Of a DNA stretch of 64,000 nt, positions 1-64,000 are shown piece by piece. The DNA is from Chiloscyllium plagiosum. Taxonomy: Eukaryota. Within the stretch, counting starts at the first letter, position 1. Each line of letters begins with the position of its first letter. Made by a program: the position numbers and the translations under genes. Where the stretch lies: positions 9,333,804 to 9,397,803 of the forward strand of contig NC_057719.1 in NCBI RefSeq assembly GCF_004010195.1, in the 5' to 3' direction. Below the pieces are notes generated by a model, which worked only from the letters and a program-made list of their open reading frames with translations, did no database searches and was not told the DNA's origin.

Positions 1-375
1 AACAGTTTCCTCATTTCCCGTTCCCCCACCTCATCCTAGCTTCTAACCTCCAGAAACTCGCTCCCCTGACCTGTCCGGACTTGTCCGACCTGCCCAGCTC
101 CTTTTCCACCTATCCACTCCACCCTCTCCTCCCTGACCTATCACCTTCATCTCCTTCCCCACTGACCTATTGTACTCTATGCCACTCTCTCCCACCCCCC
201 CCCTCCTCTAGCTTATCTCTCCACGCTTCAGTCTCTCTGCCTTTATTCCTGATGAAGGGCTTTTGCCCGAAACGTCGATTTTGCCTGTCTTCGGATGCTG
301 CCTGAATTGCTGTGCTCTTCCAGCACCACTGATCCAGAATCTGGTTTCCAGCATCTGCAGTCATTGTTTTTACCT
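1..375 (+). mobile_element. Penelope-like element 3' end with terminal repeat (family A)
   Basis: Pyrimidine-rich 3' region ending in cctgatgaagggcttttgcccgaaacgtcga...ccagcatctgcagtc. The same terminus follows the GIY-YIG fragment at 1739-2401. Confidence 0.85.
245..280 (+). ncRNA. Minimal type-I hammerhead ribozyme motif (family A, intact core)
   Basis: CTGATGA 249-255, A, stem II GGGC-TTTT-GCCC, GAAA 269-272, CGTC 273-276. Short stem I tc/ga. Confidence 0.75.
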
Positions 376-1059
376 CAAATGGGTTAATGGCCTATTCCTG
401 TTTATTTGTCTTATGGTCTTATGAGGTAATTATATCTTGCAATTGGTCACCCCAATCTTTCCAATCATTCGCATGATCTTTCCTAAAACATCTCTAACTT
501 CCCTGACCACCATCCTCTATTACCTTTCCTCAGTCTCTGATTGCTTTCTCCCAATGCCATGGATACCCCCAGAGGTCTCCAGTATCTTCTATATCCCAGG
601 CCATGAATATGCCTTCCAAATCATCCCAAATCCCAATCCTCATGGCCACCTATCCATTCCTCTCCACTCACCCACCCACACTACCCCACCAACTTAATGC
701 CCACCTCTGCCTGAGACCTACACCCACAACTCTTACCCCCTCCCCTGTATCCAGCATTCAACACCATGCTTACTCCCACCCCAGGACCTACAATTCCCAT
801 GTCTCCAACAACCCTCACCACACCATGAAAGCTCAGACATCCCAGAACCTGAGGCTTCTGATCCCAGTCAGAATTTCCTTCCCTGTCCTCTCACCAACCC
901 ATCTGCACTTAACTCCAGCTTCAGTCGTGATGGTCCACTCCCGGGGGAGATCTCTGACCTTTCCACGCACCTCTGCAATTTAATCCCTTTTAAGTACTTC
1001 AATGGTGACCTGTTTACAAGAGTGAGGTAGGATCTCTTAGCAAAATGTTAAATTGCAGC

Positions 1060-1372
1060 AAGTCCAGACACAGTGACCACAGGAAGGCTGTTCCCAGTGA
1101 CTGGGGACTCCAGAATTGGGGTCACAGTTTTGGAATACAGCGTAGGCCTGAGATGAGGAGAGGCTTCTCACCCAGAGAGTGGGGAGTCTGAGGTATTCTC
1201 TGCCATAGAAAGTGGTTGAGGCCAAAATATTGAATGTTTTCAAGAACAATTAAGATACATTTCTTAGGGCTAATGGGATTAAAGGGTATGGGGAGAAAAT
1301 AGGAACAGGGCACTGAGTTGGTCATACTGAATGGCGGGGTAGGCTCGAAGGGCCAAATGGCGCACTCCTGCT
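1060..1372 (+). mobile_element. CR1-type LINE 3' fragment
   Basis: Typical CR1 3' sequence ending gaatggcggggtaggctcgaagggccaaatggc. Confidence 0.75.
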
Positions 1373-1465
1373 TTGTGTGTTTCACTGCACTCAGGCAGTT
1401 CACCTTGTTGCGTTGTAGCCTGGGTCCATGGATAGTGGCTAGAGAGGCTCCAATATCCTTTCCAT

Positions 1466-1724
1466 CACATGGCTCAGTGGATGGCACTGCTGCCTCACAG
1501 CCTTTGCCTGTGAATTTCTGTGTGGAGTTTGCACATTTTCCCCATTCCATCCCACAGTCCAAAGATGTGCAGGTTAGATGGATTGGCCACGTTAGATTGT
1601 CTGTAGTGTCCATGGATGTGCAGGCTAGGTGGGGTAGCCGTGCGAAATGCAGGTTTACAGGGATAGGGCAAGGGGGATAGGTCTGAGTGGGATGCTGTTC
1701 GGAGGGTTGGCATGGACTCAATGG
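1466..1724 (+). mobile_element. HE1-type V-SINE (tail resumes at 2416-2434 after a PLE insertion)
   Basis: tRNA-like head tggctcagtgg..gcactgctgcctcacag and core tgtgtggagtttgcacatt..cccacagtccaaagatgtgcagg. Confidence 0.85.
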
Positions 1725-1738
1725 GCCTAATAGTCTAA

Positions 1739-2401
1739 CTGCAACTAGGACAGGAGTCCCCAATGGTCCTCACCAGCCACCCCACCAACCTCCGTATGCA
1801 TCACATCATGCTCCGCCATATCCGCCACATACAAATGGACCCCATCACCAGAGATATATTTCCCTCCCTACCCCTATCCGCTTTCCGTAAAGACCGTTCC
1901 CTCCACGACTACCTCATCAGGTTCACGCCCCCCAACAACCCATCCTCCGCTCCGGGCACCTTCCCCTGCCACCACAGGAATTGCAAAACTGCGTCCACAC
2001 CTTCACCCTCACCTGCACCTGCACTTGCACACGTCATTTACTGTATCCGTTGCTCCTGATGCAGTCTCCTCCACACTGGGGATACAGGACGCTTACTCGC
2101 AAAACGCTTCAGAGACCATCTCCAACCAACCCCACCTGCGCCAACCAACCCCACTGCGTTGTGGTCAAACACTTCAACATCCCCTCCCTCTCTGTGAAGG
2201 ACATTCAGATCCTGGGCATCATCCCCAGCCCCACCCCCTCCCATTTATCTCTCCACCCCCGAAGCTCCCAGCCTCATTCCTGATGAGGGGCTTTTGCCCG
2301 AAACGCCGACTTTCCTGCTACTCGGATGCTGCCTGACCTGCTGTGCTTATCCAGCACCACACTCTCGACTCTAATCTCCAGCATCTGGAGTCCTCACTTT
2401 C
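1739..2401 (+). mobile_element. 5'-truncated Penelope-like retroelement: linker plus GIY-YIG remnant plus hammerhead terminus
   Basis: Translation ..DIFPSLPLSAFRKDRSL..PGTFPC..NCKT..VIYCIRCS and downstream HFN motif. Hammerhead core at 2280-2307 with GCC triplet. TSD gcctaatag(t/c)ctaa at 1725-1738 and 2402-2415. Confidence 0.85.
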
Positions 2402-3414
2402 GCCTAATAGCCTAAGTCCACACTGTCAGGATTTGTTGATGATGAACCTTTTTTTGGCCATCAAATGGGGAAGGTCTTGAATCCAGAGTGCCAGGCTGAC
2501 AGGTAGGAACATTACCCACTGGAGCACGAGACAGCTCTGTGCACATAAAATAAACAGTTTCAGGGGATTGCACTGTAGGCGTGTAGGGCAAGAGTAGGTT
2601 CCGAGCGACTAGTGATTAGGTCTTTCAATAAAAACTATCACAATCACGAAGGGTAAAATAACCTCCTATGGTCCCATAGAATTCTATCATCTGAGTAAAA
2701 TACTGTCACTGCACACTGCAATGTCATAAGTCACAGTGCTGCGCTCACTTTATCATTACATTTAGCAAAGATAAGCACACAGCAATCTCCTAAATATTTG
2801 AAGTTTTATGTTTTGGTTTATTTCTAAAGGATAAAATGAGTAAGGAGAAATTGCTGAAGTCATGAAACAGTTCTTAAATTGATTTTGAGCCTGCAATTTG
2901 CTATCCTCTGGAATTAATGGGATTTGGATTGTTGTTGACTCAATCAAACAGGGACTGCTCACAGATAAAGAGGCGGAGTACAGCCTTTATCGAGCTACAT
3001 TTACAAGTTGAGCAACAGATGACATTTCCCTGGAACTATTCCACAGTGGGCGGCCAGATCACAGGTTCAACCTTGAGCAAGAAACAAACGTCACAAAAGT
3101 GGTCCCTCTTCACACCCCAGGACGGTCATCACTTTGAGGAGAGGGGGGCATCTGCCAATGACTGCTGGGGGGTTCTGAGGTCCCAGAGACTCTGGGAACA
3201 AAAAGATGATTTGTGCTGAGGGGGGGAAACTGCCCACGATAACATGGGGTGTTTGAAAGGCCTTGGGGTCACAGCTAAAGGTGGGACGGCCAGGAAACTG
3301 GCAATGATGAGCAGTGTACAAGGTTGCTGGCATGTCCCCACCTCTGAATGTTTTGAGAAAAGCAGACTTGGGAAGTGGGGGTTGAAGCAAGGGTTGGTCA
3401 AGAGATGTTTGAGC

Positions 3415-3677
3415 TTAGATTCCCTACAGTCCACACCGACCTTCTGAAGAGTAACCCACCCAGACCCATTTCCCTCAGACTAATGCACCTAACACTATGG
3501 GCAATTTAGCACGGCCAATTCACCTGACCGGCACATCTTTGGACTGTGGGAGGAAACCCACACAGGCACGGGGAGAATGTGCAAACTCCACACAGACAGT
3601 CGCCCAAGGCTGGAATCTAATCTGGGACCCTGGGGCTGTAAGACAACAGTGCTAACCACTGAGCCACTGTGCCGCCC
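3415..3677 (-). mobile_element. HE1-type V-SINE
   Basis: Reverse complement of HE1 head, core and tail. Confidence 0.9.
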
Positions 3678-4029
3678 AATGTCTAGTCTGATAAAGCCTA
3701 CGGAGGCAATGTTTTGTGGCCATCAGGACTTGTACAGAACCCTGCCAACACAAGGAGGCAGCTTCCTGATGGCACATACAGACTGGGTTGGAGGTGGGGG
3801 TGACGTGGGGAGGAGGAAGTGGTGGTATAGTCAGTGCTCTGACACCCTGTCACCCTAAACCTGCAGCTGATTCTTAGAGATGGTCATAGATACATCTGCT
3901 TTTTAAATTTAAAAAAAATCTTCAAAGGATGCTCCATCTGGAGGGGCCCTCTCTCTTATTGAAGGAGCAATCTCGAGGGGCTGAATGGCCACTACTATCC
4001 CTGAGTTTCAAAGCTACTTCCCTCAGTGT

Positions 4030-4186
4030 TAGATGTGGCTCAGTTGATTTCATGCTGGCCTCCGGATTAAGTGGTTTTGAGTTCAAGTCCCCTCCACTAC
4101 TTGAGCATAACAGTCCAAGTCTGGCATGACAGGGCAGTGTTGAGGGAGTGTGACACTGTCAGAGATATTATCTTTCAGGTGAGACC
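4030..4186 (+). mobile_element. DeuSINE/SacSINE1-like 5' fragment
   Basis: tRNA-like head (tggctcagttg..gagttcaagtcc) followed by gagggagtgtgacactgtcagag..ctttcaggtgagac. Confidence 0.55.
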
Positions 4187-4822
4187 AGGATCGCATCTGT
4201 GTTAACCAGTCGCCTCATCAAAAACTAGCCTCTGGATCCAGACACTGACATGCAGGGATTTGAACTTTCACTCTCTCCTTCACATAGGATTTTCAAGATG
4301 GACATTAGTCTCTCTGTGGAAATCTGCAAGGCTAGATTGTATCCATGGATCCTTTGCTGCACGACAGCCTTCTAGAAAGAATGAAAATAAGTCACTGGGG
4401 TGAAAAATAAGGGACCCTTATGTTAATACTGCCACCTTCTTAAGATTCAACTGACCAGAATCAATGAAGTCTGCATCTTCTAAGTGTCTGAATCAGGAGC
4501 ATACCTCAACTTTGCATTGGTGCATATTGCTGTTAAATGTTTGTCTGTAGACAGTTAGACATTCAAGAACATACAAGCTTGTAGCCATGTGACGGGATAG
4601 ATATGGTTCAAAAACCACAGACTGAGACATCCATCAACTCAATCCTGCACCACATGCATTGATTCCAGTATGGTAATTCTTTCTGATCCAACGTCACACG
4701 TTGAGTCACCGTGTTCAATTGAGACAGATGCATTCCCCTTCTTGATTTGTCTATGCCCCTCTTTGAACAGAACACACTTTATAGTACAGCCCCTCGGAGC
4801 ACTGAACGCATCCCAGAAGTTA

Positions 4823-5046
4823 TGATGTGGAGGTGCTGGTGTTGGACTGTGGTGGACAAAGTCAGAAGTCACATGACCACCAGGTTATAGTCCAGCAGGT
4901 TTATTTGAAATGACAAGCTTATGGAGTGCTGCTACTTTTTCAGCTGAAGTCGCTTCACCTGGAGAAGGAGCAGCGCTCTGAAAGCTTGTGTAATCGCAAA
5001 TAGACCTGCTGGACTATAACCTGGTGTCATGTGACTTCTGACTTGG
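4823..5046. mobile_element. Fold-back PLE terminal-repeat element (family B) with 12-bp TSD
   Basis: Inverted arms. TSD tcccagaagtta at 4811-4822 and 5047-5058. Degraded hammerhead cores flank the apex. Confidence 0.85.
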
Positions 5047-5539
5047 TCCCAGAAGTTAATTTATTCTTCAGTTCAAAGATTGAACTTGACTCCCACTCAG
5101 AACTTGCTGGGTAAAGATCCTCCACAAAGATTCCACAGGATTGAATGAAACATCACGATTGACTCACAGCACAACAGACGATGGAAGGAAGCCATCTGTG
5201 CTCGCTCTCTGAAAGAGTTAACTAGTTAGTCCCACAGCCCTGCTCTCATTCCCTTCGTCTGCCAATCCCCCTTTTCAAAGTTAGCAGTACATCTCTCTAA
5301 GAGGCCATATATTCCAGATCACTTTAGATAAATGTTTATTTTTAAGTAGTTTTTTTATGACATCAATTGGAAACATCTCAAAACATTTCAGATCCAGTAA
5401 TATGATTTGAAATGCAGTGACTTGCAACGCAGAGAAAGAAAAAAAAAACAATTGTCATTTTCACAGCACGAGATTGCACAATTATTAACTGAATGACAAG
5501 CTATTCCCTTTCCTGGGTGGTGGAGGGAGGAATTGAAAG

Positions 5540-6470
5540 AACATCAGAACAGGAGCAGGCCATTCAGCCTGCTGAGCCTGCTCTGCCATTCAATCAGATA
5601 ATGACTGGATCATCTCAACAGCACTTTCCAGCAGGATCTCAATGTCACCTGGCGTCATTTGGGTCCACAAATCTATCCATTTCTGAAATGAACCTTCACA
5701 GCTCTCCGGGGTGAGGGTGGGGGTGGTGGTGGTGGTGCTTGGTTAGCAAATCTGAACGATTCCACCATCCTCTGAGTGAAGAAATTCCTCCACATCTCAG
5801 TCTTAAATCTCATTAGATTCCCTACAGCGGCACGGTGGATCAGTGGTTAGCACTGCTGCCTCACAGCGCCAGGGACTTGGGTTTGATTCCACCCTCAGGC
5901 GACTGTCTGTGTGGAGTTTGCACATTCTCCCCGTGTCTGGGTGCTCTGGTTTCCTCTCACAATCCAAAGATGTGCAGGTTAGGTGAATTGGCTGTGCTAA
6001 ATTACCCATACTGTCCAGCGATGTGCAAGTTAGGTGCATTGGTCGGAGTAAATATAGGGGAATGGGTGGCTCTTTGCAGGGTTGATATGGACTTGTTGGG
6101 CTGAAGGGCCTGTTTCCACACTGTAGGGAATCTATGATTTCTAAATGGCCTGTCCCTTACTCTGATTTTAGATTCACTAGCCAAAGGAAACTTCCTACCC
6201 ACATGTGCCCTGTCATGTCTTGTAAGAATTTTGTACATTTCAGTGAGACCACCTCTCACTCTTTGAAAATCTAGCTACTGCAGGTTCAGTTTCTTCAACC
6301 TGTCCTCATAGGTCAAGGCCGTTACTACAGGGGTTTCTGCAGAATCTCCTTTGCACTCCCTCCACTGCATGTGCATGCTTCCTTCGGTAAGGGGACCATA
6401 ATTTTACAAAACATCCCAGGTGCAGTCTCAACATGGTTCCATCCAATTGTTGCAAGATGTCTTGACTCCA
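5540..6470 (-). mobile_element. CR1-type LINE 3' fragment interrupted by an HE1 SINE
   Basis: Minus translation MRGGLTEMYKIL..D. CR1 tail at 5540-5610. Confidence 0.7.
5826..6140 (+). mobile_element. HE1-type V-SINE
   Basis: Full head-core-tail ending ctgtagggaatcta. Confidence 0.9.
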
Positions 6471-6497
6471 GTGCATGCATTTCCTGGCAATACTTTT

Positions 6498-6794
6498 TTA
6501 GATTAGATTCCCTGCAGTGTGGAAACAGGCCCTTCGGCTCAACAAGGCCACACCGACCCACCAAGGAGTAACCATCCAGTCCCATTTCCCTCTGACTAGT
6601 GCACCTAACACTATGGGCAATTTATCATGGCCAATTCACCTGACCTGCACATCTTTGGACTGTGGGAGGAAACCCATGCAGACACGGGGAGAATGTGTAA
6701 ACTCCACACAGACAGTCGCCCAAGGCTGGAATCAAAGCTGGGATCCCTGGTGCTATGAGGCAGCAGTGCTGACCACTGAGCCACTGTGCCACCC
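6498..6794 (-). mobile_element. HE1-type V-SINE
   Basis: Full reverse copy with (ttaga)n tail. Confidence 0.9.
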
Positions 6795-7115
6795 TGGGCT
6801 ACTTACCTTCTGCCTTCCCAGTTTCTGGCTGACCTGACCTACACCACCCCTCCATCCCCACCCCCACATCAAACCTAAACAATGTAATCCTCTCCCCAAC
6901 TCTCACTCTATCCAAGAAATAACCCAGCAAACGGAGAGTCAGCTGCTCAGCGATGCTCAGGATAGTCCTCTCATAAAGCATCAAGGCAGATATTTTGTGG
7001 GCCTTAAAATCCACAACTTATCACCTCAGTGCAGAGAGTGAAGATAATACTCGATATAAACCAGCAAGATATCTGACTTAGGTCTGAGATGAGGGGGAAT
7101 TATTTTATTCAGAGA

Positions 7116-8580
7116 CTATAGGATATAGGAGCAAAGTCAGGTCATTCAGCCCATCTGTTCTGCTGTTCGATCATGTTTCTGAAGCCCATTCTCCTTGTAA
7201 CCTTTGATTCCCTTACCAATCAGGAACCTAACCATCTCTGTTTTGGCCTCCACACCCCACTGTAGCAATGAGTTCCAAGACTCACCCCACCCTCTGGCTG
7301 AAGAAATTCCTCATCTCAGTTCTAAATGGTCGTCCCTTCATTCTGAGGCTGCGTCCTCAGATCCTAGTCTCTTCCACTGATGGAAACATCTTCTCCACGT
7401 CCACTCGACCCAGGCCTCTCAGTATGCTGCACGTTTCAATCAGATCCCCCTTATCCTTTGAAACTCTATCAAGTACACTCCCAGAATCCTCAACTGCTCC
7501 TCATATGACAAGCACTTCATCCCTGCGATCATTCTTGTAAACCTCCTTCGGACACCCTCCAATACTAGCACATCATTCTTTCAATATGGGGCGTGAAACT
7601 GCTCTCAATTTTCCAAATATGGTTCAGCCAGAGCCTTACCCAATCTCTGCACTTATATTCTAGCCTTCCCAAAATGAATGCAACATTGTATTTGCCTTCC
7701 TAACTGCTCACTGAACCTGCAAGTCAACCTCATGAGAATCCTGAACCAGGATTCCCAAGTCCCTCTGTGCTTCAGATTTCCAAAGCCTTTTTCTATTTAC
7801 AAACTAGTCTGCACCTCTATTCTTCCTGCCAGAGTGCATAACTTTAGACTTTCCCACATTGTATTCCAAGTGCTACTTCTCTGCCCACTTTCCTCGCTTT
7901 TCCAAGGACTTTCTGCAGCCTCCCCGCTTCCTCACCAATACCTGCCCCTCCACTTATCTTTGTGTCATCTGCTAAATTAGCAACAACATCCTCAGTTCCT
8001 CCATCCAGACTGTTAACATATAATGTGAATAGTTGTGTTCCCAATACTGACCCCTGTGGAACTTCACTAGCCACTAGTTGCCATCGTGAAAAAGACCCCT
8101 TTATCCCCTGCCAGTCGGCCAATCCTCTATCAATGCCAGGACCTTACCCCTAACACTTATCTTATTTATCAGCCGTCCGTGCCACACTTTCTTAAAGACC
8201 TTCTGGAAATCCAAATAGATCACATCCACTGGCTCTCCTTTGTTTAATTTCCTCATTATCTCCTTAAATTGATCTCCTTCAAATTGATTTGTTAGGTTTG
8301 ACCTCCCCTTGACAAAGCCATGCTAATTCAGCCCTATTTTACCATGCACTTCCAAATATTTTGCAATCTCATCCTTAATGATGGACTCTAAAATCTTACA
8401 AAAACTGACGTCAGGCTGACTGGTCTATAGTTTCCATCTTCTGCCTCCCTCCCTTCTTAAACAAGTATGTTATATTGGTGATTTTCCAATACTCTGGATC
8501 CTCCCTGACTCCACGATTCGTGAAAGATCACCACCAATGCCTCTACAATTTTCTCAACTATCTACATCAGGACATTGGGG
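7116..8580 (-). mobile_element. CR1 LINE reverse transcriptase pseudogene fragment plus 3' end
   Basis: Minus translation VPQGSVLG..LFTLYVNSLD..LADDTK, and NYRPVSLTSV near 8405-8432. Confidence 0.9.
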
Positions 8581-8673
8581 TGCTGTCAGACCGAGGATCA
8601 TGAATACTCCTGGAATTTCTAATCCCAAAGAGCTGTAGAAGCTCAAACTTTGAGTATGCTTCAGGTCACAACT

Positions 8674-8773
8674 GAAAGACACAGAAATTGCTGGCAAAAC
8701 TCAGCAGGTCTGGCAGCAGCAGTGGGGGAAAAGCAGAGTTCATGTTTCGAGTCTAGTGACTCTTCATCAGAAC
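8674..8773 (-). mobile_element. PLE terminal repeat with hammerhead motif (family C-like)
   Basis: Minus strand gtt-CTGATGA-a-gagtc-acta-gactc-GAAA-catg-aac. Confidence 0.75.
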
Positions 8774-8885
8774 CCATTGGCTGTGCTAAAAACAATTCAG
8801 AGCAGAGTGGATTTGAATGTGGATTTGAATGTGGAGGTGGGTGAAAAACAGAAGGACAGAATCAGGCTCTAAAGTTATTGAATTT

Positions 8886-9222
8886 TATAGAATCTGTACA
8901 ACATGGAAGCTGGCCATTTGGCCCATCGAGTCCATGTGGGCCATCTGAAGAGCATCCCAGACAGACTCAGCTCCTTACTCTTTCCTGTGACCCTGCATTT
9001 CCCATGGCTAATCCACCTAACCTGCACATCCCTGGACACTATGGACAATTTAGCATGGCCAATCCACCTAATCAATGGGAAGAAACCAGAGCACCTGGAG
9101 GGAACCCATGCAGACACGGGGAGAATGTACAAACTCCATGTAGATAGCCACCTGATGGTGGAATCAAACCTGGCTCCCTGTTGCTGTGAGGCAGCAGCAC
9201 TAGCCACTGAGCCATCATGCTG
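8886..9222 (-). mobile_element. HE1-type V-SINE
   Basis: Reverse HE1 copy. Confidence 0.85.
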
Positions 9223-9624
9223 CTCTGTCTTGATGTTGAGTCCCAGAGGCTTCTGGATCCTCAAGCCTGGACCTAGCCTTCAATAATTTTAGAGTTCAAT
9301 AACTTTCGAGTAATAATGTTTGTTTAATGAGACAGTACTGGCATGATGGGCTGAAATTCCTCCTTCTGCATCAGCTGTAATTCTGTGAGTAGAGCCATTA
9401 TGTTCCCCTCTTACCTTTGACAGTCAGCCTACCTTTTGTCCTTCCATTTTTGACATCACTCATTGCAAACTCCCACACCTCATTCATTGCTCACTTTGCC
9501 TTTAAGACACCAGCGTCTCTCATGATAAGTGCTTCATCATTCCCCAAAGCTTTTACTTTCCTTAAAGGCCATGTCAAAGTTGGAAACCTCTCCCTCGCGA
9601 TGGCTCCTTCAATACCCTCTTAAA

Positions 9625-9908
9625 CCGTGGTGGCTCAGTGGTTAGTACTGCTGATTCACAGCACCAGAAACCCAGGTTCAATTCCAGCCTCAGGCGACCG
9701 TCTGTGTGGAATTTGCACATTCTCCCTGTGTCTGTGTGGGTTTCCTCTGGGTGCTGTGGTTTCCTCCCACAGTCCAAAGATGTGCAGGTCAGGTGAATTG
9801 GCCACGCTAAATTACCCACAGTGTTAGGTGCATTAGTCAGAGGGAAATGGGTCAGGTTGGGCCGAAGGGCCTGTTTCCACACTGTAGGGAATCTAACCAT
9901 CTAATCTA
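9625..9908 (+). mobile_element. HE1-type V-SINE
   Basis: Forward HE1 copy with an internal deletion. Confidence 0.9.
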
Positions 9909-10310
9909 AAACTCTTGACTGGTTACAAGAGAAAGTTCATGTGTAAGCAAAATCACATTTAGCTTTCTTGCCCAGCTTTCCTTTCTTCGTTTTATCAGGA
10001 ATATTATGATTTTTCCTCTTCCATTGCTTTTGTTTGTTTGAGTTTCCAAACCTACATTTACTCCGCAGCCCCCACCAACATCCTGAGCTGTCACAGCAGA
10101 ACTTAATCGCGATAATTTACCCAATTGCAGAAGTACAAATGAGTGCAACTCTTATATTTCCCCAGTTATACCTTACCCCTTACAATCCACAGATCTTCGA
10201 AACCCAAATCTGACATTGACAAATCATTATGGCCGAAATCATCCCAACTTTGATTTCAACCTCAAAATGACTGTTCACCCCAGTGTTTTGACTTAATTAT
10301 AGAGACACCG

Positions 10311-11047
10311 AGTCACAGAGCTATAGAACATGGAAACAGACACTTCAGTTCAACTTGCCCATTCCAATTAGATATCCTAAACGAATCTATTTATATTTGC
10401 CAGCATTTGGCCCATATCCCTCTAAACCCTTCCTATTCATATACCCATCCCGATGCCTTTTAAATGTTGTAATTGCACCAGCCTCCACCACTTCCTCTGG
10501 CAGCTCATTCCATACATACACCACCCTCTGTGTGAAAAATTTGCTCCTTCGGTCCCCTTTAAATCTTTCCCCCTCTCACCTTAAACCCAAGCCCTCTGGT
10601 TCTGGACTCCCGCACCCCAGGGGAAAAAAAACCTTTGTCTGTTTATCCTATCCATGCCCCTCATGATTTAATAAACCCTGATATGGTCACCCCTTAGCCT
10701 CCGACGCTCCAGGGAAAACAGCCCCAGCTTATTCAGCCTCACCCTATAGCACAAACCCTCCAACACTGGCAACATCCTTGTAAATCCTTTCCTAACCCTT
10801 TCAAGTTTCACAACATCCTTCCTCTAGCAGGGAGACCAGAATTGCAAGCAGTATTCCAAAAGTGGCCTCACCAATGTCCTGTACAGCTGCAACATGACCT
10901 ACTAACTCAATGCACTAACCAATAAAAGCAAGCATACCAACCACCTTCTTCACTATCCTGTCTACCTGCAACTCTATTTTCACAGAACTATGAACTTGCA
11001 CTCCAAGGTCTCTTTGTTCAGCAACATTCCTCAGAACCTTACCATTA
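10311..11047 (-). mobile_element. HER1/CR1 LINE 3' fragment
   Basis: Reverse of gtatggaatgagctgccagaggaagtggtggaggctgg and the ORF2 C-terminus. Confidence 0.85.
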
Positions 11048-12029
11048 TCTACCCCCTAAAACAATGGGTTCTATCTCCCGAAGGACAGAGATCATTACCA
11101 CACCGACATGAACTCAGGGTGTGGTGAATCTGTGGAATTCTCTATCACATGGAGGTCAAAGTCATTGAAAATACTCACCAGTGGGACAGATAGGGTTTCT
11201 TTATACAAAAGGAGCGAGGAGAGAGAGCAGGAGTATAGAGTTGATACTGAGGATCAGTCATCAAGCCATACAGCATGGTTGTTGAAGCTTCGGTCCAAAT
11301 TGTCTATGCCAATCATATTCCCAAACTGAACTAGCCCCCACCTGCCTGAATTTGGCCCATATCCTTCCAAACCTTTCCTATTCATGTACTTATCCAAATG
11401 CTATAGAGTCAAGATCACGTTAGATGGCAGCATCAGCCCAATGGTACAAATGGTTACTCCTGCTCCTATTTTCCATATTTCTGACCGTACTTCAAAATGT
11501 TTCCGAAGTCCTTTGGGCCAGCTCTAGATTGTGAAGAGCAATTGTTGCTTCGCTCTCCATTTCACCCATTGGTGCTCAGTAATTTCGATCCCGAGTTCGA
11601 GATTTTCAACCCAAATAGTTCTGAATGGTTCAATCTAAAATCCCGTTGGATATGGGCCCACGGCACAACATTGCCAATAACACAGCAGAAACTGCCATCA
11701 AATTGGCAGCTTCAGTCACAGACACAGTATTCCAGCCGACACTGGCAATGGAAAGTCACACTGATACTTTAAGAAGTGGCTGACTTAACTGCAATTAAGG
11801 GTCAATTTTGGGGAATGGGACATTGGTATGAAGAGCAATAGGAGCTTTTTGCACCCATAAACTGATGCAGAACAGCAACGGAAGCTGAGGCTAGTCCTAA
11901 ACAGATGTACACGTGCAATTGTTTGATACTAACCTATAGATAACACATTTTGAAAATATTCTGGGATTGTTGATGAGGACTGAGTAATCACTTATATTGT
12001 CTGACTTTAAAAATTCTTTCTGTCCTCTT

Positions 12030-12260
12030 ATAGAGTCATACAACATGGATATAGACCCTCCAGTCCAACCAGTCCATGCTGAACATTATCCCAAACTAAA
12101 CTAGTCCCACCTGCCTGCTCCTGGTCTATATCCCTCCAAAACTTTCCTATTGATGTACCTATCCAATTGTCTTTTAAACGTTGTAATTTTCATTCCACAC
12201 TCAAATCACCCTCTGTGTAAAAGATTTGCCCCTCGCGTCTTTTTAAATCTCTCTCCACTC
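12030..12260 (-). mobile_element. HER1/CR1 LINE 3' tail
   Basis: atagagtcatacaacatggatatagaccc... tail signature. Confidence 0.75.
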
Positions 12261-12828
12261 AATTACAGTTCTGATTGCAGGAGTTTTGAGGGATGGGGAA
12301 TAAATTAGCCTTTTTGAGAGGGGGGGCAAGCGATTACTGTGACACTAAAGTCTGTAAACAATGCCTAAACTTCATTATGTGCTAATCGATGGATGCTTGG
12401 CTGCTTGTCCTGTATCGATGGGTGTAAATTCCTTTGTAAACAATTAATGAAGTTTAAATCCAATTTTGCTTACCTAGACTAGTTTGTTATTGGGTAATAG
12501 ATGGGTCATGATGAGTTACAGGACACTCACTCAATCTGTGACATCCTGAAGCTCAAATGATTTTGTGCATATCAATAGAATGATGACTCATTGTCTTGTA
12601 CACACTGCAGGTCATTTCCAATTCTTGATTGAATATTTAAACAATACTGAAGGAAAACTTCTTGAAATTGTTACCTGTCAGCAAAATGAAAGCTTGATAT
12701 CTTGGAAAGAAGTCAAAGTAATGCATCTTCATGCGCCCTCAGGCCTTGTCTCCTCATATTGCATTACTGCCAAAACACTACAAAGTCTATTGGGTGACAA
12801 GGAGGAAGAGGAAAAGGGCTCCAATTCA

Positions 12829-13052
12829 AAGTAGAAAAGCAGGAGGCTGGGAGAACACAGCAAGCCAGGCAGCAGCAGGAGATTAAGAAGTCAACTTTTT
12901 GGGTATTAATCGAGTAGGATTAAATTCTAATCCTGAAGAAGGGTTAATACCTGAAACGTTCTCTTCTCCACCTCCTGATACTGTTTGGCTTACTGTGTAC
13001 TTTCAGCCTCCTGTTTGTCTACTTTGGATTCCAGCATTTGCAGTCTTTTTTG
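12829..13052. mobile_element. Fold-back PLE terminal-repeat element (family D)
   Basis: Arms aagtagaaaagcaggaggctg / cagcctcctgtttgtctactt. Hammerhead core ctgaagaagggttaatacctgaaacgtt. Confidence 0.75.
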
Positions 13053-13095
13053 GGATTCTAATTCACCGGGATCTGAGGTGCCCTCTTATAGTTTA

Positions 13096-13293
13096 GGAGA
13101 AAGTGAGGTCTGCAGATGCTGGAGATCAGAGCTGAAAATGTGTTGCTGGAAAAGCGCAGCAGGTCAGGCAGCATCCAGGGAACAGGAGAATCGACGAAGC
13201 CCTTCCTGAAGAAGGGCTTATGCCCAAAACGTCGATTCTCCTGTTCCCTGAATGCTGCCTGACCTGCTGCGCTTTTCCAGCAACACATTTTCA
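13096..13293. mobile_element. Fold-back PLE terminal-repeat element (family A) with 14-bp TSD
   Basis: Near-perfect inverted arms. TSD cctcttatagttta at 13082-13095 and 13294-13307. Confidence 0.9.
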
Positions 13294-14039
13294 CCTCTTA
13301 TAGTTTACTCAGGTAGCTATTCTCTCTGTGAGTCTACGGTCCTGTCAATCCATTAAACTCTTCACGGAGGCTGAATCTGTCCTCTTCAAAATGGCATGCA
13401 TATGTGTGGTTTATCTAAAAAACTATTAACAGTTTATAGCATCTCACTGGTTACAATGGGTTACAATGTTTAAATGCTTAATCCACATGGCATTGTTTTC
13501 GGATTAAATAGAATTGCCAATCTGATTAACAAGATATATTAAAATTAAGTAAACATTCTTACACAGTAAGGGAGTTAACTATCTAAAGGGCCAAAACAGA
13601 GAAAGCAGGTAGCACAGGACAATGTTGGGAAAAGTACAAGAACTCTATCTCTGAGGAAGGAATGTAAAATTGCTTTCTCTATGCCAAGGAGCTAGGCTCA
13701 ACTCTGGCACAGGCAGGAGATGGGCAGTATTGAATTGACTGCCTGCTGTGCCTTGGAGCATTATCCTGTCAATTGACTTCAATGAATCCACTGGCTTTAG
13801 CTTCTGTCATCATGTATTAGTGTTAGAGTTTTTAATGCAGTGAAACATTAGCCTAAAGGGACTTTACAGGAGCAATTACTGTACCAAATTGAAACGTGGC
13901 TCTGGGTTATATAATGAGATATTTGACGAGATAGCCAAAAGCTTTGTCAAATGTTTAAAAGATGATTTATAGGTGGAAAGAGAGCAACTGAGGCACAGGG
14001 AGGGAGCTTAAAAAAAGTATTTCGTAGAATGTGAGTTTT

Positions 14040-14505
14040 GCTGACTGGGCAAGCATTGTCCATCTCTAACAACCCGGGAGCAGGTGGTGGTGAGCTCCCT
14101 TCTTGAACTGCTGCAGGTCAAGTTCTGTCAGGGAGGGAATTCTAGGCTTTTGACTCAACAACAGTGATCAAATGGTGATTTACCTCCAAGGTAGGACCTG
14201 TGTACCTTGGAGGGAGCTTTTGCAGGTGGTAATAATTTAGGTGGTAATAATGCCAGGTACTTGTTGTCTTTGTCCCTGTAGATGGTCGAAATTGTGGGCT
14301 GGAAGCTACTGATGAAAAAGCCTCGGTGAGTTGCTGCAGTGCATCTTGTAGATGGTGCGCTCTGCTGTCACTGCGTGTTGGTGATGGAGGGAATGAATGT
14401 TGAAGATGCCAGTCATGTTGGCTGTTTTGTTCTGGGTGGACTCAAGCTTCTTGAGCATTATTGGAACTGCACCCAACCAGGTAAGTGGTAGTATTCCACT
14501 TACCA
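14040..14505 (-). mobile_element. Second CR1/L2-group LINE, 3' fragment
   Basis: Minus translation PLTWLGAVPIMLKKL..IYKMHCSNSPRL; homologous to 24070-24908. Confidence 0.75.
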
Positions 14506-14698
14506 AGTGGCAGTTGGGACGTCATGTTGAGGTTGCTCACCAACATCGGTGAGGTCTCTTCTGGAATACTGTCTCCAGTTCTGGTCACCCTGTTATAGGA
14601 ATGATATTACTAAGCTGGAGAGAGGTCAAAAGAGATTTACCAGGATGTTGCCAGGTATAGAAGGTTTGAGTTATAAAGAAAGGCTGGATAGGCTGGGT
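14506..14698 (+). mobile_element. HER1/CR1 ORF2 fragment
   Basis: LEYCLQFWSP..LER..RFTRMLPG-like translation. Confidence 0.75.
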
Positions 14699-14708
14699 GT
14701 CTCTGCCT

Positions 14709-15165
14709 AGGCCAGAATTTGGTGCCCCATTCCTAATTGCCCAGAGAGCAGTTAAGAGTCAATCACATTGCTTTGGGTCTGGAGTCACATATAAGCCACA
14801 CCAGTTACAAAGGCTTGTCGATCTTGGATTCCAGCATCTGTTGGTTTTTTGCCGCTAACGAAAAAGGGCTATACCCAAAACGTTGACTTCTCCATCTCCT
14901 GATGCTGCTTGGCTTGCTGTGTTCTTCCAGCCTCCTGCTGGTCTATGCAGGTAATGAGGAAGGCAGTTTCCTTCCCTAATTAATGAGCCAGAAAGGATTT
15001 TCCTGACTTTCGACAATGGATTCATCGTCATCATTGGACTCTCTAATTCCAGATATTTATTGACTTCATATTCCACCATCTGGCGGGATTTAAACTGGGT
15101 CCCCAAAACATTATCGGCTTCATTGGACTAACAGTCTAGCAATAATACCATGAGGCCATTGCCCC
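14709..15165 (-). mobile_element. tRNA-type SINE family 2, containing a family D PLE insertion at about 14815-14945
   Basis: gggtctggagtcacat..ggcagtttccttccc motif shared with 22482, 46640, 54280 and 58003. Confidence 0.75.
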
Positions 15166-15619
15166 TCAGGACATTACAAAGTCAAACTTAAACTTGGGAT
15201 TGTATGATGAGCAAATGTAGTTTTCAAATCTGGAATCTAAATAACTCTGTTCACTTAAAAGTGTCTCCCATTTCTAAAAATAAAAGAAACAAACTCTTGG
15301 CAATAACACAATTTTTTTTGCTGTTCAGGGTACCTTTCATTCAACTGATGAGTAATGATGACATTATCGCAGAAGTGTACAAGTGAGCTGACTTAATCAA
15401 CAGTTAAAAATGATGCGATTACCAAAGCAGATCGTGTTAATTACTGTATTCAAATTATGCAAATACACAGCCCCTTGTACTGGTGAGCTGAGTCACACTT
15501 ACAAACCAAAGTTCCTCTGTGATTCTGCTCATTGTTCACACAATATCCTGTGGATGTTACAGAGTGAATTACAGCAACTAGGCCAAGCTCTGCTGAGGGA
15601 TCAAGGCAAATAACCTTTA

Positions 15620-15709
15620 ACGAAAGTGGAATTTGCTGGAGAAACTCAGCAGGCCTGAAAGCAGAGTTAGCATTTCAAGTCCACTGGCCCATCTTCAGAA
15701 CATAAAGTT
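15620..15709 (-). mobile_element. Short PLE terminal repeat (family C) with 9-bp TSD
   Basis: taaccttta at 15611-15619 and 15710-15718. Degraded hammerhead. Confidence 0.65.
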
Positions 15710-16354
15710 TAACCTTTACAACAAGGTCAGTAAGTGGCAAAAACAGGAAACATTCCCAAGTTCAAAGGATAGTGAACGTTCAAAATTATTTTCCCCAAAA
15801 AACACTGCTGAAAATTTCATGAACCACCTCAGCAGATTCTGTGAACATGGACTGCTTTCCCAGTTTTCCTTTCATTCATAACACCAAGTTTTCCATGTGT
15901 GTTCTTCTCTGTTTGTGAGTTGTGCATGTGTGCACGTGTGTGCATAAGGGCTAATGCATAGAGAAATTTGGGCTTTAACTAGTTGGAGGTATATGTCAGC
16001 CATTCTTTTTTTTAACCTATAACTAGAGTCTCTACTTGTAATGGATACATGTTAAATATAGAAACCTGACTCATGGTCTCTCTCAGTATGGACGAGAAAA
16101 TGAGGCAAATTGGGAAATTCTGTGCACTTTTAGAACTCTGTAATTTTTGTGATGACTCCAAGCATAGCAGGGCTTGATTATCATTGTGAGGTGCAACACT
16201 TCACTTAACTATTTATCGCAAATTGCTTCCACTGTGTAGTGTGCTTGCAGTTCAAGGTTAGACTTCAATTTTGGATATGTCTGTGTTGGTCTGGCATGCT
16301 CTCCTACACTTCTCATTGAAACAGTGTTATAAAATCAACATTATCCCAGAAGAA

Positions 16355-16522
16355 CATAGGCTGGTCTCTGAGACAGAGAGAAAAAACTAGTGATGGTTTA
16401 ATCTGAGGGTCACCACGCCTCAGATGAGGGGAAAGGCTACAAAGGTAGCCCCAGAGCTGGGAAGTGAACCCATGCTGTTGGCATCACAGCACAGCCATTC
16501 AGCCAGCTGAGCTAGCTTTGGA
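16355..16522 (-). mobile_element. tRNA-type SINE family 3
   Basis: ctgagggtcaccacgcctcag..gaacccatgctgttggcatc..ctgagcta; homologous to 21805 and 51075. Confidence 0.7.
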
Positions 16523-16584
16523 CCTGCTGGCTGTAGAGTAACCAAAGAGTAAGGGTCACGAGGACAGAGTTTATAGTTGAATCG

Positions 16585-17124
16585 AATCACAGAATCCCTA
16601 CAGTGTGGAAGCAGGTCATTCAGCCCATTGAGTCCATACTGACCCTCCAAACAGCCACCCTCCGAGACTCACCCCATCCCTGTGACCCTGCATTTACCAT
16701 GCCTAATGCACCTAACCTGCACATGGAACAGGGCAGCCCTTCCTCATGAAGGGCTCCTGCCCGAAACATCGATTTTCCTGCTCTTTGGATGCTGCCTGAT
16801 CTGCTGTGCTTTTCCAGCAGCACACATTAATCTTATCTCTGCACATGGAACAGTACAGTGCAGGAACAGGCCCTTCAGCCCACAATGTTGTGCTGAACAT
16901 GACATTAAATTAAACGAATCTCTTCTGCCTGCGCTGGGTCCATGTCCTTCCACATTTACATGCTTTTGCACTGTGGGAGGAAACCGGAGCACCCAGAGGA
17001 AACCCATGCAGACACGGGGGAGAATGTGCAAACTCCACACAGACAGTAGCCCGAGCCTGGAATCAAACCCAGGTCCCTGGCGCTGTGAGGCAGCAGCGCT
17101 AACTACTGAGCCACCATGCTGCCC
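16585..17124 (-). mobile_element. HE1-type V-SINE with nested LINE tail and PLE insertions
   Basis: HE1 tail at 16585-16720 and head at about 16965-17124. Confidence 0.85.
16732..16838 (+). mobile_element. Short PLE terminal repeat (family A) with 15-bp TSD
   Basis: ctgcacatggaacag at 16717-16731 and 16839-16853. Core ctcatgaagggctcctgcccgaaacatc. Confidence 0.85.
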
Positions 17125-18079
17125 AATGTCATACACAAGGTAAAAATTCAGGTACCAGTCATTTGCATCGGTATCTCAGATAATAAACAATAGCTTCAAT
17201 ATGCCAGGTGGTAATTGTGACCAAGGTATTTCACATGGATTCTCATAAGCTATTAGTCAAGTGAGAACAAGTACTGCAAACTATTAATTAAAGTGTAGAC
17301 AATGTATGGGAAAAATGTATTTTGCTCCGAGTTAGTAATATCTATTAAGATGGATTAACCATCAAGTGATGAAGTAAATGTATTACCAAATTCTTTGTCT
17401 GAATGTCATGAAGAAGTATTGCCTAATGGTGAGCAATAGAGACTTAAAAGTAAGTACATTTTGAAATATGATAACTTGAAGAAAATAATGCGTGAGCTTT
17501 CAAGAGGCAACTAGATAAATCCACCGATCTTCAGGGGCTATGAGGAAAGATCAAGACATTAATTGTAGTGCTCATTCAAACAGGCACAATGGGTGAAATG
17601 GCTTCTTGCTCTGTTGTATCATTTTATGCTTCTGCGAACCCAGATCAATCCTCCCCTCTGTTTACTCCTTTAATCTACATGGGTAAAACTGTTGAAAGGC
17701 ACCAAAGAAAGACTATTTTCTTCAGAGTTGAGATGTACAATATTTCACGGGAGACAAGAAAGTGCTGTCAAGGTTTAAAGTGCCTGAGCTATGTGGGTGA
17801 GCCACAATGTTAAATGTGACTCATTATGTACATGAAATCTTTTGAGATGGTGCCTCTGTAAGATTCTTCACTGAAATAAAAGAAGTAGACCTTTTTAGAG
17901 TGATTATGGCTAAGAGATATGAGCTACGTTTTTGTAATGGGTCACAAAAAGCACAATGAGCCAGGTCTTACCAGGTTCTAATGGACACTGAACGGAACAG
18001 GCCAAATGACTCCAATTAGAAGCTTGATGGACACATAAGTGGTGTGTCCTACAATGTTCTGCACATCTGTATTATTTAA

Positions 18080-18609
18080 TAGAGTCACAGAATAATAGAT
18101 ATGTACAGCATGGAAACAGGCACGTCGGTCCAATTCGTTCATGCTGACCAGATATCCTAATCTAAGCTAGTCCCATTTGCCAGCAATTGGCCCATATCCC
18201 TCTAAATCCTTCCTATTCATAGACCCATTCAGATGCCTTTTAAATGCTGTAAATGTACCAGGCTCCACCACTTCCTCTAGCAGCTCATTCCATACATGCA
18301 CCACTCCCTGCATGAAAATGTTGCCCCTTAGGTCCTTTTAATATCTTTCCCCTCTCACCCCAAACCTATGCCCCTCTAGTTTTGGACACCCCCACCCCAG
18401 AGAAAAGACCTGTTGTTTTTTACCCTATCCATGCCCCTCATGATTTCATAAACTGCTATGAGGTCACCCCCACAGCCTCCGACTCTCCATGGAAATCAGC
18501 CCCAGCCTGATCAGCTTCTCCCGATAACAGAAACTCTCCAACCCTGGCAACATCCTTGTACATCTTTTCTGAACCCTTTCAAGTTCCACAACGTCCTTCC
18601 GATAGGAGG
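18080..18609 (-). mobile_element. HER1/CR1 LINE 3' fragment
   Basis: Homologous to 10311-11047. Confidence 0.85.
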
Positions 18610-18749
18610 AGTACTTTGAGAATTGGTACCCAGCTCAAATGCTGCTCAGTGTTTATTCCCAAGCCCCCACTACCCGAGTGAAGAAGAAATTACAAGGCCA
18701 AGTTCATTAAAACAAAGAGGAGGTACAAATACGGACTCTGGAAATAAAG

Positions 18750-18950
18750 GCAACAATAATACTGGAAATGCACATCACGTCAGGCAGAACCTGTTTCAGG
18801 TCGAGACGCCCTCCCATCAGAATTGACAAAAAACAGAAAAGTGAGGGTTTTTAAACAGTACAAGTTGTAAGGGGGCAGGAAGTAGAACCTGGAAGCCCTG
18901 TATCTCTCAAATGGCAGAGGTTTGGTGAGGCAAGGGTGGGAGGAGGCAGG
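18750..18950 (-). mobile_element. Degraded PLE 3' end
   Basis: gtcaggcag..gtttcaggtcgagacgccctcccatcagaa followed by purine-rich tract. Confidence 0.45.
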
Positions 18951-19975
18951 TAGCAGATTCTTCAATGCCTTCTTTCCTTCCTGATTAAATACCTCTCCAC
19001 CCATTCATTAAACCTGTTACAGGGGAGGGTACAAGATTTCATATCCTGCAGGCCCGTGGTCTAATTGCCACAAAACAGACATCCACAGATTGGTCAGATT
19101 GGTTGTGAAAATCACAACGAGACACGCTGTGTCGAGAGGGAGGTAGAGCCATCACAGCCATAATCAGCCAGAAAAGGAACAACACACAAAAGAGGCCATT
19201 CAGCCCCTCATGGGCGGTCCAGCTGAAGAAAATGGGTATCCATTTGAATCCCACTTTCCAGGACTCGGTCCATAGTCTTGCAGGATACGGTACCTCAAGT
19301 GCACACCTATGTTCCTTTTAAATCAGTTGACGGCTTCAGCCACAATCATCAAACCAGGCAGCAACTTCAGGCACCCACCACCTTCGGAGAGAAAACATTT
19401 CACCTCCAAATCTTTTACCTTAAATCTGGTTATTGGCTTCTCTGTAGCGATATTCCCTGTGCCCTCGTTATATCCCTGTGCCCAAACCCTTCAATATTCT
19501 GCACACCTCAATGAAGGTACCCCTCTGCTTCCTCCCTCCTGAGAAAAACAAGCCAAGCCTACTGAATTGTTTTGCCAACTACAAATTTCAAGCCCTGGAA
19601 GCTGCATATGCATTTACATAGCACCAGATCATTCACCATACACAACACTGAGCACTCCCGCAGCTACATAATAATGAAGTGCAAAGTTTTGCACATTACT
19701 ACATCAGGTGATACCTGAAGACTCTGGGGTTTTTCCAGAGGCTTGGTATTCTTCATGTTAGCTCAGCACATGTGGCCCGGATATTTCCTGAGCTAACTCC
19801 GAACCACTGACATTTGTGCACTCTCCTCTGTTTTTCAGATCATCTAATAGTCCTGAAACATCTATTCATCAACAATTCCAAACATCTCTGCCTTCTCTAT
19901 TCCCCAAGGCTTAAAACAGATGGAATTATTTACAGCTTTCCTTGAAAAGGAGTGGTACTCCCTGAAATTGTCAGT

Positions 19976-20615
19976 GGTAATGATATTATGGCTTTAAGAG
20001 GTGTATTTTTTAATGACAAAAGGTTGAGACAGAGGTGCGAAGCAGACTGCTAAACACCAAAAAAGGTAAGCAGCTTGTGAGTCCCTGGGGCCTTTTTAAA
20101 AAAAAAGTTTAAACAATAGAAGCATCCTGAATGGGTGGGGTCATGCTCTCACAGAACCAGGATTTTTAGTTTTATTTTTCAGCAGTTGCTGGCACCTTGA
20201 AGATGGATGTGGACACTCAAATTCCTCTCTCTGTTACAGCTAAAAGCCAAGTTCTGTTCCTGCTGCTAGAATTGCATATGAGACAATTTATTTTACTGAA
20301 TTTGCCTTTGCCAAGGGTGTGTTTATGGGATGTTACTATATTAAAACGGCTAATTAGTTATAATATATATCTATTGTTTTGTTAAGCATTTCTGTGGAGT
20401 GATAGTTCAGCCATTTCTTTTTTGTTGTTTTTATTTTGTCTGTATTTTAAATGCAGCGTAAAATATAAAGTGTGTTTTGCTTAAAGCCAAGCAGTTTGAT
20501 CAAGTGAATTGCATTTGGAATGCAATGCCTCACACCTACCTTTAAAATAAGAAAAAGTTCGGCTCTTGACTATCTACTTAATACATTTGGAGGGGGTTTG
20601 GTTTGGTCCATAACA
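19976..20615 (+). mobile_element. Probable solo LTR
   Basis: Ends ..ccataaCA, starts (g)gtaatgat (imperfect terminal inverted repeat). Flanks cagt/cagc. AATAAA-like aatataaa near 20462. Confidence 0.55.
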
Positions 20616-21086
20616 CAGCGCTATCAAAATGTTCACAGAATTATTCTGACAGGAGCTTTGAAAAATATGATCAGTATGGAGTTAAAAAAAACAAATTGCA
20701 ATATATATGCATATCTTCAGTTGCTTTCTTTAAATTTAATTTTCCTCCAGCGTTAGTCGCAGTACCTAGTAAAGTGCAACACTTTGCACTTCATTATTAT
20801 GTTGAATTGTGCCTGAGGAACATATAATGTACTCTGTAAATAAGTGTCATTAGTTTGTATCTAATTACTGTGTTTTATATGTTAACCAGCAGAACCAAGT
20901 TTTGAAATTATTACATTGGCAACAAGGTTAAGGCCTGCATCTCAAAATTACAAAAAAAAAACAAAAGCCAGTCAAGTCTGTAAAGAAGATTACAGTCAAA
21001 TATCTCTTTTTGGAAACTAGCTCCAGAAAATTGACTACAATGATGGCAGCCTGTTGTTGGCAAGGGCGTGGATGGATGTGAGATAG

Positions 21087-21220
21087 CACCCAGAGGAAAT
21101 CCACGCAAACAAGGAGAGAATATGCAAACTTCATGCAGTCAGTTGGCCGAGGGTTGAATTGAACCTCAGTCCCTGGCGCTGTGGGGTAGCAGTGCTGACC
21201 ACTAAGGCACAGTGCTGTCC
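21087..21220 (-). mobile_element. HE1-type SINE 5' fragment
   Basis: Reverse tRNA head and start of core. Confidence 0.75.
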
Positions 21221-21804
21221 TGCAAGTAAGGCACAGGCACTGCTGGGGTGTTGATGGATAAGGATTGGATCTGTCCCAATTGAGACACTTAGCATCAGCA
21301 TCAAACCCTCTCAGGACAGGAACAGCACAGCCAAAGGAAGAGGTTCCTTCTGCTCTGCTCCAGCATCACAGTTCAGATACGATCTCAGAAGAGCATTTCC
21401 TAACCACACACAGGCAAAAGGAACTGGTTCAGACATTGTTTTTGTTTTAATAAACCATGCTTCCCTAGTGCATTCTCCTTGGAATACCTTGATCAATCAA
21501 AATGCCAACCAACCAGCTATCTTTTTGCCGTACGGCATAAATTGTTGTTCCCTTCAAAAATAGGCATTCTCACATCTGTCCTGATGAGTGCGAGATGAAA
21601 AACTTTAACAGTATGTCTTCATTTACAGCAATACCTCCTAAATACAGACCTATGCCATTTGTGACAGTTTCCACTAGGCTTGCCAACTCTTGTACATATT
21701 CCTGGGCACTTATAGCCTCATAGCTGTAACAAAGCTACACATCAGTCCTCTCTCTCATCCCCACACTCCGGGTAACCTCGTGTGTCTGAGTTGCCACAGT
21801 CTTA

Positions 21805-22018
21805 CAGACCATACGGCTTTTATCTCATGAGTTGGATAGAGAAGGAGACAATTGGTGGTGATTTAACCTGAAGGCCACCATGTCTCAGGCGAGAGGGGAG
21901 AGACTGAGAAGGAGAGTCCTTCATGGTGACCTCAGCCGGTGTAAGAATTGAAACCACGCTGTTGGCATCACCTTGCTTCACAAACCAACCATCCGGCTCA
22001 CTGAGCTTAACTGACCCC
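21805..22018 (-). mobile_element. tRNA-type SINE family 3
   Basis: Best-preserved copy of this family in the window. Confidence 0.75.
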
Positions 22019-22481
22019 CACTGGGTTACTGAGTTAGTCCACCCTCTCAGGAACCATAGCCAAATAGAACACATAAATGTTGACTGGGTGATTATGAGTC
22101 AGACAGCCTTATTCCAAGCCCCCTCTACCTATCTATAATACTTCTCTCGCCGAAAAGCAAAAATGATCAGAAAGCGAAAAATAAACATTTATTTTGTGCC
22201 CCGATACTGTTTTTCCACGATTCCCCTTGGCAAGGCCCTGGAGATTAATCTTCAATCCTTGTGGGTGTGGTTACCATTCTTCCCACATCAATCATCCTGT
22301 GGCCTCTATGAACAAAACAGCCAGCGTGAACAAATTAACAGCAAACTCGTGGCATGTGCTCCTTCCTCCAAGGGGTTTATGGACTAAAGCAGCTCAAGTC
22401 AATCCCACAGACATCCCCTCGGATACATTCACACTGAGCTCACGTTCATCCATTTACTGGGATGCTCTTAAATGTTACATT

Positions 22482-22812
22482 TATTCATTCATGGGCTGTG
22501 AGCCTCACTGCCTGGACCAGCATTTGCTGCCTGTATCGAGTCGTCCAGAGGGCTTTTAAGAGTAAACCATGTTGCTGTGGATCTGGAGTCATGTGCAGAT
22601 AAAGCAGGTAAGAATTGGCAGATTTCCTTCCTTGAAGGGCATTAGTGAACCTAATGGTCTTTTTAACGACATCTAAAATGTTATACCGAATCAAAATATT
22701 ATACCGAATCAAATTTCACCATCTGCCACTGTGAGATTCAAGCCTTCACTCACAGAGCATTAGCCAAGAGTCCTGAATACTTACTCCAGTGATACTACCA
22801 TTTCACCACCAG
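22482..22812 (-). mobile_element. tRNA-type SINE family 2
   Basis: gatttccttccttgaagggcattagtgaacc motif. Confidence 0.75.
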
Positions 22813-22892
22813 TGCCACTTCCCCTGCATCTACTGAACGCGAATCAGAGAGTAAAGAGAGCTGTGTCTTCCACGTTTTACCTCTCCTTACCT

Positions 22893-23375
22893 GAGGAAGG
22901 ATGCTTGGGCTATGGACAGAACACATTGAAAGTTTACCAGACCGATCCCTGGGATAACAGGACTGACGTATGAAAGGAGACTGGATTAGTTAGGAGTATA
23001 TTCACCCGAGTTTAGAAGAATAAGAAGGGGATCTCATAGAAACCCACAGAATTCTAACAGGACTAGGCAGGGTAAACTCAGAATCACAAGTCACAGTCTA
23101 ATGATATGAGGTAGGTCATTTAGGACTGCGCTGAGGAGAAATTTCTTCTCCCAGACAGTGGGTGCCCGTGGAATTCTCTGCTACAGAAAGACATTAAGGC
23201 CAAAACACAGAAAGTTTTCTAGATGGAGTTGATCTGGATCTTCGGGCGACAGGGATCAAAGGGTGTGGAGTAGAAAGTGGAATCAGGGCACCGAGTTGGA
23301 TAATCAGCCATGATCATATTAAATGGTGCAGCAAGCTTGAAGGGTCGAATGGCCTACTTGCCATTTTCTATGTTT
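22893..23375 (+). mobile_element. CR1 LINE 3' fragment
   Basis: FTRPIPG..L.YE..L..LG..GDLIE-like translation plus 3' tail. Confidence 0.8.
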
Positions 23376-24069
23376 TATTATGCCTGATCACATTTAAAAC
23401 CCTGCTGCCTGTATTCTAACTTGCACCATCCAATCCATCCACCCATAACGAGGCCTGCGCTCACTGGTTTATACTGGCTCCTGGCCTAGGGCATCGCTGG
23501 TTTAAATTTCCCATCCCATTGTTCCCATGCACCTCACACCTCTCTGTCTCTATAACTTCTTCCAGCCTTTGCACTCCTCCAATTTTCACTGTGGATAAAT
23601 TTCCAATTTTTATTGCTCTTCTTTGGTGGCTGTGTTTGACACCTCTCAAACCCTCCGAGATCTGGAATTCTCTCTGTAACTATCATCTTTCCACATCTCT
23701 CACTCTTGCATTATCCTTTAACTCAAATTCCACGACCATACATTTTTGTCAGCCATTCTAATGTCTCTTGAAGTGGCTTGATGCCAAATTCCATCTGTCC
23801 ATATTCCTCAAATCACATTGGGATGCTTCATTACATCAATATGCTATCTAAATGTAAGTTGTTGTTGTGCAAGACTGCACCACTTGGCCTACCTGCTGAA
23901 ATGTCATTAGCATCAGCTGCAAGTCCTGGAACCTGTCCCTGGAGACAGTGCTGACAAGGATGGTTGGGGCACATTGTGCGTGAGTGTCGGGAGGGCCTGG
24001 AAATTAAATGTTCCTATTGCTTATGGGATCCAGGTTTGACTGGAAGGAGAGGAGAGGTACTTTTTTGTA

Positions 24070-24908
24070 AAGCCTCCTTAGATACTGAAGCAGTCCATGT
24101 TCAAATGCAGCAAGATCTGATCAGCATCCAGGCTTGGGCTGACAAATGGCAAGTCGCATTCACACCACACAAATGCCAGGCAATTGAAGTCAATCTAAGC
24201 ATTGCACCTTGGCATTCAATGGGATTACAATCACTGAATCCCCTGCTATCAACATCCTTGAGGTTACCATTAACCAAAGACTCACTGGATTTGCCATATG
24301 CATACAGTGGCTACAAAATTAGGTCAGAGGCTATGAATACTGGGATGAGTAACTCACTCCTGACTCCCCAAAGCCTGTCCACCATCTACAAGGCACAAGT
24401 CAGGAGTGTGATGGAATACTCCCCACTTGCCTGGATAGGCGCAGCTTCAACAGCACTCAAGAAACTTGACACCATCCAGGACAAAGCAGCCCCCTTGATT
24501 AGCACTGCATCCACAAATGTCCACTACCTCCACCACCGACACTGAGTAGCAGCAGTGTGTAGTCTCGACAAGACACACAGCAGAGATTCACCAAAGATCC
24601 TTGGACAGCACCTTCCAAATCCACAATTACTTCCATCCAGAAAGACAAGGGGAAGAGATACATCGGAACACCACCACCCACAAGTTCCCCTTCAAGCCAC
24701 CCTGACTTCTATTTCTAAGTTCCTTCATGATTGCTTGGTCACAATTCTGGAATTGCCTCCCTACCAGTACTGTGGGACTGCCTACAGCACAGGGACTGCA
24801 CTGCTTTGAGAAGGCAGCTCGCCACCACCTTCCCAAGGGCAACTAGGGACAGGCAATAAATACTTGCACAATCAGCGATGCCTCTGTCACACAAGAGAAT
24901 TTTTAAAA
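24070..24908 (+). mobile_element. Second CR1/L2-group LINE: RT C-terminus plus 3' UTR
   Basis: QQDL..IQAWADKWQV.F.PHKCQ..LSTIYKAQVRSVMEYSPLAW. Tail aagggcaactagggacaggcaataaat. Confidence 0.85.
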
Positions 24909-25599
24909 ATTGAACTGTTTGGCAAACGTAAAGCATACAGCCAAGAAAACAGGAGAATAGAAAGTTTCCAAATGTCTGCATGATTTACAATTGGGCATTC
25001 CACAGATAATTATTACTCCTCGTGCCTCAATAATTCATTGATGTTTCTGTGATCTACAAATCTTGTCGGATTGTTTCTAATGACAAGAGCTGCCAAATCA
25101 AGGTCACACCTTGATTTGAGTGATTGACTGCTTACATGATTTTTTTGACTCCTGTGCTTAAAACTAGAAAAGGATTATTGCCTTATTCCATTGCCATCTT
25201 AAGGATTGGGACTGCTGTTGGTCTGAACTGTGATTTTGCCGTAAACCTCAATAGCTCTTAACCAGCTCTGCTGAACTGAACTAAATAATCGGAGTTAAAT
25301 GCTATCACTTACACAAAGGGGTTCACAGTCTTCAAATCTATCTTTATCCTGTTAGGCTCAAAGTCTAACTGGAGGATAGAAGCACAGAGATAGTGTTTCA
25401 TCAGGTTGTCAAGGAAGAATAAATTAATTGACTGCCTATTGAGTAAAGGATGAATATTAATGTGATTCTTTTTAATGAGGAATATAAAAATATTGACAGT
25501 GAGCACAATACCGAGATTATTCTGAAAGTGCATCAAACTGGCAAAGGATGTGTTTGTCTGAGGTTGAATAATTTGTCTTTTTCCTTCATTTGATTGACA

Positions 25600-26000
25600 C
25601 GGGCAAGACCAGCATTAGTTACCCATCTCTAAATGCCCTGATCTAGGTGCATTTTGCAGTCATTTCAGGAGGTGGTTAAGAATCAAGCAGATTGCTGTGG
25701 GTCTAGAGCCACAGGAAGGTAATTATGGCAGATTTTCTCTCCTCAAAGACATTAGTGAACCAGGTGGGGTTTTGATAATAGAATCTGTGCAGGCACGATG
25801 GGCAGGATTACTTTATTCTGCACTGTAACAATTCGGTGATTCCGTCAACAATAGCTTCATGGTCACTGTGGTTCTATGTGTTCCCAGCGCCAGATTTCAT
25901 TCATTGAGTTAAAACCCAACCAGCTTATGTGCTGAGATGTGAACCTACGACCTCAGAGAATCGGTCTTGGTCTTTGAATTTCTCACCCTGCAACTTTTCC
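25600..26000 (-). mobile_element. tRNA-type SINE family 2 (degraded)
   Basis: gctgtgggtctagagccaca..ggcagattttctctcctcaaagacattagtgaacc. Confidence 0.65.
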
Positions 26001-26719
26001 ACCCTACTTCCATTTTAATAAACCCGCACTACCTGGTTGCTGGTTAACTTTAAACATCTGTACCATCTTGAGTAAAGTTCTGCCCAATATCCATTTTGGC
26101 TTTAATTTCTACTCAATCTGTCTCTGCTGCTCCCATGCTACCTCAGTGTAATTTACAGATTTGGGAGGTTTGCACTGAATAGGCTTCAATAACTGGGTTC
26201 TTTATATAAAACAGAACACAGCTATAGGTCCAATCCATAATGTCTTCCTGGTTAAAATTAGAACTTCCATTGCACTCTCCACATGCAATATTTTTCTATA
26301 TCCCTGTTATAGAAGGGACATTAACATCTCAAAAAACATAAAGTATTGACTTGCATGGACAATTGAACAACGTGCATTTCGTAAACACCCTTTCAATCAA
26401 ACCTACCAAAGCACTTAAATGTTGAATGACCCACATGAGAAAATAGTGAGGGCTTTATAAAGAGGGAGGCTTTAAGGGTCAAATTAAAGGAGAAAAGAGA
26501 GATGAAGAAGCAGAGAGATTGAAGGAAGAAATTCAAGAGTTTGGGGGTCTTGGAATCTGAAAGCAAAGCCATTGATGTCAAAATGAAATTGGGGACGTAC
26601 AAGAGGTCAGAAATGGAGGAGCGCAGATACCACCAAGGATTTGGAGGAGATTGCAGAGATAAAGAATATTAAAGTGAAATTGTCCATTTGGGTAGGAAGA
26701 ATTTTAAAAAAAGCATGTC

Positions 26720-27390
26720 ATTGAAATGGTGTGGAAATGCTGAGATCTGAGATGTGGAGGGATCTGGGTGTCTGAATGCATGAATCAGAAAAGGTTAGTT
26801 CCAAATGCACAGCAAGTAATTAGGAAAGGTAACAGAATAGTCTTGCTTATCACAAGGGGAACTGAATACACAAATCGGGGCGTTATGATTCAGTTACACA
26901 GCATCTGGAGCTCTGTGTTGGTCATCTCATTGAAGGGAAGGAGCAAAATGGGGTGGAGGCAGTACAGAGAAGCTCAATACCTGGAATGGGTAAGCTATCC
27001 TCTGACAAAGGGGTGGTCAGGCTAGTTCTATATCCATTGAAGCTGAGAAGAGATGACTTATTGAAACATAACAAATCCAGAGAAGTCTTGACAGGTGTTT
27101 CCTTTCATGGGGGAGTCTTGAATTAAGGGGTCACTGTTTAAATATGTGGGATGAGGTGATTTTTTTTCTCTCTCTCAGAGGATCATGAGTCTTTGGAAGA
27201 GTCATCCTGGACATTTGATGGAAGCAGAGTCCCATCAACATTTTTAAGGCAGGTACAGTCAGATTATTGTTAAGTTGGAGGGTGAAAGGTAATTGGAGTA
27301 GGCCGGAATGGAGATTTGAAGTTACAATCAGATATGATCTGATAGAATGGCAGAGGAGGCTCCAAGTGCTGAATGGCCTACTTCTGCTCC
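26720..27390 (+). mobile_element. CR1 LINE 3' fragment
   Basis: QQVIRKGNRIVLLITRGTEY translation plus CR1 tail. Confidence 0.75.
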
Positions 27391-27539
27391 TCACTGATGA
27401 GGCCAAGGAAGAACCTAATTCAAGGGGAAAAAATTTCAGACCGAAACATCGATGGATGGGAAGTTTCGGATTGATTGGAGAAGGGAACAGGAAACTGCAG
27501 TTAGAAACTCTTCAGAGATTGGAACTAACTTTACTGGAA

Positions 27540-28545
27540 CATGAACTAGCCACTTGGATACAGAACTGGCTTGAAGGTAGAAGACACAGGGTGGTGGTGG
27601 AGGGTTGTCTTTCAGACTGGAGGCCTGAGACCAATGAAGTGCCACAAGGATTAGTGCTGGGTCCACTACTTTTCATCATTTATATAAATGATTTGAATGT
27701 GAATATAAGAGGGATAGTTAGTAAGTTTGCAGATGACACTAAAATTGGAGGTGTAGTGGACAGTGAAGAAGATTACCTCAGATTACCTTGATCAGATGGG
27801 CCAATGCGCTGAGGAGTGGCAGATGGAGTTTAATTCAGATAAATTGAGGTGCTGCATTTTGGAAAAGCAAATCACTCATACACTTAATGGTAAGGTTCTG
27901 GGCAGTGTTGCTGAACAAAAGGACCTTGGAGTGCAGGTTCATAGCTCCTTGAAAGTAGAGTCGCAGGTAGATAGGAGAGCGAAGAAGGCGTTTGGTATTC
28001 TTTCCTTTATTGGTCAGAGTATTGAGTATAGGAGTTGGGAGGTCATGTTGCGTTGGGAAGTCTAGAACTAGAGGGCATAGGTTCAGGTTGACAGGGGAAA
28101 GATATAAAAGGGACCTAAGGGGCAACTTTTTCATGCAGAAGGTGGTGCAAGTATGTGATGAGCTGCCAGAGGAAGTGGTGAAGGCTGGTGGAACTCCAGC
28201 ATTTAAAAGGCATCTCGATGAGTATATGAATTGGAAGGGTTTAGATGAATATGGGCTATGTGCCGACAAATTGGACTAGATTAGTTTGGGATAAAAAGGG
28301 ACCTAAGGGGCAACTTTTTCACGCAGAAGGTGGTGCGAGTATGTGATGAGCTGCCAGAGGAAGTGGTGAAGGCTGGTGCAACTCCAGCATTTAAAAGGCA
28401 TCTCGATGAGTATATGAATTGGAAGGGTTTAGATGAATATGGGCCATGTGCTGACAAATTGGACTAGATTAGTTTGGGATATCTGGTCAGCATGGACAAG
28501 TTGGACCGAAGGGTCTGTTTCCATGCTGTAGAGCTCTATGACTTT
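27540..28545 (+). mobile_element. HER1/CR1 LINE RT fragment with internal 188-bp tandem duplication
   Basis: WIQNWL..RVVVEG..VPQGLVLGPLLFIIYINDL..SKFADDTKIGG. Confidence 0.92.
28106..28481 (+). repeat. Tandem duplication, 2 x 188 bp
   Basis: Units 28106-28293 and 28294-28481, 5 differences by eye. Confidence 0.9.
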
Positions 28546-28684
28546 ATGTAAGATGAACAAATTTAAATGAAGAACAGTACATATCAAGAACAGACCCTTT
28601 GGCTCAGGAAGACTGTGCTGACACATGATGTCTTTTGAAATTGAAAATCTTTTGCCTCGACACAGTCCAAATCTCCCTATTTGC

Positions 28685-29352
28685 TGCCTATTCATGGAAC
28701 GGCGGTATATTTCTGAGTCAGGGTGGTGAGTGGTTCGGAGGGGACCTTGCAGGTTGTATTGTTCCCAAGTTCCTGCTGTCCTTGGCCTTCTATGTGGAAG
28801 TGGTCGTGGGTTTGGAAAGTGCTGTCTAAGAACCTTTGATGAATTTCTGCAGTGCGTCTTGTAGATTGTACACACTGCTGCTACTGAGCACCAGTGGTGG
28901 AGGTTTGTAGACGTGGTGCCAATCAAGCGGGTTGCTTTGTCCTGGATGGTGTCAAGCTTCTTGAGTATTGTTGGAGCTGAACCCACCCAGACAAGTCGGG
29001 AGTATTCCATCACACTCCTGACTTGTGCCTTTGTTGATGGTAGGTAGACTTTGGGGTGTCAGGAGGTGAGTTACTCGCCGCAGTATCCCTAGTCTCTGAC
29101 CTGCTCTTGCAGCCACTGTGTTTATGTGGTGAGTCCAGTTGAGTTTCTGGTCAACAATAACCCCAAGGATGTTGATAGTGGGGGTTTCAGTGATGGGAAT
29201 ACCATTAAATGTCAAGGGTCAGTGGTTAGAATGTCTCTTATTGGTGATGGCCATTGTCTGGCATTTATGTAGCATGAATGTTACTTGCCACTTGTCAGCC
29301 CAAGTCTAGATATTGTCCAGATCTTGTTGCATTTGAGCACGGACAGCTTCAG
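28685..29352 (-). mobile_element. Second CR1/L2-group LINE RT C-terminal fragment
   Basis: INILGVIVDQKLNWTHHIN..RLGILRR; MEYS.L.W..LKKLDTIQDKA. Confidence 0.85.
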
Positions 29353-30324
29353 TACCTGTGGGCTAAATTACTGCATACCTGGCAAACATGGACAAATATT
29401 TAAAGCAGACAAAGATATTGGACACAGGAGAACAGTGCATTTCTTTTTGCAGGACTCTTTTGCTGGTTCAGGTGATCTATTTTGGTATTGAAAAAAATTC
29501 AAAAGTTCTATGGTTCTAGCAGAGTAGACAAAGATAGACAGGACAAACTGTCTGAGGAACATTGAAGAAGGAATATCAAAACAATCAGCCCTTGGAAATA
29601 TGTTGAAGCAAGTCGACAAATTCAGCTTTGTGAAGCTGATCCAATACCTGAGATAACTAGTCAGGAGTGTGCCCAGGGTAGTTAATAATAACTATCCCTT
29701 GTTTCATTTGCAGAACAAGTACATTACATTCACCTTCCATTTAACAATTCCAGTGAGAATGGATGTGGTTTAAATCTCCATATCACAGATACATTTCCTC
29801 TGTTACAGAATTAATTCTGATCTTGGTTTACAAGTAGCAAGATTTCCCACGCATGCAAATATTTTTAGTCAAAGTTTCATTGGCACATGAAAAGCTGATA
29901 GAATGGATGTCGAACGGCTTACTGTTTAATTACAATTTGCAATTACAATTACAATTTAAACTACAATTTGCTGCTTTACATACATTCCCATTTCTCCTTC
30001 TGCCATTTCAGTTTGGGATCAGTCTCCATCTCTGGAAGAGAAATTGTTGGCGTGGACCAGATTATTGCAGAGTCGGGACGTTGTTTTGTGCTTTCATAGG
30101 ATGTGGGTATAAGTGGCAAGGTCAGCATTCATTGTTTCTCACTAAATGTCCCTGTACTAAGTGGCATGCTACAGCCATATCTTGGGGCAAATGGCAGTGT
30201 ACCATGTTACTGTGATTGCAGTGTCACGTGTCAGCTAGATGATTTAAAGATGGCAGATTTTCTTCCCTCAAGGACATCAATGAACCCAGTGGATTTTTGA
30301 TCTAAATTGCCAACTGAAATGTAG

Positions 30325-30600
30325 AAAACAGGAATGGGGTGGGCCATTCGGCCCTTCAAACCTGCTGGAGTATTCAATATGATCATGGCTGATCATCCAA
30401 CTCAGTATCATATTTCCAATTTCTTCCCATAAACTTTGATCCTTTCAGCCCTAACACCTATATCTAACTCCTTCTTGAAAACATTCAATGCTTTGGCCTC
30501 AACCACTTCTTGTGGCAAAGAATTCCACAGGCCTTCTCTGGGTGAAGAAAGTCCTCCTCAACTCAATCCTAAATGGTCTTCTCCATGTCCTGACACTATA
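30325..30600 (-). mobile_element. CR1 LINE 3' tail
   Basis: ggccattcggcccttcaaacctgct..atgatcatggctgatc. Confidence 0.75.
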
Positions 30601-30632
30601 ACCACATTTTGGATTAGTGGTGCTGGAAGAGC

Positions 30633-31132
30633 NNNNNNNNNNNNNNNNNNNNNNNNNNNNNNNNNNNNNNNNNNNNNNNNNNNNNNNNNNNNNNNNNNNN
30701 NNNNNNNNNNNNNNNNNNNNNNNNNNNNNNNNNNNNNNNNNNNNNNNNNNNNNNNNNNNNNNNNNNNNNNNNNNNNNNNNNNNNNNNNNNNNNNNNNNNN
30801 NNNNNNNNNNNNNNNNNNNNNNNNNNNNNNNNNNNNNNNNNNNNNNNNNNNNNNNNNNNNNNNNNNNNNNNNNNNNNNNNNNNNNNNNNNNNNNNNNNNN
30901 NNNNNNNNNNNNNNNNNNNNNNNNNNNNNNNNNNNNNNNNNNNNNNNNNNNNNNNNNNNNNNNNNNNNNNNNNNNNNNNNNNNNNNNNNNNNNNNNNNNN
31001 NNNNNNNNNNNNNNNNNNNNNNNNNNNNNNNNNNNNNNNNNNNNNNNNNNNNNNNNNNNNNNNNNNNNNNNNNNNNNNNNNNNNNNNNNNNNNNNNNNNN
31101 NNNNNNNNNNNNNNNNNNNNNNNNNNNNNNNN
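30633..31132. other. Assembly gap (500 N)
   Basis: Run of n. Confidence 1.
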
Positions 31133-31139
31133 AAGAAAT

Positions 31140-31860
31140 GCTGTTTGTTAAAGATGGTAAATAGTATGTGAGAAATAAAACAATCTAACATAGCAAACCC
31201 CTAATGACTGGAGAAGCACAGTGATACAGCTCTTCGGGAAGATAGGAACAATGGAATCCGAAAACAGTACAACTAAATAAACACAATACCATTGAGTGTG
31301 GTCCCAAGGAAGTTATGTCAAGGTTGCAATATTTATCTAAGCCTGCAAAAAACATAAAACCTAACAGTGGGGAGTTGTAGGGGCAAGTTAGAATGCTACC
31401 ATGTTGACAGAAACATAGTGGGACTGGGAAATAAATATTCCCAACTTAGGAATTTTGGGGAAAGAGGAAGAAGGAAAATATGAAGAATTCCTTGCTAAGG
31501 AAGGACAAAAGTCACAGCCATAGGAAAGGGTTATATTGAAGGAATGGGCATACTGCTTCTGTTGTAAGGGAGTACACTATAAATTTCTAAGTACCAGAAA
31601 TGGAGGTTTGCAAGTAGTTACCAGGATACCATAATAGGAAGTTATGAATAGCTTGAGTCACCTTAGGATAACACTGAAGTTTATAGCCAAAAATAGGTGG
31701 GGGAGTCCAGTGGTTAAAGAAAGAGTGCGGGATTGGTGTCTGAATTGGTAGTTCCCATGGAGAACAAATGGCGATGTAGTGCAAGACTTAGTTCTGGGTA
31801 ATGAAGCAGGACAAGTGGACAATGGGGATGCAGAAACAGGGAGATGTGAGTTCGCACACA
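31140..31860 (+). mobile_element. Old CR1 endonuclease-region remnant
   Basis: Degenerate W.INIP.. and ..DLVLGNEAGQV motifs. Confidence 0.5.
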
Positions 31861-31879
31861 TAAGATGCAGTTAAACTTG

Positions 31880-32350
31880 AGTGGGTGTGAAACAGATTTA
31901 CAATGATGTTGCCGGGATTGGAGGGTTTGAACAGGAAGAGGATGAATAGACTGGGGCTCTTTTCACCCTTGGAACTTCAGAGGTCGAGAGGTGACATTAT
32001 AGAGGTTTACAGAATCATAACGGGGCATGGACAGGCAGGATCCTTATCCGAGGGTAGGGGAGTCCAAAACTAGAGGGCATGGATTAAGGTAAGAGGGGAA
32101 AGATTTAAAAGGGACCTGAGGGGTAATGTTTTCATACAGAGGGTGGTGCATGTATGGAATGTGCTGCCAGAGGCAGTGGTGGAGTCTGGTACAATTACAA
32201 TATTCCAAAGGCATTTGGATAGTTTAAGAATACAAAGGGTTTAGAGGAATATGGGCTAAGTCATAGCAAATGGAACGCGGTCAGATTGGGATATCTGGTC
32301 AGTGCGGGCACGTTGGACAGAAGGGCCTGTTTCTGTGCTGTCTGACTCAA
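31880..32350 (+). mobile_element. HER1/CR1 LINE 3' fragment
   Basis: Homologous to other HER1 ends. Confidence 0.8.
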
Positions 32351-32674
32351 TCTCTGAAGAAGGCATGGCAGATTGAGAAGGCTGTTGAAGAAGCAGACAG
32401 CACCCTGAGCTTTGGAAGCTGTGGCATAAGTACGATTGAAAACTTAATGAGTCAGGTACAGTATGGCCATTGCTGGATTGACTGAATCTGATTCTGGGTT
32501 TCAGGGGAAAGTCAAGGGATTGGAGAGACTGCAGAAGTGACTTTTTACAATGTTCCAAAAGGGAAAGGGACAGATGTGTGAAGGACCTATAGAAACAGAG
32601 ATTGTTCACGGCAGAGCGGATCAGACTGAGGGGACATTTAACTCAGTTGTTCAAAACCATGCTGTGTGAGATGG

Positions 32675-33400
32675 AGGGGAAGGAGGCTGGAAGAACACAG
32701 CAAGCCAGGCAGCATCAGGAGGTGGAGAAGTCAATGTTTTGGGTGTGAGCCTTCTTCAGCACTAGGGTGGGTTTGGGGGGAGCTGCAGATAAAGGGGGTG
32801 GAAGGGGCAGGGTGATGAAGTGGGGATAGGTGAAGAGAGGGAGAGGGTATGACCTGATTGGTCAGTGAGAGAAATGAATCCAGTTGGTGGCAGGGAGTAA
32901 TGGAAGGGAGAGGGAGGGGCTGTGAAAGGAAGTTATTTGAAATTGGAGAACGGTGGCACGGTGGCTCAGTGGTTAGCACTGCTGCCTCACAGTGCCAGGG
33001 ACCCGGGTTCAATTCCCACCTTGGGCAACTGTTTGTGTAGAGTTTGCACAATCTCCCCGTGTCTGCATTGGTTTCCTCCTGGTGCTCCGGTTTCCTCCCA
33101 CAGTCCAAAGATGTGCAGGTCAGGTGAATTGGCCATGCTAAATTGCCCATAGTGCTAGGTGCGTTAGTCAGGGGTAAATATAGGGTAGGGGAATGGGTTT
33201 GGGTGGGTTTCTCTTCGGAGGGGCAGTGTGGACTTGTTGGGCTGAAGGGCCTGTTTCCACACTGTAGAGAATCTAATCGAGTCTCAATGTTGAGTCCTCC
33301 ATGTGGAAGATGAGGTGTTGTTCCTCCAATTTGCGGTGCGGCAATGGAAGAGGCCAAGGATGGTCTTGTTGGAAAGGGGATTTTGTTGGCTGTTTGGTCA
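32675..33400 (-). mobile_element. Penelope-like element 3' fragment (family D terminus), split by HE1
   Basis: Reverse terminal repeat at 32675-32765 and body ..ttgaaattggagaac|tcaatgttgagtcc. Confidence 0.75.
32952..33279 (+). mobile_element. HE1-type V-SINE
   Basis: Full-length copy. Confidence 0.92.
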
Positions 33401-33699
33401 GGGTTAGTCACCACCGAATACGGAATGTGGATAGCTGCAATAAAGTGTCAGAAGTCGGGTGGGGGAAGATGACGATTTTTTTTCATTATGATCTGGAAAG
33501 CACTGCATGTAAGGCAGATGTTACTCTTCTATCTGTTCCATCCAAGAGCAAATTCAATAAATGTTTGGAAAGGGGAAACTTGAAGGGGTATTGAGAAAGA
33601 GCAGGGAGTGGGAGCTCTTTGAAAGAGGCATGAGTATTGAATGGTCTCCTCTTGCACTATATACAATTCGATGACAAGTAAGTAATCTGTAGGTAGATG

Positions 33700-34345
33700 A
33701 TCACTTGGGAGATAGGGACCATGACTTAACAGGGTTCACAATGAAAGCAGATAAAAGGGAGTGAAAAAGATAATTTGTAGTCAACATAAAGGGAAATAAC
33801 CAAGAAGTAATAGGATACTCAAAGCAAAGGTGCAACAAAGGAGGTTGTCAGAATAGCAGTGATACTTAATAAGCATCTTGCAAATGTTTTTACAGAGGAG
33901 GTTGGGAATGATACTGTAGGTGTTACCCGAGGCGGATGGTAAAGAGCAGCTGCTGGAGATAAACATACAAAAAGAAACTGCAATAAGGAACATAATCATA
34001 TCAAAACTAGAAAAGGCAACAGATCCAAAATGGTGTGCATACTGGGGACTGACTGTGACAGTACAAAATCCTTTGCAAAGGGGAGTTAAAGACCAGGAAA
34101 TTGTTCGAGCCTTGTTCAACAAAGAGATAACTGAGGAAACTATATACTCATTATTTTCACTTCAGTTATGAGTAGTCCTCAGTGTTATACAACACAAGGT
34201 GACATTTGCAAAGTCATCAAGTCATCCATGATTTGTAAAAGGAACACTGTTCCAGACTAATTCAATTCACTTTTCCGAAGAAGAAGCAGATAATATGGGC
34301 CAAGAAATGCACTGGTCGTGATCGAGATGGAGTTTTCGGACATGT
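33700..34345 (+). mobile_element. Highly degraded CR1 ORF2 remnant
   Basis: Residual TN.I.F.EE..VI.M.F-like motif at about 34255-34340. Confidence 0.4.
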
Positions 34346-36282
34346 TATAGGTTTCAATCTACTGCCCATCACACCACCACCTCCTGTCCCCCAGCTTCAT
34401 AAAAACTGCTGAACGTACTGGGGAAAAGAGTTTCATTGACTCTGTCCCAGCCCAGAGAGAAGCAGCCTGCACTGATAGGCACATACATTTAGCTTTCATT
34501 CTTCAATTGATGTAGATTACACTGGTTCCGTGTGGACGTGATGGGCTGAATGGCCTACTTCTAAACTGCAGGAATTCTATGATCCCAGGAATTTGAGATT
34601 ACTTTTCAATGGGGAGGAGTTTGAAGTGATACATTTTGGTAGAGAGAAACATGGCGGCGCAGTATTAAAAAAGGGGAAGTGGCAAAGGTACAGATTCAGG
34701 AATATCATTAGTACAGTACATAGGAAAGTAGAAAAATTTTCTGGAAACGAAAGATCACCAGATTCAAAATATCATTTAAAGAAGAAATGGGAAGTAGAAA
34801 AGCAGACAGGCAAATGGGTTTCCAGTTGCTCCATTTAAGGAGCTAGAATTGGATGACCATAAAAGCTTTGTGGAATAATACAACACCAGAAGAGGCTATT
34901 ATTCCAACCAATCCATTCTTTCATCTTAGCCACCCTTTGTATGCTCAATTTTTTTGATAATTTGAAAATGTGGAAAGTGACTCCATAGAAGTCATCAATG
35001 CTTTAGGTCCTCGAAGGTCGTCCCTTGTCCGAATGCTGGAAGGTAGTGTGGCCCTGGAAAGCATCACACTCCTTGGCCCTCCCTAACAGAGCAAAATAAC
35101 CAGAAAGCAAGATGAGGAGAAGCCTTATCACGAAGATGATCTGAAATATGCCGGTGACAATGGTGGGGGAGAAAAGACTCAACAATAACTTTCAAAAGGG
35201 GTTTGGTTCAATGGTTGACATGGTGGAAGATTGGATCGATCCTTGCAGAGGCTTGATGGACTGAAAAGCCTCCATTGTCTGGATTTTTACAAGTGTTTTC
35301 TCACTGTATGATGTTCACGGTAACACAGGGTTTATCGACTTATCATCTTTTACACTATTCAAATGGTTGGTTGCTGTCTGACACTTGGGATCAGCAGAAA
35401 AGGTACCATCTGCCCCACTTCCAATAAGGGAAGTCTGCTGGGGTGTACCTAATAACAATTAGGGGTAGCTAAACCTGCTAATACAAATAAATCCTAATGC
35501 CACTGAACCAGCCCATCAGGAATTCTGTTATTAGACTCAATCTAAAGCCATATTTTGCTGATCGAAACTCTGTTTTGCATACTTGCTCCACTGTGGTGCC
35601 TTTTTGATTTAAAGTGGACAAATCCACTGGAAATTTCTTTCACAATTAACATCTTGTCTCGCTGAACTGCATTAGGGAAGAAAATACAGTCCAATTTGTA
35701 TTGTAATAGGATGGAGCATTAACTCCACACCACAAGCAGTGGGCAATTGCAACTCATGCAATTGTCTCACTTATATCACCTCCATTTCACTCATTATCAC
35801 TGATTGCATAGATCCTTTCACTCGCTCAGTCCTTTTCAGTATACTTGGCAGCTCTCAGCTGAATTGGCTGCAAATAGAATTTAAATGATTTTTACTTTGA
35901 TTCTCATTTGGGGTGATCTGTGCCTTTGTTATTTTGAGACTGTGTACTATTCTAATGTGCTCCTAACCAGTATTACACATTTGAATCTCCAAAATCTAAA
36001 CTCTGCTTCCCATGTCCAAACTAAGTTCTGGTCATCCACTACCTCTTTCTGACATACACTGGGCTCCTGGTTAGAAACTGTACCGCAGTTTTGAAATACT
36101 CATGCTTGCTTACAAAGCCCTCCATTGTTTTGCCCCTTCAATATCACTGCAATCACCCCCGAGTTTCCAAGAAATCAGCAATCCTCCACTTCTGGCCTCT
36201 CAATCATTTCCATTGTTCTACCATTGTTAGCTGTGTTTTCAGCTGCTAAGGTCTGAAGGTCAGAATTCCCTTCCCATATTGG

Positions 36283-37200
36283 AGCGGCCCCCAAGGATGC
36301 ATTCTCAGCCTCCTATTGTACTCCCTGTACACCCATGACTGTGTAGCCAATGCTATCCACAAGTTTGCTGACCAACACCACCATGGTAGGACAGATATCA
36401 AACAATGATGGGTCAGAATGGAGAAAGGAGATAGACTGCTTGGTGTCATGATGTAATAACAATCTCCCTCTCAATGTCTAACTGGTCACCGACTTCAGGA
36501 AGAAAAGAGGAGGACATGCCCCTGTCTACATTCATGGGAACTGAGGTGGAGAGGGTCGAGAGCATCAAGTTCCTAGGAGTGACGATAACTGGCATCCTGT
36601 CCTGGACTTCCCATGGAGATGCACCCCAGTCAAGAAGGCACAACAATGCCTCTTCTTCCTCAGGCAGCTCAGGAAATTTGGCATGTCCACAAGGATCCTC
36701 ACCAACTTCTACAGATGCACCATGGAAAGCATGGCCTGGATTGGAAACTGTTCTGGCCAGGATTGTCGGAAACTCCAGAAGGTTGTCCCCAGACCGATAC
36801 ACAAGCCAACCTCCCATCATGGAATCTATTTACACTTCTCGTTGCTGTGGAAAGGCTGCCAACATCATCAAAGACCTCTCCCACCCCTGTAATGCTCTCC
36901 TACGACCTCTTCCATCAGGCAGAATATACAAAACACACGCACCAACAGGTTCAAGAAGAGCTTCTTCCCTGCTGTTATGAGACTGATGAATGGACTCTCT
37001 AACTTCAAATGGTGTTGATTTTACTGATGTTGGTCTAGCTTTGAGCACCTCTGTGCAACTTTAACCTTGTATACTTTGATCAGTCTATGCTCCCTATGAT
37101 CTGCATACCCTTCTTTCCTATGATCTGCCTGTCCTGCTTGCAAAACAAAGCTTTTCACTGTACTTAGGTACATGTAACTACAAGAAATTAAATTAAATCA
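36283..37200 (+). mobile_element. Rex1/Babar-clade LINE RT fragment plus 3' UTR
   Basis: PQGCILSLLLYSLYTHDC..KFAD.TT.VG.I; EVERVESIKFLGVTI. Confidence 0.85.
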
Positions 37201-37202
37201 AT

Positions 37203-37465
37203 GAGGTGTGACCTTAGAGGTGTATTAAATCATGAGGGGCATAGATAGGGTAAATAGACAAGGTCTTTTCCCTGGGGTGGGGGAGTCTAGAACTAGAGAG
37301 GATCAGTTTAAGGTGAGAGTGGAAAAAATTAAAAGGGACCTAAGTGGCAATTTTTCCACGCAGAGGGTGGTGCATGTATGGAATGAGCTGCCAGAGGAAG
37401 GCATCTGGATGGCTATATGAATAGATAGGGTTTAGAGAAATATGGACCAAGTGCTGGCAAATGGG
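37203..37465 (+). mobile_element. HER1/CR1 3' fragment
   Basis: MRGIDRVN..SRTR..QRVVHVWNELPEE. Confidence 0.8.
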
Positions 37466-37509
37466 TCTATTTACCCTATTCATTCCCCTCGTGATTTTAT
37501 AGACATCCA

Positions 37510-37797
37510 GCATCTCATCTTCCTGGCTGACGATCATCAACCCCTTTGTCCACCTCCTCTTTCTCTCTCTTTCAGAGCTCTGTCTCCACCTACCCATTCC
37601 CTCCTTTCTCCCCAGTCTCCATCATCAGCACACATATAACCTTTCTTTAGCTGCTATCAGTTCTGAAGAAGGGTCATTGGATCCAGAACATTAACTTTGA
37701 GTCTCTTTTTCATAGGTGTTGCCAGATGGGCTGAGTTTCCCCAGCAATTTCTGTTTTTGCTCATTTCAGATCTCAAGCATCTGCAGTTCTTTGTTTT
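37510..37797 (+). mobile_element. PLE 3' end (family C) with hammerhead motif
   Basis: agtt-CTGAAGA(37663)-a-gggtc-attg-gatcc-agaa-catt-aact. Confidence 0.7.
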
Positions 37798-38649
37798 ATG
37801 TTGGTGGCTATCATTGCTTGTTATTAAAGCCTATCTAGACAGCTTTGGAAGAAAGGAATCTTACATCTTCGACTGGCCTCTGTGTGACTCTAGATCCACA
37901 GCAATGTGGTTTCCCCCCCCCTAACTGTCCATGAAATAACCCCACAAGCTACATGGGTCAACAGCAAGTAGGGATGGCTAACAAATACTTGCCTTGACAG
38001 TGATACCTGCTTTCCATGCAAAATCTATAAAAAGAAACAATATTTAAATAAGTAAGTTAATATATTTTCACTGTGACTAAAAGGTGAAATCTCAGCACAA
38101 AAGAAAATCCTGGGTTTCCTAACTCTCAGAGATCAGCATAAACTCTCATTGAGTTCAAAGGACAGATGGAATGTTACAGCTAAAAGCATCAAAGAAATTT
38201 TCAACAGACTGAGATCACCTGTGTTTCCAAAAATAATGGGGGACTGATGACCCTCTGCTTAAGCTACCCCCTTTTGATTATGTCCCAAGCTACAGGCATA
38301 TTTCATATGTTTCCCTTTGAGGAATATACAAGGAGTGGAGTTAAGCCAGTTTCAACTGTACTGGAGAGCGCTCGTGGGACTGAGCATTCTCATGTCCCTT
38401 AGCCTGGATTGGAGCATTGGCATATTATGAAGATCACAGTTGAAGAACTATCCCCTAGTCATCCCTGTGCGATGGGTAAAGAATCTCTCACTCTGAATGA
38501 TGGAAGCAATCTAGGCAGCAGTCAGATGAAAGGGAAACAGGACAAAAAAGGACTCTATCTCATTCTGGATTCAATCTTGGTCAGAAGGAATCAAAATTAT
38601 AGAATCTCACCAGTCTTCAAAACAAAGGTTCATGAAAATAGCTCCCCCG

Positions 38650-38762
38650 TTCTGACCCGAAACATTAGCTCTGATTTCTCATGCTACCAGATCTGCTGAG
38701 CTTTTCCAGCAATCTCTATGTTTGCCTCTAATTTACAGCATCTGCAGTCCTTTCATTTTTTT
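38650..38762 (+). mobile_element. PLE terminal repeat fragment (family C)
   Basis: gacccgaaacattagctctg..ctgctgagcttttccagcaa..cagcatctgcag. Confidence 0.65.
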
Positions 38763-39138
38763 AGCAAAGTTCCAGTAAACCCCAATGCAATGGTCACAAT
38801 ATTCAACAGTCTTTTCCAAACACTTCAGAGATTGGTCTGTATATCTTACAGGACTCCCCTCTTATTCCTAATCTGCACGTATGCATGTTGTGTTCATACT
38901 TGTTCTCACACGTGATCATGCATAAACTCACTTTTTGCGTAATTCAAGAAAGCCTGGTTAAATTGGTTCCTGTTTAAAAAAAAAAATAAGCTCATTTGGA
39001 TCTGGGAGAAAGGGCAGGGATCATTTTCAGATTAAACTTGGTGGAACCAACCAAGTTGGATAAACAGGGGGAGTTAGTTCATGCCTTCTAATCCGGGAGT
39101 ATAACAGTCTGGGGTATCCCATCTGCAATTGTAATAAA

Positions 39139-39310
39139 AACAAAAAACTACTCGAGATCACACTCAATGCTCTGATGAAGAGACATCTAGATTTGAAATG
39201 TTAGCTTGCTCTGTCTCTCTCTCTGTGGATGCTGTCAGGCCCACTGTGATTTCCAGCATTTTTTTTTTTGTTTTCAGTACAGATTTCCAGCATCTGCAGT
39301 AATTTTGTTC
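39139..39310 (+). mobile_element. PLE terminal-repeat element (family F) with short inverted arm and 16-bp TSD
   Basis: ctgcaat(t/c)gtaataaa at 39123-39138 and 39311-39326. Core gct-CTGATGA..GAAA-tgtt-agc. Confidence 0.8.
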
Positions 39311-39994
39311 CTGCAATCGTAATAAATTGATAAACTTTGCTGGAGTAGGTTTGTAACAGATGCAAGTCAGCGTGAACTGAACAAATGGGACCAGCACTTT
39401 GATACAGCAAATTACAGCCATGCTGAATATATTTACATTTCCTAGCTGCCTCTTACTGCAGCATATTCTCCTACAGATTCAATCTCTACACTGTTCACCC
39501 AAAACCATCCATGTTCCTAATGATGGCATGGGTTAATGAGCTTCTGAATTCCTCCCCCATTTCCCCCCCCTCACTCCAACCGCCTTATTTAACTTGCTTA
39601 ACATATACTGGGTTGGAAGAGAATCACAGTCTAACCAGGACTATAATTTGCTGTGACAGAGTACAGTGACACTGATTTAATATGAAGCAATTGTACTTAT
39701 AATACAGCTGACATGGACACTCAAAGATATTAACATTTCCTTTACACTGAAAAATCTTCTCATCCAAAAACTATCTCCTTCGTTGTACTACTTAGTTGAT
39801 ATAAAATAATTTTAACTCCTCTGAACGGAGGGATAATTATGTTGTTCAGCGAACACAGTGCAAGCTCAACTCAGGACTGACACATTCACTCAACCACATT
39901 ATTACTGACACTGTCAAAATATTGGTCTATTCTTTGAATAAATGCGTATCTCTGAACCCAGTAGGTTGCGAGTTTTCAGCTCACTTCAGGGAGT

Positions 39995-40550
39995 TATAGA
40001 GATGTACAGCACGGAAACAGACCCTTCGGTCCAACTCGTCCATGCCGACCAGATATCCCAACCCAATCTAGTCCCACCTGCCAGCACCCGGCCCATATCC
40101 CTCCGAACCCTTCCTATTCATATACCCATCCAAATGCCTCTTACATATTGCAATTGTACCAGCCTCCACCACTTCCTCTGGCAGCTCATTCCATACATGT
40201 ACCATCCTCTGCGTGAAAAAGTTGCCCCTTACGTCTCTTTTATATCTTTCCCCTCTCACCCTAAATCTATGCCCTCTAGTTCTGGACTCCCCCACCCCAG
40301 GGAAAAGACTTTGTCTACTTACCTGATCCACGCCCCTCATAATTTTGTAAACCTCTATAAGGTCACCCCTCAGCCTCCGACGCTCCAGGTACTCTGACCA
40401 ATAAAGAAAAGCATACCAAACGCTTTCTTCACTATCCTATCTACCTATGACTCCACTTTTAAGGAGCTATGAACCTGCACTCCAAGGTCTCTTTGTTCAG
40501 CAACACTGCCTTGGACCTTCCCATTAAGTGTATAAGTCCTGCTAAGAGTT
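39995..40550 (-). mobile_element. HER1/CR1 LINE 3' fragment
   Basis: MRGVD..SRTRGH.F.VRG..VWNELPEEVVEAG. Confidence 0.9.
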
Positions 40551-41291
40551 GAACAATCTGGTCAACTCCCCTGCCTCAGAGCAAGACTGAGTGAGTGCCG
40601 CACTGTCAGAGGTACTATCCTTCAGAAAGAGGTTTAAAGTGAGGTCTGAACCACCAATTCCTCTGGAAGTTCATTCCACACACAAACTACTCTCTGTGTA
40701 AAAAGATTTCTCCTCATGGTCCTTTTTAAGTCTTTCTCCTCTCACCTTCAAAATATGCCCCTTAGTTTTGAACTCCCCTAACCTTGTCTTACACTTTCTC
40801 TATGCCCTTCATGATTTTGTAAACCTCAGTAAGGCCACAACCTCCTACTCTCCAGTTTGTGTTTATTAATATAAAGTTCAAGAGTTGAGAATGATATGGG
40901 AGCAGATTTCCTGGAGGGTAATGGAGCTGGAGGAAGTCACAGGTGTGGAGGGAGCAGCAGAGGGAGACTGAGAAAGAGGGCTCAGAATTTTAAAAATGAG
41001 GTATTGGTTGATCAGGAGCCAGTACAGACCAACGAGCACAGGAGGGGTGAATATATCTCCGAGGGGTGCAAATTAGGATAGAAGGGATTTACGTGACCCC
41101 TGGCTTAGGTGGTAGAATGTTGCCGAGGGATTAAGAACCCAAAAAAAAGGGGAGGGGTTGGAAAGCGAAAAAAGTGGCAATATTATAGAACAGCAACCAT
41201 TTCTGAAAACCGTTTCTGTCCTTTCAGGAGACACATCTTTTTTTAAAATTTGAAGACTTGTTAAAACAAAACAAGATACTGGATAAACATC

Positions 41292-41415
41292 TGCAGCTTG
41301 AAGTGATGTCGCTGACCCAGTAAAGGAGCTTCATTTGTCTTCACACTGATTCCTGATGGTTAGTGATGACCTTTTGTCTCATTGAAGTGACATCCTCTGC
41401 ACTGAAGAAGCTGCA
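41292..41415 (+). ncRNA. Candidate C/D-box snoRNA-like motif set (unverified)
   Basis: 8-bp terminal stem tgcagctt/aagctgca, C-like GTGATGT, D' CTGA, C' GTGATGA, D CTGA. Confidence 0.3.
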
Positions 41416-41799
41416 CAAAAATAATTGTTCACAAGCGTTGCGGACTATAATTGCGTCTGTGCCTTACTTTTAGCTGACTCGTTAGGAGGGCTGAGGAATA
41501 ATGCAAAGCAAATAGTCCTTTCATGATGGGCTGATGCAGGCACAATGGACTGTTAAATTCGTATTATCTTTGTCTGCCCAGTTTGGAACAGGGTCGTTAG
41601 CCCATTTAATATAAACGCGCACACAAAAAAAAATGCACTGCTTGCAAAGAGCTGCTAAATAGTTATTCGAATTATGCTCATCTCCCCCCAAAAAACGCAT
41701 GAACATTTACTCACTTAACAGCTGTGTAACTGAGTGCAAAGCTCATTGTACCTTCCCACCCAGTATTGCTTATTGGAATAGACAATGTGTTCTGGATTG

Positions 41800-42200
41800 C
41801 AAGAAGGACTGGGTCTATATCCTCTTGAGTTTAGAAGAGTCAGGGGTAACATGACTGGGTGGATGTTGAAGAGATGTTTCCTTTCTTTAAGGGAATCCAG
41901 AACTCTGTGACTCTCGAACCAGGGTTCATAGTTTAAAAACAAGGGGTCACACATTTAAACCAATAGTGCGGAAACATTTTATTTTCTCTCAGAAGATCCC
42001 TGAGTCTTTGGAATTCCCTTTCTCAAAAGGTGGTGGATGCAGAATCTTTAAATAATTTCAAGGCAGACAGATAGATTGCCAAGGAGCATGAAAGATTATC
42101 AGGGATGTAGAGTCGAGGTTACAATCAGACCAACCATATCTTATTGAATGGTGGAGTAGTTTCGAAGGGCTGTATGGCCTTCGCCTGCCGCTAATTTTTA
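41800..42200 (+). mobile_element. CR1 LINE 3' fragment
   Basis: CR1 C-terminus and tail. Confidence 0.7.
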
Positions 42201-42567
42201 AACCTCAATATTTCCATAATGTGGATTAAGATTTGGAATTTACTGTCAGGGTTAAATGAACATATGAAGAAGGAACAAGACTATAGTCACTTGGCTCTTT
42301 GTGCCTGCTCCACCATTCAATACAATCAAGGATGGTCATTCTACTTAGCCCCCTTGGCTTCTTCCCATTGATCCATTTACACCCAGGAATGATCTCTAAT
42401 TCCTTCTTGAATTTTCCCAATGACCAGGGAGTACAGAACACGGGGTGACTTTGTTCCCAATGATCCGGAGTCAGACGTTGAGTGATACAGGGCAGGCTTT
42501 CCAGAACTGCTATGAAGAGAAATTTCTTTCACCCAGAGAGTGGCGAACCTGTGGAATCCTCTGGCAC

Positions 42568-42870
42568 AGGATCCCTACAGTGTGGAAGCAGGCCATTTGG
42601 TCAATCAAATCCACACCAACCCTCTAAACAGCAACCCACCCAGACCCACCCCCCATTTCCCATGGTTAATCCACCTAGACCAAACATCCCTGCACACCTT
42701 GGGACAATTTAGCATGACCTATCCCCCTAACCTGCATATCTTTGGAGGGTGGGAAGCATCCCACAGAGACACAGGGAAAATGTACAAACTCCACGTAGAC
42801 AGTCGCCCAAGGCTGGGATTGAACCCAGGTCCCTGGCAGCAGTGCCAACGACCGAGCGACCGTGCAGCCC
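42568..42870 (-). mobile_element. HE1-type V-SINE
   Basis: Reverse copy. Confidence 0.8.
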
Positions 42871-44469
42871 TCAAATGCTCCTCGACCTTTCCACAACACC
42901 ACCGTTTCTGGACAAGGAACTATGTTTGATATCACCACAGTTAGCAGCCACTGGTTTGGAGAGGCGAGAGCGAAAGAATACCTGACTACATAACTGTTTG
43001 CCCCCATCACCCAGGGACACTCTGCAAGGAGCTCTGACAAGGGAGAGTGCCAGCTCCCTATGCTGCTAGTTAACTATTGTGCAGTGTCCCGTGCCTTGGA
43101 TGAAATAGAAATGGAATTGGCTGCAGTTCAGACTAGACAAACTGACAGGCAATTCCTATGATCCCGCAAAGGCTCTGCGACAGACACAGAAACAAAGAAC
43201 TACAATTACTTAGTGTCTTATTACACCATTCAGAAACTTCCCAAAGCACAACACAGAGAATGGACGACATAGTACAGTTATAATGTGAGAGAACATGAGA
43301 AAATGTGGATGCCAACAGACTCCCGTGTACAGGAATGAAACCAGCAACCGGTGGGGCATTAGGATGGGGACGCTGTTTAACATCGGCTTTAACATCAGGA
43401 CAACTAAACATCCTTCTCTGAATAGCACAACGAGATCATGAAAATGAACTGAAACAAGGCCGTTGGGTTACTGATTCATCTGATGGATGGTACACAGTTG
43501 CAATGAAGTATCCGCAGGGATTGTGAGGGAGGTTTGAAGTTATAGCCTTGAAGCCGAGAATGCAATTTACAGCATCAAACCAATGACAGCATCATCAGCT
43601 TTTGCCAGAAGGCTAAAGCCAAATGTGGAGTGACAGCATCTCTGAGTTTTGCTTTATCTCTAATGAAAATTCAATGAAGAACCAGAAAGACAGAAAGATT
43701 TGATAATCCCATGACATGAGACCTAGAAAGAAGTGGGTAAAGGTTGGCTTTTATTTTATGAGTAAAGGTTTCTGGGATATGAGCTTCCCACTTCAGAAAT
43801 TTGGAGACAGCCAATTGCAATGTCAAATGTGGGAGAGAATGGCCATCATGCCTCTGTGACTTTACAAGTGAATACTCTCTGCTCATGCGAATATTATGGT
43901 TTTGAAATCTGACAGCTTGGAAGGAACGACAGTGTCTGTGCTAGTTCGACTGGAGTTTAAAGCAAACAGATGGATACACAAAGACTGAACAGAGCTTAGC
44001 TGATATCCAGAGGCATAAGGAGTGTCTTTCATAGACCTGCATAATTTCCCAAACTAGAAAAGAATAAAATTTCAGCTCAGATTCTTCAAGGATTACATGC
44101 CTTTTAACCAAGCTTCCTTCTTTCCTCTCTCTGTTTGCCTCTTACAGTCCAATCCTTGGCAACTGGAAATTAAAACGCATTTTTCTAGTTGCAGACATAC
44201 TTGGGCACCGTTCAAATGCAGCAAGGGAGCACCCCCCTTGGGTTAAGGAAAGGAAAGTATTGTACTTAACGTCTTTCGTTATTCACTCACAGGGCAAGTG
44301 TGTCTGCAAGGACAAGGGCAACAGATACATGGGAACACCACCCACCTCCAAGTTCCACTCCAAGCCACTTGCTATCCAGACTTGGAAATATATTGCCATT
44401 TGTTCACTGTCATTGGATCAAAATCCTGGGGCTCTTGAGCAGCATTGTGGTTGCAGAAGGCAGCTCTTA

Positions 44470-44935
44470 GATGCTTCATACATGCACTATAGAAAGCATC
44501 CGATCCGCTGTATCATATAAATGGTCTGTGAGATACTACAGAAAGTCGTGAACACAGCCTGGTCCATCACACAAACCAGCCTTCCTTCCAATTATTCCAT
44601 CTGCACTTCCCACTGCCTCCGGAAAACAGCCAACACCATCCGGGTTATACTCTCTTCCATCGGGCAGAAGATACAAAAGATACAGAAGATGAAAAACGTG
44701 CCAACAGATTTAAGAACAGCTTCTTCCCTGCTGTTATCAGACTGACGAACAGATCTCTAAAAAAAAATTAGAGTTGATCCTTCTCTGCACCTTCGCAGTA
44801 GCTGTAACACAATAATCTGCATTCTGTTCTATTACCCTGCTGTACATATGTGTGGTATAATTTGTCTGGTTAGCACTCAAAACAGTACTTTTCACTGTAT
44901 CTTGGTACATGTGACAATAATAAATAAAATCAAAA
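44470..44935 (+). mobile_element. Rex1/Babar LINE 3' fragment nested in the tail of the second LINE family
   Basis: LQKVVNTA.SIT..LPS. Host gcagctc|accaccttctcaag resumes at about 44936. Confidence 0.75.
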
Positions 44936-45099
44936 TCACCACCTTCTCAAGAGCAATTAGGGGTTGGAAGTAAATGCTGGCCTAGTCAGTGAAACCCACT
45001 TCTTGGAATATATTAAGTTAAAGCAAGTGCTTCATGATATAAGAAGTTATGAATTGTGCAATCATCAATGGCGATCCCTATTTCTGATCTCATGACGAA

Positions 45100-45830
45100 G
45101 GGAATGGCATTAAGCAAGCAGCTGAAGATGGTTGGGCTGAGGACATGACCCTGAGGAATTCCTACAGAGATGTCCTCAAGTTGAGATGAGTCACTTCCAA
45201 CAACCAGGACCGTTTTCCTCTGTGCCCAGCCTGGCTCTAACCTGCAGAGCCTCCCTTGTGATTCTCAACAACTTCACTTTCAGTCAGACTTCCTGATGCC
45301 ATGCTCAGTCAATCACTGCTTTGACGTCAAAGGTAGCTACTTTCATTTCACTTCTGGAATGCAGCTCCTTTGTCCATTTTGGACTAACGCCAGAATGAGT
45401 TCAGGAGGCAGCTGGTAAGACCCGAAATGAGCATCAATGAGCTGGTTCCTAGCTTGGCAATTCTATCAATGACACCCTTCATCGCTATGCTGATGTTTAA
45501 GAGTAGGATGGCGTGACACCAATTGACAGGATTGGACTTGTACTGCTTTTTGTGGTCATGTTCACACTGCTCTCAAGCTGCCAGCATTACTCCTGCACTG
45601 GAACAACAATGGGAATGCAAGTGCAGCTAGTTCTGAAGAACAAGTCTTCAACACCACAGCCAGGATGCTGTCAAGGCTTTTCCTGTATCATGTGCACACA
45701 ATTATTGCTTCGTGTCATGTGGGATGAATCCAAGTGTCTGAAGACTGGAATCTGTTACGCTGGGGACTTCACATAGATATAAAGTTGGATCATCCGTTCA
45801 GCTCCTCCATGCTGAAGATGGTTGGACTTG
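45100..45830 (-). mobile_element. Degraded RT region of the second LINE family
   Basis: Reverse ..G.PQG..L.P.IFSC..N and ..DVK..IDxAW motifs. Confidence 0.5.
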
Positions 45831-46639
45831 GTTTTTGTACTCGCATGGAATTTACAAACAGGTCAATGGTGACCATGCAACCATTGTTGGTTGTTAGCCA
45901 GGACCAGTGGTCCAGTGAGGACTGTGACAGCAGCCAACGGTCAGACTACGTAAAGGACCCTGCGCTGGTCTGCTGCAGAGAGGCCTTGGAGACAGACAGT
46001 GATGTTTGCCTTTTTAAACTTTGCTTCTTGTTTCTCTAACTTATGGTTACACTGTGTACAGCTGCAATGTAACCTTTCTTTTCCTTCAGTTCTCTCCTCT
46101 GTGAGTAAGGATTGTACCTATGTACCGAAGATGACACTGTAAGTGGCAACTCATAAACATTCACTCATTGCAAAAAAACTATCTGCTTCGTTAGGGTCCT
46201 TGTGGGAAGGAAATCTGTTGTCCTGACGTTGTCTGGCCAACACATGACTCCAGACCTACAGCAAATCAGTAACAGCCCTCTGGGCAATTATCAATGGGCA
46301 ATACTGCTTGCCTGGCAATGAGGTCCATTACCCACAAACATAAAAAAGTCTGCATTTCCAGACTTCATGTAATGATAGGGGACAGGGTCAGAGTGTGGAA
46401 TTGAGATAAACATTTTGACCATATTGAATGGTACGTAAGCCTAAAAAGGTATCACATGATCTTCTGCTGCTCCAATTTCTTCTGTTCCTAACTTCCTAAA
46501 GTGTAACGCATTTAGCCATTGGGCTTGTACCCCTTGGAATTAGAGCAATGACAGAAGACCTTACTGAATCTTGTCAGATTCTCAGGGTAGATGTGGGAAG
46601 GTTGTTTCCCATTCTGGGAGATTCCAGGACCTTGTTTTT

Positions 46640-47000
46640 GTTTATTCACTCATGGGACATGGGCCTCACTGCCAGGCCATTCCATCCCATGCTGCCCTTG
46701 AACTGAATGACTTTCTAGACCATATCCGAGGGTCGTTGAGGATCAACCATATTGCTGTGAGTCTGGAGTCACATGTAAGCCAGACCAGGTAAGGATGGCA
46801 GATATCCTTCCCGAAAGGACACTAGTGTGCCTGATGGGTTTTCCTGACAATCAACAATGGTTTTTATAACCAATACCAAATTCTTAATTTCCATATTTCT
46901 TTAAGAATTGAATTTAAACTCTACCACAGCAAGATGTGAACCCAGGTCCCCAGAATATTGGCTGACCTTCTGGATTAATAACACAGCAACAATACCACAG
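46640..47000 (-). mobile_element. tRNA-type SINE family 2
   Basis: gtctggagtcacatgtaagccagaccaggtaaggatggcagat. Confidence 0.8.
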
Positions 47001-47314
47001 GAACATTGTCTCCACAGAGATCAATACCTCAGTATAAAAGATAACACTGCAAGACAGAGGTGAGGAGGAATGTATTCTCTCAGAGGGCAGTGAAGCTGCG
47101 TGAATCAGTGGCAATGTCACTGGATTAGAAACCCAGAAATCCAGCTCATGTCATGGGGACATTGTTCAAATTCCACATGACAGCTGGCAAAGCTGAAGTT
47201 CAGCAAGTCGATCAGGAATTACCAAGTTAGTTTCAGTTATTGTGAAGCTGACACTCATTGGAAAAGAAATCCAATTTGTTTGTAATGTCCCTAAGGGAAG
47301 GAATCTGCCAGATT

Positions 47315-47970
47315 AGTCAGTGGTTAGGAAGGCAAATGCAATAATGGTATTTATTTTGAGAGGACTTGAATATAAAAGTAGGGATATACTTCTGAGGCTC
47401 TATAAGGCTCTTGTCAGACCACATTTGGAGTATTGTGCACAGTTTTGGGTCCCATATCCCAGGAAAGATGTACTGGAGCACGTTCAGAGGAGATTCACAA
47501 GAATGGACCCAGGAATGAACAGCTTAACATATGAGGAATGCTTGAGGAGTCTGGGTCTATACCAGATGGAGTTTAGAAGGATGAGGGGGGAATCTAATTG
47601 AAACATACAGAATACTAAATGGCCTGAACAGAATGGATGTTGGGAAGATGTTTCCATTGGTAGGAGAGACTAGGACCTGAGGGCATAGCCTTAAAGTAAA
47701 GGGAAGACCTTTTAGAGCGGAGATAAGGAGAAACTTCTTCAGCCAGAGAGTTGTGAATCTGTGGAATTCACTGCCACAGAAGGCTGTGGAGGCCAGTCAT
47801 TGAGTATATTTAAGACTGAGATAGATAGGTTCTTGATTGTAAAGGGGAGCAAGGGTTACCGGGAGAAAGCGGGAGAATCGGATTGAGAAACCTATCAGCC
47901 ATGTTTGAATGATAGAGCACACTTGATGGGCTGAATGGCCTAGTTTCTGCTCCTACATCTTGGTTTTATG
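47315..47970 (+). mobile_element. CR1 LINE ORF2 C-terminus plus tail
   Basis: LLRLYKALVRPHLEYCAQFW..VQRRFTRM. Confidence 0.9.
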
Positions 47971-49214
47971 GGTTTAGCTGGTCTGCCTGCAAACGCTGCT
48001 TTATCAAAGCCCTAGCACGATAGTCCAGTGAAGGGTATGTAGGTTAATCTGATCTTCGAGTCGAATAAAAGATGAGCACAACATTGAGGGCTGAAGGGCC
48101 TGTACTGTGCTGCACAGTTCTATGATCTATATTCTGTGGTCCACTCAGTTCAATGGCAAATTGGAGGCAGAGAACGGATGATGGTATTGTTGGTGATGTT
48201 CACCTCCCATGAAAGAATAGACTTAAAAAGAAGTGACAAAACACTGCAGATCATATCCCACCGTTCCTGCAGGAGTTGTTTGCACTGTGAATTTGAAGCA
48301 AACTGTCCCCCAGCAAATATCAATGAGCCAACTGTCCAGTGAAAGAGTAGAGGAGGTAAATGTTGGCAAATTCAAAAATCGATAGATATTTGGCAGTAGA
48401 GAACAAGACAGAGTATCCTGTGATATTTCTTTTAGCTTTGGGACTGTCCAGATGGTGTCATGAAGTCCTGTGTATCCCTACATTATTTATAGGAGTGAAA
48501 TCTATGTGGTATTGGCGATATGTTGATATTTTGCATCCATTTTTAATGCTTAACACCTTTGAAGGAGGCTCCAATTTTAAAATTTATTTTTAAAACTGTG
48601 TGCTAACATAAAATTCCACAGTACAAGTTCAGCTCTGTTTCTAATACCAATATCCAATGGTAAGAGATGCCGAGAATATCCAGAACAGACTGACGTGCTG
48701 CTTCTAATGAAAGCCTTGTCACTACAATATGCAAATTGGATGTTGGCAAGAACTGTGCTGGCTTCACACTGGGATGAAATATATGATCAGTCATAATAGA
48801 CATTTGTCACAAAGAAACTCGGCACTGACAGTCCGTAATTTGCATTATAACTCGAAAAGACAACGACCTTCAAAGTGAGTTGGGGGATGGCAATTCGTCA
48901 GCAACACAAAGGGTAAATCGTTAATTGTTGTTTATTTGATAATTGGGATTGGAGGGCACAAAGGGCATAGAACTAAAGGGCATAATTTAAAAATGAGGGG
49001 TTGCCCTTTTAAGGAGAGGGGGAAGGAATTTGATTCTCCGAGGATGCAGAGTCTTTGAAACTATCATCGACAATCAGTGGGGCTCATTGACTGTGCTTCA
49101 AATAGGGGCAGATTGTGACAGAGTGGGAATATCACTGCATTAGTAACAAGCGTCAAACTGACTTGGAAACATACTACCATTCCTTCACTGTCACCTGGCA
49201 AAAGCTCCTGGAAA

Positions 49215-49742
49215 GCACGCTGACTCAAAGGTTAGCACTGCTGCCTCACAGTGTCAGGGTCCTGGGTTTGATTCCAGCCTTGTGGATTCCAGTCCACATG
49301 GTGTTTGCACATTCTCGCCCAAGTCTGCGTGGGTTTCCTCTGGTTAGGGTGGTTTGGCCATAAGTTGCCCATAATGCTCAGTGATATGCAGACTATGTGG
49401 GTGAGCCATGGGAAATGAAGGGTTACAGGGATAATAGACAATAGGTGCAGGAGTAGGCCATTCTGCCCTTCGAGCCTGCACCACCATTCAATATGATCAT
49501 GACTGATCATCGTTAATCAGTATCCTGTTCCTGCCTTATCTCTATAACCCTTGATTCCACAATCCTTGAGAGCCCTATCCAACTCTTTCTTAAATGAATC
49601 CAGAGACTGGGCCTCCACTGCCCTCTGGGGCAGAGCATTCCACACAGGGTAGGGTCAATGGTTGTCTCTTGATGGGATGCTCTTTGAAGGGTTATGTAGA
49701 CTTGATGGGCTGAATGGCCTGCTCCACACTATAGGGATTCTA
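49215..49742 (+). mobile_element. HE1 SINE split by a reverse CR1 tail (about 49433-49643)
   Basis: HE1 head and tail flank the insertion; acaggg is repeated at both junctions. Confidence 0.8.
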
Positions 49743-50144
49743 CAAATATTCTATGCTGTGGACTGCAGCACTTCCAAATGGCATCTCACAGCCATCTTTT
49801 CTTGGGCAACTAGGGATGGACAATAAACGTTGGCCCAGTCAGTGATGCCAACACCCTGTAAATAAATTTTAAAAGGAGATACAACTTGTTTGATCCAACT
49901 GGGCCAGTGTCTATGCCTTACTCCAGCCACCTCCCAACTGTATTCAGCCAAACTCACCAACATAATCCTTGATTCCTTCTTTCCTCAACTGCTTATTGAG
50001 CTGGTCCCTGAATGCACCCTTGCACTTTTATCTTAAACATTCCATTCTTGAAATTCCAGCAACATTTTTTGGGAAAAGACTTTTCTTTAATCCTAAGTTC
50101 CCTACTGGATTTACTTGGGACTCTCTTATATTTAGCTTACTTAG

Positions 50145-50316
50145 GGTGTGGAAACAGGTCCTTCAGCCCAACAAGTCCACACCGACCCGCTGAAGCACAA
50201 CCCACCCAGACCCATTCCCCTACATTTACCCCTTCACCTAACACTACGGGCAATTTAGCATGGCCAATTCACCTAACCTGCACATTTTTGGACTGTGGGA
50301 GGAAACCGGAGCACCC
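50145..50316 (-). mobile_element. HE1 SINE 3' half
   Basis: Reverse tail and core. Confidence 0.85.
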
Positions 50317-51074
50317 GCTTTGCCCTCGTCCATACCACTGAGACCTATCAAACCTTTTCATAACCTGAATGAGCTCTATCCAGCTCCACTCAGTCTTGTT
50401 TTTATCACATGGAGAGATTAGCCGTCGTCTGTTCATTCCTTCCTGATAGCTGCAACCTTTCAGTTCTGGTCTCATTCTTGCGAATCCCTTCTTTATCAAG
50501 CAAATTAGAATTTTCCAGGGAAAAAAAACACTTCTTTGAGATAATTGCGTCAGGTTTATGATTGATTGCATGAAGACAAATTCTCGTCAGCATTATTATT
50601 TTTCATTCTAATTGCAATGCTACAGCCGAGCTGGCGAGATATGGCTTTTTATTTTTGTTGATACATCGATAGAGCTCCACCTTTCTCCAAACAAAAACAC
50701 TTCATTAGAGATAAGAATTTATTCAAGCTGTTGGGAAAAGAACCCATTGTTCTTAATTGTCAAAACAAGATAACATGGTAGTGGGAAGCTGCCTCGTCAA
50801 ATGTTTTCGAGGTGAAGATGGATTTTTGAACAGTAAAGGAATTGAGGGTTATGGTGAGCAGGCGGGCAAGTGGAGTTGAATCACGAAAGGATCAGCCACG
50901 ACATTATTGAATGGCGGAGCAGGCTCGATGGGCCAAATGGCCTACTCCTGCTCCTATTTCTTACATTCTATTAGCCCAAGTAAAGGGGAGAAATGTGTGC
51001 AACCTTGGTCTCCTTTTCATACCGTTGGCATGTCTATCAGCTTGTAAAAGGTAAACCTAAAATCGCTATTGCCT

Positions 51075-51195
51075 CATTAGACCATACGGCTGCCCTCTCT
51101 CATCAGAGAGAGGTACCTGGTGGGTTTGACCTGAGGGTTACCGAGCCCCGGGCGAGGGGAGACGTTGAGAAGGAGATTCTATCATGGTGTCCTCA
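51075..51195 (-). mobile_element. tRNA-type SINE family 3 fragment
   Basis: agaccatacggctg..acctgagggttaccgagcc..gagggga. Confidence 0.65.
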
Positions 51196-51618
51196 GGCTG
51201 GATTTGTCATCCAAAGCAGCAATCACATTATGAGAACACAAGTGGGCCATTCAGTCCCTTGAGGGCTTGCTGTCATTTCATGAGACTGAGTGGTATACTC
51301 TGCACCACTTCCCTGCACTAGTGCTGTATCCCTTGAGGTTTTTGGTGTCTAGAACTGCATCCACCTCATTCTATAATGTGTTCAACAACTGAGACACCAC
51401 CGCTATTTGGGTTAGAGCACTCTAAACATTCACCAGCTCAAGTGAAGAAATTCCTCAGTCCTCAAGGACCAACCCTTTACTCTGAGAAGGGAGAATGTGT
51501 AGTTTGGGTGGACTGGTTGAGAAGAAGATGTGATTGCCAGTAAAGTTGATTGCCAAAAGAACCAGAGGGGGAAATAAGGAAAATCATTTTGACACATCAA
51601 CTTGTTCTATCCTAGAAT

Positions 51619-51823
51619 GAGGTTAAAAATCACACAGCACCAGGCTATAGTCCAACAGGTTTATTTGGAAACACTAGCTTTTGGAGCATTGCTACTTCAT
51701 CAGGTGGTGAAGGAGCAGCGCTCTGAAAGCTAGCGTTTCCAAATAAACCTGTTGGACTATAGCCTGGTGCTGTGTGATTTTTAACTTTGTACACCCCAGA
51801 CCAACACCGGCACCTCCAAATCA
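51619..51823. mobile_element. Fold-back PLE terminal-repeat element (family B)
   Basis: About 75-bp inverted arms. TSD-like tatc(c/t)t(a/g)gaat at 51608-51618 and 51824-51834. Confidence 0.88.
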
Positions 51824-53055
51824 TATCTTGGAATACACAAGCTGGAAAGGATGTGGAAGCAGACTCAATAGTTTCTTCTAAAAGGGTACGGATGAATGCT
51901 TGAAAAATCAAAATTACTGGACAACTCTGGTGAAAAGTGCAGGCTGTGTGCAGGGACAGACAGCTTAGATAAAGGGGAGGGCTTTTATTCAAAGAGATGG
52001 TAGAGGGGTGACACATTGTGGTGTTCCGCTGGGCTGCAGGATCATGCAGTTCCACATCTCGCTGAGTGAAACTGCACGAACGGGTGGGGCCAAAGAGAGC
52101 GATGCAATCCCAGAGAAAGGCCAGGCGTTCCCGCTCCTCATCAAGGGAGGGATTTGGCTTGCTTTGCGACGGGATTATCACAGTACAGCTCAGCCAGAAG
52201 GATCCGGTCTCAAATTTAATTGCGTTCTTTTATCGACTCAAGAGTGCAAATCGCACCTGCTCGATGGATGAAAAGGTGCAAATTAGGTCACACATAGATA
52301 ATCAGCTGCTCTGCTTTCACCGCCCACACTGGAAGATGTATCAAATATGTTACATTTTTATGATGTGTTCCACAGCACAGATAGCTCCATGCTGACAGTG
52401 TAGCAGTGCATCTGAGATACACAAAAGTATCACAGCAAGTGGAATGCTGCGGGGGCACGTTGCAAGTTGCTTTTTTTTAAATGTCTCTGAATCATCATTT
52501 TGAAAATCCTAAAAAACATCACCAAACTATATTTTCTGAGGTTCCTTGATTGATTTTCTAATAGACTGGCTTTCTCTTTTAACTCTCCAATTCTGTGTAT
52601 TCACATCTGCTCTCCTCCTACAGAGGAGCTGTCAGTGCCTGGTCTAAAAGTGACCCTGGCTGAGAGGGTCTTTGGGAGGACGAGACTTTAGACAGAGCAG
52701 AGTAAGCTACTTGATGCACTGCATCTGCTTCACCATGCATTGCAATTTGATAATCCTCAATCCCACTTTGCTGCTTTGTCCACATGACTCTTCATTCCCT
52801 TACTGATTATAAGTCTATTTAGCTCAGCCTTGAATATACTTCATGACCCAGCCTTAACAGCCCTCTGTGTAAAGAATTCCACAGATTCATCATCTTCCAA
52901 CAGAAGAAAGTCTCTGTCTTAAAGGGGCACCCCCTGACTCTGACATTAAGCCCTCAATCTTTCCACATCTACCTGAACAAACATTCTCTCGGAGCTGTTC
53001 CACACAGTGTGACAAAACAGTTTTGCACTGGGGACTAAGAACAGTAGTTTTATCA

Positions 53056-53320
53056 AGAGTGTGGTGCTGGAAAAGCACAGCAGGTCAGGCAGTATTCGAG
53101 GAGCAGGAAAATCAATATTTCGGGCAAAAGCCCTTCATCAGTAATGTCCCCAGGAGGACCAGTTCCACCACAGAGCACACCAGATGGCCTCCATCTTAAA
53201 GACTGCAATTTTCCCTCCCATGTGGTTGATGATGCCCTCCAGCACATCTCATCCACATCCCTCACCTCCACCCTCAAACCCCACCCCTCCAACCGCAATA
53301 AAGACAGACCCCCCTCCTGA
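53056..53320. mobile_element. Inverted family A terminal repeat fused to a plus-strand PLE ORF fragment
   Basis: Minus-strand repeat 53056-53140 ends at cccttcatcag, then QFHHRAHQMAS.LK..FP..VV-like PLE linker. Confidence 0.75.
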
Positions 53321-53334
53321 AATGCAGAACGAAG

Positions 53335-53560
53335 AGTCTAATGGTGACCATGAAACCAGTTTGAATTTTAAGAAAAACCCAACTTGGTCACTCATATCTT
53401 TTAGGGAAGGAATTCTGCCCTCCTTTCTTTGTCTAGCCTACATGTGGCGCCAGACTAACAGCAATGTGGTTCACTCTTCACTGCCCTCTGGGTAATTAGG
53501 GATGGGCAATAAATGTTGACCTCGCCAGTGACACCACATCCTGTGAGTGAATAGTTTTTA
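53335..53560 (+). mobile_element. tRNA-type SINE family 2, 3' part
   Basis: ttagggaaggaattctgcc..gggtaattagggatgggcaataaatg. Confidence 0.75.
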
Positions 53561-53719
53561 AAAAGAAGCTGTTGGAGTTGTATAGAACCAGAACAGGTTG
53601 GTATGAGCGAGTGTTTAATTGAATGTATGTTATTAAAAATGATGGAGTCAGATTTTAATGGAGTGAGACTTCAGAGGGGGGGCTAGTTTAGCTTGGGCTT
53701 ATGTTCACCATTGACTGAT

Positions 53720-54085
53720 TTGGCCCGAAGGGTCTGTTTCCATACTGTATGACTCTATGACAGTGACAGCCCATTCCGTACAAGCACCACCCTCTGTGTC
53801 CCTTTTAAATTTTTCCCCTCTCTCCTTAAACCTATGCCATCTAGTTTTGGACTCCACTACCCTGGGGAAAGGACCTTGTCTATTATGATTTCATAAACAT
53901 CTATAAGGTCACCCCTCAGCCTTCGACACTCCAGGGAAAACAGCCCCAGGCTGTTCAGCCTCTCCCAGAAGCTCAAACCCCCCAGTCCCGGCAACATCTT
54001 TGTAAATCTTTTCTGCACCCTTTCAAGTTTAACATCTTTCCTACAGCAGGGAGACCAGAATTGAACGCAGTTTTCCAAAAGTAGT
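53720..54085 (-). mobile_element. HER1/CR1 fragments
   Basis: [30 protein letters not shown]. Confidence 0.8.
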
Positions 54086-54279
54086 TTTAAATATCCTCAA
54101 TATGTAAATTTAGCCTGATCTCCAGGCCAAGACTCCAATGGGAATATTTCTTGGTGTTATCAAACATATTCTAAACAGTGCATTTAGATTAATTGGAAAC
54201 TCTATGGACTTGCAAGTCAATATGGTACAAATTTATGATGACAATGGAATATTAGAAGCAGTTATCAACAGAATATTTT

Positions 54280-54600
54280 CTCATTCACTGTGGACATCCT
54301 TGTCTCAGCCAGCTTTTATTGCCCACTTGTAACTGTAGAGGGCAGTAAAGAGTCAACTATATTACTGTGGGTCTGGAGTCAATTGTAGGCCAGATTCCTT
54401 CCCTAAAGTCATTAGTGGCTCTTCTAATAACAATGACAACCAACAATTTCTACATGGTCATCACTAGGAAAGCTTTTTATTCCAGGCTTCCTTAGGAGTT
54501 AGCTTGAAACTTTCAGTTTAGTGGGATATGAACTCATGACCCTAAGGCATTAAGCTGAGCCCAGGATCATTGGGCCAATGACATTACCACTACGCTATCA
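54280..54600 (-). mobile_element. tRNA-type SINE family 2
   Basis: ctgtgggtctggagtc..ttccttccctaaag. Confidence 0.7.
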
Positions 54601-54945
54601 CATTTCTGAGATTTCAGGAGTTCACTGAAGGTAATGGAGAATGAGAAAGGAATGATAATCCTGCCTACAAGTTTATAGTAGTTGCCATTCGCATCGAGAC
54701 AGACTAATAACTGCAGTCCAGAAAGTAGCTCAGCCCAAATCTGACAAGACAAATGCAAGAGGCAATCAAACAGATTTGAAAATAATAATTATAATGGCAA
54801 CAATGAGTGCTATGCAGCTAGAGGTGGTACCGGAACATAAAGACACCCACAGCCTACAGTGCTGTCAACCAAAACATTTCATTCAATCCAGTCTACCTTA
54901 CTTGAAGAGCTACCGGCAGAGACACCACCTTGGTAGCTGCTATTT

Positions 54946-55050
54946 GGTCTGAAGAAGTGTCTCTTGTCCTGAAACATTAACTCTGTTTTCTTTCCACAGA
55001 TGCTGCCAGACCTGCTGAGTTTCTCCAGTGATCTTCAGATCTCCAGTATT
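54946..55050 (+). mobile_element. PLE terminal repeat (family C)
   Basis: CTGAAGA at 54949 ..gaaacattaactctg..gatgctgccagacctgctgagtttctccag. Confidence 0.7.
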
Positions 55051-55053
55051 TTT

Positions 55054-55371
55054 AGATTAGATTACTTACAGTGTGGAAACAGGCCCTTTGGCCCAACAAA
55101 TCCACACTGACCCTCCGAAGAGCAACCCACCCAGACCCATTCCCCTACATTTACCCCTTCACCTAACACTACGGGCAATTTAGCATGGCCAACTCACCTA
55201 ACCTGCACATCTTTGGACTGTGGGAGGAAACCAGAGTACCCGTAGGAACCCCACGCCAACATGGGGAGAATGTGCAAATTCCACACAGACAGTTGCCTGA
55301 GATGGGAATTGAACCCGGGTTCTCTGGCACTGTGAGGCAGCAGGGCTAACCACTGTGCCACCGTGCCACCC
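55054..55371 (-). mobile_element. HE1-type V-SINE
   Basis: Full-length reverse copy. Confidence 0.92.
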
Positions 55372-55679
55372 ATTTGTAGTTCTTTGTTTCATCTCATTGG
55401 GGATAGGCTTGTCTCTGTGCCAGTTTATGGTAGATTCGAGACCCACATTCCCTCTCTCTTATAGGAACACACATACAGTTTCGGAGCAGGCCATTCAGCC
55501 CAGTCTCGCTGTTCTCTTTATGGCCTCAACTCCACTTTTGTGCTGATCACTGACATCGGTTGACTGCCTTGTTTCTCATGGACCTAGCTACTTGGGTTCA
55601 ACTGAGACTTATACCCTATTAGTGAGGGGCACTCATTTACATCTTTCTTTCTCTATCTGGAAATAGCATGAGGTCTGAA

Positions 55680-56445
55680 CATTGGAGGTTGAGAGATGAC
55701 CTTATAGAGGTTTATAAAATCATGGCAGACAGGTTTAGGGTGAATAGTCAAGGTCTTTTCCCCAAGGTAGGGGAATCCAAAAAAATAGAGGGCATAGATT
55801 TAAGGTGAGAGAGGTAAGATTTAAAAGGGACCTAAGGGGCAACTTTTTCATGCAGAGTGTGGTGTGTGTATGGAATGAGCTGCCAGAGGAAGTGGTGGAA
55901 GCTGGTACAATTACAACATTTAAAAGGCATCTAGATGGATACATTAAGGCTTTAGAGGGATATGGGCCAAATGCTAGCAAATGGGACAAAATTAATTTTT
56001 AGACACCTGGTTGGCAAGGACATGTTTGACCGAAGGGTCATTTTCCGTGTTGTCTGACCCTGTGACTCAATGACCGTATACAATAAATGGCCGAGCCCTT
56101 AGAAGCATTGACATACAGAGAGGTTGAGACATACAGCTCCACAGTTCCCTGGCAACACAAGTGGAGAAGGTGGTCAAGAAAGCATATTGCATATTTGCTT
56201 TCATTGGTTGGGGCAGAGAGTATAAAAGTTGTCAAGTCCTGTTGCAGCTGTAGAGAACTATAGTTCGGCCAGATTTGGAATACTACGTACAGTTCTGGTC
56301 GCCACACCAGCAGAAGAACGTGGAGGCTATGGACAGGGCGCAGAACCCATTTACCAGGATATTGCCTGGTTTGGAGGATAGTCAACAAATATGAAGAGAG
56401 ATTGGACAAATTCAGTTTATTTTCACTTTAACATCAGAGGCTGTG
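55680..56445 (+). mobile_element. Two adjacent CR1/HER1 fragments
   Basis: HER1 3' end to about 56070, then an ORF2 piece (..LY..VRP.LEY.VQFWSP). Confidence 0.8.
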
Positions 56446-57409
56446 GGACTATTAAGCAAGAGTGAAAAATCACAAGCCATATTACACCAGATGAAATGTT
56501 AGAAAGTTTTTTTTTTAACAGACATCAGAAAAAGATTGAACACCATACTATCCTTACAAAGAATTCTCAAACATTAGTGAAGAAACGCTACACTAAAGCT
56601 CCATGCTCTCTCCCAGGCTGCGACAGATGCAACCAATTTCTGTGCGGCAGGTTTCTATGCCGTCAGTAGATGCAACTTTTTCCATCTTCTGGTCGCTCTT
56701 CCTGACACATCTGAAACAAACTGCAAACTTTTCTTCATAGAGATACACCGCGCAGAAAAAGGACCTTTGACCCATCACGTCTGCACCAATCAAACACAAC
56801 CACCTAACTTACCTCACTTCTACTTGTAACTTTAAAGCAACTATGTGAGGTTTCTAAACTCAGCTGTACAGCGGCATTGCCTCTTCCTTCTGGCACATAT
56901 ATACACAGACTTTCAACACTGCTCGGGTTCTCTGCATGTCTGGACCTCTCTCACTTGGCGCGAACACACTGATTGTCACTTTTTAAAAATGATACATTAA
57001 ACCTTGCTAAGCTTTACTCCAACTATTCTACCTCACTTCAATCTCATTAAAATACGTATAAAAGAAAACAGACCTACAGATTTCCCAGTATCACTCACAG
57101 AACAAATCTAAAATGAAACTAAATCTGATCTCCCCCTTCTTAGCAGACAAAATATAAATGCAACTTAAATTTATACAGTGTTCTTAGCCGAAGCAATGGA
57201 TCCTCCAAATGATGACTTTGGACAATTTCAGCTATGAGTAGTAAAATGCTTATAACTCTAAAGTTCATTTTCAATGGTAGTTTTTATCTGAATTAGATAG
57301 GCCTGTGTATTGGAGGGATAGGGATTAATAAATAAGCAGCCGAGCATCTTGAAGTGTGCTATGACATAACTGTGACCATAGTTGTCCTGTGACCGCAACT
57401 CTCTTACAA

Positions 57410-58000
57410 CATCGGACCAGTAGTAGGTCATTCAGGCCCTTGAACCTGTTCTGTCATCCAATGAGATCATGGTTGATCTGTGGCCTAGTTTCGAGAGTGT
57501 GGTGCTGGATAAGCACAGCAGGTCAGGCAGCATCCGAGGAGCCATTCATCAGGAGTGACTGTCCATTCAGTACTGGTCGACCAGGAATGACCAGTCACTC
57601 CTGAAGAAGGGCTTTTGCCCGAAACATCGATTGTCCTGCTCCTCGGATGCTACCTGGCCGGCTGTGCTTTTTCAGCACCACACTCTCGAATCTGATCTCC
57701 AGCGTCTGCAGTCCTCACGTTCTACTCGTTGATATGTGGCCTAACTCTATGTACCTTTGGTCCACATTTGCTTAACAAAAATTTATCTCCCTCAGTTTTA
57801 AAATTAGTAACTGATCTAGCATCAATTGCTGCTGGGGAAAGAGAGTTCCAAAAGTCTACCTTCCTTTGTGTATAGAAGTACTTCCTAACATCTGTCCTGA
57901 ATGATCTGGCCCTAATCTTTAATTTATGTCCCCTAGTTCTAGAATCTTCAACCAGTGGAAATAGTTAGACTTTATCTACCCTGTCTTTTGCTATTAATAT
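57410..58000 (-). mobile_element. CR1 3' tail hosting a fold-back PLE insertion
   Basis: gtaggtcattcaggcccttgaacctgttctg..gagatcatggttgatctgtggcc. Confidence 0.7.
57488..57727. mobile_element. Fold-back PLE terminal-repeat element (family A) with palindromic spacer and 16-bp TSD
   Basis: TSD gttgat(c/a)tgtggccta at 57472-57487 and 57728-57743. Hammerhead core at 57601-57628. Confidence 0.9.
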
Positions 58001-58002
58001 CA

Positions 58003-58345
58003 TGGGGGAGGCGATAGCCTTGTGGAATGACTGTTAATCCAAAGAGTCAAATAATGTTCTGGGGACCAAATCCTGTCACAGCAAATAGTAGCAGTTGAAT
58101 TCAACATAAAACAATTCTGGAATTAGAGATCTCATAATGACCATGAGTCCATTGCCAATTGTTCAAAAATCTATCCACGTGAAGGTCCTTTAGGGAAGGA
58201 AACTGTCATTCTTACCTGAAATGGCCTTCATGTGACTCCAAACCCACAGCACTATGGTTGACTCTTAGTTGCCTTCTGGGCAATTAGGGATGGGCAATTA
58301 ATGCTGGCCGAGCCAGTGATGCTCATGGTCCCTGAATGAATACAA
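58003..58345 (+). mobile_element. tRNA-type SINE family 2 (near full length)
   Basis: Head ggaggcgatagccttgtgg, tail gggcaattagggatgggcaattaatgctggcc..gaatgaat. Confidence 0.8.
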
Positions 58346-58492
58346 AACTCTTGACGACTTCAATCAGATCACCCCTTAACCTTCTAAATTCAAGAGAAAT
58401 CAGGCCAAATTTGCATAACTCTCCTAATAATTCAGAAAGGAATAAGGGGAGCCAAAATCCCATAATAAATACTGCTTGAAGAAACACACATT

Positions 58493-58772
58493 GGCATGAT
58501 GGCTCAATGGTTAGCATTACTACTTCACAGCACCAGGGGCCCAGGATTGATTCCAGCCTCGGGTAACTGTCTATGTGGATTTTGCACATTCTCTCTGTGT
58601 CTGACTGAGTTTCTTCCAGGTGCTCCGGTGTCCTCCCACAGTCCAATGTGCAGACGAGGTGGATTAGCCATGGGAAATGCAGGGTTATAAGGATAGGGAG
58701 GGATGTTCTTCTTAGGGTTGGTGTGGACTCAAATAGGCCAAATGGGCTCCTTCCACACTGTAGGGATTCTAT
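58493..58772 (+). mobile_element. HE1-type V-SINE
   Basis: Forward copy. Confidence 0.85.
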
Positions 58773-58819
58773 GATCTGGGCTGAGCTGACTGCAGCTGAC
58801 AAAGTCACAAACACACTTT

Positions 58820-59122
58820 GGGGCAGCACAGTGGCTCAGTGGTTAGCACTGCTGCCTCACAGCATCAGGGACGTGGGTTCGATTCCAGATTTGGGTGACT
58901 GTGTGGAGTTTGCACATTCTCCCCATGTCTGCATGGATTTCCTCTGGGTGCTCTGGTTTCCTCCCACAATCCAAAGATGCTAAATTGCCCATTGTGTTAG
59001 ATGCATTAGTCAGGGGTAAAGATAGGGGAGTGGGAATGGGTTTGGATGGGTTACTCTTCGGAGGGTCAGTGTGGACTTGTTGAGCTGAAGGGCCTGTTTC
59101 CATGCTGTAGAGAATCTAATCT
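58820..59122 (+). mobile_element. HE1-type V-SINE
   Basis: Forward copy. Confidence 0.9.
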
Positions 59123-59370
59123 AATAACATAATATTAATAATGAACATGGATTGAGGTTTAATATCAGCATTACTGGATGCAGAAATGGGTTTGAAGGGT
59201 TGTTATTCTGAAAGAGCAGACCGTAGGATACAGAGAAGCTGGGGGTGTGCACAATCAATTAAGAAAAGGTTTGTTGAAAGAATGTACATTGACTTTATTC
59301 TTAAATGGTTCGGATTGATTCATCTTTGACACATGAGAAAAAAATTGTGTGTGCATATATAAAGAGGTAT

Positions 59371-59682
59371 CATAGAATCCCCACAGAGTGGAAGCAAGCC
59401 ATTCACCCCGTGGAGTCCACACCCACCCTCTGAAGAGCACCTACTTCATCCCTGTTACCTCACATTCCCTATGACTAATCCACCCAGCCTGCACATCCCT
59501 GGACACTACGGGCAATCTAGTATGGTCAATCCACCTAACCTGCTCATTGGACTGAGGGAGGAAACCGAAGCAGCCGGAGGAAACCCCCGCAGACACGGGG
59601 GAGAATGTACAAACTCCACACAGACAGTCGTGCAAGGGTGGAATTAAACCCAAGTTCCTGGAGCTGTGAGGCAGCAGTGCCT
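59371..59682 (-). mobile_element. HE1-type V-SINE
   Basis: Reverse copy. Confidence 0.85.
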
Positions 59683-59709
59683 AGCTACAATGCCAAGTAT
59701 TATGTGATG

Positions 59710-59839
59710 ATTCGGAGATGCCGGTGTTGGACTGGGGTGTACAAAGTTAAAAATCACACAACACCAGGTTATAGTCCAACAGGTTTAATTGGAAGCACAC
59801 TAGCTTTCAGAGTGACGCTCCTTCATCAGGTGATTCACT
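59710..59839 (-). mobile_element. Single PLE terminal repeat (family B) with 15-bp TSD
   Basis: aagtat(t/a)atgtgatg at 59695-59709 and 59840-59854. Confidence 0.85.
59798..59832 (-). ncRNA. Minimal hammerhead ribozyme motif (family B)
   Basis: Minus strand CAC-CTGATGA-A-GGAGC-gtc-ACTCT-GAAA-GCTA-GTG. Stem I CAC/GTG; stem II shows CpG-type decay. Confidence 0.65.
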
Positions 59840-61545
59840 AAGTATAATGTGATGTTGCATTGTTGAAATCTATTCTAATCTTCTGGCACACATCAGTCAG
59901 AAGCATAGTTGCACAGATCCAGAAACTGCTCAGTACACTTCTTCGTTATTAGGTACTTAAACAGGTTATCAACTTATTCTATGCATTTGTTTTTGCTTTC
60001 ATATTGAACACTCAGTGCACTGTCAGCATAAAAATACAAGAAGGAAACTATTATATGGTATTTGGGCAGGGAAAGGGGGAGGAGGAGAGGGCTGCTGTCT
60101 TAAACACACTAGAGAGAGAGGCTGAGAGTTTGTGTTTCTGTTCACTTAGCAGCAACATTCACTCCCAAAGCTTTCGAGATAGGTCATTTTATCTCATGTT
60201 TCAGTATGCCTAGTCTACCATCTTCCCATTATAGCTTCGAGCTGCAATTTACCTGGATCCTGCTGCACAGTAAATGCGATGGTGGGCGTCGAGGTGACAG
60301 TAAGGGTGAAAGTAAGAATGAAATGATCAACAGGCTTGGCAATCATGTGACAGACCAAATTCTCTAATCTGTAATTCCATCGTACATCAGTCTGCAATCA
60401 CACCATTACTGTGTATGAATCCACTTTACTGCATCATTAGTTCAATCAACAACCATATTATTAGGGCATTTGCATTACACAGGTAATTTATTTTTTTTTA
60501 AAGAATACAATCTAATGTGTCATTACCAGAGACACAAGTGTCAATTGTGCAGTGGCCTGCAGAACGGTAACCAAAATTAATTCCCATTCTGTTCACCGTT
60601 AGGTTGCCCCAGAATTGTGGAAATGAAGATTACATTCCTTGCTATGGATTTCTGGAAATCTATCACTTTGCAAAATCATTCTAGTGTAATATGTGGGCAC
60701 AGCAGCAAAAATTCCGAAGCTTGACAATTGCATGGAAGAGCAGCATTATGTTGGTGCTGGCTTGTTTATAATGGCTGAGCTCATGCAGTGACTAAATGAG
60801 CAGAGAGGTGCACATTAGATGCACACTTTCTCCATCGACCATGACAGTTCTACAACAACAACCTTCCACAGTGTAGCAAAGCATTCCAAGAGGTTTTGCA
60901 TGTCATCAAGCAAAAACTCGACTGTCGATCACACAGTGTGACGTGAGGCCAGGTGACCAAAGGGTAAGAAGGTTCAGAAGGGTCTTTTAACAAACCAAAA
61001 GGCCAATAGAGAGGCTTAGGGAGACTTGACAGCTGAAGGATGACTTCATTCCCAAAATTTTAGTACAGATAACCACAATTAATTTGCGTGGAGAAAATCA
61101 TTTTAAATTTACTTTGGGGCACCAAATCTTATAGCTGGAATCTCCATATCCTAGCTATAATTTTTAATTGCACTTTTATATTTCATGCCATGAAACCTAT
61201 TGCTCCCATTTCAGAATATCCATCCATTGTTGCTCTTCATAAAGGGACTGGTTAAAACACTACTTAGTTGTTACAGCACAAGATGTTCTGTCCCATTAAG
61301 CATTTCATTAAATCATTCCATACATAGTCCAGTAATTGTGAGTATTCTTCCACATGACGAAACTGACAATCATCTCGACACATCTGAAAGGGGAAAAAAA
61401 AAGACCTGCATTTATATAACACCATCTGCCCTAATGTCTCCTGCAAAGCTGAGTTGTAAATTTTGTTTCACAATTCCTCTGTGAAATGTCGTGAGAGGTT
61501 TACATTGAGCATTGGAAGCAGTTTAATGAAGGTTTACTGGATGAG

Positions 61546-61730
61546 CACTGAGGAAGGGTCACTGGATTCTGGATTAGAGTGGTGCTGAAAAAGCACAGTA
61601 GTTCAGGCAGCATCCAAGGAGCAGGAAAATCGACGTTTCAGCCAAAAGCCCTTCATCTGGACCTGAGCCGTTAACTCTGATTTCTTTCTACAGATGCTGC
61701 CCCAGGCCTGCTGAGCTTTTCCAGCAATTT
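61546..61730 (+). mobile_element. Family C PLE terminal repeat interrupted by a reverse family A repeat (61567-61656)
   Basis: ctgaggaagggtcactgga|insert|ctggacctgagccgttaactctg. Confidence 0.8.
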
Positions 61731-61799
61731 GTTTACAAGACTAGTGTTGGAATGGACGTGTCATTTTAAGAGGAAAGGTTGGACAGGCAAGAGCTTTAT

Positions 61800-62905
61800 T
61801 TAAATCCCCTCGAAATCACCTGCCTCTTACCTTAAATCCATGCTCCCTAGTTACTGACCCCTCCACTAGGGTAAAATGTTCCTATCTCCCTGATCTATGT
61901 CCCACATTTTTTTGATCTCAATTAGATCCCCCTCCCCCCACCAGTGCTCTATGTTCCAAGGAAAATCCCAAACCATTCTCTGTCCCTTCAGAGCTTAGGC
62001 AACATCTACTGAATCTTCTCTGCACTCTCTCTGGTGTGATCATATCCTTCTTGAAGTGTGGTGATCAGAACTGCACGCAGTACACCAGCTGTGACTTAGC
62101 TAACATCTCATACAGCTCTGACATAACTTCCCTGCTCTTGTATTCAGTGCCACATCTTATGCCCTTCTTAAGCATGCTATCGATCTGCCTTGTTGCCTTC
62201 AAGGACTTGTGGATGTACACACTGAGATCCCTCTGATCCTCAGTACATCCCAGGGTGCTGCCATTCATTCTATACTCCCTCGCTTTGCTAATCTTCCCAA
62301 AATCCCTGACACTATCACATCATCTCGCACAATTCAGTATCAAACTACATTTTGCAGTGTCCTATCCATTTGACCAATCTACTGATATAATCCTATCGTC
62401 TATTTATTATTTACCACACCACAAACTTTTGTATGATCCATGAACTTACTGAACAAACCACATACATAGAACAGAGATTATAGAATGTTACAGAGCAGTC
62501 CAGGTCTTTTGGCCCATGATGTTGTGCCGACCTGTGAAAGTAACCTGATGCCCATCTAACCTACAACGTTCCATTATTATACATATGTAAGTCCAATGCC
62601 CATTTAAATCCCTTTAACGTCTACTACTGTTGTAGGCTGGCTGTTCCACGCCCCTATTACTCTCTGAGTGAAGAAACTACCCCTGACATCTGTCCTAAAT
62701 CTATCACCCCTCAATTTAAAACTATGTCCCCTCATGTTAGCCTTCACCATCCGAGGAAAAAGGCTCTCACTGTCCACCCTATCTAACCCTCTGATTATCT
62801 TATACGTCTCGATTAAGTCACCTCTCAACCTTCTCTCCAATGAAAACAGCCTCAGTTCCCTCAGCCTTTCCTCATAAGTCCTTTCTCCTACACCAGGCAA
62901 GATCC
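61800..62905 (-). mobile_element. Two CR1 LINE 3' fragments
   Basis: QRDL.V.IHKSLKA..; [27 protein letters not shown]. Confidence 0.85.
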
Positions 62906-63530
62906 TAAATGACACAGGACCTCCCACCTGGACGTGACGGTCAAGAAGGCACAACAACATCTCTTCTTTCTCAGGTGGCTGAGGAAATTTGGCATGTCCT
63001 CACCAATTTTTACAGCTGCAGCAGAGAAAATACATTGTCCAGGTGCATAACGGCCTGGTACGGCAACTGCTCAGCCCAGGATGGTAAGAAACTACAGAAG
63101 GTGGTGTGCATGGGCCAGACCATCACAGAAGCCAACCTCCCATCCATGGACTCTATTTTCTCTTTTCGTTGCTGCTGAAAGGCTGCCAGCCTCATCAAAA
63201 GCCCCTCCCATCCCGGTAGTGCTCTCCTACAACCTCTTCCATCAGGCAGAAGATGCAGAAACATGAACACACACACCAACAGGTTCAAGAACAGCTTCTT
63301 CCCTGCCATTATTAGGCTGATAAATGGACTGTCTAAATTCAAGTACTGCTGATTTTGTTAATGTTGATATTGTTCTATGCACTTCCTGTGCAGTGTAACC
63401 AGAATGCCTCACTCAATCTAAGCAGCCTATGATCTGTATGTCCTTGCTTGCTACGATTGGCCTATACTGCTTGCAAACAAAGCTTTTCACTGTACATAGG
63501 TCTACATGACTACAAAAAATCAAATCAAAA
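62905..63530 (+). mobile_element. Rex1/Babar LINE 3' fragment
   Basis: LTNFYSC..E..L..CITAWYGNCSAQD.KKLQKVV plus 3' UTR shared with 37000-37200. Confidence 0.85.
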
Positions 63531-63579
63531 CATACAACAAGTGATGAAGTAGTACACCACTGAACAAAGGCTTCCACGT

Positions 63580-63805
63580 GGGTCAATCCAGGCAAGGATG
63601 GCAGATTTCCTTTCCTTCAAGGGGAGACAGGTTTTCAACAACAATTGACATTTGTTACATGGTTGGCACTGAACTAACATTCTTTAATAATTCCAGATTT
63701 TACAAAATTCCCATTCGAACCATCTATCATGGTAAGTTTTGAACCAACATTAACCAACCTGAGGTTCTGGATTATCAGTCCAGTGACATCACCGTGATGC
63801 CACCT
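63580..63805 (-). mobile_element. tRNA-type SINE family 2 fragment
   Basis: ggcaaggatggcagatttcctttcc..ttctggattatcagtccagtgac. Confidence 0.6.
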
Positions 63806-64000
63806 CCTTCTTCCACACCTGCATAAGAGCTCCAACAAATTTGTTCAACATATCGACTCTGCACAATCATTTCATTACTTTCTTTGGGTTCAGTTGTTAT
63901 CACATCCTTCATAATAGATTCTAACATTTTCCCCACCGTTTAAACTAACATGACTTTAGTTCTCTATGTTCTTTTTTCCTCAACTTCTTAAGTGGAAGGA

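Follow-up and report, generated by a model that had tools for sequence, protein, structure and literature searches.

The window (the whole 64,000-nt stretch of Chiloscyllium plagiosum DNA that was analysed, to which all positions refer) contained 27 pieces of Penelope-like end repeats (pLTRs), recognised by alignment to natural reference copies that were picked by hand. These pieces and the associated remnants were as follows.

1..375, plus strand: family A 3′ UTR and long-form pLTR, placed by alignment, with an intact hammerhead at 247-278; TATA-like CTTATCT at 212-218, predicted start A at 245, predicted cut between 276 and 277
1748..2403, plus strand: 5′-truncated, probably Neptune-type element with a family A pLTR (core 2280, U16.1 mutated); a decayed linker/GIY-YIG remnant at 1748-2223 (plus strand) is in sense with this pLTR
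4823..5045, both strands: family B head-to-head pair of one long and one short arm, cores 4943 (minus) and 4959 (plus) both damaged, 13-bp target-site duplication
8680..8773, minus strand: family C solo stub, core 8770, damaged, with CATG after GAAA
12823..13050, both strands: old D-type inverted pair, core 12933 (plus) kept, helix I lost
13096..13293, both strands: young family A inverted pair, 15-bp duplication; core 13206 (plus) with GAAA changed to AAAA, second arm core-less
14860..14945, plus strand: D-type stub, damaged core
15619..15701, minus strand: family C stub, core 15698 damaged
16732..16836, plus strand: family A solo stub, 16-bp duplication, core 16743 damaged
18750..18791, minus strand: core-less family A pLTR fragment
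30603..30632, minus strand: core-less family A pLTR fragment adjoining an N gap
32681..32818, minus strand: D-type pLTR with a damaged core (32759), preceded by sequence that resembles the family A 3′ UTR at about 70%
37517..37785, plus strand: family C copy with upstream body, TATA-like box 37633, core 37663, GAAA lost
38628..38750, plus strand: damaged family C stub
39169..39269, plus strand: family F stub, core 39172, palindrome decayed to TG
51617..51824, both strands: family B inverted pair whose heads overlap; cores 51703 (minus) and 51704 (plus) both damaged
53053..53314, both strands: family A stub (core 53141, minus) head-to-head with a plus-strand PLE ORF fragment at 53145-53314
54946..55038, plus strand: family C stub, core 54949, palindrome decayed
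57487..57722, both strands: family A inverted pair with filler; core 57601 (plus) with decayed palindrome, second arm core-less
59710..59835, minus strand: family B solo stub with an intact hammerhead, core 59829, predicted cut between 59801 and 59800; begins G+AATCAC, long tail, 15-bp duplication
61548..61730, both strands: family A stub at 61565-61661 (minus, core damaged) within a family C pLTR (plus), apparently inserted into its helix II

A hammerhead region was recognisable in 21 of the 27 pieces, and the other six were cut inside or after it (piece 13126-13196 was scored as core-less because its core columns were gaps or unrelated sequence). The first core C lay at 249, 37663, and 39172 on the plus strand and at 59829 (helix I from 59832) and 8770 (helix I from 8773) on the minus strand. 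A strict hammerhead descriptor gave 7 matches in the window, compared with 0.05 in 20 shuffles, and 24 matches in 267,728 arbitrary genome bases, compared with none in 6 shuffles; counts this far above the shuffles indicate that the motif is not due to chance. The first-pass annotation, which had described about 20 repeats of different sequence with one hammerhead layout, was right in layout and coordinates. Only two of the 21 copies (249, plus; 59829, minus) kept the core, both helices, NUH, and the palindrome together, and the family C and F examples it had cited were damaged: in the family C copy at 8770, CATG after GAAA places G at position 17 and breaks the palindrome; in that at 37663, helix I was agtt/aact and GAAA was missing; and in the family F copy at 39172, TGTT followed the core. 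Of the 162 copies sampled, 34 had all core letters intact, and 4 of these 34 lay in the window. No hammerhead family was matched in an Rfam scan of the window. The single match at E ≤ 1 was to mir-1253 (35 of 103 bits), and this reading of 13096..13293 was dropped because the match was sub-threshold and its source was the palindromic family A inverted pair.

Judged by sequence, the window repeats are true hammerhead-ribozyme motifs of the type already described for Penelope-like elements, with putative self-cleavage; cutting is predicted only as a dimer or with the help of a protein. It is highly improbable that these copies are ribozymes used by the host to cut its own transcripts. The two intact copies would fit such use, as would pLTR sequence in RNA reads of a related organism, but the other 19 hammerheads were damaged, largely by CpG-type core changes, and in the one family A stub that was folded an alternative hairpin (-11.4 kcal/mol) beat the hammerhead (-7.2 kcal/mol). 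In addition, published monomers are reported not to cleave.

Across eight lineages, 65 of 72 positions of helices I and II were paired when counted on core-anchored positions (shuffle mean 40.9, maximum 54), an optimistic significance, given the relatedness of the lineages and the use, in some assignments, of downstream words containing the 3′ strand of helix I. The covariation of both stems claimed earlier was thus confirmed. The CUGANGA and GAAA boxes were followed by NUH, with U16.1 as the commonest base in all eight lineages; the first helix II pair (10.1-11.1) was G-C in seven, and the palindromic 15.2-16.2, which has no loop III, was CG in six and GC in two. The assignment to minimal type-I hammerheads also held. 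The nucleotide inserted after position 9 was A in six lineages and T in two (G and H, both outside the window); an extra A, previously reported for all families, therefore characterises the window lineages but not G and H.

The motif, extra nucleotide, palindrome, and covariation had already been published (Cervera and De la Pena 2014, PMC4209133), and since this ribozyme type is known, its occurrence here is ordinary. The min-HHRs of metazoan PLE pLTRs described there share with the window copies a type I core without a helix III loop, palindromic 15.2-16.2, an extra nucleotide between 9 and 10.1, and G10.1-C11.1. They likewise form several covarying families per genome and occur mostly as dispersed singles and opposite-strand pairs. 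The present copies differ from them by a short helix II (4-5 bp in families A-C), by a helix I of only 2 bp in family A, and by abundance: three patterns gave at least 85,828 exact intact-core matches in the genome, whereas the numbers given there are approximately 4,000 for coelacanth and 9,000 for Xenopus.

The pLTRs of families A, B, and C each lay downstream of, and in sense with, their own distinct RT/GIY-YIG remnant, as expected from the earlier proposal of several parallel PLE lineages; this link covers these three families, with D and F outside it. Pfam GIY-YIG was found in five of nine scanned frames (E 3e-5 to 2e-3), and a weak RVT_1 match (E 0.005) in locus L043 was in the same frame as GIY-YIG. 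RT followed by C-terminal GIY-YIG upstream of the pLTR was observed for family A, and only divergent linker/GIY-YIG remnants for family B (L071, L130, and L079) and family C (L115 and L122). Family A carried a C-x4-C-x2-C linker (CX2-5CxxC type, between RT and EN), and a similar but decayed linker was present in B. The repeats are likely the hammerhead-bearing pLTRs of several Penelope-like lineages of the Neptune clade, the clade being read from the linker motif. Pfam gave no match for the decayed PLE remnant among the window frames, and the GIY-YIG/RT link came from relatives. Neither an intact ORF nor a full-length tandem was present in the 10 loci chosen for long frames; the open frames of 1434, 775, and 733 aa resulted from stretches of N.

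Most copies were stubs of 90-130 bp, inserted singly with target-site duplications of 9-19 bp. Among 42 pairs, 27 were flanked by duplications, as were 21 of the 71 solos, compared with 1 in the control; for the other 50 solos none was found. The 3′ ends were bimodal, with two sites approximately 30 nt apart, and one long and one short arm were combined in 34 of the 42 head-to-head pairs (P = 3e-5). Pairing of arms from different families was rejected as a frequent event; it was seen in only 2 of the 42 pairs, and the window case was a nested insertion. Stubs made up approximately 3% of the sampled DNA (16,056 of 535,699 bases), and extrapolation from this 535.7-kb sample gave a genomic copy number of roughly a million. 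Many stubs form long hairpins.

Among 189 copies of families A, B, and C, 59 had their 5′ end at -10 to -2 before the core, compared with 11 at -50 to -17; 23 had it at +7 to +25, and 9 had it around the predicted cut site, at +26 to +34 (P = 1e-29 and 2e-13 for the 5′-end contrasts). Neither these copies nor genome-wide match counts showed an excess of 5′ ends at the predicted cut site; genome-wide, a non-template base preceded it 537 times, compared with 578 at a control two bases on. Copies starting at the cleavage site were therefore rejected, and an apparent cut-site cluster of family A1 in a smaller sample was lost in the larger one. The lack of such ends may mean that cleaved RNA is unused or destroyed and is thus no proof of an inactive ribozyme. 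In all three lineages, copies began at an initiator-like A approximately 30 nt downstream of a TATA-like box. Of the body-bearing copies, 15 of 16 in family A, 8 of 9 in family B, and 3 of 6 in family C had a TATA-like word at -30 to -40, that of family A being the non-canonical YTTATCT; the short copies had no upstream box. Reads and contigs of three public runs had loose ends at the same 5′ position. A search of public runs gave none carrying the sequence that was registered as RNA. Of four public runs, two were contigs, unable to show starts, one raw-read run had no matches, and the other gave 2,411 reads on both strands (read-through), with no start pile-up and none at the cut site.

We consider it unlikely that the stubs are a self-propagating non-autonomous class, SINE-like or retrozyme-like, with an internal promoter and mobilised in trans. 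Their defined 5′ and 3′ ends, their duplications, and their copy number are compatible with such a class; in addition, the internal promoter known from D. virilis Penelope includes a downstream element with ACGT (PMC2377424), and family A has a palindromic ACGT 28-31 nt after the predicted start. However, tandem context was found in only 4 of 215 copies, no head-to-tail hammerhead array was present among the six tandem repeats of the window, the cut-site 5′ ends expected of cleavage-born units were absent, the AT-rich box is left behind, and family A stub loop variants were also found attached to element bodies. Of the very abundant, ribozyme-driven non-autonomous mini-element proposed in the first-pass annotation, the abundance was supported; a ribozyme-driven non-autonomous system, in the form proposed, was not.

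An extra G often preceded the first copied A. Among the first 100 matches listed, family B had 67 G, 23 T, and 10 A at -9, compared with 25 G, 55 T, and 20 A at the -12 control, where G also exceeded A; family A had 64 G and 36 A at -5, compared with 37 G and 63 A at the cut site (P of approximately 2e-4 for both contrasts, with counts made by hand and a test devised after the data had been seen). Each of the 41 motifs with a junction G, from 40 fetched loci, began at this A and was preceded by sequence that was unrelated or belonged to the inverted arm; a variant of the body in some subfamily was therefore rejected as the source of the G. For many of these junctions, the target duplication or the inverted arm could also have served as template for the G, and it was clearly untemplated in only two of eight solos with a called duplication. 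The available part of PMC4209133 yielded no description of either the 5′ pile-up or the extra G.

An origin of the pile-up other than a capped start appears quite improbable, whether through endonuclease cleavage at the element's own ATT-like site, splicing to an acceptor at helix I, or drop-off of the RT followed by terminal addition of C. The anole enzyme favours ATT near the ORF-pLTR junction and family A has ATT at -4, but families B and C pile up despite having no ATT there. The D. virilis intron ends at helix I, but no common upstream exon was seen. The junction G is often explicable as microhomology; against this, other truncation points showed no surplus of G (8 of 31, compared with 8.9 expected; cut site, 37 of 100), and three lineages start on A approximately 30 nt downstream of an AT-rich box.

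The repeats are, in our judgment, probably Penelope-like pLTRs, likely Neptune, whose stubs are likely promoter-less run-off copies from the capped 5′ end of an uncleaved transcript. The TATA-like box in the upstream 3′ UTR would direct Pol II to start at the initiator A that borders helix I on its 5′ side. This would place the ribozyme within the first ~35 nt of the mRNA, and the predicted cut would detach the cap together with the first 32-37 nt. The RT/endonuclease would nick both target strands, begin synthesis at either of two internal sites, ~90 or 125 nt downstream, and copy up to the cap, which would account for the extra G; the opposite strand would prime a second arm, joined head-to-head by microhomology. 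Internal RT starts and nicking of both strands are known from an anole PLE (PMC11167929), and an untemplated G has been ascribed to cap copying (PMC3287187). Having lost the box, stubs would decay, and the ribozyme would be selected only in transposing lineages. Because stubs start at the 5′ edge of the ribozyme, exact start sites (-4 from the first core C in families A and C, -8/-6 in family B) and a 32-37-nt capped cleavage product are predicted.

More speculatively, and with considerable doubt, the capped mRNA of Neptune-type PLEs could start at the first base of helix I and the ribozyme could be a dimer-gated self-decapping switch that cuts when transcripts are abundant. The million or so stubs would then be a fossil 5′-RACE library of uncleaved transcripts, with palindrome arms representing one priming event per target strand. 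The genome offers a large natural record bearing on the role of the hammerhead in Penelope-like elements, in which the inserted templates appear uncut and begin at the ribozyme's own 5′ edge.

Neptune EN+ PLEs (Craig et al. 2021, PMC8557442; Arkhipova et al. 2013, PMC3846280) share with these elements the RT, Cys linker, and C-terminal GIY-YIG, as well as 5′ truncation, an adjacent inverted copy, target-site duplications, and a 30-40-bp tail on one arm; a rotifer pLTR has been noted to carry TATA and an initiator-like motif, as here. Unlike these precedents, most insertions here were the pLTR alone with a fixed 5′ edge, and solos, which the rotifer paper attributes to recombination or deletion, carried target-site duplications of their own. 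Anolis Poseidon PAc in vitro (Frangieh et al. 2024, PMC11167929) shares an RT start ~111-118 nt after helix II, a tail between two start sites, nicking and extension of both strands, and uncleaved RNA as the main substrate; it belongs to another clade, its enzyme was assayed, and its ORF runs from helix II, whereas the present elements are known from sequence alone. Non-LTR retrozymes (Cervera and De la Pena 2020, PMC7229834; bioRxiv 10.64898/2026.07.22.740005) are head-to-tail arrays giving circular RNA, whereas the copies here were solo or head-to-head and started before the cut. Their helix I of ~6 bp with loop contacts was not found here (helix I, 2-4 bp across lineages; no Rfam hammerhead match). 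Retrozymes and stubs are both non-coding and PLE-related, carry a type I hammerhead, and reach very high copy numbers (retrozymes up to 120,000 in axolotl).

Hammerheads were sought with a strict descriptor that required perfect CUGANGA and GAAA, one extra base followed by a helix II of 3 bp or more, and a helix I of 2 bp or more. It matched 7 times in the window (0.05 in shuffles) and 24 times in 267,728 bases drawn from 28 arbitrary places in the genome (0 in shuffles). Motifs were present where the first-pass annotation had placed them. Alignment to natural reference copies identified 27 window pieces of pLTRs, the end repeats of Penelope-like elements (PLEs), 21 of them with a recognisable hammerhead. 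The majority were damaged, frequently by a CpG-type change in the ACGT palindrome: all core letters were retained in 4 window copies, and core letters plus both helices only in those at 249 (plus strand) and 59829 (minus strand). The previously cited examples of families C (8770) and F (39172) were found in place, but both were damaged, and the copy at 37663 had lost GAAA.

Exact intact-core patterns matched genome-wide 73,405 times for family A, 12,343 times for B and 80 times for C (reversed controls, 0). A sample of 535,699 bases (the window, its two flanks and 48 arbitrary stretches) contained 162 pLTR pieces, 34 with intact core letters; by rough extrapolation, the genome holds approximately one million pieces and 200,000 intact cores, and the class is thus very abundant, as first proposed. 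The repeats are real and abundant, and their kind is already known. PMC4209133 reports the minimal motif, extra nucleotide, palindrome and covarying families, as well as dispersed copies in thousands and opposite-strand pairs. Related literature includes PMC6155905 and PMC6765202.

The proposed covariation of the fold was confirmed. Helix positions were counted from the core, each of eight lineages (with 3 to 87 copies) being represented by its most frequent base at each position. Of 72 such positions, 65 were paired; when partners were shuffled among lineages, the mean was 40.9 and the maximum 54. Helix I pairs took three different forms, and 15.2-16.2 alternated between CG and GC. This significance is overstated because the lineages are related to one another, with B2 sister to B, and because helix I overlaps some of the words used to assign copies; the compensatory changes are nevertheless plain. 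The extra base after CUGANGA, initially described as a shared A, was A in six lineages but T in the two that lay beyond the window. In these two, G and H (L052:2224-2947, L061:9133, L051:522, L068:4926, L060:1095; L-numbers denote loci elsewhere in the genome), helix II was also longer, and a TATA word was present approximately 50 nt upstream. At locus L036, a different GIY-YIG remnant, possibly Poseidon-type, was upstream of G.

A decayed frame at 1748-2223 led into the pLTR at 2280 in the sense orientation. It had 58,312 first-look candidates in the 3.56-Gb genome. Longer relatives carried RT motifs, then a C-x4-C-x2-C linker and a GIY-YIG domain, the layout described for Neptune elements (PMC8557442). 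Family C pLTRs (L115, L122) and family B pLTRs (L071, L130, L079) were downstream of their own divergent remnants; parallel PLE lineages, as suggested earlier, are therefore borne out for A, B and C. Sequence upstream of family D was A-like, no ORF link was found for family F, and none of 10 loci picked for long frames had an intact ORF. Family A frames were stop-free from GIY-YIG through the 3′ UTR and hammerhead into the pLTR (L041:1757-3355, minus; L045:6957-8255, plus), spanning most or all of it, which suggests from sequence that this pLTR may be coding in tandem units. In the family B 3′ UTR (L071:7880-9200, L130, L079), long (CA)n-rich tracts separated the ORF end from the pLTR.

Insertion ends were analyzed in the sample plus unselected flanks of 60 search loci, after 22 of 237 copies touching N or an edge were dropped. 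Of the remaining 215, 84 formed the arms of 42 head-to-head pairs, 34 of which combined one long and one short arm. The 3′ ends formed two groups, one at approximately +84 to +97 and the other from +120 onward (counted from the first core C; references stop at +124). Target-site duplications of 9-19 bp were present around 27 of the 42 pairs and around 21 of 71 short solos (single-arm copies), with 1 in the mismatched control; the copies are thus direct insertions and not deletion remnants. One-sided tails and inverted copies are textbook features of these elements (PMC8557442, PMC3846280). The mini-retroelement system originally envisaged is only partly supported: the PLE hammerheads are abundant and multi-lineage, but only 4 of 215 copies were in tandem, unlike retrozymes, which are described as tandem arrays (PMC7229834; bioRxiv 2026.07.22.740005). 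At 61548-61730, the helix II of a pLTR of family C was apparently interrupted by a family A stub (short pLTR-only copy); the elements may insert preferentially into other pLTRs. The inverted pair at 13163-13263 formed a long hairpin with a weak score as a microRNA precursor; inverted pLTR pairs occur commonly across the genome and might give rise to double-stranded RNA.

The 5′ ends of 189 A, B and C copies were concentrated at -10 to -2 (59 copies), compared with 11 copies across the 34 positions of -50 to -17; 23 copies began within +7 to +25, and 9 within +26 to +34, the interval around the predicted cut. Genome-wide counts for A2, a family A subset, agree with these positions: a non-template purine directly preceded the cut site 537 times, and a non-template base was found 578 times at a control two bases on. 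The 15 G and H copies showed no 5′-end pile-up at helix I. In body-bearing copies, an AT-rich word resembling TATA lay 30-40 nt upstream (A, 15/16; B, 8/9; C, 3/6), and stubs started with an A approximately 30-33 nt past this word, the usual TATA-to-initiator spacing, in contexts like TCATTC or TCAGTT. In public reads and contigs, the commonest upstream loose end was at the same base, the predicted transcript start.

G preceded the first A of stubs far above expectation. Bases were counted by hand on the first 100 matches listed per pattern: B had G67 T23 A10 at -9 (3,293 matches) and G25 T55 A20 at the -12 control (1,003 matches), and A had G64 A36 at -5 (18,351 matches) and G37 A63 at the cut-site control. 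Of 58 hotspot copies, which include a few misclassified body-bearing ones, 27 had a junction G (16.9 expected); of 31 longer truncations, 8 did (8.9 expected). In 40 loci, the first G matches outside those already sampled, all 41 G-junction motifs had unrelated or inverted-arm sequence upstream. The G was clearly untemplated in 2 of 8 solos with a called duplication; elsewhere microhomology is possible. In L1 and SVA, untemplated 5′ G is ascribed to cap copying (PMC3287187).

We infer that Pol II would begin transcription at the 5′ edge of helix I, and that the element protein would nick both strands, prime internally at one of two sites and copy 90-130 nt back to the cap, with the two copied arms joining head-to-head. 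Stubs would lose the upstream box and then decay, and selection on the hammerhead fold would act in transposing lineages. The predicted cut would take off the cap and the first 32-37 nt. In vitro, an anole PLE initiated 111-118 nt past helix II, extended both strands and used uncleaved RNA (PMC11167929), behaviour that matches this mechanism. One folded family A stub preferred an alternative hairpin over the hammerhead fold, in line with the monomer inactivity reported in PMC4209133. The start-site and extra-G signature makes the role of the ribozyme testable. Family A has its palindromic ACGT at +24 to +27 (273-276), 28-31 nt past the predicted start; in Drosophila virilis Penelope, the corresponding place is occupied by a downstream promoter element that contains ACGT (PMC2377424). 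The family A ACGT may have a dual role. A search by title or abstract start, with incomplete coverage, found no paper that dealt with PLE hammerheads in sharks or placed a start site at the hammerhead; figures and tables of Cervera 2014 and the tables of bioRxiv 2026.07.22.740005 (one cartilaginous fish) may list shark PLE motifs.

Other repeats in the window were as follows.

5824-5939, 9619-9848, 32950-33179, 49215, 58488-58935: abundant tRNA-like-headed SINE family (window repeat families D1, D5, D8 and D15), which we take to resemble the shark HE1 SINE
near 3430-3680, 6500-6795, 16580-17125, 55050-55370, opposite strand: same SINE family
27219-27788 (Pfam RVT_1 match, E 7e-9), 10300-10900, 18085-18590, 28050-28550, 39986-40540: LINE fragments, presumably CR1/L2 type
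28101-28482: 188-bp tandem duplication

What the first reader, a model, noticed from the sequence alone, without database searches (positions are those of the whole stretch)
8770..61657. Truncation and inversion points cluster at the 5' edge of the hammerhead
Seen: short copies stop or fold back within about 10 nt of CTGANGA at 8773, about 13205, 15701, about 16740, 39169, about 51700, 53140, 54947, 59835 and 61656, across families A, B, C and F. Random 5' truncation would not predict this. Inference: the RNA start, or an RT stall/switch point, is set by the ribozyme fold. The boundary lies upstream of the core, not at the predicted cleavage site, which needs explaining.
Basis: partly seen in the sequence, partly recalled or inferred. 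Interest (0 to 1): 0.7.

Follow-up and report, generated by a model that had tools for sequence, protein, structure and literature searches.

The report
Penelope stubs stop at RNA start
Short dead copies of Penelope-type jumping genes in this shark-like genome end at the front edge of their hammerhead ribozyme about 5 to 14 times more often than elsewhere, likely because the copying enzyme starts in the RNA's leader and runs off the RNA's start, which would give a handle on how this poorly understood class replicates.

Summary
The clustering is real. In 1.6 Mb of genome sampled at fixed positions, with copies found by their 3' tail only, 80 of 140 family-A insertions end at -10..+4 of the hammerhead core (13.8x background) and 21 of 52 family-B insertions at -15..+4 (5.2x). 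These are known Penelope-like (probably Neptune) stubs: ribozyme plus 5' leader, two fixed 3' ends, head-to-head pairs with one long and one short tail (80 of 84), and mostly 13-18-nt target duplications. Junctions are almost all unique, so they are independent events. Best reading (0.5): reverse transcription primes in the 5' leader and runs off an RNA 5' end, probably a transcription start; an initiator-like motif lies at -4 (A, C) and -8 (B), and B ends shift upstream accordingly. Against: no cap-G excess, no RNA starts seen, and 8 of 14 full-length copies pass the wall. That the fold sets the point is not shown. Family-B RNA is polyadenylated at +57/+60, upstream of both inferred priming sites, which allows an LTR-like strong-stop and strand-transfer model (untested, 0.25). 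This scan noted the same wall and poly(A) site before on other DNA.

The parts
1..375 (+). Family A (A1) long copy: 3' UTR, hammerhead core at 249, long tail; passes the wall
1780..2409 (+). Family A (A3) long copy: decayed linker/endonuclease end, 3' UTR, core at 2280, long tail; passes the wall
4820..5049 (.).
8681..8773 (-). Family C stub, 5' end at -3, core at 8770
12841..13030 (.). Family F head-to-head pair, arms at about -6 and +15
13096..13293 (.). Family A head-to-head pair, arms -3..+91 and +24..long tail; 14-nt target duplication at 13082-13095 and 13294-13307
14860..14936 (+). Family F stub, 5' end at +2
15620..15701 (-). Diverged C-like stub, core at 15698; boundary not verifiable
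16740..16823 (+). Family A stub, 5' end at -3, preceded by a few bases that mirror stem II; 15-nt target duplication at 16717-16731 and 16839-16853
32660..32905 (-). Family F long copy, core at 32759; passes the wall (used as reference)
37523..37792 (+). Family C long copy, core at 37663; passes the wall (used as reference)
39169..39310 (+). Diverged C-like stub, core at 39172; boundary not verifiable, right end approximate
51622..51823 (.). Family B head-to-head pair, arms -3..+82 and -5..+120, joined in a short palindrome at the core edge
53058..53145 (-). Family A stub, 5' end at -4
54935..55028 (+).
57488..57727 (.). Family A head-to-head pair with a self-complementary filler between the arms; 16-nt target duplication
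59710..59835 (-). Family B stub -6..+120 with 15-nt target duplication at 59695-59709 and 59840-59854
61545..61735 (.). Family A stub (61565-61661, minus strand, 5' end near the core start) inserted into a family C copy (plus strand, core at 61548); nesting, not a fold-back

Best explanation
The short copies are Penelope-like retroelement insertions made of the hammerhead and 5' leader, and their 5' ends pile up at -10..+4 likely because reverse transcription, predicted to prime from the nicked target at two fixed sites in the 5' leader, runs off the 5' end of a template RNA that probably starts a few bases before the ribozyme core. Steps: (1) shown: copies have two fixed 3' ends (A +91/+126, B +83/+120) and the family-B ORF starts at +121; (2) shown: head-to-head pairs are single insertions with one long and one short tail and a target duplication of mostly 13-18 nt; inferred: each side of a staggered cut primes one cDNA, one per start site; (3) inferred: both cDNAs end at the RNA 5' end after about 95-135 nt; (4) inferred: the ends are trimmed and joined to each other or to the far target end by end joining, which smears the ends downstream of a sharp upstream edge; (5) inferred: long copies come from templates that continue upstream, by read-through or by a jump to the RNA 3' end. 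The ribozyme would be copied uncut in most events.
For: Peak 13.8x (A) and 5.2x (B) per insertion outside the window, present in lone copies too (A 40 of 85). Sharp upstream edge: 0 A ends at -15..-11 among 24 copies at risk. Independent events: 57 of 59 and 21 of 21 junction types distinct; duplications in 58 of 81 pairs against 1-4 in shuffles; no shared 5' flank among 45 A, 11 B and 22 C lone copies. Leader-ORF continuity in full-length B copies. Initiator-like motif with A at -4 in all four A and both C references and at -8/-9 in B, absent in the F reference (motif consensus recalled); B ends are shifted upstream (median -5.5 against -3; p=0.0005 vs A, 0.02 vs C). Full-length B copies also stop more often there (5 ends, 0.023 per nt against 0.004-0.009). 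Published in vitro: the Anolis element extends both strands from two internal sites near the ORF start, needs sequence downstream of them, and prefers uncut RNA (PMC11167929).
Against: No extra G before the first templated base: 34 of 129 against 36.3 expected. No pile-up of RNA starts in the one RNA run that covered the elements, a poly(A)-primed single-cell library that is poorly suited to this. 8 of 14 full-length B copies that reach +5 run past -50, so a single start site with no jump or read-through cannot be the whole story. The initiator match is short (0.007-0.043 per nt upstream) and overlaps stem I. In D. virilis Penelope the start lies 46 nt plus a 75-nt intron upstream of the ribozyme (PMC2377424; PMC4209133), so a start at the ribozyme is not general.
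Confidence: 0.5

Rival explanations
1. The RNA 5' end is set by the fold or by the bound protein: longer read-through RNA is trimmed 5'-to-3' by an exonuclease until it meets the ribozyme-protein complex, and RT runs off this uncapped end. This is the strongest form of the first reader's idea.
For: No cap-G signal. The wall sits at the same place relative to the core in three families with unrelated upstream sequence. The Anolis protein assists ribozyme folding (PMC11167929).
Against: B has the shortest stem I but the most upstream ends. The commonest A and C ends (-4, -3) lie inside stem I, not in front of it.
Confidence: 0.2
2. RT stalls or falls off at the ribozyme fold on a long template, with the same chance at every pass.
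For: The stop fraction does not differ significantly between tail-anchored (37 of 62) and ORF-anchored (5 of 14) B copies (p=0.14).
Against: RT enters the fold from +33 and has melted stems I and II before it reaches -4 (inference); the rate at +15..+25 is at background. The ribozyme region folds weakly as a monomer (z -0.3 to -2.4).
Confidence: 0.1
3. The ends are made at the DNA level: micro-palindromes at the core edge drive fold-back or joining of cDNA ends, or the endonuclease nicks the cDNA there.
For: Several junctions lie in short palindromes or stem complementarity. One duplication-bounded lone copy carries a 15-nt mirror of its own stem II (L007). Self-priming was proposed for such palindromes (PMC3846280).
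Against: Lone copies joined to host DNA show the same wall. Mini fold-backs are 5 of 85 against 0-5 in controls. The short-tailed arm reaches further in 43 of 75 informative pairs, which simple fold-back of a long-tailed cDNA cannot give. Target sites show no strict motif.
Confidence: 0.12
4. The band is an artefact of motif recognition or of subfamily divergence upstream of -4, or it reflects a few short master elements.
For: A wrong-subfamily reference does give false ends at -4; adding references moved one lone copy to the long class.
Against: Tail-only ascertainment, simulation, ends bounded by target duplications, unique junctions, unshared and non-pyrimidine-rich flanks.
Confidence: 0.04

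Closest known systems
Endonuclease-positive Penelope-like elements, Neptune/Nematis type (PMC8557442, passages; PMC3846280, parts 1-4 of 5)
   Same: RT plus C-terminal GIY-YIG ORF, cysteine-rich linker, pLTR with hammerhead, inverted 5'-truncated copy, one-sided 30-40-nt tail, target duplications.
   Different: Those texts' truncation frequent and variable; a wall of 5' ends at the ribozyme edge and near-strict long/short pairing counts were not in the parts read.
Anolis Poseidon element PAc (PMC11167929, parts 1-2 of 4; supplementary figure S2 not seen)
   Same: Two internal RT start sites that delimit the tail, both strands extended, uncut RNA as template, ribozyme at the pLTR-ORF junction.
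   Different: Other clade; PAc's ORF starts in stem II, family B's at +121. The paper assumes multi-copy mRNA and does not discuss 5' ends of copies in the text read.
Minimal type I hammerheads of metazoan PLEs (PMC4209133, parts 1-2 of 4)
   Same: CUGANGA, one unpaired base, stem II, GAAA, palindromic minimal stem III, short stem I; mostly lone copies.
   Different: That paper proposes cut and circularised templates; the main 5' ends here are about 30 nt upstream of the cut.
Minus-strand strong-stop DNA and first strand transfer of LTR retroelements (recalled)
   Same: Works like it in the bold reading: priming near the RNA 5' end, run-off, terminal repeat with the poly(A) site inside it (family B).
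   Different: Target-primed, two start sites, GIY-YIG endonuclease, no tRNA primer or integrase known for this class; transfer not shown.
Non-LTR retrozymes (bioRxiv 10.64898/2026.07.22.740005, parts 1-3 of 5)
   Same: Short hammerhead-bearing relatives of PLE pLTRs in vertebrates.
   Different: Retrozymes are head-to-tail tandem arrays; these are lone or head-to-head with unique junctions.

Membership tests
EN+ Penelope-like element | ORF with RT followed by GIY-YIG endonuclease | tested here: met
   RVT_1 E=3e-6 (family B) and GIY-YIG E=0.0013 (family A), both below Pfam's cut-off; RT pieces run into the ribozyme-tail end in both families
EN+ Penelope-like element | [quoted passage not shown] | tested here: met
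   Family B; the family-A 5' end was not reached
EN+ Penelope-like element | Inverted 5'-truncated copy and one-sided 30-40-nt tail | tested here: met
   59 of 62 and 21 of 22 pairs long+short; 35-37-nt difference
Neptune clade | Cysteine-rich linker between RT and endonuclease | tested here: met
   C-x4-C-x2-C in A and B translations; shared with Nematis per PMC8557442
Neptune clade | Placement in an RT tree | not tested
   No tree built
Minimal type I hammerhead | Core boxes, stem II, palindromic stem III, stem I closing 5' and 3' ends | tested here: met
   stem I only 2 bp in A, 3 in B, 3-5 in C; no Rfam hit at gathering score
Minimal type I hammerhead | Self-cleavage | not testable with these tools
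   A small excess of ends at +26..+34 in inverted arms (p=0.001) but not in lone copies is ambiguous
Non-LTR retrozyme | Head-to-tail tandem array of hammerhead units | tested here: not met
   No such array in the window; sample copies are mostly lone or head-to-head, with a few two-unit direct repeats
SINE-like master family | One shared 5' end or junction copied many times | tested here: not met
   57 of 59 and 21 of 21 junction types distinct
LTR-type strong-stop and transfer | Poly(A) site inside the terminal repeat, upstream of the priming site | tested here: met
   Family B only: poly(A) at +57/+60, signal in 48 of 59 copies; A 7 of 255, C 0 of 65, F 0 of 18
LTR-type strong-stop and transfer | Strand transfer from RNA 5' end to 3' end | tested here: inconclusive
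   No clear subfamily chimeras among 55 long A copies; no pile-up of deletions landing at the wall in 79 long-copy loci, read by eye
Capped Pol II start at the wall | Untemplated G or RNA starts at -10..-3 | tested here: inconclusive
   No G excess, though trimming would erase it; library unsuited to 5' ends

The most novel reading that the evidence does not exclude
The pseudo-LTR is a functional U3-R-U5 unit. RNA starts just before the hammerhead and (in family B) is polyadenylated at +57/+60 of the downstream repeat, so it has only one copy of the priming sites, in its 5' leader. An enzyme dimer primes there from both sides of the target cut, makes two strong-stop cDNAs, and each either jumps to the RNA's 3' repeat and copies the element, regenerating the pLTR on a second jump, or is abandoned as a stub. 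The hundreds of thousands of stubs would be integrated strong-stop DNA: a target-primed element with a retrovirus-like first strand transfer.
Probability: 0.25. Interest if true: 0.85.

Novelty: new variant of a known kind. Interest (0 to 1): 0.5.

Why it matters
How Penelope-like elements regenerate their pseudo-LTRs and form inverted ends is called unresolved in the papers read (PMC2377424, PMC8557442, PMC11167929). A measured wall of 5' ends, two priming sites used one per end, and a poly(A) site upstream of those sites give three fixed coordinates that make the replication cycle testable with CAGE and with the existing in vitro system. The elements themselves are ordinary, and the wall alone would only map a transcript start.

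Tried and rejected
Rfam scan: no hit. Pfam on the decayed window frames: nothing. Type III topology with a cut upstream of the core: rejected by eye, no stem III partner upstream. 3' splice acceptor as the wall: upstream AGs lie at -12 to -25 in most references and at -8 only in A3 and A4, and lone copies share no upstream exon. Endonuclease sequence preference: no strict target motif in 58 duplications. Cap G: none. Arm-to-arm identity: uninformative, control biased. Strand-transfer footprints: none found. Family-A 5' end: not reached; the query proved to be an inverted 3' piece. RNA: no listed holder of the stretch is on record as RNA; run X20 laid 0 reads; contig runs X1 and X2 cannot show ends; for family A only 6 of 179 loose-end rows were shown and none was poly(A). 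Supplements of PMC11167929 held as text gave no hits; its figure S2 may show 5' ends. Repbase and the 2005 and 2006 reviews were not available.
Full report
Setting. The window is G000:C10:9333804-9397803 of a 3.56-Gb genome, shark-like by its size and repeat content (my inference). The motifs are minimal type I hammerheads in the ends of Penelope-like elements (PLEs). Longer copies lead back into RT and GIY-YIG coding sequence with a C-x4-C-x2-C linker, which points to the Neptune/Nematis type (PMC8557442, passages). I number from the C of CTGANGA (0); the predicted cut is at about +28.

Observation at the named sites. Seven of ten sites have an end or fold-back within 10 nt of the core, one runs to -14, and two cannot be aligned. 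The site at 61656 is a family-A stub nested in a family-C copy, not a fold-back. In the window 11 of 21 tail-anchored copies end at -10..+4; four pass far upstream.

Genome test. I took 160 stretches of 10 kb at round positions on 18 large contigs, found copies with the tail only (from +45), and aligned them to references built from long copies. Of 430 hits, after the exclusions listed in the observation check, A has 103 of 202 arms ending at -10..+4, C 24 of 52, B 37 of 83 at -15..+4, and F 4 of 17. Counting each insertion once and leaving out the window, the rate is 13.8 times background in A (80 of 140, p=5e-40) and 5.2 times in B (21 of 52, p=8e-7); for pairs this uses the further-reaching arm, but lone copies alone show the peak too (A 40 of 85). 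The band has a sharp upstream edge and a smear downstream. The main risk is subfamily divergence upstream of -4, which does create false ends with a wrong reference. Adding references changed 10 calls by more than 3 nt and left 100 of 203 A arms in the band; simulation gave 26 of 220, or 36 with the source subfamily missing. Lone copies share no 5' flank and their flanks are not pyrimidine-rich like family-A 3' UTRs. Extrapolated numbers are roughly 570,000 A, 200,000 B and 140,000 C arms.

Anatomy. 3' ends are bimodal: A +91/+126, B +83/+120. Head-to-head pairs carry one long and one short tail in 59 of 62 (A) and 21 of 22 (B) cases, against 31 and 11 expected; 58 of 81 pairs and 32 of 123 lone copies have target duplications, against 1-4 in shuffles; junction types are distinct in 57 of 59 and 21 of 21 pairs. 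Either arm can reach further (short 43, long 32). In full-length B copies the ORF's ATG is at +121, so the stubs are copies of the 5' leader. This fits the Anolis element in vitro, which extends both strands from two internal sites, needs about 55 nt downstream of them, and uses uncut RNA (PMC11167929, parts 1-2 of 4).

What sets the wall. Best reading: run-off at an RNA 5' end, probably a transcription start. An initiator-like motif (consensus recalled) has its A at -4 in A and C and at -8/-9 in B, and B ends lie further upstream. A stall at the fold should fall on its 3' side (inference), where the rate is near background. In D. virilis the start is about 120 nt upstream on unspliced RNA (PMC2377424, passages; PMC4209133, parts 1-2 of 4). 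A small excess at the cut site appears in inverted arms only and may come from cut RNA or from stem complementarity.

Poly(A) site. In a poly(A)-primed single-cell run (X19, about 2% read, same species label as the best DNA holders, identity with this genome not shown), 466 and 368 reads carry poly(T) at places equal to +60 and +57 of the family-B leader, with depth running into the 3' UTR. 48 of 59 B copies have AATAAA or ATTAAA about 20 nt before; A, C and F mostly lack it. Polyadenylated B RNA therefore ends upstream of both inferred priming sites. These reads may come from host transcripts that end in old copies, and PLEs may use unprocessed RNA, since they keep introns (PMC3846280, parts 1-4 of 5). 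If the mRNA is the template, priming must be in the 5' leader, and long copies need a jump to the 3' repeat. I found no footprint of such a jump, so this stays a hypothesis.

Known and new. The elements, tail, inverted ends and ribozymes are described. Eight full-text searches and the parts of eight papers that I read (also bioRxiv 10.64898/2026.07.22.740005, parts 1-3 of 5; PMC6431247 and PMC6765202, passages) gave no account of 5' ends piling at the ribozyme edge or of strong-stop transfer in PLEs. Subscription papers, Repbase and figure S2 of PMC11167929 were not seen. Earlier notes of this scan report the same wall in this and other genomes and the same poly(A) site; they are not independent support. 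Verdict: real pattern in a known element class, mechanism probable but not shown; interest 0.5.

Noticed in passing
L191:1849-1852 (family B leader +57/+60): Used poly(A) site in RNA reads, with AATAAA or ATTAAA as the two common variants and a GU-rich stretch downstream.
   Followed up: partly
L191-L220, L271-L280: Full-length B copies often end inside the 5' leader; 10 of 36 end at +53..+79, near the poly(A) position, at a rate only slightly above the rest.
   Followed up: partly
window 57543-57594: Self-complementary filler of about 50 nt between the arms of a duplication-bounded family-A pair; both arms share extra upstream bases found in no reference.
   Followed up: no
L007 (minus strand, family A lone copy): 15-nt mirror of the copy's own stem II variant inside the target duplication, which suggests occasional cDNA fold-back.
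   Followed up: partly
window 61545-61735; L166:1-200; L065 near 2781; L267: PLE stubs inserted into or directly beside other PLE ends, including across families.
   Followed up: no
L221-L270, L162-L190: Long copies often have internal deletions or inverted segments between the ORF and the 3' end.
   Followed up: partly
window 28101-28482: Two tandem copies of a 188-nt LINE-like segment, 96% alike.
   Followed up: no
window 30633-31132: 500-nt run of N.
   Followed up: no
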